From NCBI GenBank assembly GCA_963826075.1, contig CAWGVQ010000007.1, forward strand, positions 318,858 through 358,857: a DNA stretch of 40,000 nucleotides, in the 5' to 3' direction. The notes beneath the pieces were generated by a model, which ran no database searches, was not told the DNA's origin, and saw nothing but the letters and a program-made list of their open reading frames with translations. This stretch comes from an uncultured Chloroflexia bacterium. GTDB taxonomy: Bacteria > Chloroflexota > Ktedonobacteria > Ktedonobacterales > JADMIN01. How positions within the stretch are numbered: position 1 is the first letter of the stretch; every line of letters starts with the position of its first letter. The position numbers and the translations under genes are program-made. Below, one piece after another: positions 1 to 40,000 of the stretch.

Positions 1-397
1 GCTTCTCATCATCGCCGGACTCACGGCGGAGGTAGTCAGCCGGTATACCTTCGTATCGCGTCAGCTGGTCATGAAGCGCTGGCGTCGACCTCTTTGACGT
101 AACTGATGTGGAGGTATGAGAAGAATAACTCTCCTTGTTTCTGCCCGGCGAGGGTAATGCAGTCGGGCGTCAGCGTCCAGATCAAGGGGGAAAATGACAT
201 CACAATGTCCTTTCGAGAATGCCCCAGGAGCACCCGGCACCGGTAATCCCCGGCATCGGTATCCCACGCACTGCAGAAAATCTACCAACCTGGAATGTAC
301 TATATCAAGCTTCCCAGGTTTCTGCAATCCTCACCGTCGCTTGGCACCGGTACCTTGGCCAAGGTTACTGCTGGTGTTTAAGCACAGGCAAGTGTAG

Positions 398-892
398 TCA
401 TCCATGCAGAAGTTGCTCGGCGATTGCCTGTAACCGGCTCGGAGACATGCCCTGCCGCTGCTCCTGCGCCAAGGGATGCTCTTCGTCGCCAACGATGATC
501 GTGGGGCGCTCACCCACCGGCATGGTCTGCACCGATGTGGGCAAATTCAGGGTGGACGAGTACACCGGCAACTGGGTGCTCAACCACCCAAAATAGGGTG
601 GCTCCGATTCCCGTCCCGGCGACTCCCAAAGAGCGAGTGTCCGTTCAAAGTTCGGCTGGCTGAGGGAGACCCACACCAGCCAGACAAACGGATCCGGTGA
701 GCCGTCTATGGGAATGCAGATGCGACCGAGAATGAAATAATGTTGCCCATCGATGACGCACAGATCGCTATCGAGATGTGCGCGCGCGTCGCGTTCCTCG
801 GCGGGAATCGAGGCATACATGTCCGGAGCTTCCGCTCCGAAACAAAGGGGTAGGTCATCATGCGTCTCGCCACACGTCGAGCAGGTCCACAT
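398..892 (-). CDS. DUF2199 domain-containing protein
   Basis: 164-aa ORF. It starts MWTCSTCGETHDDLPLCFG (CxxC) and has the core FVWLVWVSLSQPNFERT. Both fit my memory of the DUF2199 family pattern. Confidence 0.7.
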   Translation of the reverse strand: MWTCSTCGETHDDLPLCFGAEAPDMYASIPAEERDARAHLDSDLCVIDGQHYFILGRICIPIDGSPDPFVWLVWVSLSQPNFERTLALWESPGRESEPPYFGWLSTQLPVYSSTLNLPTSVQTMPVGERPTIIVGDEEHPLAQEQRQGMSPSRLQAIAEQLLHG

Positions 893-1155
893 CTGTACTT
901 ACCCCCTCCGGGCAGATCACTCGCTTGACACCCACACCGCTTTGGCGCCCTACCAGTGTATCATGCAGGCTGGCGTAATACCATTTCTGACCACTTCGTC
1001 GCAACCGCGCACAGGCTGGCAGTCCTTATTCGTTTTATGCGCTCGCACGGTACGCGCGATCCCACCCGCGCGACAACCCACCACAGTACCGCGGAGCGCG
1101 GAATGCTATACTTAACTAGGACCGTGCTATTTCTTCCCCTACTAAAGGTAATGCC

Positions 1156-2103
1156 ATGCGGGAGATCACCGTATTCAGCGGCAGCGCCCACCGCGCGCTC
1201 GCGCAGGAGGTATGCGACGGCCTCGGTGTCGACCTCAGCCCGTCCACGATTCGGCGCTTCAGCAACGATTGTCTGTATGTACAACTCAACGCCAACTGCC
1301 GAGAGCGGGACGTCTTCATCGTGCAGCCGCTGGTTCCACCGGTGCAGGAGCACCTCATGGAGCTGCTGCTTATGCTCGATGCGTCCCGTGACGCCTCCGC
1401 GCGGCGCACGACGGCAGTGATACCGTACTACGCCTATGCCCGCTCAGATAAGAAGGATGCCCCACGCATTTCCATTGCCGGGCGACTCGTCGCTGACCTG
1501 CTCACCTCAGCGGGGGCAAGCCGGGTCCTAACGCTGGCTCTGCACGCGCCGCAGGTACATGGCTTCTTCCGCGTACCTGTTGACCACCTCAACGCCCTCA
1601 ACATCCTGTGCGCCCACTTTCGAGACCGCGATCTCTCCAATACGGTGGTCGTCTCACCAGATCTGGGCAATGCCAAGTCGGCCTCACACCTGGCACGCCT
1701 ATTGAACCTGCCTGTGGCAGCAGGAAGCAAGCGCCGCATCGACGACCAGCACGTGGAAATCGACCGAGTCGTGGGAGATGTAGCCAGTAAGAACGTTATC
1801 CTGCTCGACGACGAGATAGCCAACGGCGGGACAATACTGGAGATGCTGCGGCTGCTGCGCGAGCACCAGGTTGGCAGCATCGCGGTGGCGTGCACGCATG
1901 GGCTCTTCACCGGCTCGGCCATCGAGCGGCTCGCGGCTCAGCCTGACGTGACAGAGGTGGTGACGACGAATACGGTGCCGCTCACACCGGCGAAGACCCG
2001 GGCGTTTCCGCAGCTGCGCGTTCTCTCGGTGGCTCCGCTGTTGGCGGAGGCCATCAAACGCATCCACGACGGTGACTCGATCAGTAGTCTCTTCGACCTA
2101 TAG
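1156..2103 (+). CDS. prs: ribose-phosphate pyrophosphokinase (PRPP synthetase)
   Basis: 315-aa ORF. The N-terminus (ITVFSGSAHRALAQEVCDGLGV) and the PRPP-binding loop (VILLDDEIANGGT) are typical of Prs. Confidence 0.93.
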   Translation: MREITVFSGSAHRALAQEVCDGLGVDLSPSTIRRFSNDCLYVQLNANCRERDVFIVQPLVPPVQEHLMELLLMLDASRDASARRTTAVIPYYAYARSDKKDAPRISIAGRLVADLLTSAGASRVLTLALHAPQVHGFFRVPVDHLNALNILCAHFRDRDLSNTVVVSPDLGNAKSASHLARLLNLPVAAGSKRRIDDQHVEIDRVVGDVASKNVILLDDEIANGGTILEMLRLLREHQVGSIAVACTHGLFTGSAIERLAAQPDVTEVVTTNTVPLTPAKTRAFPQLRVLSVAPLLAEAIKRIHDGDSISSLFDL

Positions 2104-2160
2104 GGCCTTGGTTCGGTCGCCATCAGGAGAAGAATTGTCCGAGCCAGCCGAAGTGCTCAT

Positions 2161-2256
2161 GGGGAACGAAAAACCCAGGCGACAAGCAGACTTGTGACCT
2201 GGGCGTGTACTGGAGTGCGGGCTCCTCGGAGGGGATTCGAACCTCTAACCTTGCGG
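2161..2256 (-). repeat. distal att repeat: displaced 3' fragment of tRNA-Asn (2222-2256) plus its native terminator
   Basis: Aligns without gaps to 16335-16430, 88/96 identical. 2216-2256 is a 41-bp perfect match to 16390-16430. The match stops exactly in the anticodon-stem 3' strand of the tRNA. Confidence 0.88.
2169..2203 (-). terminator. rho-independent terminator of the original tRNA-Asn locus
   Basis: On the minus strand the stem is cccaggtcacaag/cttgtcgcctggg (11 Watson-Crick pairs plus a 2-nt internal mismatch, 4-nt loop), followed by TTTTT. Confidence 0.6.
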
Positions 2257-2432
2257 GTAGCTTGCTGTGCAAGCCCTGAATTTAACGGGGTTTGTGGTTA
2301 TTTTGCCCTGATCTGGGAGTGCTACCTGGTAACCAGTTACTTTTCAGTATACGCCCGCAACCTTTCAACAAGCAGGTAGACATTACCAGTGCAAAGCAAC
2401 CTAACGATAATCAGAAAGGAACCGGGTGAACC

Positions 2433-2888
2433 ATGAATTACTTCCAAATTACCGCGAAGGTCGAAGAAGTGAACGAGTCTTCGTACACGGTGCAGTCAAC
2501 GGGTGAGATCGTCACCAAAGTGCAGCTCTCGCTGGTCGTTCCCAGCATGCACGATCGAATATTGTGCGAGCTACCGCTAGACAAGTCTCCAAAAGCGGAT
2601 ATCCTCGACCAGTGGGAATTAGACGAGTCCTGGGTGGTGGTCTCAGCCGAAGGCATGCGGGCGTTGGCCTTTGAGCGCAGCAACGCCCGCGCTGGAGAGA
2701 AACCGGTAGGTGCGCTGGTCGTCTTCCAGGGAGTTGAGGCACGCGAGGCGACCGCCGACGAGCGCAAGGAATTGCAGCAAGCCCGAAAAGCTCAGAAGGT
2801 CCAAGCCAAACAGCGGAGGGCCGCTCGCCAGGCAGAGAAGAAGACCCCGAAAGATGCTGCACCTACAGCTACCCAGCACTCCGCCTAG
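2433..2888 (+). CDS. hypothetical protein with a Lys/Arg-rich C-terminal tail (possible nucleic-acid binding)
   Basis: 151-aa ORF preceded by AAAGGAA 12 nt upstream. The C-terminal tail is KELQQARKAQKVQAKQRRAARQAEKK. I recognise no family. Confidence 0.6.
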   Translation: MNYFQITAKVEEVNESSYTVQSTGEIVTKVQLSLVVPSMHDRILCELPLDKSPKADILDQWELDESWVVVSAEGMRALAFERSNARAGEKPVGALVVFQGVEAREATADERKELQQARKAQKVQAKQRRAARQAEKKTPKDAAPTATQHSA

Positions 2889-3427
2889 ATGTCGCTCTGT
2901 TGTCGGTTGACGTAAAAAAGCGGCCCCGGCTCGAGCAGGCGATGGACAATCAATGGGACAAAGGCAATGATGACCAGTGGGACTAGCTGCGGAAGAGGGC
3001 GCCAGATAACCGCCTCAAGGACACAAAAGAGCGACAGCCATACGTTTGCCCATGTCCTAGTCCACCTGAACAAGCGGGGTCGTAGTGATAGCACGATGAT
3101 ACGCGTCGACGGCAGAGGCCTCCGGGCTTGCAATATGCCAATCAGCGCGGTATCTGCAAAAAGAACTGCCAGCGAGCCAACGGTCACTCGCGAGAGAAAG
3201 AAGGCTAGGTACAAGGGCTGCCTGTCTGAGTAGTTCGGCTCAGCCATGACACACGCAAGTGCACCAATCAGACTCGTGATGGTGATGGCCAAACAGATGA
3301 CTGCAACCCACACGCGGACGCCCATCCAACACCGACCACCAGGACGTATGAGTGTTGGCCCATCAGGTTGCTGGAGCATGACGCTACGCACTCCCTTCGG
3401 TCTCTCACGAGCTAGTTCGTCGGGCAA
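2885..3427 (-). CDS. hypothetical multi-pass membrane protein
   Basis: 180-aa ORF with a TTG start and AGGTGA just upstream. It has about 4 hydrophobic segments. Its stop overlaps the stop of 2433..2888 in the tetranucleotide CTAG (2885-2888). Confidence 0.5.
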   Translation of the reverse strand: MPDELARERPKGVRSVMLQQPDGPTLIRPGGRCWMGVRVWVAVICLAITITSLIGALACVMAEPNYSDRQPLYLAFFLSRVTVGSLAVLFADTALIGILQARRPLPSTRIIVLSLRPRLFRWTRTWANVWLSLFCVLEAVIWRPLPQLVPLVIIAFVPLIVHRLLEPGPLFYVNRQQSDI

Positions 3428-3467
3428 GTTTCACCTGACTATCAGTATACCCGCCAAGGCAACGGCA

Positions 3468-3485
3468 GTGTGAATGGGGTCACAC
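3468..3485. promoter_or_regulatory. perfect palindrome GTGTGA-N6-TCACAC (CRP/FNR-type half sites)
   Basis: The sequence gtgtgaatggggtcacac lies in the 99-bp divergent intergenic region between 2885..3427(-) and 3527..4468(+). Confidence 0.45.
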
Positions 3486-3526
3486 CACTGGCGGCGATAA
3501 TCCCGAGCTGAAAGGAGAGGATACAC

Positions 3527-4468
3527 ATGGCACGAATCACACATACGGCGAGCGTCGGCCCTGCAAGCCAGGCACACATTTCTGTGGTCGATCGGCTCGA
3601 ATATTTCCTGCGGTCGCGAGCATCGAAGGTCGTTGTGCTGGCGCTGGTTGCCAACACGATGGTCGCCCAGCTGCTCTACAACTCTGCCGGCCAGCTGGTG
3701 CTCGGGGATGGCGTCTTGCTGGGCTATCTCATCATCTCGGCATGCTGCTCGACGGTGGCGTTTGCCCTCTTCGAGGTGAGCACCATCTTTCAACTCCACG
3801 ACCTGATGAGCTTGGACAGCTCCATCAAGACCGAGATTGGCGCGGAGACGCTCATCAAACGGGGCTACTTTGTTTTAGGCGTCTCCTCGGTGATCAACTT
3901 CCTCTCGGTGCTCTACTTCTTGGCACTGGCCTGGCACAGCACCACCGGACATTCTGCTGCGTTCCCGCTGGATAACCTGCCCTCGCCCTGGAACTGGCTC
4001 TACTATGCGGTCCATGCCAGCGCCTACACCGCGGTCTTGTTCCTGGCAGGCATCTTCGGAGAGCGGCCCAAGAGTGGCAAAGAGGTGATTCTGGCCACCC
4101 AGCGGGACTTGGAGCAGCAAGCGCTGGAACGCTGGCGAATGCAGAAGGAAGCACAGATTGAGGACATGATGCACCGAGGAATCCCACTCGGTGCCGTGGC
4201 GGCGGCGCTGGCCAGCCCTGAGACCGCCGAGCGGATTGCCGTCTTGGAAGCCGCTACGACGGGCACCATGTCTGCCCTTGATGCCGCTCGGCTCAACGTC
4301 CAGCGGGCTGGGCAGGATTTGACATTGCTTGATGGGCTGCGCGCGGTCGGGGAGGCTCTGCCAGCGCACGATACTCGATCGGCGAATACCGATGAGGAGT
4401 TCGAAGAGCCGGAGAAGGAGGTAGCCGTCAATGGGAAGAGCCCTTTGCCCCTGGCTCGCCGCCGGTAG
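3527..4468 (+). CDS. hypothetical membrane protein: N-terminal ~4 TM segments, C-terminal Ala/Glu-rich helical region
   Basis: 313-aa ORF with a strong RBS (AAAGGAGAGG) 6 nt upstream of the ATG. Hydrophobic segments fall within residues ~35-190. Confidence 0.65.
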   Translation: MARITHTASVGPASQAHISVVDRLEYFLRSRASKVVVLALVANTMVAQLLYNSAGQLVLGDGVLLGYLIISACCSTVAFALFEVSTIFQLHDLMSLDSSIKTEIGAETLIKRGYFVLGVSSVINFLSVLYFLALAWHSTTGHSAAFPLDNLPSPWNWLYYAVHASAYTAVLFLAGIFGERPKSGKEVILATQRDLEQQALERWRMQKEAQIEDMMHRGIPLGAVAAALASPETAERIAVLEAATTGTMSALDAARLNVQRAGQDLTLLDGLRAVGEALPAHDTRSANTDEEFEEPEKEVAVNGKSPLPLARRR

Positions 4469-4494
4469 CTCCAGCAGGACTTCCTCCGGCGGCA

Positions 4495-4644
4495 ATGCAG
4501 CTGGTCGTGGCGTTGACCGATCAGCTGCCACAGGCACAGGGGCGCACCTGGACGGAGGCGGACTATGCCATTCGTGATGCACGCCTGCAGGCACTGGGCC
4601 TCGTCTCAGCCTACAGAACGCAGATGGAACCGGCAAAAACATGA
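4495..4644 (+). CDS. possible small ORF (49 aa), below the ORF-track cutoff
   Basis: My translation is MQLVVALTDQLPQAQGRTWTEADYAIRDARLQALGLVSAYRTQMEPAKT. It fills the gap between 4468 and 4646. The RBS is weak. Confidence 0.25.
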   Translation: MQLVVALTDQLPQAQGRTWTEADYAIRDARLQALGLVSAYRTQMEPAKT

Positions 4645-4645
4645 C

Positions 4646-5074
4646 TCACGGCAGGCTCGGGCCCTGCAGAAACTGGACAGGTGTTCGGATGGGGATGCTG
4701 TCATACCGTCCCATGGAGAGCAAGTCACTATCCCCACTGACGATGACGCTCGCGCCGCCACTCACTGCCAGCTCGAGGACAAAATTGTCTTTGGGGTCGC
4801 GCACCACGTGCAGTTGCACGGTGATCGTAGTCAATGTTCCTACCGTGGTGAGCAGGTTGACGAACTGTACGCGCTGGGACGGGCTGGCATACTGGTCGAA
4901 CTTTGGGTACTGCAGCACGCTATACAGCTCGCGGAGCAACGGCAGCGAGATGAGGAGTTTGCCGTGGTCAAGAGCGAAGTCAACTGCCCGTCGAGATGTC
5001 GAGGTCGGAATGAGGAAGGCGCTGATGAGCACGTTGGTGTCAAAGACGGCGCGCACCTCAGACCTGAGCGTCAT
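4646..5074 (-). CDS. PIN-domain toxin (TIGR00305 / PIN_3-like)
   Basis: 142 aa. It has AVFDTNVLISAF near the N-terminus and RDPKDNFVLELAVSGGASVIVSGDSDLL near the C-terminus, the acidic-residue pattern of this PIN family. Confidence 0.85.
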   Translation of the reverse strand: MTLRSEVRAVFDTNVLISAFLIPTSTSRRAVDFALDHGKLLISLPLLRELYSVLQYPKFDQYASPSQRVQFVNLLTTVGTLTTITVQLHVVRDPKDNFVLELAVSGGASVIVSGDSDLLSMGRYDSIPIRTPVQFLQGPSLP

Positions 5075-5328
5075 CGTGGCTCGTTCGTGGGGTGCGCTTC
5101 CTCGGCCTCCCGCAGAAGTTCCTGCAGCCGCTCTTCGGTCAAGCCGCAGTCTTCAGCCTGCTTGCCGACGGTGTCCATCAGCTCACGCAAGGACTGCCGG
5201 CTCGTTGCGGCCTCCAAGAGGTGCAGACTCACCAGCGCTTCCAGTTTGCGCCGCATCTCAGGAGTTGCCTCCTTGAAGACACGCGCTGCTGCTTCATCCA
5301 ATTCCAATGTGACGGGTTCCGTCGCCAT
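5071..5328 (-). CDS. cognate antitoxin (small acidic helical protein)
   Basis: 85-aa ORF immediately upstream of the PIN gene, with an ATGA start/stop overlap at 5071-5074. Confidence 0.7.
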   Translation of the reverse strand: MATEPVTLELDEAAARVFKEATPEMRRKLEALVSLHLLEAATSRQSLRELMDTVGKQAEDCGLTEERLQELLREAEEAHPTNEPR

Positions 5329-5680
5329 ACGCTTTGCTCTCTCTCACCACTCTACCAATCCACCTCCAGTATGCCACATCGGGATGCTGCGGTGGGCGCC
5401 GAGTCCAGGCCTCCGGTGCGGTGCGGCCAGCCCCGACCGGCTCGAGACCCGGCAAAGCGGCCGCGACGAGGGGCCCGGTCAAGACTGCCGCGCAGCGGCA
5501 CCCCGGAGCGGAGCGGAGGGGTTTAGCCTTGACTGGGAGCGGAGCGGCGCTAGGGTCGAAGAGAGTCGGGCGGGGCTGGGGCCGAGCCACAGAGGCAGCA
5601 CCTCGGCCACGGCAGCGCAGAGGGCGCCGAGGGAGGCAGCAAGGCGGCCCCGTTCCATTCTGGAGAAAGGAGGCAACACC

Positions 5681-5962
5681 ATGGGCAAGAGAACGATGAG
5701 GAGCCTAGTGCGGCAGGGGCGACTCCCTGGCCTGCAAGCTGATCCTACCTACCTGGATCTGGCTGGCGATGCGATGCTCTCGGGGATGACCCGAGACCAA
5801 GTCATTGAGCAGCTGCGCCAGCGCATCGAGCGCGATCTGGACTATCTAGACTATCGCAAGGCAACCGGGAAGCACACGCGCTACGACGAGGAGGTGACCC
5901 AGGACCTGCGCGCCCTGGCGCTCGCCGCCGTCCTGCTGGGAGATGACCACCAGCAGAAGTAA
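5681..5962 (+). CDS. hypothetical small protein upstream of rep
   Basis: This is the 3' part of the long shadow ORF 4565..5962. The ATG at 5681 is preceded by GGAGAAAGGAGG. The 93-aa sequence is non-repetitive and protein-like. Confidence 0.55.
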   Translation: MGKRTMRSLVRQGRLPGLQADPTYLDLAGDAMLSGMTRDQVIEQLRQRIERDLDYLDYRKATGKHTRYDEEVTQDLRALALAAVLLGDDHQQK

Positions 5963-5971
5963 GATCGAGGT

Positions 5972-5992
5972 CCGCCGGCACGATGCCGGCGG
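5972..5992 (+). other. GC-rich stem-loop (9-bp perfect stem ccgccggca / tgccggcgg, 3-nt loop)
   Basis: Read directly from the sequence. It lies 9 nt after the stop of 5681..5962 and 81 nt before the rep start. No T-tract follows it. Confidence 0.5.
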
Positions 5993-6073
5993 GCCGAGGG
6001 GCCGAACTGGGTAACACGGCCCCCAAGAATACATGAGTGAGCTGGACGATGACTGAAAGCGAGAAATAGAGCT

Positions 6074-7648
6074 ATGCCACTTGAGGAACACCTTCGGGCA
6101 CTCACCCAGTTCGTGGACACGTGCCCAACAATACATCGCCCGCGTGAGGCACACGAGGGTTGGGTGGACGACGCCCTCCGGATCCTCATGGCTGGGGTAG
6201 ATACCGTGCATCTGAGCTTTGACGTCGAAGTGAGTGAAGCGATGTTCCAGTACCTCGTAGGGGAGCAGCAGCAGGCGCGGCTGGCTCAGCAGCAGCGCAA
6301 CGCTGCCTACTGCTCCGAATGGCTCAATGCCCGTGTCGCACCTACCGGCGTCAAAGGCTATGCGATCCTCATCGATCGGGAGGAGTGGTCGATCAAGGTG
6401 GCCTACGACAATCCCACCCGTCCACCGATCTTTGTTGAGCTCCGTTCTCTTGCCTTGCACACTCATCCGGAAAAGGTGCTGGGGGCTTGTGAAGATGCCT
6501 GCACCTTCATTCGGGACGTCCTGTTGGCTGACCGCTCGGACGAGTTGCGTACTCAGGTGAAGCTGGGCAACGAAAAGCTCTCGCGACTGGATCTGCACGT
6601 GGATTACCAGGGGGGCTGGCATCCGGATCTCTCGGAGCAGGAACGCCGCCAGTTCATCAAACCGGGACACGCCAAACTGAATGGCCACCTGGAGGGAGAT
6701 CGCTGCACGGGCTACGTTCTGGGCAAACGACGGATTGTCGCCCGGATCTACAACAAGACGATTCAGGCCAAAGAGCACCAACTGGACTGGTACTTCACCT
6801 TGCTCGAGCAGCAAGCTGGAGACCGCTACAACCCCGATCAGGATGTGTGGCGCCTGGAGTTTGAGCTCAAACGGGAGGGAGTGCAAGGGTTTTGTCTCTA
6901 CACCAAACCGGAGGTGAGTGACCCAGAGGATATCATTGACGCGGAGCTCGAGGCCGAAGACTTGCCTACCACCGGAACGATCCAGAAGGCACTCTACTGG
7001 GCACCGCATCTGATCCACTATCTGATGACGCGCTGGTTCCGTCTGGTTGTCCCAAGCGAGGATACCAACCGGGCAAGATGGGCAACCCATCCTACCTGGC
7101 TTGCGCTCAAAGAGGGCTTTGCTGCCGCGATGACGGCCCCAGCGCTCTCCCAGGAACAAAGCCTGCTGGTGCGTGCGCAGCGGCACACAGGCTATAGTCG
7201 GCTCATCAATCGGATGGCGGTGGGCATTGCCAGTGCTGCCGAATTGCTCCTGGACACGGATCCGTGCTCGGTTCTGCCAGCGTTTGTCGCGAACGTGGAG
7301 CAGCTGGCGGCGCAGATTGTCGCCAAACAGGAGGAGAAGCGCAGGCAACTGAAGGGGGAATCTCCCTATGACGCCCGAAGACGGCGCCATTTTCAGGACG
7401 TGCAGCATCTCGCGGCGATGGCACTTGGCGTCTTGACCCAAGCAGGGGTACTCAAGGCGGAGTTGCCGCGAGTGGCTTGTATTGGGGATGTGCTAGCTGT
7501 TCTGGAACCTGATCTCGAGCAAATCGCCAATGCCAAAGGGGGCATCGGGCAGGTGCTCTACGACAAGTGGTGCAAAACCTATAAAGTCGTGCCACCACGC
7601 GGAATGTTCACCATGCATGTGCCTCGGCAGAAGGCCCAGGCGGCCTGA
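6074..7648 (+). CDS. Rep_trans-family rolling-circle replication initiator / MOB_T-like relaxase
   Basis: 524 aa. Ordered motifs are LSRLDLHVDYQGG, TGYVLGKRRIVARIYNKTIQAKE and VWRLEFELKREG. These match the Rep_trans (PF02486) pattern RxDxxxD ... G ... R.YdK ... RxExEl as I remember it. Confidence 0.8.
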   Translation: MPLEEHLRALTQFVDTCPTIHRPREAHEGWVDDALRILMAGVDTVHLSFDVEVSEAMFQYLVGEQQQARLAQQQRNAAYCSEWLNARVAPTGVKGYAILIDREEWSIKVAYDNPTRPPIFVELRSLALHTHPEKVLGACEDACTFIRDVLLADRSDELRTQVKLGNEKLSRLDLHVDYQGGWHPDLSEQERRQFIKPGHAKLNGHLEGDRCTGYVLGKRRIVARIYNKTIQAKEHQLDWYFTLLEQQAGDRYNPDQDVWRLEFELKREGVQGFCLYTKPEVSDPEDIIDAELEAEDLPTTGTIQKALYWAPHLIHYLMTRWFRLVVPSEDTNRARWATHPTWLALKEGFAAAMTAPALSQEQSLLVRAQRHTGYSRLINRMAVGIASAAELLLDTDPCSVLPAFVANVEQLAAQIVAKQEEKRRQLKGESPYDARRRRHFQDVQHLAAMALGVLTQAGVLKAELPRVACIGDVLAVLEPDLEQIANAKGGIGQVLYDKWCKTYKVVPPRGMFTMHVPRQKAQAA

Positions 7649-7789
7649 CAACAGGTTATGCTACAGCCACTGTATAAGGTCGTCTGATTTTGTAAGATCT
7701 GTGTTTATAATGGAAGCTAGGTACTGTGACCCAACAAAGGATGAAATCCGCTAACTTGTGCTGTAAAATTACCCGCTCAACCAACGGGA

Positions 7790-7867
7790 ATGGCATGGTT
7801 TGTGATCGCTGATCTCACAGACGCCAAGCACATCCCGCAGGAATTGGAGCGAAGTGCTCATCATTTC
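7790..7867 (+). pseudogene. short remnant resembling the C-terminal half of a bacterial TIR-domain protein
   Basis: AWFVIADLTDAKHIPQELERSAHHF resembles a motif I recall from cyanobacterial and Chloroflexi TIR proteins (RFVIADLTDxxSIPQEL..IVPH). An in-frame stop lies 16 codons upstream, so no N-terminal TIR half is present. Confidence 0.3.
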
Positions 7868-9150
7868 GCGTTGTTGGCAGAGCAGCCAGTCAGCCAGCAA
7901 GATGAAGCTGAGCCCGCCATCAGTGTGGAGTCGATGAGCACAAGCCGCGAAGTCGGCTGCCGATCATTCGAGTTGGTTATCGAGAACGTCGTCAGGAACT
8001 TCCCCTGATTTCCTAAGGGATACACCACCTGCCCTATGCCATTAGGCTCTAACGTATCATTCGGATCGAGACCAACGGCATTGGCATACGCGGCTTTCGT
8101 CACATAGTTCACCAGATTCAATGGCAAGAGCTGCTGGGGATCATCACCCATGGAGGTCACTAGCCAATCACCTGACACCGCCAGAATGCCGCCCATCGTC
8201 GATGGCGACAGGCCGGTGCCCCTCACGGTACCAGTGGCCACATCCTGGATCACATAATCCCCTGATGGGTCCGTTGCGGGCGGAGTAATCGTCAGGATGT
8301 CGTGAGGTCCGACCCAGTCCAGCGGTATGCCTATTACCGCGGGGAGCTGTATTGGGAGCTGGAGCACCTGGTTGCCCACCAGCATCATGATCTGCATCTT
8401 GCCCAGCAGCAGGAACAATATCTGCCCATCGGGAGAGTTGAAGACCGTTCCTTGCGGTGCCTCAGGGTCGTCGTCGCTGGCCAGTTGATAGAGGAATAGC
8501 GGAACGCCACCGGCGGGGTCGACAGCATACAGCTGGCTGCCATATCCGCCGGTAGTGTAGATGGCTCGATTATTCTGCCAGCCCATAAAGACGCCCTGTG
8601 GTGCCAGTATCCGCGCTGGTCCTCCGGTGCGCGGGACGATCTCGGCACCATTGTTATCTCCATTGCTCGTCATAACAGTACCGCCGATCCATCGGCCATC
8701 TTGAGAGAGCTCAGGGTAGCTGATATCCAGCCCGGTAGACTGGACTCGCCCCTGCCGGTCCATAATGAGGAGTAAGCCAGAACTCCCAGAGATAAAGAGC
8801 CCAGACGAGTCCGGAAGCCAGCTAATAGGAGGCCCAGCCCCAAGTTCGCCTGCTGGGAGAGTATACGGGGTACCTTGCTCCTGTCCCGCCAGCGTATACA
8901 GCTTGATCGTTGAGCCATATTCCGCCGCGAGCAAGGTAGCATCAGGCGACGGGTACAGGTCCCCCGTTGGTGGAATAGGTAGTGTCTCAGTGCTGGACTG
9001 AGGAGTTGCCGTCGGCCGAAGCACAACGGGAGTCGCGGTAGGGGTAGTCACCCTCGCTGAGGAGGGGGCGCAGGCCGCCATGAATCCGCAGAGCAGGAAA
9101 CTGGCGAGCGCCACCATCAGCACTGGTGAGCGATAGCCCGTATCGAACAT
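7861..9150 (-). CDS. secreted lipoprotein, TolB-like beta-propeller
   Basis: I place the start at the ATG at 9150 (AAGGAGG 6 nt upstream), not the ORF-track start at 9324. The signal peptide and lipobox read VLMVALASFLLCGFMAAC. A Thr/Pro linker follows, then repeats such as ISWLPDSSGLFISG and ELSQDGRWIGG. Confidence 0.75.
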   Translation of the reverse strand: MFDTGYRSPVLMVALASFLLCGFMAACAPSSARVTTPTATPVVLRPTATPQSSTETLPIPPTGDLYPSPDATLLAAEYGSTIKLYTLAGQEQGTPYTLPAGELGAGPPISWLPDSSGLFISGSSGLLLIMDRQGRVQSTGLDISYPELSQDGRWIGGTVMTSNGDNNGAEIVPRTGGPARILAPQGVFMGWQNNRAIYTTGGYGSQLYAVDPAGGVPLFLYQLASDDDPEAPQGTVFNSPDGQILFLLLGKMQIMMLVGNQVLQLPIQLPAVIGIPLDWVGPHDILTITPPATDPSGDYVIQDVATGTVRGTGLSPSTMGGILAVSGDWLVTSMGDDPQQLLPLNLVNYVTKAAYANAVGLDPNDTLEPNGIGQVVYPLGNQGKFLTTFSITNSNDRQPTSRLVLIDSTLMAGSASSCWLTGCSANNAK

Positions 9151-9434
9151 GTGGCCTCCTTGGTGATGTGTCCGCTCGCTAAAATTAGCGGCTATCCTGA
9201 CCGGTGATAAAGCCAGATTGGCCTGGCGACACGGAAGGAGCGGTGTGCGTGGTTGACTGCTATGATCGTCTGCACTTGGTTTCTGGTAGGGTGTAACTCC
9301 TAGTAAGAGATGAGCACATCCCACTGTGATAGTGAATAGCAGGTGCGAATAGTCTACTGGAGAAAGCAGCAGGGCGCAATACCTAGTGATCCGTTTCCAG
9401 CTGGCAACTACGTATGAGAGGGCCTCCCTACCAC

Positions 9435-11081
9435 TTACCCCGGAATAACGCTCCAGGCGCCGTTGATGTAGTGGAGCATAACCGGCACCACACTCGTTCC
9501 AGACTGCATGTCTGCTGCAGCGAACCCCTCGGAGTCAGAGACGAAGGCTACTGCGCCTATTGTCACGATGTGGTCCGGTATCGCTGTCCACGTCCAAACG
9601 CCGTTGCGGTAATGCGCAACCTGATAACTAGAGCTATTGCCATTGAGCCAAGGTGAAGAAAGCCCAGGAACAAAGGGAAAGGAACTGCCGGGGAACGCCC
9701 ATACCTCGTTTGGCGACAGGGCTGCGATCCTGAAAAGATCATGGTTATTCGTCTGCTGATTTACGTAGTTCCCGACGTTTTCACGAGTCAAGTTGGTGCC
9801 ATCGTAGTGCAGCACCAGCGGTGCGGTTCCGTTACCGCTGGCATCCGTGAAAGCGTAGGAACCGGCCACCCACACGTCAGTCGGTGAGGTCATCGAGACG
9901 GCATACATGATGGGGTACTGCACACCAATCTGTGTCCCTGACCACGTCGTCCACATGCCATTCTGGTAGTGGGCCACAGCAAAGTCGCTACTGGTGCCGG
10001 TTCCGGTGCCATAGCCTACGATCCAGCAATCGTCCGGCGTGAGAGCCGCGATGTCTGTGAATATGAGCGCTCCCGACGCATCGAAGGTGAGCGGCACCGA
10101 TATCCAGGAACCATTCTGAAAGTGCAGTAGTGTATACGCATACTTTGCCGTATACGGATTGATGTGCGACTTTCCGCCATCGATCAGCATCCACCCGTCA
10201 CCCGACGAAGTCATATGGACTGTTATACCGGTAACTATGCCAGTGGTGTTGGCAGTGGCTGGGAGAGACACTTGCAGCCATTGGCCGTCCGTGTAGTGTA
10301 ACGCCAGTGGCTTGGCATTAGATGTAGTTCCTACCGCCCAGCCATCAGTTGCGGATACCATGGACACGCTGAGCAACTCGGCGTTGGGAATACCCACATC
10401 AACTGGCTGCCACTGGCAATTCTGGAAGTGCAACAGCAGTGTAGCAGTAGGCACGACAGCGCCTTGTTGGGTGATAGTCTGTATCCAGCCAACCGCCCAG
10501 CCATCACGCGGCGAGCTCATACTGATGTCTTGGATGAGCGCATTGGGAGGGATGGTTGCGCCCAAAGCGCTAGAAGGACAGGCAGAAGGCGTTGGTGTGC
10601 TACTGGTGGCCACTGCCGGGGTATGGCCGTGGCGAAGCTGTACGCCGAAGTATCCAAAGAGCGCAGCACTCAGGGCGACGAGTAAGACGGCGGCCAGCAC
10701 AGCGAGCGCTGGGCGATGGGATGGGCGTTGTGGTGGCCGTGCTACACTAGTAGCCTGCTGGGAGGCAAGAGCACGAGAATCCGTGTCATATTCTACAACA
10801 CCGGCCTTTGTCCTCTGAGACACCGTCAGTGGGGATCGCGAAGGAAGCTGGTCGCGAAGGGCGAGCCAGGCATCAGCAGCGTGGGAATCGGGTGGAATGC
10901 GGTTGTCCTCGTCAGCCAGCGTAGTGGCGATGGTGCCCCATGCCGCTGCCGCGCGACGGCAGGCCGCGCAACCAGCAAGATGACGCTCTACAGCCGACCC
11001 CTCAGCCAGCGAGAGGCAGCCAGCAACATGCCAGGGGAGGCGCTCGCGGCAGGCGGAACATGTCAGGTCGTCAGGCATCAT
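9435..11081 (-). CDS. anti-sigma factor: zf-HC2 (ZAS) domain, one TM segment, seven-repeat extracytoplasmic propeller-like domain
   Basis: The N-terminus contains HLAGCAACRR (HxxxCxxC). The TM segment is ALAVLAAVLLVALSAALFGYFGV. Seven repeats each carry a (D/E)xW(A/I)(V/F)G-type motif and an (L/A)H(Y/F)xNGxW motif. Confidence 0.85.
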   Translation of the reverse strand: MMPDDLTCSACRERLPWHVAGCLSLAEGSAVERHLAGCAACRRAAAAWGTIATTLADEDNRIPPDSHAADAWLALRDQLPSRSPLTVSQRTKAGVVEYDTDSRALASQQATSVARPPQRPSHRPALAVLAAVLLVALSAALFGYFGVQLRHGHTPAVATSSTPTPSACPSSALGATIPPNALIQDISMSSPRDGWAVGWIQTITQQGAVVPTATLLLHFQNCQWQPVDVGIPNAELLSVSMVSATDGWAVGTTSNAKPLALHYTDGQWLQVSLPATANTTGIVTGITVHMTSSGDGWMLIDGGKSHINPYTAKYAYTLLHFQNGSWISVPLTFDASGALIFTDIAALTPDDCWIVGYGTGTGTSSDFAVAHYQNGMWTTWSGTQIGVQYPIMYAVSMTSPTDVWVAGSYAFTDASGNGTAPLVLHYDGTNLTRENVGNYVNQQTNNHDLFRIAALSPNEVWAFPGSSFPFVPGLSSPWLNGNSSSYQVAHYRNGVWTWTAIPDHIVTIGAVAFVSDSEGFAAADMQSGTSVVPVMLHYINGAWSVIPG

Positions 11082-11652
11082 GACGTAACTCCTTCACCGG
11101 AGTAGCGTACAGCTCACGCCACAATGCCTTGCGGGCGTAGTTGATCCGGCTTTTGACGGTGCCAGCGGGCACGTCGAGAATCTGGGCGGCTTCGTCGAGT
11201 GAGAAGCCGTGCTGGAAGACGAGCGCCAGAACTTCACGGTGTTTAGGCGAGAGGTGGTTTAGAGCCTCGTCCAGGGCCATGCGATCGAGCACAATGTCGT
11301 CGCAGGCCGCGTATGTCGCACCAGGCTGGACCAGGGTATCATCCTCGTTGTCGGAAGAGTCGGGCGGTTGGCTGCCGAGATGGCGGAGGCGACGGCGCCT
11401 GGTGCCAAGCGCCACGTAACGGGCGATCTGGTAGAGCCAGGTGGACACTCGGGCCTCAGCGCGATAGCCGCTCGCGGTACGCCAGACGGCCAGGAAGACG
11501 TCTTGCAGGGCCTCCTCGACACCAGTAGAGTCGCCGTCGAGCTGGTGCCAGAGGTAGCGGCGCAGGCGCGGGCGATAGGCGAGGTAGAGCTGGTGCAGCG
11601 CCTCCTCGTTGCCGGTTGCAACCTGGGCTAGTAGCTGTTGGTCATCCAGCAC
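11071..11652 (-). CDS. ECF (group 4) sigma-70 factor
   Basis: Region 2 reads YRPRLRRYLWHQL...DVFLAVW. Region 4 reads LSPKHREVLALVFQHGFSLDEAAQILDVPAGTVKSRINYARKAL. The start is uncertain: GTG at 11652 (193 aa) is preferred over the TTG at 11766 given by the ORF track. It overlaps the anti-sigma gene start by 11 nt. Confidence 0.85.
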   Translation of the reverse strand: MLDDQQLLAQVATGNEEALHQLYLAYRPRLRRYLWHQLDGDSTGVEEALQDVFLAVWRTASGYRAEARVSTWLYQIARYVALGTRRRRLRHLGSQPPDSSDNEDDTLVQPGATYAACDDIVLDRMALDEALNHLSPKHREVLALVFQHGFSLDEAAQILDVPAGTVKSRINYARKALWRELYATPVKELRHDA

Positions 11653-12018
11653 AGGCGTTCCCCATCGGCAAGTACTCCCGTCCTCACGATACAGTCCGGC
11701 GCTGCATCTGTCGCTGTCACAAGTGTTGACGAAGAATAGGTGTGTCGATAGGCCCGAATGGTTCAAAGTGCTTCGCTAGTAGGACTGAAAAGGGTCTGAT
11801 ACGGTTTACGCGTGAGGTCTTGGAGAATGGAACCATGGCAAGCGTGACGCAATTGAAGCCGCTCAATGAATCGCTGAAGGGTGATACTGGGCTTGATCTC
11901 TCAACGATCCGTCCCTCGCGGTCAACGAAGTGATGGTTTAGGAGACGAGGAGAAGGCGAGGCCGCGTTTGACGTGCTTGCATGTGCCAGAGCACTCCATC
12001 AGCTTGGGGCGACGTCAG

Positions 12019-12627
12019 TCATTCCGTAGCAATGCACTGCCCTATGCGCTCAAGGAGCTCATCGGCGGATAGGGAGATGCTCCCCAGTCCAATGTTCATT
12101 TTGACCCGTTGCTTGCCTCCGTAGGTGGAAACTCTGTTGGGCTTGAGGATAAAGGAAATGGTGAGCGACGTGATTCGATACAGGCCACCTACCCCCAACA
12201 TTCGCGTCGTGGTGTACGCAGCGATATGGTCCACATCCCTCCAATAGATGGTGCGGAACATACCTGGAAACGGATGATACACCAAACTCGACGGAGTCAC
12301 GTGCAAAACTGGCTGGGATGTGAACGTCCAATACAAGCCAAGCGGCACGGGGGTGCCACAGAGGAGTACCACGCAGACGAAGACTATGGTTGCAGCTGGT
12401 TGCTGATACTGCCACGGATGCCAGCTGACGGTTGGGGGTGTCCAGACAAAATACACCAGGAACGCAACGACCACGACACCGGCAAAGATCATGGCTGGCA
12501 GAAATGGCTTCCAGCGCGTCGCATACACGCGGACATCATGTGGTGTTTGTACCACCATGGGAGGCCTCGATTCCTCTACAGAGATGTGCAGTACCTGCAG
12601 CTGTACACCTTCCTCCTGGTAGGACAT
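12019..12627 (-). CDS. hypothetical membrane protein (2 TM segments plus a C-terminal globular domain)
   Basis: I place the start at the ATG at 12627 (MSYQEEGVQLQ...). The ORF-track extension to 12750 runs through the IS transposase 3' end in another frame. Confidence 0.55.
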   Translation of the reverse strand: MSYQEEGVQLQVLHISVEESRPPMVVQTPHDVRVYATRWKPFLPAMIFAGVVVVAFLVYFVWTPPTVSWHPWQYQQPAATIVFVCVVLLCGTPVPLGLYWTFTSQPVLHVTPSSLVYHPFPGMFRTIYWRDVDHIAAYTTTRMLGVGGLYRITSLTISFILKPNRVSTYGGKQRVKMNIGLGSISLSADELLERIGQCIATE

Positions 12628-13252
12628 CACGACGAGCCGGCGTGCTCGTGGTGACGCGGAGGCCCTTGGCGTTTCTTCAGCCGCTGCGGCCACCAGGGAA
12701 ACAGCGTCGCTGAGCGGATCAGTGCTGGATGGCGCTGCAGCACCACACACCGCGCGAGCTGCGCCTCTTCGAGTTCATTGATATCGGCAAAACACTGATT
12801 GACCAGGACCTCGTTGCTGAACTGCCACAGGTGCTCGGCCGGCTGCAACTCCGATGAGTAGCCCGGCAGGAACAACAGATGCACATGCTCGGGGACCCGC
12901 AGGTGCAGACTGGTGTGCCAGCCGGCACGGTCGAGGATCAGCACGATTTCTTTCTTCGGGCCTGCTGCCACCGTCCGGGCAAAGGCTGCCAGTTCCGCCT
13001 CAAAAAGCGGAATCGAAACGCTGGTGGCCAGGTGCCAGACGGTCCGACCCGAGGCGGGATGGACAAAGGCCACCAGATAGCGCCACACAAAGCGGTGGCG
13101 CACCGGCGCCAGCGGGCGCTGACCAATCGGTGCCCAGACCCGACGCAGCAGCGGTTTCAAGCCTATGCGATGCTCGTCCATGGCCCAGACCTCGACCTTG
13201 GCCTGCGGAAAGGCTGTGGCCACCTGCCTTAGCAAGGGACGGACGTTTTTTT
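12627..13252 (-). CDS. IS630-family transposase, catalytic DDE part (orfB, reached by a -1 shift at the A7 run 13246-13252)
   Basis: Signatures are VWAMDEHRIGLKP, VLILDRAGWH and GYSSELQPAEHLW. The frame is -1 relative to orfA. The junction would read ...TAFKK|NVRPLLRQV. Confidence 0.78.
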
Positions 13253-13744
13253 GAAGGCGGTCTGCTCCTCGGGATCGGCTAGGGCATGCTGCGGTCGCGG
13301 CACTTGTTGGCTGTGCTTGAGGCGCTGCAAGTAGTCCCACCCACGCTGGACCCGCACCGGTCGGCCTAGCTTCGCGGAAATCCAAGCGGCCACCGCCCGG
13401 GCGGTCCACTGCTTGCTGTAGTCGGGTGCGGGTCCAGCAATCGCTTGACGCAGTTCCTCTTGGAGCTCTACCGAGAGCATTGGGGCCGGGCGCCAGGAAG
13501 TCGTGTGTTGCCGGTTGCGCATGCCAGCTGGACCTTGCTCGTTATAGCGCCGCGCGATCTGCCCAATCCAATAGCGGGAGTAGCTGGTGCTATCGGCAAT
13601 CTGCTTGGCGGTTTGGCTGCGGGAAAGCAGCCACAGAATCTGCCACCAGCTCCGTTCATGCGGCTCTTTGGCGGACCGGTAGCGCTCTTCGAGTTGTTCG
13701 GTCGTCAAATGCGGTTGAAGATTGATGTGTCTTGGCATGCCCAC
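13229..13744 (-). CDS. IS630-family transposase, N-terminal DNA-binding part (orfA)
   Basis: 171 aa. WWQILWLLSRSQTAKQIADSTSYSRYWIGQIARRYNEQG is typical of the IS630 HTH region. It ends just after an A7 run. Confidence 0.8.
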   Translation of the reverse strand: MGMPRHINLQPHLTTEQLEERYRSAKEPHERSWWQILWLLSRSQTAKQIADSTSYSRYWIGQIARRYNEQGPAGMRNRQHTTSWRPAPMLSVELQEELRQAIAGPAPDYSKQWTARAVAAWISAKLGRPVRVQRGWDYLQRLKHSQQVPRPQHALADPEEQTAFKKTSVPC

Positions 13745-13949
13745 ATTCTACAATATCCCGAACGGAAACCGTATGAGGAGGCACAGACAATGCGCTCTAA
13801 GGCAGACCGATACCCAACAGTTGCACCTACCTCGTTGATGCTGTACAATCTGCTCACGCGAGAAGTGCCCATTTTAACAGGCTTTGCCGCATGCGAGCAG
13901 CGAAATGTGGGTACCTGCCTTCCAAGCAGATCTTCTTAATGAACTGGCG

Positions 13950-14489
13950 CTACCAGATGGAAGGTTCAATGAAATCTGCCGCTGGTCGCCGGAGCGCTTG
14001 GGTGATCCGCATGGCCAGCCGCATGCCGGTCGCAAACTTGATAGTACGGAGGTCCATGAGCTGGGAGGGCGTGCAGTGCAACCTTTCCGCGACCTGCCGC
14101 CAGGTCTCGTCTCGCTCGGTGCGGGCGCAATTGAGCGCAGCGTAGAGTTTCGCTAGGTTCCATCGCAGCCGGTGCACCACATCAGTCACAGGGAGGGGGA
14201 CGCCGGTTGTGCCAGACCGTGGCTGGACCACAAACATCTCAGGGGGGCAACCCAGCCATCTTAGCAGAAACAAGGCGTGCTGGCAGGAGCCTCCGCCCTC
14301 TCCTATGTGCCTGATCGTCGAAGGACTGATCGGATGATCTCCAAGCTTGTCATTGAGTACCTGTGACTGATTCCACACATCATGAGCGAGTATGTCCCAG
14401 CTTAGGGCTTCTTGACGGCGTCGCTCGTCAGTGGCAGTGAAGAACGCCTGGGCATCGAAGCCGCCAGGATGGGTCACGCCTCCCGCCAT
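13950..14489 (-). CDS. hypothetical DNA-binding protein with two tandem HTH-like modules (candidate element regulator)
   Basis: 179 aa. There are two internally similar segments. One runs ...RRRQEALSWDILAHDV...ISPSTIRHI...ALFLLRWLGCPPEMFV. The other runs ...RTERDETWRQVAERLHCTPSQLMDL...AMRITQALRRPAADFI. Confidence 0.55.
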   Translation of the reverse strand: MAGGVTHPGGFDAQAFFTATDERRRQEALSWDILAHDVWNQSQVLNDKLGDHPISPSTIRHIGEGGGSCQHALFLLRWLGCPPEMFVVQPRSGTTGVPLPVTDVVHRLRWNLAKLYAALNCARTERDETWRQVAERLHCTPSQLMDLRTIKFATGMRLAMRITQALRRPAADFIEPSIW

Positions 14490-14614
14490 AACCTGCCTCC
14501 TGTGTTGGGTATTGCCACCTTCACGTTGTGCATTTCAAGAACAGCATTGGTTTTGGGAGTGCACTGACCGGCCATATATCGCTTATACCATTACATATTT
14601 CACAGCCCAACGGC

Positions 14615-14785
14615 TTAAGCAGGCATGAGCGCCTGCACAACCAGCTCAACATCCTCTTTGCTGATGAGCTTCTTACGGCTGTCGCTAGGATCTCCAATGA
14701 ACTTGATCTTTCCCACAATTTGAAGTTGTGTCATTCTCTTCTCGACAATAAATCGCCCGACCCCCAAACGTTGCGATCTTTGCAG
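14615..14785 (-). pseudogene. truncated or interrupted paralog of the excisionase-like gene 14811..15017
   Basis: My translation is (TAA at 14786-14788) LQRSQRLGVGRFIVEKRMTQLQIVGKIKFIGDPSDSRKKLISKEDVELVVQALMPA*. It aligns along its length to the neighbour's QRAGVGRFVAERKMNEMEESGQIRFVDDPRDIRKKLISREHVDAIVTALTPG. It is absent from the ORF track. Confidence 0.6.
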
Positions 14786-14810
14786 TTAGGCTCCGATCCC
14801 AATCAAGAAT

Positions 14811-15017
14811 TCAGCCCGGGGTAAGGGCCGTCACAATTGCGTCAACATGCTCTCTGCTTATCAGCTTCTTGCGAATATCACGTGGATCGTCTACAAAGCG
14901 GATCTGTCCTGACTCTTCCATCTCATTCATTTTGCGTTCGGCAACAAATCTGCCCACTCCGGCTCTTTGCATGACTTCCATGATTGCCTGGGTTTTACCA
15001 ATGTACTGTGTTGCCAT
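14811..15017 (-). CDS. small DNA-binding protein, excisionase / recombination-directionality-factor candidate
   Basis: 68 aa from the ATG at 15017, with GGAGG 9 nt upstream. It is divergent from the integrase. The size and the pattern (helix, then GQIRF, then basic RKKLIS) resemble Xis/MerR-type winged helices. Confidence 0.55.
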   Translation of the reverse strand: MATQYIGKTQAIMEVMQRAGVGRFVAERKMNEMEESGQIRFVDDPRDIRKKLISREHVDAIVTALTPG

Positions 15018-15050
15018 TTGCGTTAACCTCCAAAGCGTGCCCTTTGTCGC

Positions 15051-15056
15051 ATTATA
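15051..15056 (-). promoter_or_regulatory. consensus -10 hexamer (TATAAT on the minus strand) for the xis-like gene
   Basis: attata on the plus strand lies 34 nt upstream of the ATG at 15017. The -35 region is weak. Confidence 0.35.
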
Positions 15057-15148
15057 CAGCATGCATTTCCTTTATGCTCATGTCTACTCAGTTTCTACTG
15101 GGTTTACTAATGTTAGCGCAGTTTAGCGCAGATTTCCTCTTTAAGTAC

Positions 15149-15176
15149 TTGACATGGGAATATCAGCGTGTATAAT
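15149..15176 (+). promoter_or_regulatory. integrase promoter TTGACA-N16-TATAAT
   Basis: Both hexamers match the sigma-70 consensus exactly (15149-15154 and 15171-15176). GGAGG at 15184-15188 and the ATG at 15195 follow. Confidence 0.6.
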
Positions 15177-15194
15177 ACAAATTGGAGGGTAGCT

Positions 15195-16217
15195 ATGAAG
15201 ATGGCAGCCGCAATCCGGGGTTTTTTGATGGACTGGGAGCTGCGTGAGCATTCGCCAAACACGATTCGACTCTATCGGTCGTGTTTGAACGTATTTGCTC
15301 GCTGGCTCGAAGAACAGGGCATTACGACGGTGGAGGACGTCACGATTGCCCATCTACGCGCATTTATGCTCTATACCCAACAACGCCCAGTCGATGCAGT
15401 GAACCCGAGCCATCCCACCGCAACAGATGGGCGGACGCTCAGCACAGCAACCTTGCAATCCTACGTGAAGACCATCAAAGTACTGTTTCATTGGCTCGTA
15501 GACGAGGAGGTGATTACGCGCAATCCAGCGCTCCGCTTACATAAGCCCGTCGAGGCAAGGCGGGTGGTGGTGACATTCTCGCATCAGCACCTCAACGCCA
15601 TGTTTGAGGCCTGCGATCTCACCAACTCCCTGGGCTTTCGTGACTACGTCTTGATGCTCGTCCTACTCGATACCGGCCTTCGGGTGAGCGAACTCTGCGG
15701 CATCCAGCTGGATGATGTCCATGAGGCCTACATCAAGGTCTTGGGCAAGGGGCGTAAAGAGCGCGAGGTTGGCGTCAGTCCAACCACCGCCAAGTTCATC
15801 TGGAAATACATCCACCTGCACCGCGTGACAGCGGATGACGCGGTAACGGCCCTGTTCACAAACTTTGCGGGCCACGGACTGCGACCCTCCGGGGTCGAAA
15901 AGCTCATCAGGCGGGTGAAAGATGCCGCTGGCATTACCGACATTCCGGTGACGGCGCACAAGTTCCGTCATACTTTCGCCCGCACGTGGCTGGAACGGGG
16001 CGGTGAGGTCTACAGCCTCTCGAGGCTCATGGGCCACTCGAGTGTGAAGGTCACCGAAATCTATCTGGAAGACTTCAAGAGTCGGCAGGCCCGTCTACAG
16101 CACGCGAAGTTCTCGCCAATCAGCCAACTGAAGCTCCGCCAGAAGGGGCGCGGCCGCCATACCTACAAGCGCCAGCCGCAATTTGGGGATAATGATGAGA
16201 AGCAGGAGAACGGCTAA
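15195..16217 (+). CDS. tyrosine recombinase / phage-type integrase
   Basis: The N-terminal SAM-like domain reads NTIRLYRSCLNVFARWL. The catalytic signature is GLRVSEL ... HKFRHTFA ... LMGHSSVKVTEIY (R, HxxR, H, Y). I use the ATG at 15195 because the ORF-track GTG at 15168 immediately abuts and runs through the -10 hexamer. Confidence 0.92.
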   Translation: MKMAAAIRGFLMDWELREHSPNTIRLYRSCLNVFARWLEEQGITTVEDVTIAHLRAFMLYTQQRPVDAVNPSHPTATDGRTLSTATLQSYVKTIKVLFHWLVDEEVITRNPALRLHKPVEARRVVVTFSHQHLNAMFEACDLTNSLGFRDYVLMLVLLDTGLRVSELCGIQLDDVHEAYIKVLGKGRKEREVGVSPTTAKFIWKYIHLHRVTADDAVTALFTNFAGHGLRPSGVEKLIRRVKDAAGITDIPVTAHKFRHTFARTWLERGGEVYSLSRLMGHSSVKVTEIYLEDFKSRQARLQHAKFSPISQLKLRQKGRGRHTYKRQPQFGDNDEKQENG

Positions 16218-16334
16218 GCGGCGTTGGGGTCTGTTACCAAAAGGTAATTGCCCAATTCCGCCCACGAAGGGCCTCCAGTGGGCTGTAACCTTACCTATTT
16301 TAGACGGTTTTGAGAGGGGGTGAGGGCAGTCGCC

Positions 16335-16430
16335 GGGGAATGAAAAACCCAGGCGACAAACGGGTTTGTGACCTGGGTGTCTACTGGACTGCGGGCTCCT
16401 CGGAGGGGATTCGAACCTCTAACCTTGCGG
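16335..16430 (-). repeat. proximal att repeat: element-derived terminator copy plus the 3' 35 nt of the functional tRNA-Asn
   Basis: Partner of 2161-2256. The 41-bp perfect core is 16390-16430. Confidence 0.88.
16343..16377 (-). terminator. rho-independent terminator downstream of tRNA-Asn
   Basis: On the minus strand there is a hairpin cccaggtcacaaa/tttgtcgcctggg followed by TTTTT. Confidence 0.6.
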
Positions 16431-16467
16431 TTAACAGCCGCCTGCTCTACCGTTGAGCTACCGAGGA
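16396..16467 (-). tRNA. tRNA-Asn (anticodon GTT)
   Basis: Folded by hand: acceptor TCCTCGG/CCGAGGA, D arm GCTC-AACGGTA-GAGC, anticodon loop CTGTTAA, T loop TTCGAAT. The T stem has one A-C mismatch and there is a G-A at 27:43. CCA is not encoded. Confidence 0.85.
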
Positions 16468-16680
16468 ATAGGTAGTTACTGGATGGGTCGACTCGCCAAT
16501 GCATCGATCGATACCACTCAGCTACAACCGGGTGAAGTATACACGCTATCGTCCATGCCGTCAAGATTCGTGCCGATCTACTGGTGCCGACCTATAGGTA
16601 CAGATCAAGCGCATTTGGCACCGCCGCCCTCTTCGAGAACATCCGGACCGAGACCGGTACGGCATCATGGAATTGGCAGC

Positions 16681-18006
16681 TCACTCCCGCGGATCACCTG
16701 AGCCAGCTAATCCTGCCAGCTGCAAGGGCGGTTCCGATATAGCGGTGGCAGGCATCTCTTGCGACGATGGACGCTCGCCCATACTCCGTCGGTTGAGAAA
16801 TGGCCGCTCGACTAATTGATAGGACAGGTAGGCTACCAAAAAGGCCAGGGGAAGACGGCGCAATGGAGTAGATAGATAGTTTTTTATTGCTGGAATCAAC
16901 GGATGGATAATAGGCACATGCCACATATAAAGGCTATAGGAGATCAAGCCAATGAAACGGAGTGGATAAAACTCAAAAGGAAAGCGAATCACCTTGTGAC
17001 CCCATACGATCGCCAGCAGTAGCGACCCATATGCCAGACCTATGAGTCCAGGAACGACAACGCCTGGCACTCCCATGTTGGCACCTGGGGCATACCGAGT
17101 CGATGCGTAGACCTGGTATGGGATGAGAGCCGCGATCAAGACAATTGCCCCAAGTAGCACCAGCCACGCTAAACGGTGCTGTTGCGTGATCGTTAGCCTC
17201 TTGTCCTCAACAGTGGCCACATATAGAACTGCACACAGCATCCCAATAGCGAATACTTCGAGAAACTTGCCCAATGATCCCATCGTAAGCAGGACAAAGA
17301 TCTGGCCAATGGCACCTAGCGTACTTCCCAGGCTGGGCAGCTGCGCCATGACCAGCCCATCCACCGTGCGTAATGCAAGCGCGAACACGATTATACCGGC
17401 GACCGCACCGATTAGTCTCCCAACGGACCGAGTAGCGCCGACCACGCGTGACAGCAGCAGCGCGAGTAGAGGCAGCGCTACGTAAAACTGCGCTTCCACC
17501 GCTAGCGTCCAGAATGGACCCTCAATTTCTTGAGCGAAGCGTGGGAAGTCATCGTGAATCAAAAAGACATGCGTCACAATGTCTTCCACCCACAACCAGC
17601 CATTGATCCCTGGAGCTCTGGGTTCGAAAAGAATCAGCAGTGTCAAGCAGACCAAATAGGCGGGAAGAATCCGAAGAGCTCGACGCTTGTAGAAGCGCTT
17701 CGCCAACGGCAGTGGCGCAGCATGCAAGATAGCACGCGCATAGGGGAGAAAGAGCAAGAAACCCGAGAGTACAAAGAAAAGATGGACCCCTGTGGCCAGG
17801 AAGTAAAACTCGTTGGCCGCGCTTTTCCCCCAGGAGCTAGATTCAAAGTGCTCGGCAAGGTAGAAATGGAAGGTAACGATGCTCAGGGCGGCAAGAGCGC
17901 GAAGCCCGTCAAGTGCCCGAATGTCACGCGAGCCGGTGTCCATCGGCAAAAGCAACCGTGCAGCACGCTTCCAGCGCGTGGAGTGTTGCTCAGCCCAGTC
18001 CTGCAT
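16681..18006 (-). CDS. acyltransferase family 3 membrane protein
   Basis: 441 aa, polytopic. The N-terminal motif LDGLRALAALSIVTFHF is typical of acyltransferase_3 (O-acyltransferases). Confidence 0.8.
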   Translation of the reverse strand: MQDWAEQHSTRWKRAARLLLPMDTGSRDIRALDGLRALAALSIVTFHFYLAEHFESSSWGKSAANEFYFLATGVHLFFVLSGFLLFLPYARAILHAAPLPLAKRFYKRRALRILPAYLVCLTLLILFEPRAPGINGWLWVEDIVTHVFLIHDDFPRFAQEIEGPFWTLAVEAQFYVALPLLALLLSRVVGATRSVGRLIGAVAGIIVFALALRTVDGLVMAQLPSLGSTLGAIGQIFVLLTMGSLGKFLEVFAIGMLCAVLYVATVEDKRLTITQQHRLAWLVLLGAIVLIAALIPYQVYASTRYAPGANMGVPGVVVPGLIGLAYGSLLLAIVWGHKVIRFPFEFYPLRFIGLISYSLYMWHVPIIHPLIPAIKNYLSTPLRRLPLAFLVAYLSYQLVERPFLNRRSMGERPSSQEMPATAISEPPLQLAGLAGSGDPRE

Positions 18007-18323
18007 TACCCGATCCCCCCATCAATGTCCCGGTTACAGTGCGCCACCGCTAGCATGTCTGTGGTACCAAGTAATCTTAACAGCACAGCAGTACTCCAAC
18101 ACAACTGTACTTAAGAAATGCCGCAATTCCACCAGCATATACGCCCTGACAGACTGGTCACCGTTGCGTCATACCGATCCCTGGTCGTGGAACCGCAAAG
18201 CGAGTGGTACCGAGTGGACAAATCTGTCCCTACAGTAAATAACGTCCTGATATAGCTACCTGAGTACAGCGTGGTAAACTTTCCGACAGCACCAGGACGA
18301 TTGGTACAGCTCGCCGGTTCTAT

Positions 18324-18357
18324 ATAATTCGCATATCAGGATAATTCGCATATCAGG
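18324..18357. repeat. perfect tandem duplication of 17 bp (ataattcgcatatcagg x2)
   Basis: Read directly from the intergenic region between the acyltransferase gene and secF. Confidence 0.9.
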
Positions 18358-18583
18358 CGCGTGGTCGCTGGCAGGGCGGGAGCCGCTGCTGATCCGGGCT
18401 GCCGCAGCGACGTGTTCGAGCACCTGCTCACACGTGCGAACAGCGTGCCACTGGTGGAAAGTCAGACAGCTGGAGGAGAAGAGGCCCAGGACTTAGAAGA
18501 GGCGCTGGAAACGGTCGTTCTAGAGGCCTGGCAGGCATTTCGGACGAACCACCGAACGACCTGAGCCAGCCAGGCGCTACACA

Positions 18584-19984
18584 CTAGACGCGCGCTCTGG
18601 CGACCGGACGAGGTGCACGCCGCTGCGGCTCGGCTGCTGCCGATCTTCTCAGCCAGGGGAACCAGTTTCGGTACTCCCCGGTCTGCCAGACATAGAGGAT
18701 CATACTGGCGTTGAAGATCGAGGAATAGGTGCCGGAAGCAATACCGATAAGGAGCGCGAGCACGAATTGCTGTATGCTCGAGCCGCCGAAGAGCACCTCT
18801 GCAGTCAGCACCATCAACACCGTAAGGGAGGTATTGAGCGACCGCGATAGCGTCTGGATCAAGCTGGTATCCACCACGGTGCCAAAAGACTCCGAGGTTC
18901 GGCGAGAGAGGTTCTCCCGTATGCGGTCGAATACCACGATGGTATCGTGCACCGAGAAGCCAATCACCGTCAGGATAGCTGTCAGGAAGAGCGTATCCAC
19001 TTTGAAGTTAAAGAAGTGGCCAAAGATCGCCCAGAGTCCCAGCACCACAAAGGCATCATGCAGCAGGGCGATGATGGCGCTGGCGCCAAAACGGAACCGT
19101 AGACTCCACGCACCTACCTTACGGAAGGCAATGGTGATGTAGAACAGAATGAACACCGCGGCCAGTGCGACCGCCAGTATGGCGTTCTGGGTAGTTTCAC
19201 TGGCTATGGATGGACCAACTGAGCTGTGATCCTGGATATAGACGAACCCATACTTGCTTCGCAGGTTTGCCAGTATGGTATTGAGCTTTGCGCTATTGTT
19301 GGTGACCAGGTCAGTCTGCGTATTGACTTCGTAGGTTTTATTGTTCGCGCCGATCTGAACCTGGCTTACCACCACCGGAAATGTGCTGGAAGAAGAACTC
19401 GAGGATGATGCTGCCGGCGTAGCCGTAGCCGTAGCCGTGGCTGCTGAAGTGGGGGTTCCCGCCGCCGGCGTGCTAGTAACCGAGCCAACTGGTGGTGCGT
19501 CGGTTTTGGGTAGGTCCTGTAGTGCTGCCTTGACCTCGGAAGCGGTCACTGGCGACTTGAAGAGCACCACCATGAAGGCAGTGGTATTGTTACCGCTTCC
19601 TGCTGCATACAGGGTATATACCGATTTATCGCTACTTAGCGCCGGAAGTTTATACTTGGATTCCTGCAGGCGAGCTAGAACTGTGCTCTCCTCGCTGGTA
19701 CCGATCGAATGGTTGAACTCGATGAATGCGTAGAGATTGGCTTTCGGCTGGTCAGAGCTGACCGACGGGTACACGCTTACGTCCTGAGCCTTCTCATGCT
19801 CAAATGTCTGTGTGATGACCGCGGGTGAGACATTGGCCGGCTGGAAACGCAGGTCAATAGTGGTACCCTGGGTGAAATCGATACCCAGATTCAGATGCCA
19901 GAAGATCAGCGCCAACAGACCAGGCACGATGACCACCAGCGAAAGGGCGAAAAAATAGTAGCGATAGCGGGTTAAATTGTACAC
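18584..19984 (-). CDS. secF: protein translocase subunit SecF (enlarged periplasmic domain)
   Basis: 466 aa. It has GIDFTQGTTIDLRF after TM1 and the typical C-terminal 5-TM block. It lies directly downstream of secD. Confidence 0.9.
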   Translation of the reverse strand: MYNLTRYRYYFFALSLVVIVPGLLALIFWHLNLGIDFTQGTTIDLRFQPANVSPAVITQTFEHEKAQDVSVYPSVSSDQPKANLYAFIEFNHSIGTSEESTVLARLQESKYKLPALSSDKSVYTLYAAGSGNNTTAFMVVLFKSPVTASEVKAALQDLPKTDAPPVGSVTSTPAAGTPTSAATATATATPAASSSSSSSSTFPVVVSQVQIGANNKTYEVNTQTDLVTNNSAKLNTILANLRSKYGFVYIQDHSSVGPSIASETTQNAILAVALAAVFILFYITIAFRKVGAWSLRFRFGASAIIALLHDAFVVLGLWAIFGHFFNFKVDTLFLTAILTVIGFSVHDTIVVFDRIRENLSRRTSESFGTVVDTSLIQTLSRSLNTSLTVLMVLTAEVLFGGSSIQQFVLALLIGIASGTYSSIFNASMILYVWQTGEYRNWFPWLRRSAAAEPQRRAPRPVARARV

Positions 19985-19990
19985 CCTGTT

Positions 19991-21592
19991 CTACTCCTCC
20001 ACACTATCGGACGCTTCGCCAGGCGTCTGGCGGCGTAGAGTTGACGGCCTCCGCCCATTCCTGACGTTGCCCACTGGCTCCATCTCAGTGGCGCTGCTTC
20101 CACCACTTCCCAGATCGTCATCCTCCTCATCAGCGTCAGTGTCACCTTCGGCATACCGGCTGCGGCTGGCCGCCGCGCTGGAAGACCTGGCCACCGCCGG
20201 TCTCGGAGCTACTCGCGAAGTTGGTCGTTTGTAGTGCCCAACATTGAGCGAGCTGGTCGGCAGACCGTAGAGCCACGGATGCAGCGCCACTCCCTGCAGA
20301 AGCAGTAGGTTGAGGAAGGTACGGGTAACAGTAACCGCGGTGAAAAGGCTTATGGCGACACCAATACCCAGGCTGATGGCGAACCCGACAATGACCGTGG
20401 CGCCGAAGTTATTGCCAAACCAGTACAGGATGACACAGGTAATCATCGTCGACGCATTCGAATCACGTATGGAAGGCCAGGCACGCTTGAAGCCGAGATC
20501 GATGGCCGACACCATGGTTCTGCCCGCGCGCAATTCCTCTTTGATACGCTCGAAGATCAGTACGTTAGCATCTACCGCCATACCAATGGTGAGAACCGTC
20601 GCGGCGATAGCCGGCAGGGAGAGTTGTATGCCCAGTATCTTAATGACGGCGTAGAGGAAGAGAGCGTACAGGCAGAGCGCCACATCCGCAATCAGTCCCG
20701 GCAAGCGATAGTAGAGGAGCATGAACAGCATGACCATGCCGAGACCTATTATGCCGGCTATCAAGCTGTTATTCAGTGCCTGTTGCCCCAGGGTGGGAGC
20801 GACCTGGCTATCGTCGATAACTTTGAGAGGCAACGGCAATGCACCGTACTTGAGTAGCGAGGCCAGGCTCTCGGCCGAGGCAGAGGTCATGTTGCCGCCG
20901 CTGATCTCGCCAACGCCGGTGATCTGGCTCTGGATGGTTGCCGATTCGATGACCTTGTTGTCCAGCGTAATGGTCAGGTAGTTACCGACATTGTTCTGGG
21001 TGTAGGTGGCAAAAGCGCTCTCGGCGTTTCCCTGGAACTCAAACTGTACGATAGGCGCGTTGGTGGTGGAATCCAGCCCGGCGCTGATAGAGCTTGGATT
21101 GAGTTCGGCACCGGTAAAGACGATCTTATACTGTCCCGAGGCGCAGTTCGTGGTGCAGGTCTGGCCGGTTACATCTTGGCCGACATTCAGCCCAGTGGAG
21201 CCGGTATCGATGATATTCATCTCGCCGGTGGTGCCGAGCAGAGTCAGCGCCGTTTGCTCGTTCTGCAGGTCAGGCAGCTGGATCAGCACCCGGTTGCCGC
21301 CTTCTGTGCGCACTACCGCATCGTTGACTGCCAGCCCCTCCGAGATACGCCGATTGAGATTGTCTATAATCGCGCCCATCTGAGGGGCGATTTGGCAGTG
21401 GGGCTGGCTGGTCGGGCAGTACACCTGCATGGTAATCTGTACGCCGCCCTGCAGGTCAAGGCCTTCCTGAACCTTCAGCGAGTTATTGTATCCGGCGAGG
21501 TGGATGCCCTTGGTATTGGGCAGGTCCACGAAGATAGCTCCCGCGGCCAGTACGGCGATAAAAAGGAGCCACAGATAAGTGCGACGATGCAT
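19991..21592 (-). CDS. secD: protein translocase subunit SecD (with a charged C-terminal tail)
   Basis: 533 aa. It has QEGLDLQGGVQITMQV after TM1 and the conserved TM block LIAGIIGLGMVMLFMLLYYR. Confidence 0.9.
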   Translation of the reverse strand: MHRRTYLWLLFIAVLAAGAIFVDLPNTKGIHLAGYNNSLKVQEGLDLQGGVQITMQVYCPTSQPHCQIAPQMGAIIDNLNRRISEGLAVNDAVVRTEGGNRVLIQLPDLQNEQTALTLLGTTGEMNIIDTGSTGLNVGQDVTGQTCTTNCASGQYKIVFTGAELNPSSISAGLDSTTNAPIVQFEFQGNAESAFATYTQNNVGNYLTITLDNKVIESATIQSQITGVGEISGGNMTSASAESLASLLKYGALPLPLKVIDDSQVAPTLGQQALNNSLIAGIIGLGMVMLFMLLYYRLPGLIADVALCLYALFLYAVIKILGIQLSLPAIAATVLTIGMAVDANVLIFERIKEELRAGRTMVSAIDLGFKRAWPSIRDSNASTMITCVILYWFGNNFGATVIVGFAISLGIGVAISLFTAVTVTRTFLNLLLLQGVALHPWLYGLPTSSLNVGHYKRPTSRVAPRPAVARSSSAAASRSRYAEGDTDADEEDDDLGSGGSSATEMEPVGNVRNGRRPSTLRRQTPGEASDSVEE

Positions 21593-21741
21593 GAAAGGGC
21601 CTCTCCCTCGCTACTCAGCCTGGGCACCGGCAACGTCAGATCCTACTTACAACACACCAGCCCAGGGAGATGATCACCCGCTGTCTACCTGATGCGCATC
21701 ACCGGTACCACCTCGGTAAAAGATCGGATATATTCAGGTTC

Positions 21742-21771
21742 AGTATATCGGAGAGCCGGAAGGCATGTCAA
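21742..21771 (-). promoter_or_regulatory. candidate secDF promoter TTGACA-N18-TATACT
   Basis: On the minus strand it reads ttgacatgccttccggctctccgatatact, about 150 nt upstream of the secD start. Confidence 0.4.
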
Positions 21772-21846
21772 CAAAAATAGTACGCGCCGACTCCGCTCTA
21801 CAACAGCGATTGCCGGTACATGACTCTCGCGCCTTCAGCACTCTCC

Positions 21847-23148
21847 CTACGTGGGCACCACCGCCGGTCGCGGTTCTCCCTCTTCCTCCCGCACTACCAA
21901 AAGTGCGGAGGAGATGACATTTGCGCTGCGGCCGAACACCGCCCGAACGGTCGCCAGGACCAGCAGACCATTGCGGACAATGAGGATGCTGTCCACCACA
22001 GTGTAATACGCATTGAGGGGTAGGTGATGGCGCAGCGGCAGTATTAACGGATACTCCACCAGAGTCAGCCCGCAGATGAGCAGCCAGATACCGTCGAAAC
22101 TGTCTACCGCAACCACAATCGGGATCAGCCAGATGAAGTACTGCGGGCTCAGGACTTTGTTGCTGGCTACTACCACGCAGAGGCAAGCTAGAAATGCCTG
22201 CTTGAAGCTTAGCTTGCCACTCAGCTGTCGCCAGTAGACAAAGAGGCAGCCGCCTATCAGCAGCACTGTAGAGAGCAGCTTGAAGGGACCGTCGTCAGGG
22301 CTGGCCCAGTTGAAAGCACCATATCCATATTCCAGCCGCACCGGTATGCCGAAGAAGTGGCTGATCCACAGCAGGGTGGCTGGCACCGACTCAAACTGAA
22401 GTGGACGCTGTGCGGCAAAACGAAACTCGGAGAGCGTACCGCCGGCATTCAGCAGGAGCGAGGCGGCAAATACCACGGCTACCAGAACCAGGCATAGGGC
22501 AACTCCACGTAGCATGGCCAGCAGTGCACTGGGCGAGAAGAGCGCACGGAGACGCTGCTGCAGCTGGATTGCAGTTGCGCCAAGGGGTGCCGCACCGACA
22601 GTGGCGAGTTGCTCAAGCGCCACTACCGGTAGTAGCAAGAGCGGATAGAGCTTGAGGAGCACGCCGATGGCAATCAGGATGTAGGCCAGCGTAAATCGGC
22701 GACGCTCAACTGCCCAGAGCGCACCGAGAGTAGCCAGCGCCGGCGCTACATCGTACGAGATCAGCAACACGGAGCCAGTAGCGACCAGGACGGCCGCTGC
22801 CAAAAGTAGAGCTCGAACCGTCCCTTCAAAGTGCCGGAAGAGAGCGTAGCTCATGAGCGCCAGCACCGCCATCCACGCGGTAAATGCGTTGATGGCCATG
22901 ATTGGCGACAGGATCGGCGGCACTATGGTGAGGCTAAAGAGCAGAAGCGAGAGTGGCGGGTATTCTGCCGGTAAGATATGGAATGGAGGATTACCCAACC
23001 AGAACGAGTGGCCGTAGTGATAAAAAAGCAGAACCTGCAAATCATCATGTGATAGTGCCGACATGGCCCGCATCAGCGACAGTCCGACTACCAGGGCAAC
23101 AATTTCAATAGCGATCTGCAGCCGCACTGGTAGCCGCCCCAATATCAT
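21847..23148 (-). CDS. polytopic membrane protein, DUF2029/GT-C-like glycosyltransferase candidate
   Basis: 433 aa with more than 10 hydrophobic segments. The early loop AEYPPLSLLLF resembles GT87/DUF2029 proteins. The assignment is tentative. Confidence 0.5.
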   Translation of the reverse strand: MILGRLPVRLQIAIEIVALVVGLSLMRAMSALSHDDLQVLLFYHYGHSFWLGNPPFHILPAEYPPLSLLLFSLTIVPPILSPIMAINAFTAWMAVLALMSYALFRHFEGTVRALLLAAAVLVATGSVLLISYDVAPALATLGALWAVERRRFTLAYILIAIGVLLKLYPLLLLPVVALEQLATVGAAPLGATAIQLQQRLRALFSPSALLAMLRGVALCLVLVAVVFAASLLLNAGGTLSEFRFAAQRPLQFESVPATLLWISHFFGIPVRLEYGYGAFNWASPDDGPFKLLSTVLLIGGCLFVYWRQLSGKLSFKQAFLACLCVVVASNKVLSPQYFIWLIPIVVAVDSFDGIWLLICGLTLVEYPLILPLRHHLPLNAYYTVVDSILIVRNGLLVLATVRAVFGRSANVISSALLVVREEEGEPRPAVVPT

Positions 23149-23199
23149 GCCTCTTCTTCCTTAGCTTTGGAACATAGAATGCACTTCGCAGCCCGATGG

Positions 23200-24183
23200 C
23201 TAGCGACTCGAGGAAGCAACCCCGACCGACTCAGTAGCAAACACGCCGATATTTCGGTATCGCTGATAGCGTCGTTCGAGGAGCTGATCGATTGGGTAGC
23301 GGTTCAACTCAGACAGCTGATGAAGAATTGTCGCCTTCAAAGTCGCTGCCATCTCGATGTGGTTCCGGTGCGCGCCACCCAACGGTTCCGGAATGACCTC
23401 CTCGATCAAACCGAGACGGAGCAAATCGGGTGCGGTAATCTTCATGGCCTCGGCCGCACTGGCGGCAAAACTGGCATCACGCCACAAGATGGAAGCGGCC
23501 GCTTCCGGGGAGGCCACCATATAGATCGCGTTCTCCAGCATGAGGACGCGGTCAGCTACGCCAAAAGCCAGTGCGCCACCGCTGCCGCCCTCGCCGATTA
23601 CGATAGAAAGTATCGTGGTTCGCAGCCGCGGCATGACCTGCAGATTCTCGGCAATCGCCTGGGAGATACCTCGTTGCTCATCTTCAAGCCCGGGTGATGC
23701 CCCTTGCGTATCGATTAAAGTAACTACCGGCAGATGGAATCTCTCCGCTTCACGCATCATTCTGAGCGCTTTACGGCAACCTTCGGGATGGGTCAGACCA
23801 AAGCTGCATTCGGTCTTCTCTTTGAGGTCGCGTCCCTTCTGGTGTCCCAAAATGACCACCGTCTGGCCATCGATGCTCGCAAGGCCTCCCTGTATGGCGC
23901 GATCGTCACCGTAGCGACGGTCGCCGCGCATCTCGAAGTAGTCTTCGCAGATGAGCTTGATGTAGTCATTGGTGTAGGGACGGTCGCGATGGCGGGCAAC
24001 CTGAACTCGCTGCCAGGTAGTCAGACTCCCGTAAACCTGCCGGGTCCGATCGTCGAGTTGCTGCTCCAGGTCGCGCAGAGTAAGACGCTCATCCGCCTTC
24101 AGGTGGCTGGTCTTCTTTTGCAGTGCCTGAATGCGCTTGTCGAGGTCGGCAAGCGGGCGCTCGAAGTCGAGATCGAATGCCAT
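23200..24183 (-). CDS. accA: acetyl-CoA carboxylase carboxyltransferase subunit alpha
   Basis: 327 aa. FERPLADLDKRIQAL..., RHRDRPYTNDYI and IDTQGASPG are typical of AccA. Confidence 0.93.
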   Translation of the reverse strand: MAFDLDFERPLADLDKRIQALQKKTSHLKADERLTLRDLEQQLDDRTRQVYGSLTTWQRVQVARHRDRPYTNDYIKLICEDYFEMRGDRRYGDDRAIQGGLASIDGQTVVILGHQKGRDLKEKTECSFGLTHPEGCRKALRMMREAERFHLPVVTLIDTQGASPGLEDEQRGISQAIAENLQVMPRLRTTILSIVIGEGGSGGALAFGVADRVLMLENAIYMVASPEAAASILWRDASFAASAAEAMKITAPDLLRLGLIEEVIPEPLGGAHRNHIEMAATLKATILHQLSELNRYPIDQLLERRYQRYRNIGVFATESVGVASSSR

Positions 24184-24275
24184 CAGCGAACACCTCTTTT
24201 CTCTAGTGCTTGCTTCACCTCCACCGTCCGTTATTGGTAGCGCTACGAGTGGCAGGGAGGCGATGATGTGAACGG

Positions 24276-25187
24276 TCAGCTTACGGCGCCCCTACTCGGC
24301 GACGCGGCACTATGATACAGTCGCAGAATTTTTGCCAGCGTTGGCCGTAGCATGCGGCGATGCACCACTGCGTCAATCATGCCATGCGCCAGACCAAATT
24401 CCGAAGTATTGGTATCTTTAGGTAGGCGCTGGTGCATGAACTGTTCGACCACACGCGGTCCGGTAAACCCTATCAGGGCTCCAGGCTCAGCCAGAATGAT
24501 GTCGCCTAGCGAGGCAAAGCTCGCCGTCACTCCGCCGGTAGTGGGATCGGTCAGCAGCGATATGTACGGCACACCGCTCTCCGCGAGGCGAGCCAGTGCC
24601 GCGGAGGTCTTAGCCATCTGCATGAGGGAGATGAGCCCTTCCTGCATCCGCGCACCACCGGAAGCGCTGATGATGAGCACCGGAATGCGGGCTTCCTGTG
24701 CCTTCTCGATGGCGCGAGTGATCTTTTCGCCCGCCACCGATCCCATGCTGCCCCCAATGAATCGAAAGTCCATGATGGCCAGCGCCAGGGGCAGACCTTC
24801 GATACGTCCGGTGCCGGCAACCACCGACTCTTTAAGGCCCGACTTGGCGCGCTCGTCCTGGAGCTTTTGCTTATACGGCTTCGAGCGGCTTACGAACTCG
24901 AGCGGGTCGGCAGGAAGAAGATCGCCGGCTAGCTCTACAAAGGAGCCCTCGTCCAGCAGCGACTCGATGCGCTGTTCCGCACTGAGCCGGAAGTGGTGGC
25001 CGCAACGCGGGCAGACCTGGAAATTCTTCTCCAGATCCTTGCCGACCAGCAACTCCCGGCAATTCTCACATTTGACCGCCAGGTTCTCGGGTACGGCGCG
25101 TGTACTGGTGGCGATTGAAGGATTGATCTCTGGGTGCTTGCCGTTCTCGCTAGTTGCCGGCAAAGCCGGACGTGACTCATCCTTCAC
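24276..25187 (-). CDS. accD: acetyl-CoA carboxylase carboxyltransferase subunit beta
   Basis: 303 aa. It has the Zn ribbon CENCRELL...CPRCGHHFRLSA and GGSMGSVAGEKI. It lies upstream of accA. Confidence 0.93.
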   Translation of the reverse strand: MKDESRPALPATSENGKHPEINPSIATSTRAVPENLAVKCENCRELLVGKDLEKNFQVCPRCGHHFRLSAEQRIESLLDEGSFVELAGDLLPADPLEFVSRSKPYKQKLQDERAKSGLKESVVAGTGRIEGLPLALAIMDFRFIGGSMGSVAGEKITRAIEKAQEARIPVLIISASGGARMQEGLISLMQMAKTSAALARLAESGVPYISLLTDPTTGGVTASFASLGDIILAEPGALIGFTGPRVVEQFMHQRLPKDTNTSEFGLAHGMIDAVVHRRMLRPTLAKILRLYHSAASPSRGAVS

Positions 25188-25287
25188 CTAATACCCCCTG
25201 ATCAGCACCTGGTGTCCGCCACCAGGAAATCATGCTGGTGCTATCTTCTCGTACTTTGTGTAGCTAGTCAACAGGCATTCGCTGTAT

Positions 25288-26457
25288 TCACTCGGCCTCG
25301 AAGAGTGCGTCAACAAATTGAACTGGGTCGAAGGGAGCAATGTCGCCGATTTTTTCACCGGTTCCCACATACTTTATGGGTAGACCCAGCTCAGATGCCA
25401 CGGCGAATACGATACCACCACGCGCGGTGCCGTCCAGTTTGGTCAGGATGATGCCACTCACACCGGAATCCTCGACGAACTGCTTAGCCTGAATAAAGCC
25501 GTTCTGGCCAGTGGTGGCGTCGATGACCAGAAGCACCTCATGAGGCGCCTCAGGATCATACTTCTGGAGGACTTTTAGGATCTTCTTTAATTCCTCCATG
25601 AGATTGAACTTGGTATGGAGCCGTCCGGCAGTATCTACAATCAATACATCGGCGCCGCGTGCCTGCGCCGCTTGCATAGCGTCATAGACTACCGCACCGG
25701 GATCGGCGCCGTGCTGGTGGCTTATCACGGTCACACCGATACGGTCTCCCCACGCCTTAATCTGCTCGGTGGCAGCGGCGCGAAAAGTGTCTCCAGCAGC
25801 CAACATGACCCGATGTTTCTGGCGTTTGAGCAGGTTGGCTAGCTTGGCGATGCTGGTAGTCTTGCCTACTCCATTTACCCCTACAACCAGATACACTGAG
25901 ATGGGAGACGTGTCTGAAAAGACTAATGGCTCAGGTTCTCCAAGGAGTATCTCCAACTCTTCCTTGAGCGCATCACGTAGCTGGCGACCGCGGGTAAGAT
26001 TTTCGGCACGAACGCGCTCGCGTAACGTCTGCAAGAGCCTATCGGTGGTCTGTATGCCGACGTCGCCGGTTATCAGGGTCTCTTCCAGCTCGTCCCACAG
26101 CTCGGGAGAGATCTCGTCATTCTCCAGCGCCTCATTCACCTTGCCGAAGAGCTGGCGAGTGCGGCCTAGACCAAACCGGAAGGGATTAGCGAAGAATCCT
26201 TTCCGGCGAGGCTCTCCGGGAACGTCGTCCTGGTCCAACTCCGGCTCGGCCCCACTTTCATCCTCGGTATCAATCTCATCCTCCTGGGTCGGGAGCGCCA
26301 GCGCCGCTTCCTGGCTGCTGCGGTCGGTACAGCCATCCGCCGCCGGATAGGACTCCGCCTCCTCGGCCAGTTGCTGGTCATCCTCTTCGTTGTCGGGTGT
26401 GTCTTCGGGGTACTCTTCACTTCGCTTGAAAAGTCCCTCTCGGAATCGCTTGAACAT
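25288..26457 (-). CDS. ftsY: signal recognition particle receptor FtsY
   Basis: 389 aa. It has an acidic N-terminal domain, then the NG domain with GVNGVGKTTSIAKLA, DTAGRL and TKLDGTA. Confidence 0.93.
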   Translation of the reverse strand: MFKRFREGLFKRSEEYPEDTPDNEEDDQQLAEEAESYPAADGCTDRSSQEAALALPTQEDEIDTEDESGAEPELDQDDVPGEPRRKGFFANPFRFGLGRTRQLFGKVNEALENDEISPELWDELEETLITGDVGIQTTDRLLQTLRERVRAENLTRGRQLRDALKEELEILLGEPEPLVFSDTSPISVYLVVGVNGVGKTTSIAKLANLLKRQKHRVMLAAGDTFRAAATEQIKAWGDRIGVTVISHQHGADPGAVVYDAMQAAQARGADVLIVDTAGRLHTKFNLMEELKKILKVLQKYDPEAPHEVLLVIDATTGQNGFIQAKQFVEDSGVSGIILTKLDGTARGGIVFAVASELGLPIKYVGTGEKIGDIAPFDPVQFVDALFEAE

Positions 26458-26622
26458 GATTTATGCGTGCTCCGTGTAGATGGATATCGTCAGGTTTGGG
26501 GATGAGTTGCGGCCTGTCCGTCTTGAAGGGATGCCGCGGCCGCGGCCGAGCTCACCAGCTGGCACTGGGCAGATACTGCAGTACGCAATCGGGATGGATA
26601 CTCCATCACTTGGGTGTGTGCA

Positions 26623-26844
26623 TCAGCGCGAACCACGGTACGAAGTATGCATCGAGCCGTCACTGACCGGTTCGTTAATAATGATGTCACCGTTGCGAAT
26701 CTTGACATTGTACAGGCAATTGGGATTGGTGCAGACCCAGGCCTTAAACTGGATAGATGCACCCTGACTCCCGAAATCAGAAAGCGGCACGAGATCCCCT
26801 GCACCACACTTCCGACACCGCGGAAACATGAATTCCACGCCCAT
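26623..26844 (-). CDS. small zinc-ribbon protein (hypothetical)
   Basis: 73-aa ORF with the cysteine pairs CRKC and CTNPNC. It is the only plausible gene in the ~810-bp ftsY-lon gap. Confidence 0.4.
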   Translation of the reverse strand: MGVEFMFPRCRKCGAGDLVPLSDFGSQGASIQFKAWVCTNPNCLYNVKIRNGDIIINEPVSDGSMHTSYRGSR

Positions 26845-27148
26845 CTTCCCTTCCCTCAGCTCCGAACCTCAGCCGTACATCCCGTGTATTGCACCATGCA
26901 GTCACAGTGCAGAAATGGCAGCCAGGGGAGCTCACCCCATGTTGTCCGCCGCTTGCTAAAAGCGCGCTAATTGCCTGTAACACTATACCACACTCGCAAT
27001 TTAGAATGAACGGACACCACCAGTGCGCCCAGGGTCTCCCCTCGTTGCCATAGTACTGCTCGACATTCGTGGCCTGCTCACCTGCTCAACCGTTATCACA
27101 AGCAGGGTTGCTTGATACGGCGGACTGTCCTAGTCGCCCTGTGAGTAA

Positions 27149-27177
27149 TTGTCTTTCACCGTTCGCTGGGCTATACT
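27149..27177 (+). promoter_or_regulatory. candidate lon promoter TTGTCT-N17-TATACT
   Basis: Read from the sequence, about 95 nt upstream of the lon ATG. Confidence 0.35.
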
Positions 27178-27269
27178 AGTGCCGTGCAATCTTCCTGAGG
27201 TGGTCAAGATGGCAGCCGGTAAAATCGGCATTACTGTGCACGTCTAATGACAAAGGATGTTTCCGATAT

Positions 27270-29891
27270 ATGGATAGTCACCACCGTACGGTACGCCGGC
27301 CGCGGCGCACTCGGTCTGCGGTGATACCCCAACACGGACCTGAGTACGAGCTGGCGCGAGAGTATGGATCCTCCAGCAGTACTCCATTCGACGCCGGCAC
27401 CACTCCCACCGGCTGTACCGATGTCTGGCGTGATCTCCCCGTTTTGCCAGTTCGAGGTACCGTGGTACTTCCCGATATGGTGGTTCCGCTGTTCGTGGAC
27501 CGAGACCCCGCCCTCAGGTCAATCGAAGCCGCTCTGGCTGCCGATCAGGCCGTGCTGCTGGTCGCCCAGCGATCGGACCACACGACCGAGCCTACGTACC
27601 AGGACATCTATGGCGTCGGCACCGAATGTCACATCAATCGAGTCTTGCGCATGCCCGATGGAACGGTGAGCGTTATGGTGCAGGGTATTCGGCGGGTGCG
27701 TATAGATACCTGGATACAGCAGACTCCATTTGGAAAAATCCGGGGAATCATCTCTGATGAAGCCGCCGCACCGAACGCGCAGACCGAAGCGCTAGTACGA
27801 GCGGCTCTCGGCTACTTCGAGCAGTGTGCCAGGGTCAGCCACCGGTTGGACGACGAAGTGTACGGACAGGCTTCCGCTATCGAAGACCCCGGAATGCTGG
27901 CGGATTTCATAGTAGCGCAGTTGGAGCCACCCATCGCCGTGCGCCAGGAATTCTTGGAAACCTTCGACGTCTTGTCGCGGCTTCGAAAGGTATGCCGGCT
28001 GCTGCAGCACGAGCAGAGCGTTTTGGAGTTGGAACAGAAAATTCACGCCGAAGTACAGCAGGAGTCCGATCGAGGTCAGCGTGAGTTCTTTTTGCGTGAG
28101 CAGCTCAAGGCCGTACAACGAGAACTGGGCGAGCAGGATCCGGCGGCACGTGAGCACAGCGAGCTATGCGCCAAGATAGAATCGTCTGGCATGCCGCCAC
28201 TGGTTCGGGAGCGAGCTCTCAAGGAAGTCGAGCGGTTGCAGGCCATGCCGGCGGCGGCTCCCGAATACAGCGTCGTTCGCAGCTATGTGGATTGGCTGAT
28301 TTGCCTGCCGTGGAGCCAGCGCACTGCTGACCGGCTGGATCTTGACTACGTGGCGCAAGTCCTGGACGAGCAGCACTTCGGGTTAGAGAAGGTCAAAGAC
28401 CGAATCGTCGAGTTCATTGCCGTACGCAAGCTGGCTCCGGAAGGCCGTTCGCCGATACTCTGCTTCGTTGGCCCGCCAGGCGTAGGCAAGACGTCGCTGG
28501 GGCATTCAATTGCCGATGCGCTGGGCCGCAAGTTTGCCCGTATCTCGCTGGGTGGAGTGCGAGATGAGGCCGAGATTCGCGGTCACCGCCGCACCTACGT
28601 CGGCGCGCTACCAGGCCGTATCGTCCAGACCATGAAGACGGTTGGGACGGTAAATCCCGTCCTCGTGCTGGATGAGATCGATAAGCTGGCGTCGGATTAC
28701 CGGGGCGATCCAGCAGCGGCTCTCCTTGAGGTATTGGATCCAGAACAGAATAACACCTTCTCTGACCATTATCTGGAAGTGCCGTACGACCTGAAAAACG
28801 TCTTCTTTATCCTGACTGCGAATGTGCTGGATACGATTCCCGCTGCCCTGCGAGACCGGATGGAAGTCATCGAGATTTCGGGATATACGGAAGAAGAAAA
28901 GGTAGCCATCGGGCGCCAGTTTATCGTGCCTAAAGTCATACGCGACTGTGGCCTCAGCCCCGCGCGCATCGAGTTCGAGGATGCTGCGCTGCACCGGATC
29001 ATACGCGAGTACACCTTTGAGTCCGGGGTACGTGGCTATCAGCGCGAGATCAGTGCCATCGCCAGAAAGATCGCACGCAATGTCGCCGAAGGGCGTCGCG
29101 CTCGAGCGACCATCTCCAGGAAGCGGGTCCCGGATTACCTTGGACCTCAGAAGTTCTTCCCCACCGAGGCTGAGAGCGAGGATGGGATTGGTGTAGCCAC
29201 CGGGCTTGCCTGGACAGCCGCCGGAGGCGATTTGACCACAGTCGAGGTCATGGCGGTACCGGGGCATGGCTCCATCATACTTACCGGACAGCTCGGAGAG
29301 GTAATGCGCGAGTCGGCGCAGGCGGCACTGACATTTACGCGCTCACGCGCCGCTTCACTTGGCTTGCGCGAATCCTTCTATGAGTCCTTCGATATCCATG
29401 TCCACCTTCCGGCTGGGAGCATTCCCAAAGATGGTCCATCGGCGGGCATTACCATGGCAGTGGCCATGATCTCCGCTTTGACCGGTAGACCGGTTCGCAG
29501 AGATCTAGCCATGACCGGAGAAATTACCTTGCGGGGCCGGGTTCTGCCGGTTGGAGGCATCAAGGAGAAGGTGCTGGCTGCCTATCGAGCTGGAGTGCAG
29601 ACGGTGATTCTGCCAAGACGCAATCTCAAAGATCTCGACGACATTTCCAGCGATATTCGCAGCCGGCTCAAGTTCGTAGCGGTAGAGCACATGGATGAGG
29701 TGCTGGTACTGGTGCTGGCTTCGTCGACCGGACGGCCAGGGACCGACGTTGGGATAGTACCTACCGCGGTGCCGGCCACTCCTCTGGCGCGAGCGGTATT
29801 GCCGCCACCACCCGATATCGAGCCGGTGGAACCCATTGGGCGCGTCGCCCGCTCCCGAGTACGGCGTGCAGAGATCATCGCTGGATCGTGA
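27270..29891 (+). CDS. lon: ATP-dependent Lon protease
   Basis: 873 aa. The LON N-domain reads [21 protein letters not shown], Walker A reads GPPGVGKTS, and the catalytic motif reads KDGPSAG. It has Arg-rich N-terminal and Pro-rich C-terminal extensions. Confidence 0.93.
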
Positions 29892-29898
29892 CCTCCGT

Positions 29899-30318
29899 CT
29901 AGCTACGCAAGCGCGAGTACTCAATGGCTGTGCAGCGGTCCTCCACCACGAGCAGTCCAGCTTTACTGGCCCGCAGTTCAGCCTCCGGGTCGCGAACTCC
30001 TAGCTGGGTCCAAAGCACCTTCGCTCCCACCGCAATCGCCTTCTCCACAATGTCGGCCACATACTCAGAGCGCCTGAATACGTCCACGATCTCGGGCGGT
30101 TCCGGCAGGTCGGCCAGACTCGCATACACCCGTTCGCCCAGCACAGTCTCTCCAGCCAGAAGAGGATTTACCAGGAACAGGCTATAGCCATGCCGTTTCA
30201 GGAAGCTGGCCACGCTATGACTGGGACGGCTAGGGTTAGCTGAAATGCCCACTACGGCAATGCGTCGGTACCCTTCTAGAATGTCACGCAGCTCCTGGTC
30301 GCTCGATACAATAGGCAT
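29899..30318 (-). CDS. CoA-binding domain protein (YccU-like)
   Basis: 139 aa from the ATG at 30318, with GGGAGG 10 nt upstream. IAVVGISANPSRPSHSVASFLKRHGY..VNP is typical of CoA_binding_2 proteins. Confidence 0.8.
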   Translation of the reverse strand: MPIVSSDQELRDILEGYRRIAVVGISANPSRPSHSVASFLKRHGYSLFLVNPLLAGETVLGERVYASLADLPEPPEIVDVFRRSEYVADIVEKAIAVGAKVLWTQLGVRDPEAELRASKAGLLVVEDRCTAIEYSRLRS

Positions 30319-30436
30319 ACTGTATTGTCCTCCCAGTATGGCGCAATGAGAATGATATGATGCAACATATTCATTTCGAGGCTCTCGTTTTCCCAGGGTA
30401 CACCCGCACCCATTATATAGAAAAATCGTAGTAATC

Positions 30437-33202
30437 ATGATTGCACCAGCTCGACGCCAGTACCTCGACATCAAGGCGCAACACCCCGATGCCATACTGC
30501 TCTACCAGGTGGGCGATTTCTACGAGACTTTTGATGATGATGCGCGCATCGCCGCACACGAGCTACAAATTGCGCTGACCGGGCGATCGTATGGGTCGAG
30601 TGAGCGAGTTCCGCTCGCCGGCGTGCCGGTTCATGCGCTCGATAATTACGCCGCCAAATTACTGGCGCGCGGCTATAAAGTGGCCATCTGCGAACAAGTC
30701 GAAGTACCCACTCGAGGCCTGGTGAAGCGAGAGGTCACCCGTATCCTAACGCCGGGAACCGTGGTCTCTCCAGTTATGGTGCCTCCCGGTCGCGACAACT
30801 ACCTGGTAGCGATCGCCACCGCGCCGACCGGTTCACCCGGACGGGGTAGAGGACCACTAGGTGGTGCCGGACTTGCCTATATTGACGCCAGCACCGGTAC
30901 CTTCTGTTGCACGGAATGGCCGGCCAGCCATGCGGACGACTCACTCCGCGCCGAACTGGAGCGGCTCTCGCCGGCCGAGATCATCATCGCCGATGGGCTG
31001 GCGAGCAGTCCAGGTTCCGGGGGCGCAGTGCTTGGGCAGCCCGCCAGCTACACCCTCACCAGCTGTCCGGATCATTTCTTTTCTCTGGAAGAGAGCCGGG
31101 AACGACTCTGCCGACATTTCCAGACTTCTACCCTAGCCGGCTTCATACCGCCGGCTCGAGTGCTGGCAATTGCCGCCAGTGGGGCTATACTGGCCTATGT
31201 CGAGCGCATGAATCCCGCGCTGCTTTCGCTGGTAAGCGGACTGTCGTATTATGACACCAGCGATCTGGTGCAGATCGACGGACGCACCTGGCAGGCTCTG
31301 GAAGCGGTCTCGCCAAGCGCTGCTGGAAGCCTCTACGCCGGCGGGTTCGCAGTGGCCGCGACCCGGAGTGAAACCCCGCCGACTTTGCTCTCGCTACTCG
31401 ACAGAACACGCACCCTCATGGGGTCACGGCAGCTGCGCCGAACCCTGCTTTCACCGCTCAACGATCGGCCGGCCTTGGAGGAGCGACTGGATGCCGTCGG
31501 AGAGATGTATGCCGATCTCGATCTCTGCCAGCGATTGGCTGCGCTGCTGGACGGCATGCCCGATCTAGAACGTCTGGCCGCTCGCGTGGTGCAGGGGAGC
31601 GCGGCCCCACGCGAGCTACACGCCATACGCCTCGGCCTGAAGCAGTCAGCTGAGCTTTCAGTGGAACTACGCTTGGCTCAGGCGCTGGCTCTGCAACGAA
31701 CACAGCAGGCGATAGAGCCGTGCCCGGAGGTCTGCCGCCTGATCGAAGAAGCTATTGCCGATACGGCAGGACAGACCATCCGGCCCGGTTACTCGCCCGA
31801 GCTTGACGGCATAAATGCTTCGATATCGGAGGCACGCCTCTGGATCGCAAGTCTTGAAGCTATCGAGCGCGATCGCACCGGCATCAAGTCACTCAAGGTC
31901 GGCTTCAACAAGGTCTTCGGCTACTACCTGGAGGTCTCGCATGCCAACCTTTCACGCGTACCGAAAGAGTACCAGCGCCGGCAGACGTTGGTCAACGGTG
32001 AACGCTACATTACAGCGGAGCTCAAAGAGCGTGAAGCAACGATACTCCATGCCGAGGAACAGATCGGCGAGCTGGAGTCCCGCCTCTACCGGGATATACT
32101 GGAGAAGATTGCCGCCTATCACTCCAAAATCCGCTCTACCGCTCTGGCGATTGCCTCGGTGGATGTCTGGCTGGCCCTGGCACAGGTGGCACTGACACGC
32201 GGGTACGTGCGTCCCGAGCTCTCTGATGCGACCGAACTCTATATTCAATGTGGCCGCCATCCAATTGTGGAAGCGTCCCGGGGCGGCGCCGAGTTCATCG
32301 CCAATGATACTCACCTCGATCCATTGGCGGACGGCGGCAGAGGAACTCGTATCATGCTGTTGACCGGACCCAACATGGCCGGGAAATCTACCTATCTACG
32401 GCAGGTGGCTACCATCGTGCTTCTAGCACAGATAGGCTCATTCGTTCCCGCCGAGTCTGCTCGTCTCGGCCTGGTAGACCGAATTTCCTGTCGAGTAGGA
32501 GCGGAGGACGACCTGGCTCGTGGAATGAGCACGTTTATGCTGGAGATGGTCGAAACCGCAGCTATACTGCGGCAATCCACCCCGCGCAGCCTGGTGATCC
32601 TGGATGAGGTAGGCCGCGGCACCAGCACTCACGATGGACTAGCTATCGCTCGCGCCGTCACCGAATACCTGCACGACGCTCTCGGTGCCCGTACCCTGTT
32701 TGCCACTCACTTCCACGAGCTGGCCAGATTGGAGGAGAGTCTGGCAGGGCTGTCTATCTTCCGGATGGAGGTGGCCGAGAGAGACGGCGAGCCGATCTTC
32801 CTACACCGGGTAGTGCCTGGCGCCAGCTCGGAGAGCTACGGCATCGAGGTCGCGCGTATGGCTGGGCTGCCGCCATCGGTGACCAGACGCGCAACCGAGG
32901 TCCTGGCGGAATCCCTTACGCTAGCACCCCAGTCAGCACAGGCTAGGTCGTTGGCCAACCGCTCGCGCCGCCAGCGCCCCTACGAAAGCCGCGTTCCGGC
33001 CACCATCATCGCGGAAGCGGAAGGACATGCATATACCGCGGCCAGAGACCCGGCCAGAGCGGTGGCCGTGGCTCTGGCAAGTCTGAACATTGCCGCCATG
33101 ACTCCCATGGAGGCACTCAATGTACTCTTTTCACTTCAACAGGAGTCGCTCGCGGTCCTAGGCTACCCTTCGCCACGCCCAGGAGCCCACGACGCACCAT
33201 AG
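30437..33202 (+). CDS. mutS: DNA mismatch repair protein MutS
   Basis: 921 aa. The N-terminus reads QYLDIKAQHPDAILLYQVGDFYETF. Walker A reads GPNMAGKSTYLRQ, and DEVGRGTST is also present. Confidence 0.95.
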   Translation: MIAPARRQYLDIKAQHPDAILLYQVGDFYETFDDDARIAAHELQIALTGRSYGSSERVPLAGVPVHALDNYAAKLLARGYKVAICEQVEVPTRGLVKREVTRILTPGTVVSPVMVPPGRDNYLVAIATAPTGSPGRGRGPLGGAGLAYIDASTGTFCCTEWPASHADDSLRAELERLSPAEIIIADGLASSPGSGGAVLGQPASYTLTSCPDHFFSLEESRERLCRHFQTSTLAGFIPPARVLAIAASGAILAYVERMNPALLSLVSGLSYYDTSDLVQIDGRTWQALEAVSPSAAGSLYAGGFAVAATRSETPPTLLSLLDRTRTLMGSRQLRRTLLSPLNDRPALEERLDAVGEMYADLDLCQRLAALLDGMPDLERLAARVVQGSAAPRELHAIRLGLKQSAELSVELRLAQALALQRTQQAIEPCPEVCRLIEEAIADTAGQTIRPGYSPELDGINASISEARLWIASLEAIERDRTGIKSLKVGFNKVFGYYLEVSHANLSRVPKEYQRRQTLVNGERYITAELKEREATILHAEEQIGELESRLYRDILEKIAAYHSKIRSTALAIASVDVWLALAQVALTRGYVRPELSDATELYIQCGRHPIVEASRGGAEFIANDTHLDPLADGGRGTRIMLLTGPNMAGKSTYLRQVATIVLLAQIGSFVPAESARLGLVDRISCRVGAEDDLARGMSTFMLEMVETAAILRQSTPRSLVILDEVGRGTSTHDGLAIARAVTEYLHDALGARTLFATHFHELARLEESLAGLSIFRMEVAERDGEPIFLHRVVPGASSESYGIEVARMAGLPPSVTRRATEVLAESLTLAPQSAQARSLANRSRRQRPYESRVPATIIAEAEGHAYTAARDPARAVAVALASLNIAAMTPMEALNVLFSLQQESLAVLGYPSPRPGAHDAP

Positions 33203-33242
33203 CCTAATCTGAATTGGCCTATACGTCAGGAGTCACCCGACA

Positions 33243-33719
33243 ATGGAGAGAATCAAAAAGAGATGCACCAAATGCAGTAAGGTCAAGTTACTGATCGAGT
33301 TCGACACCAATAGCGGCACGTACGATGGACTGTACAGTTGGTGCAAATCGTGTCAGAGAATCTTTAAGAGCTTCCATACGCGAAACTACGGCAAAAATGC
33401 GCAAACCAACAAAGTTATGCAAAGGTTGCAAATGGACAGGCATGAAAGGAATTTGGCAGCAAAAAGAAGGTCAAGAATGAAATATATGTATGGAATCGCG
33501 CCGGAGCAGTATGACAAAATCTTGGAGGAACAGAATTATCTCTGCGCGCTCTGCGGCTGCGAACTGACACACGACGCCGTGCCCAGCATTGATCACAGCC
33601 ATACATTGAATGAAATGCGTGGAATTGTGTGTAGGAAGTGTAACCTCATGATCGGTCTTGCCGAAGATAATCCAAGAATATTGTACCTGGGCATTAAGTA
33701 CTTGCATCAGTCTTCGTAG
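33243..33719 (+). CDS. recombination endonuclease VII family protein (HNH-like), low GC
   Basis: 158 aa. The N-terminal zinc ribbon reads CTKC...CKSC. The C-terminal core reads LCALCGCEL....IDHSHTLNEMRGIVCRKCNLMIGLAEDNP, which matches the Endonuclease_7 pattern C.IC...DH.H..G..RG.LC..CN..LG. Confidence 0.8.
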   Translation: MERIKKRCTKCSKVKLLIEFDTNSGTYDGLYSWCKSCQRIFKSFHTRNYGKNAQTNKVMQRLQMDRHERNLAAKRRSRMKYMYGIAPEQYDKILEEQNYLCALCGCELTHDAVPSIDHSHTLNEMRGIVCRKCNLMIGLAEDNPRILYLGIKYLHQSS

Positions 33720-35466
33720 CCAGCGGCGGCAAACCCAGCGGTCCCGACTCCTCCAGGGCAAATGCCTGATACGCCTCCAGCTGACGGGCTTGCTCTTGGG
33801 CCGTCCAGCCCAGTGGAGCAGCCATAAGCTCGGCGACGTGTGGGGCCACCGCCGAGCCGCGGAATCGTTCCTGAATGGCAATATGGGTTCGCCGCGCCAG
33901 CACATCTTCTATGGTGAGAGCCAGCTCGGCCAGGCAAGCGTGCACCACCTCCGCGGCGATATACGGCAGGTCAGGAATCAGGCGTTCCGACAGCTCTGGA
34001 CGAGAGGCGATCAGGTCCAACAGGTCACTCGCGACGGTTCCATAAGCTTGACTCAGATGCTCGGAAACCGCGCTGTCGAGTCCCAGCTGGGCGGCGCGCC
34101 GGAGAAACGCAGCCCGTGAGTCAAACCAGCCCGCACCGCCATACAGCGACATCTTGGTAGTGGGGTGGCCTTTGTGATGGCCCTCGTGGATATCGATTCG
34201 GTCCATTACGTCCTGAGCCATACGGCGATAGGTGGTCAACTTGCCACCTGAGACGGTGATGAGGCCGTCTTCACCTTCGACTACGGCATGGCTCCGCGAG
34301 AGCCGAGCTGGTGTCCGGCCGGTGCGAAGCTTTAAGAGCGGCCGGTAGCCGGAGTATGTAGCCAATATATCGTCGCGCACCACCGGCCGGCGTAAGAAGC
34401 GGTTGAGGTGGTCGAGGATATAATCGATTTCCGATTCGGCAGCCACCGGTGTCTCGAGGTCTCGAGCAACATCATCAGTGGTGCCGACTAGCGCGCGGGA
34501 GAGCCACGGCACGATGAAGAGAATGCGCCGGTCCTCGGTCTCCGGCAGCACGATAGCTTCGTCGCCCAGATCAAAAATCTCGCGGGCAAAGACCAGATGG
34601 GTGCCCTTGCTGGGCACGATCTCCAGGCCGGGTGTTTCTCTAGCAAGCCGCTCGGTCTCTTCAGCCCAGACACCGGTGGCGTTGACGATATATCGCGCCC
34701 GAATGATCAGCTTCGCAGGTAGATTTGGGAGTGTGCTTTCGGCTACCACTCCACGCAGTGCGCCGGCTTCCTGCAAGAAACCAGTAGCGCTGCAGTAGTT
34801 CGCCAACAGCGCTCCGCGCTCGGCGGCAGAGAGAAGCACCGACATGGTGAGGCGTGTGTCGTCGGTCTGGGCATCGAAATACACAAATCCAGTCTTCATT
34901 CCTGATGGAGTTAGACAGGGCGCGCGGCGTATCACCTCGTCGCTGGTAAGCCGATGATGAGGGGCAATGTTCTCCTGGCCAGCCAGCCCGTCGTAGATAT
35001 TCAGCCCGGTATCCAGTATCAGGTCTAGCCCGAGCCCGAGCGGTGGAGCAATGGGCAACCCCACCGGCCGTCTGGAGCTGGCGTAGAGTGGAAGTATAAA
35101 GGAGAGTGGCTGTACCAGATGGGGCGCGTTGCGTAGCAGGCGTCCTCGTTCCACGAGCGCCTCGCGTACCAGCGGAACATCGAACTGTGGCAGATAGCGT
35201 ATTCCACCGTGTACCAGCTTGGTGGAGCGGCTGCTGGTGCCGCCAGCAAAATCACGCCGCTCGATCAATCCGGTGCGATAGCCGCGCGCCACCGCGTCCA
35301 GCGCCACCCCCGCGCCGGTAATGCCCCCGCCAATCACCAGCACATCAAGGGGGGTGCCGGCCATCTCCAGCAGAGCTTCCGCTCTGCTGGCCGCTCCGAG
35401 CCTAACCATGTACCTTGCCGCCCTGTCTGGCAATGCTTTCAGGTGATTGCATACGTGATCTTTCAT
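33694..35466 (-). CDS. glpD: FAD-dependent glycerol-3-phosphate dehydrogenase
   Basis: 590 aa. It has DVLVIGGGITGAGVALDAVARGYRTGLIERRDFAGGTSSRSTKLVHGGIRYL. Its 3' end overlaps the endonuclease VII gene by 26 nt (convergent). Confidence 0.88.
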   Translation of the reverse strand: MKDHVCNHLKALPDRAARYMVRLGAASRAEALLEMAGTPLDVLVIGGGITGAGVALDAVARGYRTGLIERRDFAGGTSSRSTKLVHGGIRYLPQFDVPLVREALVERGRLLRNAPHLVQPLSFILPLYASSRRPVGLPIAPPLGLGLDLILDTGLNIYDGLAGQENIAPHHRLTSDEVIRRAPCLTPSGMKTGFVYFDAQTDDTRLTMSVLLSAAERGALLANYCSATGFLQEAGALRGVVAESTLPNLPAKLIIRARYIVNATGVWAEETERLARETPGLEIVPSKGTHLVFAREIFDLGDEAIVLPETEDRRILFIVPWLSRALVGTTDDVARDLETPVAAESEIDYILDHLNRFLRRPVVRDDILATYSGYRPLLKLRTGRTPARLSRSHAVVEGEDGLITVSGGKLTTYRRMAQDVMDRIDIHEGHHKGHPTTKMSLYGGAGWFDSRAAFLRRAAQLGLDSAVSEHLSQAYGTVASDLLDLIASRPELSERLIPDLPYIAAEVVHACLAELALTIEDVLARRTHIAIQERFRGSAVAPHVAELMAAPLGWTAQEQARQLEAYQAFALEESGPLGLPPLATKTDAST

Positions 35467-35520
35467 GAAATTTCGTGATAGGCGCCACTAATGGCAAGCG
35501 TAACATCAGAGCGGTGACCA

Positions 35521-36957
35521 ATGCCAGTACGTGCTATACTCCGGTTATTGTCACCAGACCCCACTGATCACTGTAAAGGATATCGCGACGACGTGACAGC
35601 CGAGCCCACTTCTCCCGTAGGTCGCAATGGACGCTATATCAAAGGGCGCTACCGGGTAGCCGTCGACACGCTAGGCGCAGACGGGCTGGCTTCTGGCCCG
35701 GTGATCCAAAGTCTCCAGCAGCCGGCCGCCGCCGACTGGGCACCGCTCGGCGACCGAGAGGAGCTCGGCGCACTGCCGCCCGATAGGCTCAGCTTCGTTG
35801 GCGCGCTACCCGGCGAGGTGGTGGAGGTCGAGGTATCCTGGAGCATCCCGCCTCTTCAAACCAAGAATCGAAGACGAAGCAGACGACATGGCCGACGCCC
35901 ACAAGAGCCAGTGGTGCGGATCACATCGGTAATCGAGCCATCCCCGCTACGCGTGGAGCCGAAGTGTCCCGTATTTGGCGAATGTGGCGGTTGCCAGCTA
36001 CAACATCTCTCCTATGCCGCCCAGCTGCAGTGGAAAACCAGGCGGGTACAGGAGGCGATGTCGGCCGTAGGTATGGAGAATGTGGTGGTGCTACCGGCGA
36101 TCGGCGCAAGCTATCCCTGGAACTATCGCAACCACATGCGCTTCTCGGTGACCAGGCGAGGAGAGGCCGGATTGACCGCGCGCGTGACTCACCGGATTAT
36201 CCCGCTGACAGCCTGCCCGATAGCTCACCAGCGCATCAACGATGTCCTGGAGCTGGTCTCGGCGCAGCAAGCCAAACTATCACCGCCTCAGCTGGTGGCT
36301 CGCTACAGCGAGGCCAGCAATCATCTGCTGCTTCAACCAGCTCCCAACGGCGAAATTGCCGCCAGGCTTGCCGCTTCCGGTGTCGAGATTCGATACACCG
36401 ACATGGAGGAGTCACTTGCCGGCAGACAATTCCGTATTCGTCCCAGCTCGTTCTTTCAGACCAATACCCATCAGGCCGGCCTGATGGCTGAACTGGTGCT
36501 GGCACGTATACCGGCGGGGCGCGGCCTCACCTGGGTAGACGCCTATTGTGGAGTAGGAACATTTGCCCGGCTTATGGCGGATCGGATTGGTGACGTAGTC
36601 GCCATCGAGGAGTCGGCCAGCGCCATTCGCGATGCCCGTTGGAACCTGCGTGACGCCAGTAATGTGGTGCTGCTGCAAGGCAAGGTAGAAGAGCTTTTGC
36701 CGAAGCTGGAACGCCAACTAGATGGCCTGGTGATCGATCCACCTCGAGCCGGATGCGGGCGTCCGGTTCTAGATGCGCTACTCGCCCGCCGGTTGGCGAA
36801 CGTCGTGTACGTCTCCTGTAATCCTGACACACTTGCCGACGACCTCGCCTACCTCACCATCGCTCACCGCGGGTATGGCGTTGTCTCGGTACAGCCGCTG
36901 GATATGTTTCCGCAGACCTCCCATATCGAGACTATTACTTTGCTGGAGGCCCGATGA
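35521..36957 (+). CDS. RumA/TrmA-family SAM-dependent RNA (uracil-5)-methyltransferase
   Basis: 478 aa. It has the Fe-S cysteine cluster CPVFGECGGCQLQH, FFQTN, the SAM motif DAYCGVGTF, and the C-terminal YVSCNP. Confidence 0.85.
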   Translation: MPVRAILRLLSPDPTDHCKGYRDDVTAEPTSPVGRNGRYIKGRYRVAVDTLGADGLASGPVIQSLQQPAAADWAPLGDREELGALPPDRLSFVGALPGEVVEVEVSWSIPPLQTKNRRRSRRHGRRPQEPVVRITSVIEPSPLRVEPKCPVFGECGGCQLQHLSYAAQLQWKTRRVQEAMSAVGMENVVVLPAIGASYPWNYRNHMRFSVTRRGEAGLTARVTHRIIPLTACPIAHQRINDVLELVSAQQAKLSPPQLVARYSEASNHLLLQPAPNGEIAARLAASGVEIRYTDMEESLAGRQFRIRPSSFFQTNTHQAGLMAELVLARIPAGRGLTWVDAYCGVGTFARLMADRIGDVVAIEESASAIRDARWNLRDASNVVLLQGKVEELLPKLERQLDGLVIDPPRAGCGRPVLDALLARRLANVVYVSCNPDTLADDLAYLTIAHRGYGVVSVQPLDMFPQTSHIETITLLEAR

Positions 36958-37655
36958 TGTCCAAGCAGTCCTTGTTTCCGCTCTACCTGGCCTCGACTTC
37001 TCCTCGCCGCCGAGAGCTGCTGGCGCGAGCCAACATAGCCTTCGAGCTCCTGGCAAGCGAGGTGGATGAAGATGGTCTTACCGCCGACTTTACTGGAGAG
37101 TGGGAGGAGCTTGGCCAGTACCTGGCCACGGCGAAAGCACTTCAGGCGCGATCTCATTTGGTGAGGCAGCGGAAGTGGGGGCGGGTCCTGACGGCTGATA
37201 CCACAGTGCTGCTGGATGGCCGATCATTGTCCAAGCCGCATGATCTTGTCGAAGCGCGAAGGATGTTGCGCGATCTGCGCGGGCGCGAACACGTGGTCGC
37301 CACCGGGGTGGCTGTGGCGGAGCTGAACGGCTGCATAACCGCTGCCACCTCTACCACTCGTGTTCTGATGCGTGACTACAGTGACGATGAGATCGAACGC
37401 TACGTAGCAACCGGCGATTCTCTGGATAAAGCGGGCGGTTACGGAGTACAGCATCCGGACTTCCAGCCAGTCAAAGCCATTTACGGATGCCACCTGGGAG
37501 TTGTAGGGCTACCCCTGTGCATGGTGCACGCTCTGCTGGAGAAAACGCCGTTGCCGCCGCCGAGCGCGGCATGCCCCTGGTCGGAGAATTGCACCGATTC
37601 GCCGGAGCTGCGAATGCCCGGTGGTGCCGGAAACGACGGCCGGTTGCCATGCTGA
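36954..37655 (+). CDS. maf: Maf-like nucleoside triphosphate pyrophosphatase
   Basis: 233 aa. It has LYLASTSPRRRELL, VLTADTVV-like TADTTVLLDG and AGGYGVQ. There is a ~35-aa Cys/Pro-rich C-terminal extension. Confidence 0.85.
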   Translation: MMSKQSLFPLYLASTSPRRRELLARANIAFELLASEVDEDGLTADFTGEWEELGQYLATAKALQARSHLVRQRKWGRVLTADTTVLLDGRSLSKPHDLVEARRMLRDLRGREHVVATGVAVAELNGCITAATSTTRVLMRDYSDDEIERYVATGDSLDKAGGYGVQHPDFQPVKAIYGCHLGVVGLPLCMVHALLEKTPLPPPSAACPWSENCTDSPELRMPGGAGNDGRLPC

Positions 37656-38596
37656 GGGACAGTCCGGTGCGGGGACGGTATGCGCCCTCTCCCAGCGGTA
37701 GCCTGCACCTGGGGAATCTGCGTACCGCGCTACTGGCCTGGCTGATGGCTCGACATGAGGGCGGGCAATTTATATTGCGCATCGAAGATCTTGACCGGCC
37801 TCGGGTGCGCTCCGGCGGGACGGCGAGCATACTGGCCGATCTCAGCTGGCTTGGGCTCAGCTGGGATGAAGGGCCTGACATCGGCGGGTTCGCCGGGCCA
37901 TATTACCAGTCGGAGCGCGAGTATCTTTACCGTGCGGCGCTGGCGCGTCTGGAGGCGTCGGATCTCATCTACCCTTGCTACTGCACACGTGCTGAGCTAG
38001 TGGGAATTGCCAGCGCCCCGCAACCCGGCGAAGATGGCCCGCGTTATCCTGGAACCTGCCAAAAATTGACACGGCGGCAGCGGCGGCAGCTTGAGGCAGA
38101 GGGACGAAACGCCGCGCTGCGCTTCCGTGCTCCCCAGGGGACACTGGCCTTTACCGATGCGGTTGCTGGACACCAGGAGGGCTCGGTAGCCGAGCGCTTC
38201 GGCGATTTTGCCGTACGGCGCAGCGACGGCGTCTTCTCCTATCAGCTAACCGTGGTGGTGGATGACGCTTTGATGGGCGTAACCCAGGTGGTGCGCGGCG
38301 CTGATCTCGTACCATCCACATTCAAACAGCTTGCGCTGTTCGCCGCGCTGGGCTACGGCGCCCCCAGCCGGTTCGCCCATGTGCCGCTGTTGTTGGATCA
38401 GTCTGGAAGGCGAATGGCCAAGCGTGCCGGCTCCGAGGGGCTGGAAGCGCTACGATCACGAGGCATGCTCCGCGAGCAGGTGCTGGGACTACTGGCCCAT
38501 AGCTGCGGGCTCTCCTCCTCCAGCCAACCTGCCGACCTAGCGGAACTCTTGGCCACATTTGACGTGGCTCGGCTCAGCTGGGCGCCCAGCCAATAA
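37649..38596 (+). CDS. gluQ: glutamyl-Q tRNA(Asp) synthetase
   Basis: 315 aa from the ATG at 37649, overlapping the maf stop in ATGCTGA. It has GRYAPSPSGSLHLGNLRTALLAWL, RIEDLD and the Zn motif CYCTR...YPGTC. Confidence 0.85.
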   Translation: MLRDSPVRGRYAPSPSGSLHLGNLRTALLAWLMARHEGGQFILRIEDLDRPRVRSGGTASILADLSWLGLSWDEGPDIGGFAGPYYQSEREYLYRAALARLEASDLIYPCYCTRAELVGIASAPQPGEDGPRYPGTCQKLTRRQRRQLEAEGRNAALRFRAPQGTLAFTDAVAGHQEGSVAERFGDFAVRRSDGVFSYQLTVVVDDALMGVTQVVRGADLVPSTFKQLALFAALGYGAPSRFAHVPLLLDQSGRRMAKRAGSEGLEALRSRGMLREQVLGLLAHSCGLSSSSQPADLAELLATFDVARLSWAPSQ

Positions 38597-38683
38597 GTGA
38601 GAGTCGATTTGACACAGGTGACCCGGGTCTTCTAGAATGCTTGGATGATGTGGTTGCCGCAGCCGGCAGTCAAGGAGCGGGCA

Positions 38684-39547
38684 ATGGTGGGCGCACGAGC
38701 GAAGAAAGCCGATAAAGAGCAGCTAGACGAGGATGTGCGCGAACGGTTTCTCGACGACGCCGGCCATGAGCTGCGTACACCTATTACGGCGCTCAAAGGC
38801 CAGATACAGCTCATGCAGCGGAGACTGCGGAAAGATACTGCTCGCCAGGAGGATCTCGTTGACCTCGATCGTATGCTCTATCAGGTGCAGCGCCTCAACC
38901 ACCAGCTCGATGTGCTTCTCGCTGCAACTCACATCCGGGAGAAGCGCTACAGCGTGCTGCTAGGTCCATGCGACATTGTGGCGGTAGCGCGACAGCTTGT
39001 GGCCATCTACGCCGCAGGCACCACCAGCCACACCATACGCTTTGAAACTTCGGTCGATGAGCTTATCGGTGATTGGGACCGGCGGCGAATTGAAGAAGCT
39101 CTCTCTGCGCTGCTTTCCAATGCCATAAAATATAGTCCTCCTGGTAAAATCCTCGTATTGATAACTCGCCTAGGAAATGTCGCTCATATCGAGGTACATG
39201 ACGACGGAATCGGGGTACCTTCTCGTGAGCGAAGCTCCATTTTTCGCCCCTACACGACCGGCACCAGAGCGGAAAGTGCCGGGATCGGCCTGGGCCTATA
39301 CGTGGCGCGCGAGGCTGTCAGATGCCAGCATGGTCGCATAGGTGTTCGTTCCGGCGACGGGAGAGGAAGCAGTTTCTGGTTTGACCTTCCACTCGAACAG
39401 CCGCTTCCTCGGCCTCGCCGCGCGAGCCCAAGCGGCCGTTCTGCTCATAGTGCGACTTCAGGGGAATTGGAAGGCTCGGAGGCGCAAGCGACCGAGACTG
39501 CCGAGGTTCCCGCGACCGCCCCACGCCTGGCCGCAGCAGTGCTGTAA
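38684..39547 (+). CDS. sensor-less (soluble) histidine kinase
   Basis: I prefer the ATG at 38684 (AAGGAG 7 nt upstream) over 38645. The H-box FLDDAGHELRTPITAL begins ~25 residues from the start. The HATPase N box reads LLSNAIKYS and the G box reads GIGLGLYV. There is no TM or sensor domain. Confidence 0.8.
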   Translation: MVGARAKKADKEQLDEDVRERFLDDAGHELRTPITALKGQIQLMQRRLRKDTARQEDLVDLDRMLYQVQRLNHQLDVLLAATHIREKRYSVLLGPCDIVAVARQLVAIYAAGTTSHTIRFETSVDELIGDWDRRRIEEALSALLSNAIKYSPPGKILVLITRLGNVAHIEVHDDGIGVPSRERSSIFRPYTTGTRAESAGIGLGLYVAREAVRCQHGRIGVRSGDGRGSSFWFDLPLEQPLPRPRRASPSGRSAHSATSGELEGSEAQATETAEVPATAPRLAAAVL

Positions 39548-39552
39548 ATGCC

Positions 39553-39581
39553 TTGCGGAGTCGCTGCTCGCCCGCTACAAT
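39553..39581 (+). promoter_or_regulatory. candidate promoter TTGCGG-N17-TACAAT
   Basis: Read from the sequence, 37 nt upstream of the ATG at 39618. Confidence 0.35.
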
Positions 39582-39617
39582 GTCGATGACGACGAGTTTT
39601 TTGGAGAGCAACCACCT

Positions 39618-40000
39618 ATGTCTCGCCTGCTTCAGCCAGTGCGACGCTCATGCAGCGTGATGCTGGCCGCTTTGTGTCTGGCGCTTGGTTTGTCCAGCTG
39701 CGGTCTCACTATTCATCCTGGCGGTAGCGAGATCGCCTTTCTGCGTGGTGGCACAATCTGGGTGATTCAGCCTGACGGCAGCAGTACCCGCTCCCTGACC
39801 TCTGGCGACATTACCAGTCTGGCTTGGTCGCCTAACCATCATCAGGTGATCTACCGGATGCTGGAAACAGCGACGACGTTTCCCGCTCCTACCCAGACCC
39901 GTCCAGTGCCTGACGCCAGCGCCGGCATATCGGTGATCGGCATCGATGGCGGCTTTCCGCTGCTGCTTACTCGAGACGACGCCGCTACTCTGCGGAGCGA
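39618..40000 (+). CDS. lipoprotein, TolB-like beta-propeller (partial; runs off the window)
   Basis: Not in the ORF track because there is no stop in the window. My translation is MSRLLQPVRRSCSVMLAALCLALGLSSCGLTIHPGGSEIAFLRGGTIWVIQPDGSSTRSLTSGDITSLAWSPNHHQVIY... It has the lipobox LSSC and a TolB-style repeat. Confidence 0.65.
   Translation, partial: MSRLLQPVRRSCSVMLAALCLALGLSSCGLTIHPGGSEIAFLRGGTIWVIQPDGSSTRSLTSGDITSLAWSPNHHQVIYRMLETATTFPAPTQTRPVPDASAGISVIGIDGGFPLLLTRDDAATLRS

Follow-up and report, generated by a model that had tools for sequence, protein, structure and literature searches.

The described systems that appear closest in architecture are the integrative mobilizable elements (IMEs) of streptococci and the AICEs of actinobacteria. 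In streptococci, IME_Class_1 combines a tyrosine integrase with a Rel_PF02486/MobT protein, with or without TcpA (Coluzzi et al. 2017, PMC5357655), and the coupling protein is missing in 21 of 45 streptococcal IME cases (PMC5357655). NicK of ICEBs1 is the relaxase in conjugation and also initiates rolling-circle replication once the element has been excised (PMC5357655). The AICEs measure 10.9–17.3 kb, and their RepSA is a member of the pC194 family (te Poele et al. 2008, PMC2440964).

Here we analysed a window of 40,000 nucleotides (the whole stretch of DNA under study) from a soil Ktedonobacteria genome, which contains an element of 14.2 kb. In our best explanation, which we consider reasonably probable, window positions 2216/2257–16390/16430 represent a 14,174-bp element integrated site-specifically into a Ktedonobacteria (Chloroflexota) chromosome, replicating by its protein Rep524 and likely mobilizable. 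The element lies between two copies of a direct repeat (2161–2256 and 16335–16430; identity 88/96, ungapped), which includes a perfect 41-bp core (2216–2256 = 16390–16430) at a spacing of 14,174 bp. This 41-bp identity bounding the element is the 3′ end of tRNA-Asn: based on the tRNA boundaries given by ARAGORN and Rfam and on the core coordinates, the core spans the 3′ 35–38 nt of the tRNA. The two ends carry the following features.

1156–2103: prs, host gene flanking the left repeat
2161–2256, no strand: attL, displaced host tRNA-Asn 3′ end (core 2216–2256) and host terminator hairpin (2173–2204)
16335–16430, no strand: attR, element-borne terminator copy (hairpin 16347–16378) and the 41-bp core (16390–16430) completing the tRNA
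16393–16468, minus strand: intact tRNA-Asn(GTT), the integration target (ARAGORN)

Rfam placed the tRNA-Asn at 16396–16467 (62.4 bits), and a promoter-like site for the tRNA-Asn region was found at 16564–16536. attL begins 57 nt past the prs stop codon. Downstream of the tRNA 3′ end, each copy has a 13-bp terminator hairpin and a U-run (dG −20.1 and −19.0 kcal/mol; z −4.0 and −4.5), the two terminator copies differing by one compensatory change, G-C to A-U. A 40-mer of the core was detected in exactly two copies in the 40-kb window, compared with 0 expected from shuffles, indicating that the core is not a dispersed repeat in the window; this possibility had been raised in a preliminary description of the same DNA. 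That description had also claimed the 96-bp repeat with its 41-bp core, the identity of the right copy as the 3′ end of an intact tRNA-Asn(GTT), a terminator in each copy, the position of prs next to the left copy and the release of a 14,174-bp circle by recombination in the core. All of these agree with our measurements, the size of the predicted circle being the repeat spacing.

The right end of the element carries the recombination genes.

14615–14785, minus strand: truncated tandem paralog of the 83-aa gene, same candidate role by position alone
14811–15062, minus strand: 83-aa gene, oriented divergently to int; its position alone makes it a candidate excisionase or regulator
15149–15176, plus strand: sigma-70 consensus promoter, TTGACA-16-TATAAT (12/12 match)
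15168–16217, plus strand: tyrosine integrase ORF, Pfam Phage_integrase (7e-30) and SAM-like N-terminal domain

The GTG at 15168 lies within the promoter, so that int probably starts at the ATG at 15195 or 15201. The gene ends 118 bp from attR, and by inspection the integrase has a putative catalytic set of R172, K197, H264, R267, H290 and Y299. The tyrosine integrase and consensus promoter claimed about 120 bp inside the right repeat were thus found in place. Two other proposals were not upheld. As regards the claimed ‘xis-like genes’, no Pfam, PHROG or NCBIfam model recognized an excisionase in the element, leaving the 83-aa gene and its truncated paralog as candidates by position. The inverted GGTAAC/GTTAC motifs proposed as recombinase binding sites were at chance level, with 10 copies of GGTAAC in the window versus 9.3 expected and only one 7-mer common to both inner ends, where shuffles expect 2.3.

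The left half of the element contains the genes that it has in common with other Ktedonobacterales elements.

2433–2888, plus strand: core gene g151 (151 aa), N-terminal part rich in beta structure, tail basic
2885–3427, minus strand: possible membrane-protein ORF (164–180 aa), its sole support a gene call in a sister contig
3527–4468, plus strand: core gene gTM313 (313 aa), membrane protein with four predicted TM segments and a helical C-terminal part
5394–5650, no strand: GC-rich block conserved at the DNA level in L085, L091, L092 and L095
5681–5962, plus strand: core gene g93 (93 aa), immediately preceding rep, with conserved copies in L086, L087 and L095
5969–5995, plus strand: hairpin hp1, sequence variable, pairing kept
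5998–6023, plus strand: hairpin hp2, stem GGGGCCG/CGGCCCC with the conserved 12-nt loop AACTGGGTAACA
6074–7648, plus strand: Rep524 (524 aa), Rep_trans fold at residues ~35–370 and a helical C-terminal extension of ~150 aa

The four genes g151, gTM313, g93 and Rep form the core of a Ktedonobacterales family of elements to which this one belongs; the hosts are filamentous bacteria. A second bounded member, L086, lies at tRNA-Gln(CTG) between 43-bp perfect repeats 13,207 bp apart, with an integrase adjoining the tRNA and with g151, gTM313, g93 and Rep in the same order. L085, L087, L091, L092, L095 and the P0043 contig have the core in common, while their integrases or cargo differ, and the copies in L091 and L092 are degenerate. 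Family members thus swap integrase, target tRNA and cargo. The family is apparently undescribed so far. g151 is kept across it with 34–83% identity, and showed no match in Pfam, PHROG, NCBIfam or PADLOC, its PHROG hit, like that of gTM313, being non-significant. gTM313 is the most conserved protein of the family, far above Rep or Int, with several copies per genome; more than 390 clusters were found, the best 120 matches listed among them showing 70–89% identity and the L086 copy 64%. Among the copies compared, gTM313 is 64–89% identical where Rep is at 36–51%, and it is always linked to Rep. The model of gTM313 was of moderate confidence and gave no structural match, and the GC-rich block at 5394–5650 gave no match in Rfam.

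The preliminary description had named a Rep_trans protein. This held for the fold but not for Pfam, in which Rep524 has no match even at E 5 and the gathering threshold of Rep_trans (PF02486) is not reached. The AlphaFold model of Rep524 has pLDDT >85 across most of residues 35–370, and its best PDB match in Foldseek was 4CIJ chains A–C (E 4e-10 to 1e-9, probability 1.0; TM 0.57–0.60 on target), at an identity of only 14–16%. Rep_trans was the top Pfam family among 35 Rep relatives, although it was matched by only 2/35, with a best E of 0.0026, below threshold. D173, D177, Y226 (in ARIYNK) and E262 are invariant across the 35 relatives, and Y226 may be the nucleophile. BLASTP matched Rep524 to a Bacillus gene annotated ‘replication initiation factor’ (1e-17), the two having the motifs LSRxD, ARIYNKT and VWRxEF in common. 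A Bacillus plasmid relative of Rep524 has the same arrangement of Rep, HTH_17 and integrase as several Ktedonobacteria members. The fold of the pT181/pC221 initiators, as in 4CIJ (RepSTK1 of Geobacillus), corresponds to residues ~35–370 of Rep524; unlike these initiators, Rep524 is ~200 aa longer and is encoded on an integrated element, not on a free plasmid. The predicted fold, rather than Pfam, supports Rep524 as a rolling-circle initiator with a Rep_trans fold, and one might conjecture a relaxase activity as well. The hairpins hp1 and hp2 just upstream of rep are conserved, with compensatory stem changes, in five members, suggesting a candidate double-strand origin or oriT at 5969–6023.

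The remaining genes are transcribed from the minus strand.

4646–5074, minus strand: PIN_3-domain toxin (Pfam PIN_3, 1.4e-15), cargo or stabilization
5071–5328, minus strand: 85-aa ORF upstream of the PIN gene with a 4-nt overlap, presumed antitoxin from its position
7861–9324, minus strand: 429–487-aa ORF, N-terminal stretch hydrophobic by eye, a possible secreted or membrane-anchored protein
9435–11081, minus strand: anti-sigma factor (zf-HC2, profile match) with a large C-terminal domain
11071–11766, minus strand: ECF sigma factor, start uncertain (193-aa form called in a sister contig)
12019–12750, minus strand: ORF, some stretches hydrophobic by eye, a possible membrane protein; the match to the STM3941 family is weak and below cutoff
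12627–13744, minus strand: IS630-type transposase in two overlapping frames, an HTH_33 part and a DDE_3 part
13950–14489, minus strand: 179-aa ORF, possible regulator, only an HTH_23 match far below threshold (E 0.056)

The toxin–antitoxin pair and the signalling cargo announced earlier were both recovered, the former as the PIN_3 gene with its 4-nt-overlapping partner and the latter as the ECF sigma and zf-HC2 anti-sigma factors. The ORF at 7861–9324 had no family match; we class it as cargo, together with the ORF at 12019–12750 and the IS630-type gene. The IS630-type transposase (12627–13744) was absent from the preliminary description; terminal inverted repeats were looked for and none was found.

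A close relative lacking the element was available in L093, whose ENA sample also yielded a copy of the element at 99.6% identity. L093 is 99.6% identical to the window at 18502–24001 and shows the order prs, 1.78 kb, tRNA-Asn and acyltransferase. Its tRNA-Asn is identical over the aligned 5′ part, the 40-nt core is present once, and none of the element proteins has a match in L093. The claim of site-specific integration at the 3′ end of tRNA-Asn with regeneration of the tRNA is supported by these flanks, adjacent without the element, and by the 43-bp repeat of L086 at tRNA-Gln. The element-free relative that the preliminary description had called for was thus found as far as neighbouring flanks and the lack of element proteins are concerned, but not as a base-perfect empty attB, L093 having a 1.78-kb DUF1611 segment versus 57 nt and the terminator in the window. 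Furthermore, the tract from about window position 260 to 18500 is only 82–92% identical to L093, between flanks of at least 99%. Because of this divergent tract, the element may have entered here by homologous replacement of a larger segment and not by site-specific integration. The circular junction and the core were sought in two scans of JGI metagenome contigs, and nothing was found; short-read contigs break inside the core.

The divergent tract, covering the element and both flanks, also bears on the strongest of the alternatives, namely that the locus is a fixed remnant island that arose by a single integration or by homologous arrival of a larger block, has lost excision and replication, and carries its genes as decaying cargo. 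The IS630-type transposase inside the element, the presence of the same element at the same place in the only other sampled genome of the species, and the clearly degenerate state of other family copies are in line with such a remnant. However, the two copies of the 41-bp core show no mismatch, none of int, rep, g151, gTM313 and g93 is shortened relative to its homologs, and the putative catalytic residues of the integrase and the 12/12 promoter are intact. We regard a remnant as unlikely.

For transfer, we found no credible Walker A/P-loop in any ORF of the element. Pfam scans of the large ORFs and the Walker A search detected no ATPase of the VirB4, VirD4, TcpA or FtsK type, nor was an FtsK/SpoIIIE domain found by Pfam in the element, consistent with the claimed absence of a transfer ATPase. 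No structural or packaging match to PHROG was detected in the element, the matches being to integrase, Rep (two weak matches, one to a family annotated as replication initiation and the other ‘unknown function’) and PIN (one, also ‘unknown function’), with two non-significant. A tailed prophage was rejected, there being no capsid, portal, terminase or tail genes by PHROG and 14 kb being too small. An ICE with type IV secretion was rejected by the lack of a VirB4/TraU ATPase and of a coupling protein in Pfam and the Walker A search. An AICE proper was likewise rejected: the element has a tRNA target, a tyrosine integrase and a size within the ~9–24 kb of the criterion, but the FtsK/SpoIIIE Tra is absent and the Rep is not RepSA, RepAM or Prim-Pol. 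The claimed misfit with prophage, ICE and AICE was correct, but the gene content is less anomalous than this implied, because the architecture resembles described IMEs (tyrosine integrase, Rep_trans/MobT, no coupling protein; PMC5357655).

Judged by architecture, the element appears closest to the streptococcal IMEs with a tyrosine integrase and Rep_trans/MobT, and to AICEs without the FtsK-like Tra. Like IME_Class_1, it is a small chromosomal element with att repeats, a tyrosine integrase and no mating-pore genes, in which a Rep_trans-superfamily protein is the sole DNA-processing enzyme. Unlike IME_Class_1, its host phylum is Chloroflexota instead of Bacillota, Rep524 is below the PF02486 threshold and has its C-terminal extension, and the core genes g151, gTM313 and g93 have no counterpart there. 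A Rep_trans-superfamily enzyme on an integrated element is also the point of likeness to ICEBs1 NicK and MobT of the Tn916-superfamily ICEs, which in contrast encode a full type IV secretion system and TcpA, the element encoding neither. With the AICEs pSAM2, SLP1 and pMEA300, the element shares the 11–17 kb size range, a tRNA 3′-end target, a tyrosine integrase and small hydrophobic proteins, as well as a filamentous, sporulating host. Rolling-circle replication after excision, shown for pSAM2, is proposed here from the Rep. However, the host is not an actinobacterium, the Rep is of the pT181/Rep_trans structural family and not of the pC194 type of RepSA, and we detected in the element neither an FtsK/SpoIIIE-type Tra nor regulators of the Kor or Pif kind (GntR or Nudix).

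These likenesses raise the alternative of a self-transmissible, AICE-like element, moving between hyphae by an unrecognized function of its own. The most plausible transfer protein would be gTM313, possibly with g151 and g93, in place of the FtsK-like TraB and Spd. The 14.2-kb size, tRNA target, integrase, rolling-circle Rep and hydrophobic proteins mirror the AICE layout (PMC2440964), gTM313 combines a conservation far above that of Rep or Int with constant linkage to Rep, and the host class is described in the literature as filamentous and resembling actinomycetes, Ktedonobacteria being spore-forming. Against this, the element has neither an FtsK/SpoIIIE domain nor a credible Walker A motif anywhere, and the moderate-confidence model of gTM313 has no structural match. 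To our knowledge, ATPase-free DNA transfer has no precedent, which also counts against self-transmission. We consider it rather improbable, more so than a remnant.

Less probable again, and in our view only a slight chance, is an integrated filamentous inovirus-like prophage or satellite, in which Rep would make single-stranded DNA, g151 coat it and the small membrane proteins act in the coat or in assembly. Among viral proteins, the structures closest to Rep524 are Inoviridae Rep proteins (E 5e-12 and 5e-9), Rep_trans-type initiators occur in inoviruses, and the compact size, tRNA integration and several membrane proteins would fit; however, there is no pI/Zot-type morphogenesis ATPase, no P-loop and no such PHROG match, the PHROG matches being limited to those given above, and tblastn of Rep524 against 50,697 phage records gave no match, IMG/VR containing just two weak relatives (26–29% identity). 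Finally, the idea that the repeat is no att pair, but arose by chance, is dispersed or stems from duplication of a tRNA fragment independent of the intervening genes, found no support and is effectively refuted by the two copies in 40 kb versus 0 expected, one of them a functional tRNA 3′ end adjoined by the integrase, by the absence of the interval from L093 and by the same arrangement at a different tRNA in L086.

For a replicating, probably mobilizable integrative element, we propose the following course. The integrase would recombine attL with attR in the core, perhaps with the product of the 83-aa divergent gene as directionality factor; excision would release the circle and leave tRNA-Asn with its own terminator. 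Rep524 would then nick the conserved hairpin at 5998–6023 upstream of its gene, whereupon the circle would replicate in rolling-circle mode. Stabilization of the element may fall to the PIN toxin pair, and the ECF sigma/anti-sigma pair with the adjacent 487-aa ORF would be cargo. We know of no helper conjugative system in Ktedonobacteria. The alternative route would be only vertical spread and recombination of the element flanks; most likely, however, the element would behave as an IME in its spread, with Rep also serving as a MobT-like relaxase and a helper providing the transfer apparatus.

The two copies of the repeat bounding the element (attL, 2161–2256; attR, 16335–16430) were identical at 88 of 96 positions without gaps and shared a perfect core of 41 bp (2216–2256 and 16390–16430) at a spacing of 14,174 bp; re-examination of the sequence bore out the values of the preliminary description. 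The 40-nt core was present in exactly two copies in the 40-kb window, compared with none in shuffled sequences. A minus-strand tRNA-Asn(GTT) was placed at 16393–16468 by ARAGORN and at 16396–16467 by Rfam (62.4 bits; the only match of the Rfam scan), and based on these placements the core, which begins within the 3′ strand of the anticodon stem, corresponds to the 3′ 35–38 nt of the tRNA. Over the approximately 55 nt past the tRNA end, the left and right copies were identical at 47 of 55 positions. Each copy contained a hairpin of 13 bp with a U-run after it (−20.1 and −19.0 kcal/mol, z about −4 to −4.5), and the top of the terminator stem showed a compensatory G-C to A-U difference between them. 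Because the repeat includes the hairpin and U-run in both copies, the element brings its own working tRNA 3′ end and terminator. The earlier reading of the right copy as the 3′ end of an intact tRNA-Asn(GTT) plus its terminator thus agreed with ARAGORN, Rfam and hairpin folding. The displaced host copy of the tRNA 3′ end lies 57 nt downstream of prs (1156–2103). This is a textbook case of site-specific integration, and we regard the assignment as solid, with high confidence. Scans of JGI metagenome contigs gave no match to either the predicted attB/attR junction or the 40-nt core. Two Logan short-read contigs of the same organism (L002 and L084) each broke off within the 41-bp core, the expected assembly break at a repeat, so that such assemblies are uninformative on the attB and attP forms.

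The genes and ORFs between the repeats were as follows:

2433–2888, plus strand: g151, a core protein of no family
2885–3427, minus strand: possible membrane ORF
3527–4468, plus strand: gTM313, predicted four-helix membrane protein of no family
4646–5074, minus strand: PIN_3 toxin (1.4e-15)
5071–5328, minus strand: 85-aa toxin partner (4-nt overlap with the toxin gene)
5681–5962, plus strand: g93, a core protein
6074–7648, plus strand: Rep524, the Rep of the element
7861–9324, minus strand: 487-aa ORF, no family match
9435–11081, minus strand: zf-HC2 anti-sigma factor
11071–11766, minus strand: ECF sigma factor
12019–12750, minus strand: 243-aa ORF, no significant family match
12627–13744, minus strand: IS630-type transposase in two frames
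13950–14489, minus strand: 179-aa ORF
14615–14785, minus strand: truncated paralog of the 83-aa gene
14811–15062, minus strand: 83-aa gene
15168–16217, plus strand: tyrosine integrase ORF (Int)

The integrase is intact. It matched Phage_integrase (7e-30) and the PHROG integrase family (7e-44), and R172, K197, H264, R267, H290 and Y299, taken by eye as the catalytic set, were all present. A TTGACA-16-TATAAT promoter matching the consensus at 12 of 12 positions (15149–15176) overlaps the GTG start, making the ATG at 15195 or 15201 the probable start of translation. An exact look-up of the protein from the GTG start gave no match, and its annotated start probably differs from this codon. No excisionase model matched any ORF of the element; the xis-like genes proposed earlier are therefore reduced to the 83-aa gene, an excisionase candidate by position alone. 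This gene is divergent from int and has a truncated tandem paralog, clearly alike over the C-terminal 56 residues (GQIRFVDDPRDIRKKLISREHVDAIV compared with GKIKFIGDPSDSRKKLISKEDVELVV), and neither was recognized by any profile. The GGTAAC/GTTAC motifs, previously suggested to be recombinase sites, occurred at chance level (10 GGTAAC found, 9.3 expected), and arm sites of this kind were rejected, the inner ends having one 7-mer in common compared with 2.3 in shuffles. The IS630-type gene showed no terminal inverted repeats, and NCBIfam and PADLOC scans of the unassigned proteins of the element returned nothing usable. None of the ORFs contained a credible Walker A motif; the element thus encodes no P-loop protein, and the absence of a transfer ATPase had been correctly noted.

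The host belongs to the Ktedonobacteria; among genomes, prs matched a Ktedonobacterales MAG best (89% amino-acid identity), and all named relatives of Rep and gTM313 were Ktedonobacterales or Ktedonobacteraceae. A prs-based contig scan gave 80 loci; none of the 21 from Chloroflexota/Ktedonobacteria that were scanned for tRNAs had tRNA-Asn within 10 kb of prs, and the 12 Ktedonobacteria prs loci compared showed no synteny with the window; this search was fruitless because the species-level representatives were too distant. Exact-protein look-ups of prs and the flanking acyltransferase returned only the same element (L001/L083, a metagenome copy) and short Logan contigs. An 83%-identical homolog of the acyltransferase led to contig_8721 (L093) of ENA sample ERZ25039491, which also holds the L001/L083 copy (99.6% identical). 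In that copy, int, rep, gTM313 and prs are each split in two by frameshifts; its contigs are probably an error-prone long-read assembly, and the splits should therefore not be taken as pseudogenes.

L093 was 99.6% identical to window positions 18502–24001 and carries, in order, prs, a 1.78-kb segment (82-aa ORF, DUF1611 gene and 92-aa ORF), tRNA-Asn and the acyltransferase. The aligned 5′ part of its tRNA-Asn was identical, the 40-nt core occurred once, and the element proteins had no match on the contig. The element is absent from this close relative, in which its flanks are close neighbours, indicating that the 14 kb is accessory and removing the objection that an empty site is never seen. 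L093 is no base-perfect attB, since the DUF1611 segment stands there instead of the terminator hairpin. Identity between the window and L093 was 99% over positions 1–110 and 82–92% throughout approximately 260–18500, including prs, tRNA-Asn and the acyltransferase. The mosaic resembles the outcome of a homologous replacement, at a variable hotspot, of some 18 kb. A more distant lineage may have supplied this block through homologous recombination, in which case integration may have occurred in the donor genome. Both sides also showed indels, with DUF2199 and the element in the window, and the DUF1611 segment plus 4.6 kb comprising TetR, transposase-fragment and RRXRR genes in L093.

Rep524 had no match in Pfam, NCBIfam or PADLOC and only weak matches in PHROG (replication initiation protein, 3.6e-4; a family of unknown function, 3.9e-5). 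In an alignment of 35 relatives, SRLDLHxDWQGGW, ARIYNK and VWRLEFQLxR were invariant. The AlphaFold model made with this alignment was confident over about residues 35–370, and its top match in the PDB, and the only significant one, was 4CIJ, the Geobacillus rolling-circle initiator RepSTK1 (E 4e-10, probability 1.0, TM 0.60 on target). The Rep profile found nothing significant among PDB sequences, and the link to Rep_trans comes from fold comparison only. Rep_trans was also the top Pfam family among the relatives, matched by only two of the 35 (E 0.0026). The Rep_trans call made earlier thus holds for the fold, while Rep524 itself stays below the Pfam threshold. We conclude that Rep524 belongs to the Rep_trans structural superfamily, within a lineage that Pfam does not cover. 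Against 1.84 billion representatives, the Rep profile gave 2,834 matches at E ≤ 1e-3, of which 1,212 reached E ≤ 1e-10, and the 10 distant full-length members sampled had no Pfam domain, which points to a large Rep_trans-fold lineage missed by current family databases. Y226, within ARIYNK, is the putative nucleophile. Rep524 also matched a Bacillus plasmid gene annotated as 'replication initiation factor' (tblastn 4e-9, BLASTP 1e-17), in which the same motifs recur. The nearest annotated relative lies within 298456–305049 of the 503-kb Bacillus cereus plasmid NZ_CP085507.1 (L088), in a cassette of Rep, HTH_17 and site-specific integrase genes beside a reverse-transcriptase gene; this three-gene order matches that of Ktedonobacteria locus L087 and the P0043 contig.

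Two hairpins common to five family members lie immediately 5′ of rep. The first (5969–5995) varies in sequence and keeps its pairing. In the second (5998–6023), the 12-nt loop, AACTGGGTAACA, is conserved and the stem is GGGGCCG/CGGCCCC, carrying a single compensatory change in the related element L086; this hairpin resembles the nick site of a rolling-circle origin or oriT, for which it is only a candidate. A GC-rich block (about 70%) upstream of g93, at 5394–5650, was conserved at the DNA level in four other family members and contains GGAGCGGAGCGG twice. It matched nothing in Rfam and contains no convincing ORF, and it could represent iterons, a single-strand origin or an RNA.

Relatives of Rep524 formed 48 clusters (36–100% identical). 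L086 keeps the core order (g151, 34%; gTM313, 64%; g93, 43%; Rep, 51% identity to the window) and has a tyrosine integrase adjoining tRNA-Gln(CTG), with a 43-bp perfect repeat 13,207 bp apart. Its cargo is a diversity-generating retroelement (RT, bAvd, TIR/FGE target and 132-nt repeat pair) at 11639–15337, with a TIR/TPR/FGE-sulfatase target gene and repeats at 13418–13549 and 15206–15337 that are 88% identical. L085 (Rep, 80%; g151, 82%) has an unrelated integrase, an HTH_17 gene and IS110. In L087 and the P0043 contig, Rep is followed by HTH_17, integrase and housekeeping genes. L091 and L092 hold g151, gTM313 and Rep in degenerate copies, several per genome, with no integrase or att found. 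L095 and L096 (Rep, 91%) carry a TIR-TPR gene, a 1,237-aa repeat protein and an Mrr/ParA-like gene; no integrase or att was found in either, and a search for att sites at L085 and L095 was likewise negative. The repeat protein of L095 (12045–15758) consists of at least 14 tandem 102-nt (34-aa) repeats; the next gene encodes Mrr_cat and ParA-like domains, and this cargo may be defence-related. Based on this comparison, members of the family keep one core (g151, gTM313, g93, Rep and the hairpins) and differ in cargo and in integration modules, which are exchangeable. A literature search found no description of this element family, and the Ktedonobacteria literature examined described no integrative element of this class.

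The membrane protein gTM313 was far more conserved than the accompanying Rep and integrase. Its relatives formed more than 390 clusters, with several copies per genome, and identity was 64% in L086 and 70–89% for the best 120 of the more than 390, in copies with Rep 36–51% identical. It had no match in Pfam, PHROG, NCBIfam or PADLOC, and its structure model, of moderate confidence, had no fold match. This strong constraint on a mobile-element membrane protein is unexplained and is the one feature that could hide new biology.

In the mechanism that we propose, Int would recombine attL and attR inside the core, giving a 14,174-bp circle and a tRNA-Asn that keeps its own terminator. Rep would nick the conserved hairpin and carry out rolling-circle replication of the excised form. 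The element would be stabilized by the PIN pair, and the sigma/anti-sigma pair with the adjoining 487-aa ORF would be cargo; for spread between cells, mobilization is the most economical reading. Taken as a whole, we consider this rolling-circle and mobilizable mechanism moderately probable. In Tn916-superfamily ICEs, Rep_trans/MobT enzymes serve as relaxases, and in ICEBs1 one enzyme serves both transfer and replication (PMC5357655). Among streptococci, 45 IMEs pair a tyrosine integrase with a MobT protein, 21 of them without a coupling protein (PMC5357655). The element appears to work like an integrative mobilizable/replicative element of the Rep_trans/MobT class, Rep524 having the fold of this class and scoring below its Pfam threshold.

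The element is neither a prophage, nor a T4SS ICE, nor an AICE. The filamentous host and a layout like that of AICEs (PMC2440964) make a self-transmissible, AICE-like element, with gTM313 standing in for TraB, an attractive reading; however, the element has no ATPase, gTM313 has no structural match, and neither the defining Tra protein nor a RepSA-type Rep was found. It is improbable that the family is a Ktedonobacteria counterpart of AICEs, self-transmissible between hyphae without a P-loop translocase, in which gTM313, g151 and g93 would form a new kind of apparatus for transfer or spread, coupled with a nickase of the Rep_trans type. A fixed remnant island would account for the IS insertion and the block divergent from L093, but the core is still perfect and the genes are full length. 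An inovirus-like prophage shares the Rep fold, the top matches of Rep524 in a viral structure library being Inoviridae Rep proteins, but the element has no pI/Zot ATPase, no PHROG matches to structural, packaging or morphogenesis families, no match in phage records and almost no IMG/VR relatives. The element is new in four respects, chief among them the highly conserved, multi-copy gTM313; the others are its host phylum, a Rep lineage that Pfam does not see and that bears a C-terminal extension, and a conserved companion module of three genes.

Ktedonobacteria are large-genome, actinomycete-like soil bacteria of natural-product interest. A recurrent family, present in multiple copies, is defined by this element: its core is recognizable, its integrases and tRNA targets are swappable, and its cargo varies. 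Among the cargo seen so far are the PIN toxin pair and ECF sigma system of the window, the diversity-generating retroelement of L086, and the TIR-TPR and Mrr-like genes of L095. The tRNA-Asn integrase with its defined 41-bp core and the candidate rolling-circle replicon could supply parts for genetic tools, and horizontal gene flow within the Ktedonobacteria can be approached through the family.

Follow-up and report, generated by a model that had tools for sequence, protein, structure and literature searches.

A predicted SSB-like protein, a polytopic membrane protein and a mini-protein head the replication module of small integrative elements in Ktedonobacterales

Within the 40,000-nucleotide stretch of DNA analyzed here (the window), three protein families, P0001, P0003 and P0004, make up the conserved leading part of the replication module in a group of related mobile elements. 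These are small integrative elements of the rolling-circle type that encode a tyrosine integrase and insert into tRNA genes. All three families are previously undescribed, as is a structured element at 5413-5566. The four open reading frames (ORFs) of the left arm do not form a single module; one of them, P0002, is a later insertion on the opposite strand, as is a PIN toxin-antitoxin pair. The initial annotation had placed these genes at the att-distal end, and they do lie at the integrase-distal end of an element of approximately 14.2 kb. They are not a peripheral gene set: they head the replication module and are kept even in a related element of 6.2 kb.

The element is bounded by a tRNA-Asn 3' repeat at approximately 2192-2261 and 16366-16435. 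The right copy lies inside and beside an intact tRNA-Asn gene; the left att repeat (2192..2261), which aligns with it, is an orphan tRNA-Asn 3' fragment that marks the integrase-distal end. The host is an uncultured soil Chloroflexota of the order Ktedonobacterales, and relatives of the element proteins all come from Ktedonobacterales or Chloroflexota MAGs. Distribution of the family among genomes is patchy and multi-copy, and it is seen solely in two Ktedonobacterales families; the host is therefore not an actinomycete. Rep (6074..7648, plus strand) is a divergent rolling-circle initiator, for which PHROGs gave a weak match annotated as replication initiation protein, and its homologs sit 3' of P0003 in related loci. 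The statement that the element has no FtsK/VirB4/TraG-type ATPase holds: neither a Pfam search nor a Walker-A scan of the window element revealed one. Likewise, the FtsK_SpoIIIE domain had no match in one genome with at least 12 element copies, and no Walker-A ORF recurs by position across 32 related loci.

All four left-arm ORFs exist as first called, at 2433-2888 (+), 2885-3427 (-), 3527-4468 (+) and 4495-4644 (+), and all four have a coding-type GC1/GC2/GC3 pattern that is not seen in the overlapping shadow frames. That none of their products could be assigned to a family is also borne out: Pfam, NCBIfam, PHROGs and PADLOC gave zero matches at E<=0.01 for the four proteins.

Across the 32 related loci, the recurring order is (OB gene)-P0003-(P0004)-(AEP primase in some)-(structured element)-(leader)-Rep-(xis)-int. 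A same-strand Rep gene lies 3' of P0003 in 29 of these loci and an OB-type gene directly 5' of it in 25; a P0001-type ("OBa") gene is found directly upstream of the P0003 homolog in 14 of the 32. The second type of OB-position gene, OBb, has zero profile similarity to the P0001 family (hhalign), and its PDB sequence-profile search was empty. In one P0003 class, five loci feature a third type of 5' gene, apparently helical, with no similarity to P0001 by BLASTP. In one P0003 class, too, a tblastn match to an AEP primase begins at the end of the P0003 gene. Only five genes are recognized in the minimal element, which is 6.2 kb long with tRNA-Pro repeats at its ends: those of Rep and Int, one related to P0003, one in the OB position and one that is xis-like. 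Homologs co-occur strongly, contrary to the outcome that would have spoken against a linked gene set. The trio named in the initial annotation is not supported: the genes that co-occur are P0001, P0003 and P0004, and the 180-aa membrane protein is not among them.

P0001 (2433..2888, plus strand; 151 aa) models as an SSB-like protein and is predicted to bind DNA. Its AF2 model (pLDDT 77.8) has the topology b1-b2-b3-a-b4-b5, that is, the five-strand OB fold, its helix placed between the third and fourth strands, that it shares with bacterial SSB, PriB and archaeal RPA. The nearest structures are bacterial SSB, RPA and PriB (Foldseek probability ~1.0, E 2e-3 to 2e-2), and VIA retrieved the same neighbors over residues 1-113 at Z 7.2-8.6. 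An OB or SSB-like fold had been suggested as the thing to look for in this protein, and the model delivers it. Aromatic and basic residues are invariant in the family (W61, W67, F80, F98, R76, R82, R86 and K90), and the gene adjoins that of the rolling-circle Rep, a further likeness to SSB. P0001 differs from SSB in its C-terminus, a long K/R-rich helix that ends in ..HSA rather than in an acidic tip, and in the level of resemblance, with structural Z scores of just 7-9 and no match in sequence. Indeed, no Pfam, NCBIfam or PHROG profile, SSB included, matched at E<=0.1 save an unnamed PHROG at 0.022; a PDB sequence-profile search found nothing relevant, and the ESM Atlas gave sub-threshold leads (0.87) to DUF3577 and DUF3127. 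The relatives fall into 472 database clusters, every one an unnamed Ktedonobacterales or Chloroflexota protein. A putative promoter-like site, TTACCA-17-GATAAT (2383..2411, plus strand), was picked up by consensus scan 5' of the gene.

P0003 (3527..4468, plus strand; 313 aa) is the core membrane protein of the family, as indicated by the AF2 model, hydropathy, alignment and locus context. The moderate-confidence model (pLDDT 70.8, pTM 0.44) features an N-terminal amphipathic helix and four long transmembrane (TM) helices, after which a long helix in the cytoplasm leads to a small helical domain, with PLPLARRR as the tail, in agreement with the earlier description of about four TM segments and a helical tail. 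The 12 columns that are invariant in the family alignment all fall within the membrane domain, several of them polar and within TM helices (N43, Q48, E83 and N124 in the TM region). Such residues are superfluous for a mere anchor and point to a channel, to an enzyme or to some specific partner in the membrane. Sequence identity of the protein is 67-88% across elements in which the Rep proteins share only 23-46%. Its relatives comprise at least 390 clusters, all unnamed; none of 162 matches among 1.84 billion representatives is tied to a known family, the ESM Atlas returned unnamed clusters only, and a PDB sequence-profile search was empty. Foldseek and VIA matched the model to generic four-helix bundles (vinculin tail, designed proteins) at levels that any helical bundle gives, and these matches therefore carry no functional information. 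DUF2637 (PF10935), put forward earlier as a candidate family, matched neither P0003 nor 26 family members at E<=10; a search of the window's own genome was also without a match, although control genomes gave none either. Two other contigs of the window's own genome, C19 and C2, harbor identical remnants in which a piece of P0003 abuts a C-terminal piece of Rep. An FtsK-like ORF 7 kb from these remnants is not linked to them.

P0004 (4495..4644, plus strand; 49 aa) lies directly 3' of P0003 and is marked by the motif GRxWTxxDYAxRDAxLxxLG. What had been listed as a possible ORF is conserved in relatives and has a coding-type GC pattern: tblastn matches at the same position occur for 9 of the 15 copies with an OBa gene and for none of the 11 with OBb. 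Between P0003/P0004 and the leader and Rep lies the structured element (5413..5566, plus strand), with five helices and same-position matches in 15 related loci by nhmmer and covariance model. Compensatory changes affect 17 of its 36 pairs, and its covariation is 0.320, against 0.122 for shuffles (0/500) and 0.04-0.07 for slid controls. It has no Rfam match, and may represent a single-strand origin or a rep-operon leader RNA.

The remaining genes of the left arm are of a different kind. P0002 (2885..3427, minus strand) is convergent with P0001, and the stop codons overlap in CTAG as reported. A 180-aa ORF beginning at TTG does exist, and hydropathy shows several TM segments, roughly four; the start, in contrast, was probably set too far upstream. 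The gene caller gives 164 aa from an ATG at 3379, and the sole homolog starts at the equivalent of M35, which corresponds to a gene at 2885-3325. The true start is probably downstream of the TTG, and the gene is likely to be 2885-3325 or 2885-3379. That homolog (79% identity over 144 aa) was the only other one among 5.8 billion clusters, and a metagenome scan for its context found no match. P0002 was absent from five related genomes and from all related elements examined, and is single-copy in its own genome. It belongs to a stretch of approximately 640 bp seen in this element alone, as the gap that separates P0003 from the OB gene measures only about 110-250 bp in relatives. We regard P0002 as a rare accessory insertion and probably a real gene. 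An 18-bp palindrome read from the sequence, GTGTGA-N6-TCACAC (3468..3485), lies between the divergent P0002 and P0003 starts and falls within the stretch missing from relatives.

Similarly, a PIN-type toxin gene (4646-5074, minus strand; PIN_3 E=1.4e-15, above cut-off) is convergent to P0004 and is preceded by an antitoxin candidate of 85 aa (5071-5328, minus strand) that overlaps it in ATGA. A PIN toxin with a small overlapping upstream gene is the layout of PIN-type (VapC-like) toxin-antitoxin systems. The pair, overlooked in the initial annotation and not found in the 32 related loci, means that the left-arm genes are not the sole candidates for defense or maintenance. Plus-strand ORFs of 211 and 465 aa after 4644 were set aside: their GC pattern is non-coding, and they either shadow the PIN pair or are junk frames.

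We tentatively propose, while holding it somewhat more likely to be wrong than right, that P0001, P0003 and P0004 provide a membrane-docked platform for the single-stranded replication intermediate of the element. Rep would nick the excised circle and one strand would be displaced. This strand would be coated by the SSB-like P0001, whose basic C-terminal helix could offer additional contacts to DNA or partners. P0003, as an oligomeric four-pass protein, would use its cytoplasmic stalk and its small helical domain to dock both the nucleoprotein and the replication proteins, creating a fixed membrane site for replication and single-strand conversion. P0004 may be a small adaptor paired with the P0001 type of OB protein. 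In favor of the proposal are the recurring gene order, the five recognized genes of the 6.2-kb element, the apparent coupling to a primase, the OB fold and invariant residues of P0001, the architecture of P0003 with a weak DUF742 match, the high conservation of P0003 beside divergent Rep proteins, the phage-borne relative and the missing translocase. Speaking against it are the polar residues invariant within the TM helices, the dissimilarity of OBb from P0001, the helical 5' gene of a third type in five loci and the moderate confidence of the P0003 model. A similar role is known from phage phi29, where p16.7, composed of a membrane anchor, a coiled coil and a small helical domain, organizes DNA replication and is encoded among replication genes that include an SSB. 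The likeness to P0003 is one of architecture only: p16.7 spans the membrane once, whereas P0003 has four TM helices and a polar core that is conserved, homology between the two was not detected, and phi29 replicates by protein priming rather than by rolling circle.

The main rival to a docking platform is that P0003 is a spread or transfer pore like SpdB2, oligomerizing in the membrane or septum and passing DNA from the OB protein to neighboring compartments or cells. SpdB2 of the Streptomyces plasmid pSVH1 has four TM helices and helical domains, with an N-terminal coiled coil, and is better conserved than any other protein of its element family, being present in phages too (PMC4447253). P0003, from a Chloroflexota rather than a Streptomyces host, resembles it in its four TM helices and helical cytoplasmic domains (AF2, hydropathy), in being the most conserved protein of the element and in having one phage-borne relative; the invariant polar residues within its TM helices and the patchy, multi-copy distribution expected of moving elements would also suit a pore. 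The domain order is nevertheless unlike that of SpdB2, with its N-terminal coiled coil, and FtsK-like TraB, the motor of SpdB2, is missing from the element and related loci. In addition, no sequence similarity to SpdB2 was detected, tblastn with P0003 finding nothing at E<=1 in 72,556 plasmids or 50,697 phages, and the gene lies in a replication operon rather than a tra/spd operon. We regard a SpdB2-like pore as unlikely, and a bolder variant, in which the OB protein and P0003 form an ATPase-independent apparatus of a hitherto unknown kind that exports the displaced single strand or passes it through the membrane or septum in filamentous Chloroflexota, as slightly less likely again. If true, the latter would allow a 6-kb element, with its five recognized genes, to spread without known conjugation machinery. 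A filamentous-phage reading of Rep, an OB protein and small membrane proteins was rejected, given the absence of a Zot-like ATPase and the non-hydrophobic nature of P0004.

Two further alternatives appear more doubtful than either form of transfer, and about equally so. P0003 could be a membrane sensor whose membrane domain reads the state of the host and whose HTH-like cytoplasmic domain controls replication or excision. Its gene heads the rep operon, longer relatives have an additional C-terminal domain that looks HTH-like by eye, and DUF742 matched weakly in four family members (best E 0.002), the one checked singly placing it in the cytoplasmic domain (E 0.047). All these domain matches, however, fall far below curated cut-offs and no DNA-binding family matched significantly; moreover, the DNA targets of a regulator should differ among Rep regions that have diverged so far, which sits poorly with the 67-88% identity of P0003. 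Alternatively, P0003, with or without the OB protein, could confer superinfection exclusion or immunity against related elements or phages, a common role of small membrane proteins in phages and plasmids. One distant relative does lie on a tailed-phage contig, an occurrence that would fit exclusion, but which also suits a role in replication or maintenance better than one in conjugation. There is no PADLOC match, and exclusion among relatives is not evident from genomes that harbor at least 12 copies in one case and 4-7 in others. Retention in the 6.2-kb element and the apparent coupling to a primase fit a life-cycle function.

Finally, the element can be set beside the AICEs of pSAM2 type. 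Actinomycete small integrative rolling-circle elements are moved by one FtsK-like protein, and the gene order of pSAM2 is rep-xis-int. The element shares with them its small size, the int, xis and rep genes in the same order and integration into a tRNA gene; it departs from them in lacking an FtsK-like transfer gene, an actinomycete host and recognizable spd, pif and kor genes. The family lives in another filamentous phylum and has a different core, in which an SSB-like protein is joined by a polytopic membrane protein of extreme conservation and a motor is missing. On the corrected map, this core trio is set apart from two inserted accessory units. With the strongly covarying structured element, a single-strand origin or a rep leader may have been described for the first time in this element family. 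If P0003 moves DNA, it would represent a new transfer route; if its role is to organize replication at the membrane, a principle familiar chiefly from phage phi29 would be extended to integrative plasmids.

The window (G000:C7:318858-358857, on contig C7 of the Ktedonobacterales genome G000; GC ~58%) contains a ~14.2-kb element flanked by directly repeated copies of the tRNA-Asn 3' part (about 2192-2261 and 16366-16435), with a tyrosine integrase at 15168-16217. Four ORFs occupy its integrase-distal end, exactly as located and described in the initial annotation: P0001 (2433-2888, +, 151 aa), P0002 (2885-3427, -, 180 aa), P0003 (3527-4468, +, 313 aa), and P0004 (4495-4644, +, 49 aa). None has a match in Pfam, PHROGs, NCBIfam, or PADLOC. 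The GC1/GC2/GC3 pattern of all four is that of neighbouring real genes, and overlapping shadow frames differ.

We mapped the window proteins and their variants onto 12 regions from relatives and 32 loci from species-representative genomes. The recurring order is (OB-position gene)-P0003-(P0004)-(AEP primase and a 388-aa gene in some)-(structured element)-(leader ORF)-Rep-(xis)-int, where Rep is the divergent rolling-circle initiator (6074-7648, +, in the window). In 29 of the 32 loci, Rep lies downstream of P0003 in the same orientation; of the others, L027 is cut short by its contig end, and L021 and L040 lack a Rep match in the 3-8 kb covered downstream. In one small element, 6.17 kb with tRNA-Pro repeats at its ends, just five genes are recognised, namely an xis-like gene, OBb (a second type of upstream gene), a P0003 relative, Rep, and Int. 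Together with the recurring gene order, this establishes P0003 as core of the element rather than cargo. In the main class, P0003 retains 67-88% identity between elements whose Rep proteins share 23-46% and whose OB gene types differ. Identity drops to about 40% and 35% in two further classes, the latter paired with different OB and Rep types. In one class, P0003 is followed by an AEP-type primase (PF22548, E=1.7e-13; L018:9588-10724, also L044-L048, L050, and L051) whose start abuts the P0003 stop in tblastn coordinates; after the primase come the unknown gene of 388 aa and a Rep-like protein of 775 aa. Several copies in the related genome G024 carry IS110-family transposase insertions between P0003 and Rep (L014:22-1551(-), L013, L015), and an IS630-like gene lies upstream of P0003 in L048.

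Of the left-arm ORFs proposed as one module, P0001, P0003, and P0004 recur together; P0002 is an insertion missing from the relatives examined. The gap between the OB gene and P0003 is ~110-250 bp in relatives, and the window has ~640 bp here that align to nothing in them; this P0002-bearing stretch is inserted. P0002 is single-copy in its own genome, was not found in five related genomes, and has one other homologue in a 5.8-billion-cluster collection (79% identity), whose start corresponds to M35. Most probably P0002 is a genuine accessory membrane protein of rare occurrence. A palindrome, GTGTGA-N6-TCACAC (3468-3485), sits within the same window-specific stretch, and any putative regulation by it would be particular to this element. 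A second insertion follows P0004 on the opposite strand, consisting of a PIN_3 toxin (4646-5074, -, 142 aa; E=1.4e-15) convergent to P0004 and an overlapping upstream antitoxin candidate (5071-5328, -, 85 aa). This pair was not found in related elements. Plus-strand ORFs of 211 and 465 aa over it lack the coding GC pattern and were rejected as shadow frames.

Directly upstream of P0003, the 32 loci encode a P0001 homologue (14), OBb (11), or neither (7). An OB or SSB-like fold had been suggested as a check for P0001, and it was borne out by structure prediction and two aligners. The AF2 model (20-sequence alignment; pLDDT 77.8) has a b1-b2-b3-helix-b4-b5 arrangement followed by a long basic helix. 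By Foldseek, the best matches (E 2e-3 to 2e-2, probability ~1.0) are OB folds, namely those of PriB, SSBs, RPA, the OB domain of PolC, and HIN domains; an independent aligner ranks bacterial SSBs and archaeal RPA highest (Z 8.0-8.6) and scores PriB 7.5-7.8, each alignment covering residues 1-113. Because these Z values are modest, we regard P0001 as SSB-like by predicted fold and do not count it as an SSB family member. OBb (110-115 aa; e.g., L016:12092-12439 (-), L010:8492-8824, and L020:9034-9375) is unrelated to P0001, with no similarity by hhalign, and its sequence pattern appears beta-barrel-like by eye. Most P0001-type and OBb-type proteins share a C-terminal ..SA or ..TA. P0004, with the motif GRxWTxxDYAxRDAxLxxLG, follows P0003 in 9 of 15 P0001-type copies and 0 of 11 OBb-type copies, and is a real small gene.

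A previously undescribed structured element (~5413-5566, +), whose DNA conservation far exceeds the protein conservation of flanking genes, lies between P0003 and the leader/Rep genes in every locus where it is present. A 12-sequence MAFFT alignment of the element (~155-200 nt) gives five helices and 36 pairs, 17 of them with compensatory double changes. Paired cells reach 93.7% vs 82.5% in shuffles (0/500), and the covariation score is 0.320 vs 0.122 in shuffles (0/500) and 0.04-0.07 with slid partners. G-U cells greatly outnumber A-C cells, indicating that folding occurs on the plus strand. With a covariance model, additional copies were recovered from more distant elements in the same location, among them a partial match in the 6.2-kb element; copies besides that of the window occur in L021-L024, L027-L029, L031, L034, L037-L039, L049, and L052. 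There is no Rfam match. The block could serve as a single-strand origin or as the leader RNA of the rep operon, and it fits an element bringing its own SSB-like protein.

The P0003 model (AF2, 26 diverse sequences; pLDDT 70.8) features an N-terminal helix continuing into TM1, four long TM helices (~32-52, 61-88, 113-139, and 155-178), a long cytoplasmic helix (184-217), four short helices (222-277), and a disordered tail with a conserved terminal PL(P/G)L..RR. All 12 invariant alignment columns fall within residues 40-171; polar invariants inside the TM helices are N43, Q48, E83, and N124, with N52, S53, S127, and H163 near-invariant. Structure searches returned only generic helical bundles. 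DUF742 matched the cytoplasmic domain of one family member weakly (E 0.047) and four members in all at best E 0.002, all well below cut-off. One long-form relative, distant at 33% identity (470 aa; L055, IMGVR_UViG_3300015198_000093, 7914-9326), lies on a tailed-phage IMG/VR contig of 42% GC, near endolysin, terminase, portal, protease, and major head protein genes. The gene preceding it encodes a helical 178-aa protein that is not OB-type.

We tentatively propose that P0003 would act as a membrane platform docking the single-stranded intermediate and replication proteins, with phi29 p16.7 as its nearest functional analogue. A replication-linked role is favoured because P0003 heads the rep operon, a primase match abuts it in one class, its neighbour is SSB-like, a relative is phage-borne, and searches of P0003 elements found no translocase. 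The main rival, a less likely reading that draws on the conserved polar membrane core, is an SpdB2-like spread pore. G024, which has the most P0003 copies and is 86% complete, gave no FtsK_SpoIIIE match at E<=0.001; the lack extends to chromosomal matches and may reflect an assembly gap. A sensor or regulator, and likewise an exclusion function, each appear improbable. The polar, conserved membrane core suggests that P0003 may be more than an anchor.

G000 also has two identical ~640-bp stretches, at C19:296200-296840 (L053:8200-8840) and on C2 (L054), each with a remnant that sets a piece of P0003 (residues ~29-79) directly against a C-terminal piece of Rep; an FtsK-like ORF of 658 aa lies ~7 kb from the C19 remnant. 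Plasmid (72,556) and phage (50,697) records yielded no P0003 match. The P0003 family forms 390 or more clusters at the 90% identity level, and has only 162 matches, mostly fragments, among 1.84 billion 50%-representatives, none linking it to a known family. In whole-genome searches, 10 of 169 genomes from the class have it, as do 5 of a 401-genome sample of the phylum; every hit falls in two families of one order. Genomes that have it frequently carry several copies (G024, at least 12 matches; G048, 7; G041 and G050, 4 each). The earlier comparison with actinomycete elements was mistaken, since all named database relatives are Ktedonobacterales, Ktedonobacteraceae, or Chloroflexi MAG proteins. 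Overall, the observation is confirmed and the interpretation of the left arm is upheld in part; the element is of a recognisable kind, and its P0001/P0003/P0004 module is an uncharacterised core with a lineage-restricted distribution.

Follow-up and report, generated by a model that had tools for sequence, protein, structure and literature searches.

The window, the whole 40,000-nt stretch of DNA analysed, contains a 14.2-kb element (about 2257-16430) inserted in the 3' end of a tRNA-Asn gene of a probable Ktedonobacteria (Chloroflexota) chromosome. ARAGORN and alignment located the intact tRNA-Asn gene at 16393-16468 (- strand) and a direct repeat of about 96 bp at the element borders. The attR copy (16335-16430, within 16335-16468 on the - strand) overlaps the 3' part of the intact gene, and the attL copy (2161-2256) comprises the displaced tRNA-Asn 3' part and its downstream flank; a 41-bp core, at 2216-2256 in attL, is identical in both. 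An intact gene (15168-16217, + strand) encodes a tyrosine integrase (PF00589 at 7e-30) with an N-terminal SAM-like domain. Divergent from it is the gene for p83 (14811-15062, - strand), a small protein that had no family match in a Pfam scan and adjoins an integrase homologue in loci L029, L031, L035 and L164; p83 is a candidate excisionase or regulator. The integrase and tRNA-Asn repeats bear out the proposal of an earlier note, made from the sequence alone, that this is an integrative element. It brings an integrase and att sites of its own but lacks a mating apparatus, as expected of an integrative mobilisable element (IME), a kind of element that also relies on a helper conjugative element for transfer. 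Our literature search found no description of an element of such a kind for Ktedonobacteria.

Several other genes lie within these borders. A 180-aa membrane protein with 3-4 hydrophobic segments (2885-3427, - strand) had no family match in Pfam, PHROG or PADLOC. A PIN-domain toxin gene (4646-5074, - strand; PF13470 at 1.4e-15, TIGR00305 at 3.5e-21) overlaps by 4 nt an 85-aa ORF (5071-5328, - strand) that is a candidate antitoxin from the ORF layout, and the two probably form an addiction module. A block of cargo or regulatory genes (7861-11766, - strand) inside the att boundaries was annotated with Pfam and encodes a 487-aa secreted protein, a zf-HC2 anti-sigma factor (9435-11081) and an ECF sigma factor (11071-11766). 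An IS630-like transposase (12627-13744, - strand), read in two overlapping frames with the HTH part and the DDE_3 part (PF13358, PF13592, PF13565), sits inserted within the element.

The conserved core of the element is a DNA-processing module made up of p151, mem313, sometimes p93, two hairpins that we term HP1 and HP2, and the predicted nickase Rep. p151 (2433-2888, + strand) is an OB-fold, SSB-like protein with a basic C-terminal helix. Its AF2 model had a pLDDT of 82, and 50 of the 50 PDB matches listed by Foldseek were OB-fold or OB-containing proteins, mostly SSB, PriB and RPA. We found 472 p151 homologues, the few with a source name coming from Ktedonobacterales or Chloroflexi, and in most loci p151 lies 2-3 kb upstream of Rep. 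p151 is a candidate for binding ssDNA or otherwise assisting the replication module. mem313 (3527-4468, + strand) is a conserved membrane protein with TM-like segments forming N-terminal TM helices and a charged C-terminal part, and had no Pfam, PHROG or PADLOC match. Both proteins are far more conserved than Rep, mem313 being 70-85% identical in many loci where Rep is only about 40% identical.

The small gene p93 (5681-5962, + strand) encodes 93 aa and has a strong Shine-Dalgarno, its start lying 8 nt past AAAGGAGG. An identical product is present in public gene calls, and homologues at 35-63% identity occur upstream of Rep in about a dozen loci. The gene is thus real, as had been proposed. 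Only 4 of 75 loci have it immediately ahead of the hairpins, however, and it was rejected as an obligatory leader. A 465-aa ORF (4565-5962) that contains p93 in frame is evidently spurious, a GC-rich read-through artefact.

The rep gene (6074-7648, + strand, ATG start) encodes a 524-aa protein that aligned over its full length with 35 full-length homologues. In the AF2 model residues 1-31 are disordered, the first strand of the catalytic sheet starts at residue 36, and pLDDT exceeds 90 over approximately residues 32-270. The model shows the two-lobed, TBP-like catalytic fold known from RepSTK1 and from RepDE. Foldseek against PDB gave a single match with E<0.001, the rolling-circle initiator RepSTK1 (4cij_C; E 1.1e-9, probability 1.0, TM 0.58 on target), and TBPs ranked next. 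Profile-profile alignment with hhalign of the broad Rep family against PF02486-labelled RepC/RepD (E 4.2e-6, probability 87%) paired SRLDLHVD with TRLDLAFD, ARIY226NK with IRIY191NK, and WRLEFELKRE with WRVEIELKRD, placing Rep Y226 opposite Y191, the known catalytic Tyr of RepC/RepD. Motifs N' (D), I (RxD), II (T/SxY/ExG), III (YxKxxE) and IV (W/LxRxE) all occur in order in Rep, as D43, SR171LD173, T212GY214..G217, RIY226NK228 and W259R260LE262. Residues D43, R171, D173, Y226, K228, R260 and E262 are invariant in a broad alignment of 46 sequences reaching down to about 20% identity; they match motifs N', I, III and IV, which are required in RepD and RelSt3 (PMC5714925, PMC6499999). Motif II, the only motif not invariant among the 46 sequences, carries one extra residue, and motif III departs from the consensus in having Q231 in place of E. 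The three ordered Rep_trans motifs read earlier in the 524-aa ORF are therefore present, and invariant in homologues.

Family-level searches gave a different result. The earlier note had proposed hmmscan against PF02486 (gathering score 29.6 bits) as a check on its assignment, and this returned no match to Rep even at E<=1, an outcome it had named as counting against it. Among nine distant Rep relatives, PF02486 matched only the protein of locus L033 (E 0.052, 13.6 bits). Searches of PDB sequences with phmmer and profile hmmsearch gave chance matches only and no Rep protein, and nothing useful came from Pfam, NCBIfam or PADLOC. We nevertheless assign Rep, by its modelled fold, profile-profile alignment and all catalytic motifs, to the Rep_trans superfamily, as a very divergent member; since PF02486 membership fails by hmmscan, the link holds at the superfamily level, and the earlier assignment stands there but not for the Pfam family. 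In all, 2,868 cluster representatives at E<=1e-3 were missed by the Pfam Rep_trans model, and distant relatives carry the name 'Replication initiation factor' in UniRef and NCBI records. Frameshifts occur in many copies in MAGs, and part of the family is therefore decaying. Three further residues, W321, R335 and W342, show conservation across the broad family, so the catalytic core extends over approximately residues 32-350, rather than to about 290 with some 230 unassigned residues as first proposed, and leaves a helical C-terminal extension of about 175 residues (350-524).

Two adjacent hairpins lie upstream of rep. HP1 (5972-5992, + strand), CCGCCGGCA-CGA-TGCCGGCGG, was found where the earlier note had placed it, with a GC-rich perfect 9-bp stem, a 3-nt loop and no T-tract. 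It begins 10 nt past the TAA stop of p93 and extends to 12 bp over 5969-5995 with G-T pairs allowed. The window contains 2 perfect 9-bp hairpins against a mean of 1.25 in dinucleotide shuffles; HP1 alone is not above chance in the window, and its significance comes solely from conservation in homologues. HP2 (5998-6023, + strand), GGGGCCG-AACTGGGTAACA-CGGCCCC, has a 7-bp stem and a 12-nt loop, 26 bp in all. The hairpin pair was found upstream of Rep in 26 genome loci (the window included). Of 68 independent metagenome loci 49 have it there too, as do 2 loci that were reached by way of p151. The pair is always on the Rep strand and occurs nowhere else in the window. The presence of hairpins in homologues, proposed beforehand as a check on their relevance, thus extends to about 75 homologous loci.

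The two hairpins are conserved in different ways. HP1 arms had 23 distinct sequences in 25 loci, with stems mostly of 8-19 bp and the loop AGGAC in 12 of the 25. Compensatory changes were seen at 5 of 6 inner pairs, and the covariation was significant: its score was reached by none of 500 shuffles, and slid controls scored much lower. HP1 is the variable-stem member of a bipartite element, and may serve for recognition by Rep, as a single-strand origin or as a terminator. The HP2 loop is nearly invariant and holds GTAACA in the window, and its stem alternates among loci between GGGCCG/CGGCCC and GGGGCG/CGCCCC. The loop pattern had 27 matches in 1.39 Mb, 25 of them just upstream of Rep on the same strand, and a covariance model gave one strong match per locus, always on the Rep strand. 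Folding as ssDNA gave -24.5 kcal/mol (z -4.98). Beside distant relatives, a (C/G/A)TAACA loop (CTAACA, ATAACA or GTAACA) was present in 30 of 46 loci. The relatives with such hairpin loops come from Proteobacteria, Brocadia, Nitrospirota, Planctomycetota, Brevibacillus and Dormiibacterota, and in our reading of the distant ORFs the loop motif falls within their 5' coding portion.

The canonical Rep_trans nic site is (C/A)T'AA in a hairpin loop (PMC9371924). GTAACA in the loop of a GC-rich hairpin near the gene is similar to this, though not identical, and the geometry of HP2 equals the 7+12+7 = 26 bp described for ICESt3 IR1, which is likewise GC-rich and upstream of its gene (PMC9371924). HP2 is thus a candidate nick site of a double-strand origin or oriT, with the nick placed by analogy between T6012 and A6013; the exact position is uncertain because the window loop carries GTAA in place of CTAA, and GTAT or GTCT occurs in some relatives. 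HP2 appears likelier than HP1 to be the nick site, because its loop recurs beside distant relatives and resembles CT'AA. HP1, which the earlier note proposed as a candidate nick-site or origin hairpin, is present in homologues, but the conserved, nick-like loop is in HP2, which the note had missed.

Pfam and Walker A scans confirmed that the element encodes no coupling protein, FtsK-like translocase or T4SS ATPase, as had been noted from the ORFs. No sizeable ORF of the element has a Walker A motif, and among more than 100 homologues none had a T4SS, VirD4 or FtsK-like gene within 10 kb. The P-loop genes near homologues were assigned by Pfam to ABC or STAND proteins, not FtsK, VirB4 or VirD4, and the two scans together exclude a hidden FtsK-, VirB4-, VirD4- or Zot-like ATPase. 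Since no NTPase is encoded, no known conjugative or packaging motor is available to the element for exporting DNA. A free plasmid or virus was also rejected: terminal direct repeats were found in none of 80 metagenome contigs, which gave no sign of free replicons, and only 2 weak matches were found among 2.9 million IMG/VR contigs.

On balance we favour the reading that the element, once excised, undergoes rolling-circle replication, and that a helper possibly mobilises it. Points against this reading are the missing PF02486 match, Q231 in motif III, the departures of the loop from CTAA, the frameshifted copies in MAGs and the lack of terminal direct repeats in the metagenome contigs. Excision as a circle would be the work of the integrase, perhaps assisted by p83. 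Rep would bind the origin just upstream of its own gene and cut the + strand within the loop of HP2, the likeliest site being GGT'AACA (T6012|A6013), with Tyr226 as the nucleophile and D43, D173 and E262 holding the metal. The free 3'-OH would prime rolling-circle synthesis by host enzymes while p151 coats the displaced strand, and Rep would rejoin the strand once HP2 is regenerated, at that hairpin. Both HP1 and the Rep C-terminal domain may have parts in this process as well. Replication would stabilise the excised form, and a helper would be needed for spread.

This proposal can be likened to pSAM2, an actinomycete integrative and conjugative element (AICE) that resides in a tRNA gene, has a mycelial, spore-forming host and replicates by rolling circle after excision. 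However, AICEs transfer via the FtsK/SpoIIIE-like translocase TraB, which is absent here, and pSAM2 has a Rep of the HUH type rather than of Rep_trans. The closest enzymes are RepC/RepD (pT181/pC221) and RepSTK1 (pSTK1) of PF02486, which share with Rep the TBP-like catalytic fold, motifs N' and I-IV, an identical RIYNK catalytic tyrosine motif and a helical C-terminal part. Unlike these, Rep is below the PF02486 threshold, is 524 aa rather than about 310 aa long with about 175 extra helical residues, and is encoded on an integrated 14-kb element instead of a small plasmid. The origin of pT181 is inside rep whereas that proposed here is upstream, and the loop is CT'AATA in the pT181 type and GTAACA here. 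Both origins are bipartite, the pT181 origin combining a conserved nick hairpin with a divergent inverted repeat (IRII, IRIII; PMC9371924), but the variable repeat is 3' of the nick hairpin in pT181 and 5' of it here.

The same catalytic core and hairpin-loop nick architecture are found on integrated elements in the MOBT relaxases NicK (ICEBs1), RelSt3 (ICESt3) and Orf20 (Tn916), which serve both as relaxase and as replication initiator (PMC9371924, PMC6499999). Rep could accordingly be chiefly a MOBT-like relaxase, with HP1/HP2 as oriT and the element an IME that borrows a co-resident mating apparatus, replication being a mere by-product of transfer. The element's own integrase and att sites fit such an IME, p151 parallels the OB-fold auxiliary proteins of MOBT ICEs such as ICESt3 (PMC12614216), and Rep_trans relaxases are known from streptococcal IMEs that lack a coupling protein (PMC7563843, PMC5704250); these IMEs too are small, with their own integrase and no mating apparatus. 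However, Rep lacks the N-terminal HTH that marks ICE relaxases (PMC6499999), having no HTH family match, and the coupling protein and T4SS of MOBT ICEs are missing both from this element and from the surroundings of its homologues. Nor did we identify a Ktedonobacteria conjugative system as a possible helper; the streptococcal IMEs differ in having known helper ICEs as well as canonical PF02486 proteins, and the OB-fold protein and conserved membrane proteins here are additional to them. NicK, RelSt3 and Orf20 have Firmicutes hosts, while the host here belongs to Chloroflexota. We consider a chiefly relaxase role unlikely, though a real possibility.

On the coding strand, the two hairpins occupy the stretch that separates a stop codon from the start of Rep, so that an RNA or promoter role may be envisaged; such a role and an origin role are not exclusive. 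As a full alternative, HP1 would be a T-tract-less terminator or RNA-stabilising stem behind the upstream gene, and HP2 together with a conserved ATAC(A) box about 12 nt downstream would be a promoter, operator or 5'-leader of rep. HP1 begins 5-15 nt past a stop codon in the window and in loci L002, L005 and L016, the hairpins are always 40-100 nt ahead of the start codon, the outer HP2 pairs tolerate G-U, and the L003 version of the box, TACAAT, resembles a -10 element. There is also an analogy in pT181, which regulates repC by leader RNA structure. Against this, an Rfam scan of 5300-6300 found no match, promoter and terminator scans made no call at the hairpins, HP1 included, and a promoter would not need a paired stem with compensatory changes. 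The AGGAC loop of HP1 is conserved, unlike usual terminator loops. Moreover, the HP2 loop motif accompanies the Rep catalytic domain across phyla, and its position inside coding sequence in distant relatives recalls the pT181 origin, located inside repC. Overall, we regard an exclusively RNA or transcriptional function as improbable.

The absence of NTPases together with the conservation of the membrane proteins could be read in another way, as a self-sufficient, NTPase-free p151-mem313-ori-Rep element family of mycelial Chloroflexota in which these proteins, and not a known motor, pass rolling-circle ssDNA from cell to cell or by vesicle. This is speculative and we think it highly improbable; if true, DNA would pass by a route that differs from conjugation through a T4SS or TraB and from transfer in known virions. 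Least probable of all, in our view, is a prophage-like or vesicle-borne virus of unrecognised type, with structural membrane proteins and Rep replicating the genome for packaging: a small tRNA-integrating element with a rolling-circle Rep, an OB-fold protein and membrane proteins recalls inoviruses and betapleolipoviruses, mem313 and p151 outstrip Rep in conservation, and there are weak PHROG matches to phage replication initiators, but the lack of any P-loop protein leaves no morphogenesis or packaging ATPase (including the pI/Zot type of inoviruses), the five core-module proteins scanned matched no PHROG structural family, no capsid, coat or lysis family was detected with Pfam or PHROG, no circular contigs were found, and IMG/VR matches were as scarce as described above.

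The pleolipovirus comparison is instructive for the origin. Rep-Arvir (DUF7845/PF25227), found in archaeal pleolipoviruses and plasmids, also has a Rep_trans-like TBP fold that standard sequence models miss, and is encoded on small integrative elements with a conserved hairpin origin behind more variable palindromes (PMC13107129). In betapleolipoviruses it is structurally related to Rep_trans and the origin is likewise bipartite (PMC13107129). PF25227 gave no match to Rep at E<=1 in the Pfam scan. Rep-Arvir has a fused MarR-like wHTH, whereas the C-terminal part of Rep is predicted to be all-helical with no wHTH call, and Rep has a bacterial host and a sequence link to Rep_trans that hhalign can detect.

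Rolling-circle replication after excision remains our preferred reading, and on it the locus is of a known general type, in a group of bacteria for which we found no such element described. Ktedonobacteria are actinomycete-like, rich in secondary metabolism and served by few genetic tools. This would be the first defined element of its kind for them, delimited and with a candidate origin (5960-6040) and initiator, a pair that is testable as a shuttle-vector replicon. More broadly, Pfam under-detects a large Rep_trans-like clade that has its own nick-loop signature, (C/G/A)TAACA, across several phyla, and this hairpin-loop signature is usable for origin annotation. A conserved nick hairpin with a variable palindrome next to it is proposed here and is seen with Rep-Arvir, and together the two cases suggest that such a bipartite origin is general to TBP-fold nickases.

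Pfam searches of Rep, the 524-aa product of the forward-strand ORF at 6074-7648, returned zero families even at E<=1, and NCBIfam gave nothing useful. PHROG matches were weak only, including a 'replication initiation protein' at 3.6e-4, and neither the single sequence nor a family profile found a sequence-level match among PDB chains. Despite the empty Pfam search, the earlier note's assignment of Rep to the Rep_trans superfamily is supported by three independent lines of evidence: predicted fold, hhalign and invariant columns. An AlphaFold model built on a 36-sequence alignment had pLDDT >90 across residues ~32-270, and its only strong PDB match by Foldseek was 4cij_C, the RepSTK1 rolling-circle initiator (E 1.1e-9, probability 1.0). 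The next matches were TATA-binding proteins, whose fold is common to Rep_trans proteins (PMC13107129). A broad alignment of the Rep family with 37 more distant relatives was compared with retrieved PF02486-labelled RepC/RepD proteins using hhalign (E 4.2e-6, probability 87%, residues 168-270 of the window protein). This paired SRLDLHVD, ARIYNK and WRLEFELKRE of the Rep family with TRLDLAFD, IRIYNK and WRVEIELKRD of RepC/RepD, and aligned the ARIYNK tyrosine with Tyr191, the catalytic residue, of the 314-residue RepC/RepD-type proteins. Residues D43, R171, D173, D177, G213, G217, R224, Y226, K228, R260, E262, W321 and W342 were invariant to ~20% identity in the broad alignment. Among them are the acidic triad and the tyrosine of YxK, shown by mutagenesis to be essential in RepD and the MOBT relaxase RelSt3 (PMC5714925, PMC6499999). 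Rep departs from the motif consensus in having Q231 for the motif III glutamate and one additional residue in motif II. The core common to the broad family, with the motif LWxYxTxxWLxLxxPxxDxxRxRWP, reaches ~residue 350, so the unassigned C-terminal part is present but begins there rather than at ~290 as first proposed. Residues ~350-524, the only part specific to the Ktedonobacteria subfamily, are predicted to be all-helical (pLDDT 50-73) and end in a conserved AxxKGG..DKWCKxYK motif.

The Rep sequence is already present in public collections. We identified 47 homologues at E<=1e-3, mostly of 495-546 aa and aligning over their full length, the sole source-named entry being from Ktedonobacteraceae. 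Genome scans confined the close family to Ktedonobacterales/Chloroflexia MAGs, with the exception of a frameshifted copy (locus L029) in a MAG carrying a beta-proteobacterium label. A profile search at E<=1e-3 extended the family to 2,868 cluster representatives. Distant relatives of 344-448 aa occur in Nitrosomonas, Polaromonas, Pseudidiomarina, Brocadia, Nitrospirota, Planctomycetota and Brevibacillus; some are named 'Replication initiation factor' in UniRef/NCBI records, and they likewise fall under the Pfam threshold. Single MAGs can carry 3-9 Rep copies (CAVQGK010000001.1, CAWJCH010000014.1 and several CAVTFE contigs; locus sets L004, L007, L035; L006, L023, L036; and L017-L032). Many of these copies are frameshifted or split over several frames, a pattern that suggests repeated integration followed by decay.

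The hairpin flagged earlier as a candidate origin, HP1 (5972-5992, forward strand, CCGCCGGCA-CGA-TGCCGGCGG), lies 10 nt past the preceding stop codon without a T-tract. By itself, HP1 of the window is unremarkable: the window has two perfect hairpins with stems of 9 bp or more, and dinucleotide shuffles average 1.25. The only other one is a 10-bp hairpin at 35364-35392 (CCAGCAGAGC..GCTCTGCTGG). Upstream of Rep in homologous loci, a large GC-rich HP1 is followed after 0-6 nt by a second hairpin, HP2, which in the window lies at 5998-6023 on the forward strand (GGGGCCG-AACTGGGTAACA-CGGCCCC). The HP1 arms had 23 different sequences in 25 loci, with perfect pairing over 8-19 bp in most, and the loop was usually AGGAC; in the window, HP1 is shorter in the stem and has CGA as its loop. 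The HP2 loop was nearly invariant (AACTGGGTAACA in 11/25 loci), on a stem of GGGCCG/CGGCCC in some loci and GGGGCG/CGCCCC in others.

A simple HP2-loop pattern gave 27 matches in 1.39 Mb of fetched DNA, 25 of them directly upstream of Rep on the same strand. We made a covariance model of the hairpin pair from 23 locus sequences. It gave a single strong match per Ktedonobacteria locus, on the Rep strand every time, with no further match in the window and none in distant-relative loci, and also detected the pair in two loci found via the element protein p151 and not via Rep. Among 80 metagenome loci outside model building, the pair was present in 49 of the 68 having upstream sequence; all matches were on the Rep strand, and 44 adjoined the Rep start. 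The hairpin is thus kept in homologues. The covariation score, based on pair counts and seen in both sequence sets, was reached by 0/500 shuffles and was two- to six-fold lower or worse in slid controls, and compensatory changes occurred in five of six inner HP1 pairs. As single-stranded DNA, 5960-6040 folds to exactly HP1 and HP2 (-24.5 kcal/mol, z -4.98). At L015 (720-804), L129/L130, L144 and L147 the pair is found 0.6-1.2 kb ahead of Rep, not at the usual ~60 nt; an additional ORF appears to have been inserted between origin and rep.

Rep_trans and MOBT proteins nick at CT'AA within the loop of a GC-rich hairpin, and the conserved nic is given as (C/A)TAA (PMC9371924 and supplement). In ICESt3, IR1 is described as 26 bp long, a GC-rich inverted repeat with perfect 7-bp arms flanking 12 nt, and the binding site is a separate inverted repeat; in pT181 the conserved nick hairpin IRII lies beside a divergent specificity repeat, IRIII (PMC9371924). 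HP2 has the identical 7+12+7 geometry, with GTAACA at the end of its loop. Among distant relatives, 30 of 46 loci had a hairpin near the rep 5' end with a loop ending in (C/G/A)TAACA, such as GGGTGC-gccgccTAGTAACAca-GCACCC in proteobacteria, Brocadia and others; the loop is cccctATAACA in Brevibacillus and ccCTAACAga in a Dormiibacterota MAG. Since this motif accompanies the catalytic domain across phyla and resembles canonical nic, the HP2 loop is best read as the cleavage site, and we infer GGT'AACA (T6012|A6013) as the candidate nick by Rep. In some close relatives GTAT or GTCT occupies the predicted position. A conserved hairpin pair does stand where a nick-site hairpin had been proposed, but it is the HP2 loop, not HP1, that carries the nic-like motif, and HP2 is the likelier nick site. 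By analogy with IRIII and IR2, HP1 could be an element-specific recognition site for Rep, perhaps read by the C-terminal domain, and its conserved AGGAC loop argues for protein recognition; it could also be a single-strand origin or a terminator of the upstream gene. In the distant-relative loci L040, L045, L063 and others of proteobacterial, Brocadia and related origin (e.g. L040 9955-9982), the conserved hairpin GGGTGC-N16(..TAGTAACACA)-GCACCC falls within the rep ORF as read, in its 5' portion, where it encodes the conserved peptide G-x-P-x-S/C-N-T-x-P. In these loci, either the origin is intragenic, like that of pT181, or translation truly starts further downstream.

The 3' 38 nt of a complete tRNA-Asn gene (16393-16468, reverse strand) and its downstream flank are repeated at 2161-2256, with an identical 41-bp core at 2216-2256 and 16390-16430. 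An intact tyrosine integrase gene (15168-16217) adjoins the complete tRNA, and a phosphoribosyl-pyrophosphate synthetase gene lies outside the left repeat. Together these delimit an element of ~14.2 kb. It contains p151 (2433-2888, +), the membrane proteins mem180 (2885-3427, -) and mem313 (3527-4468, +), a PIN toxin and its candidate antitoxin, p93, HP1/HP2, Rep, genes for a secreted protein, an anti-sigma factor, an ECF sigma factor and a 243-aa membrane protein, an IS630-like insertion, p179, p83 (14811-15062, -) and the integrase. The set of p151, mem313, (p93), origin and Rep recurs in homologous loci, with integrase and p83 to one side or the other.

The 93-aa gene with a strong ribosome-binding site noted ahead of Rep was confirmed: p93 (5681-5962, forward strand) has the Shine-Dalgarno AAAGGAGG, and public annotation has the identical product. 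In the ORF list p93 is nested in frame within a 465-aa ORF (4565-5962), which we rejected as an artefact, a low-complexity translation overlapping the opposite-strand PIN toxin gene. That 142-aa toxin and the 85-aa ORF ahead of it (4646-5328, reverse strand, 4-nt overlap) are probably a VapBC-like addiction pair, and are located in the variable mem313-p93 gap. Right after the Rep stop codon, a short AT-rich non-coding stretch (7649-7860) precedes oppositely oriented cargo genes and may be the junction of core module and cargo. The anti-sigma factor, encoded along with the ECF sigma factor and the 487-aa secreted protein at 7861-11766 (reverse strand), is of the zf-HC2 type and has a long C-terminal domain; weak ECF/anti-sigma homologues lie downstream of Rep in L017, L025, L027 and L089. 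The IS630-like transposase (12627-13744, reverse strand) is split into overlapping HTH (13229-13744) and DDE_3 (12627-13409) frames, which fits programmed frameshifting or decay. In L002, directly downstream of the Rep homologue (11639-15160), a TIR/TPR/FGE-sulfatase-domain protein, a reverse transcriptase (RVT_1) and bAvd look like a diversity-generating retroelement.

p151 had 472 homologues, the few with a source name being Ktedonobacterales or Chloroflexi. Its predicted OB fold gave weak Foldseek E values (best 1.7e-3), and all 50 listed PDB matches were OB-fold or OB-containing, mostly SSB, PriB and RPA. OB-fold auxiliary proteins in MOBT ICEs offer a parallel (PMC12614216). mem313 and p151 are 70-85% identical among elements whose Rep proteins are only ~40-50% identical (L002, L004, L007, L019, L098, L164); mem313, the most conserved module gene, had no family match. 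A Walker A scan of the element found no sizeable ORF with the motif, and P-loop genes within 10 kb of >100 homologues were ABC transporters or STAND regulators. The lack of a coupling protein, FtsK-like translocase or T4SS gene, already remarked on for this element, thus holds, and the absence of a coupling protein and of ATPases of the FtsK/TraB, VirB4 or Zot-like types is a family trait.

On balance we favour an integrative element that would excise as a circle, be nicked by Rep at HP2 and replicate by the rolling-circle mechanism, with p151 handling the displaced strand; DNA export would require a helper. The main rival, an IME, shares these features and differs only in the chief purpose of the nick; we consider it rather improbable. 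That HP1/HP2 act instead as RNA or promoter elements is less likely again. A virus-like lifestyle is very unlikely. Terminal direct repeats were found in 0/80 metagenome contigs and the family is almost absent from IMG/VR, giving no positive sign of a free form of the element.

In Firmicutes, integrative elements using Rep_trans-type proteins are well known, and a 2026 paper described an archaeal family that is structurally related and has a bipartite origin of similar design (PMC13107129). The present elements differ in phylum, in a clade that escapes Pfam, in the C-terminal extension of Rep, and in an NTPase-free module with highly conserved membrane proteins, and our literature search turned up no account of elements like these from Ktedonobacteria. 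For these bacteria, which have few genetic tools, the system offers in practice a candidate replicon, together with an origin signature that can be searched for.
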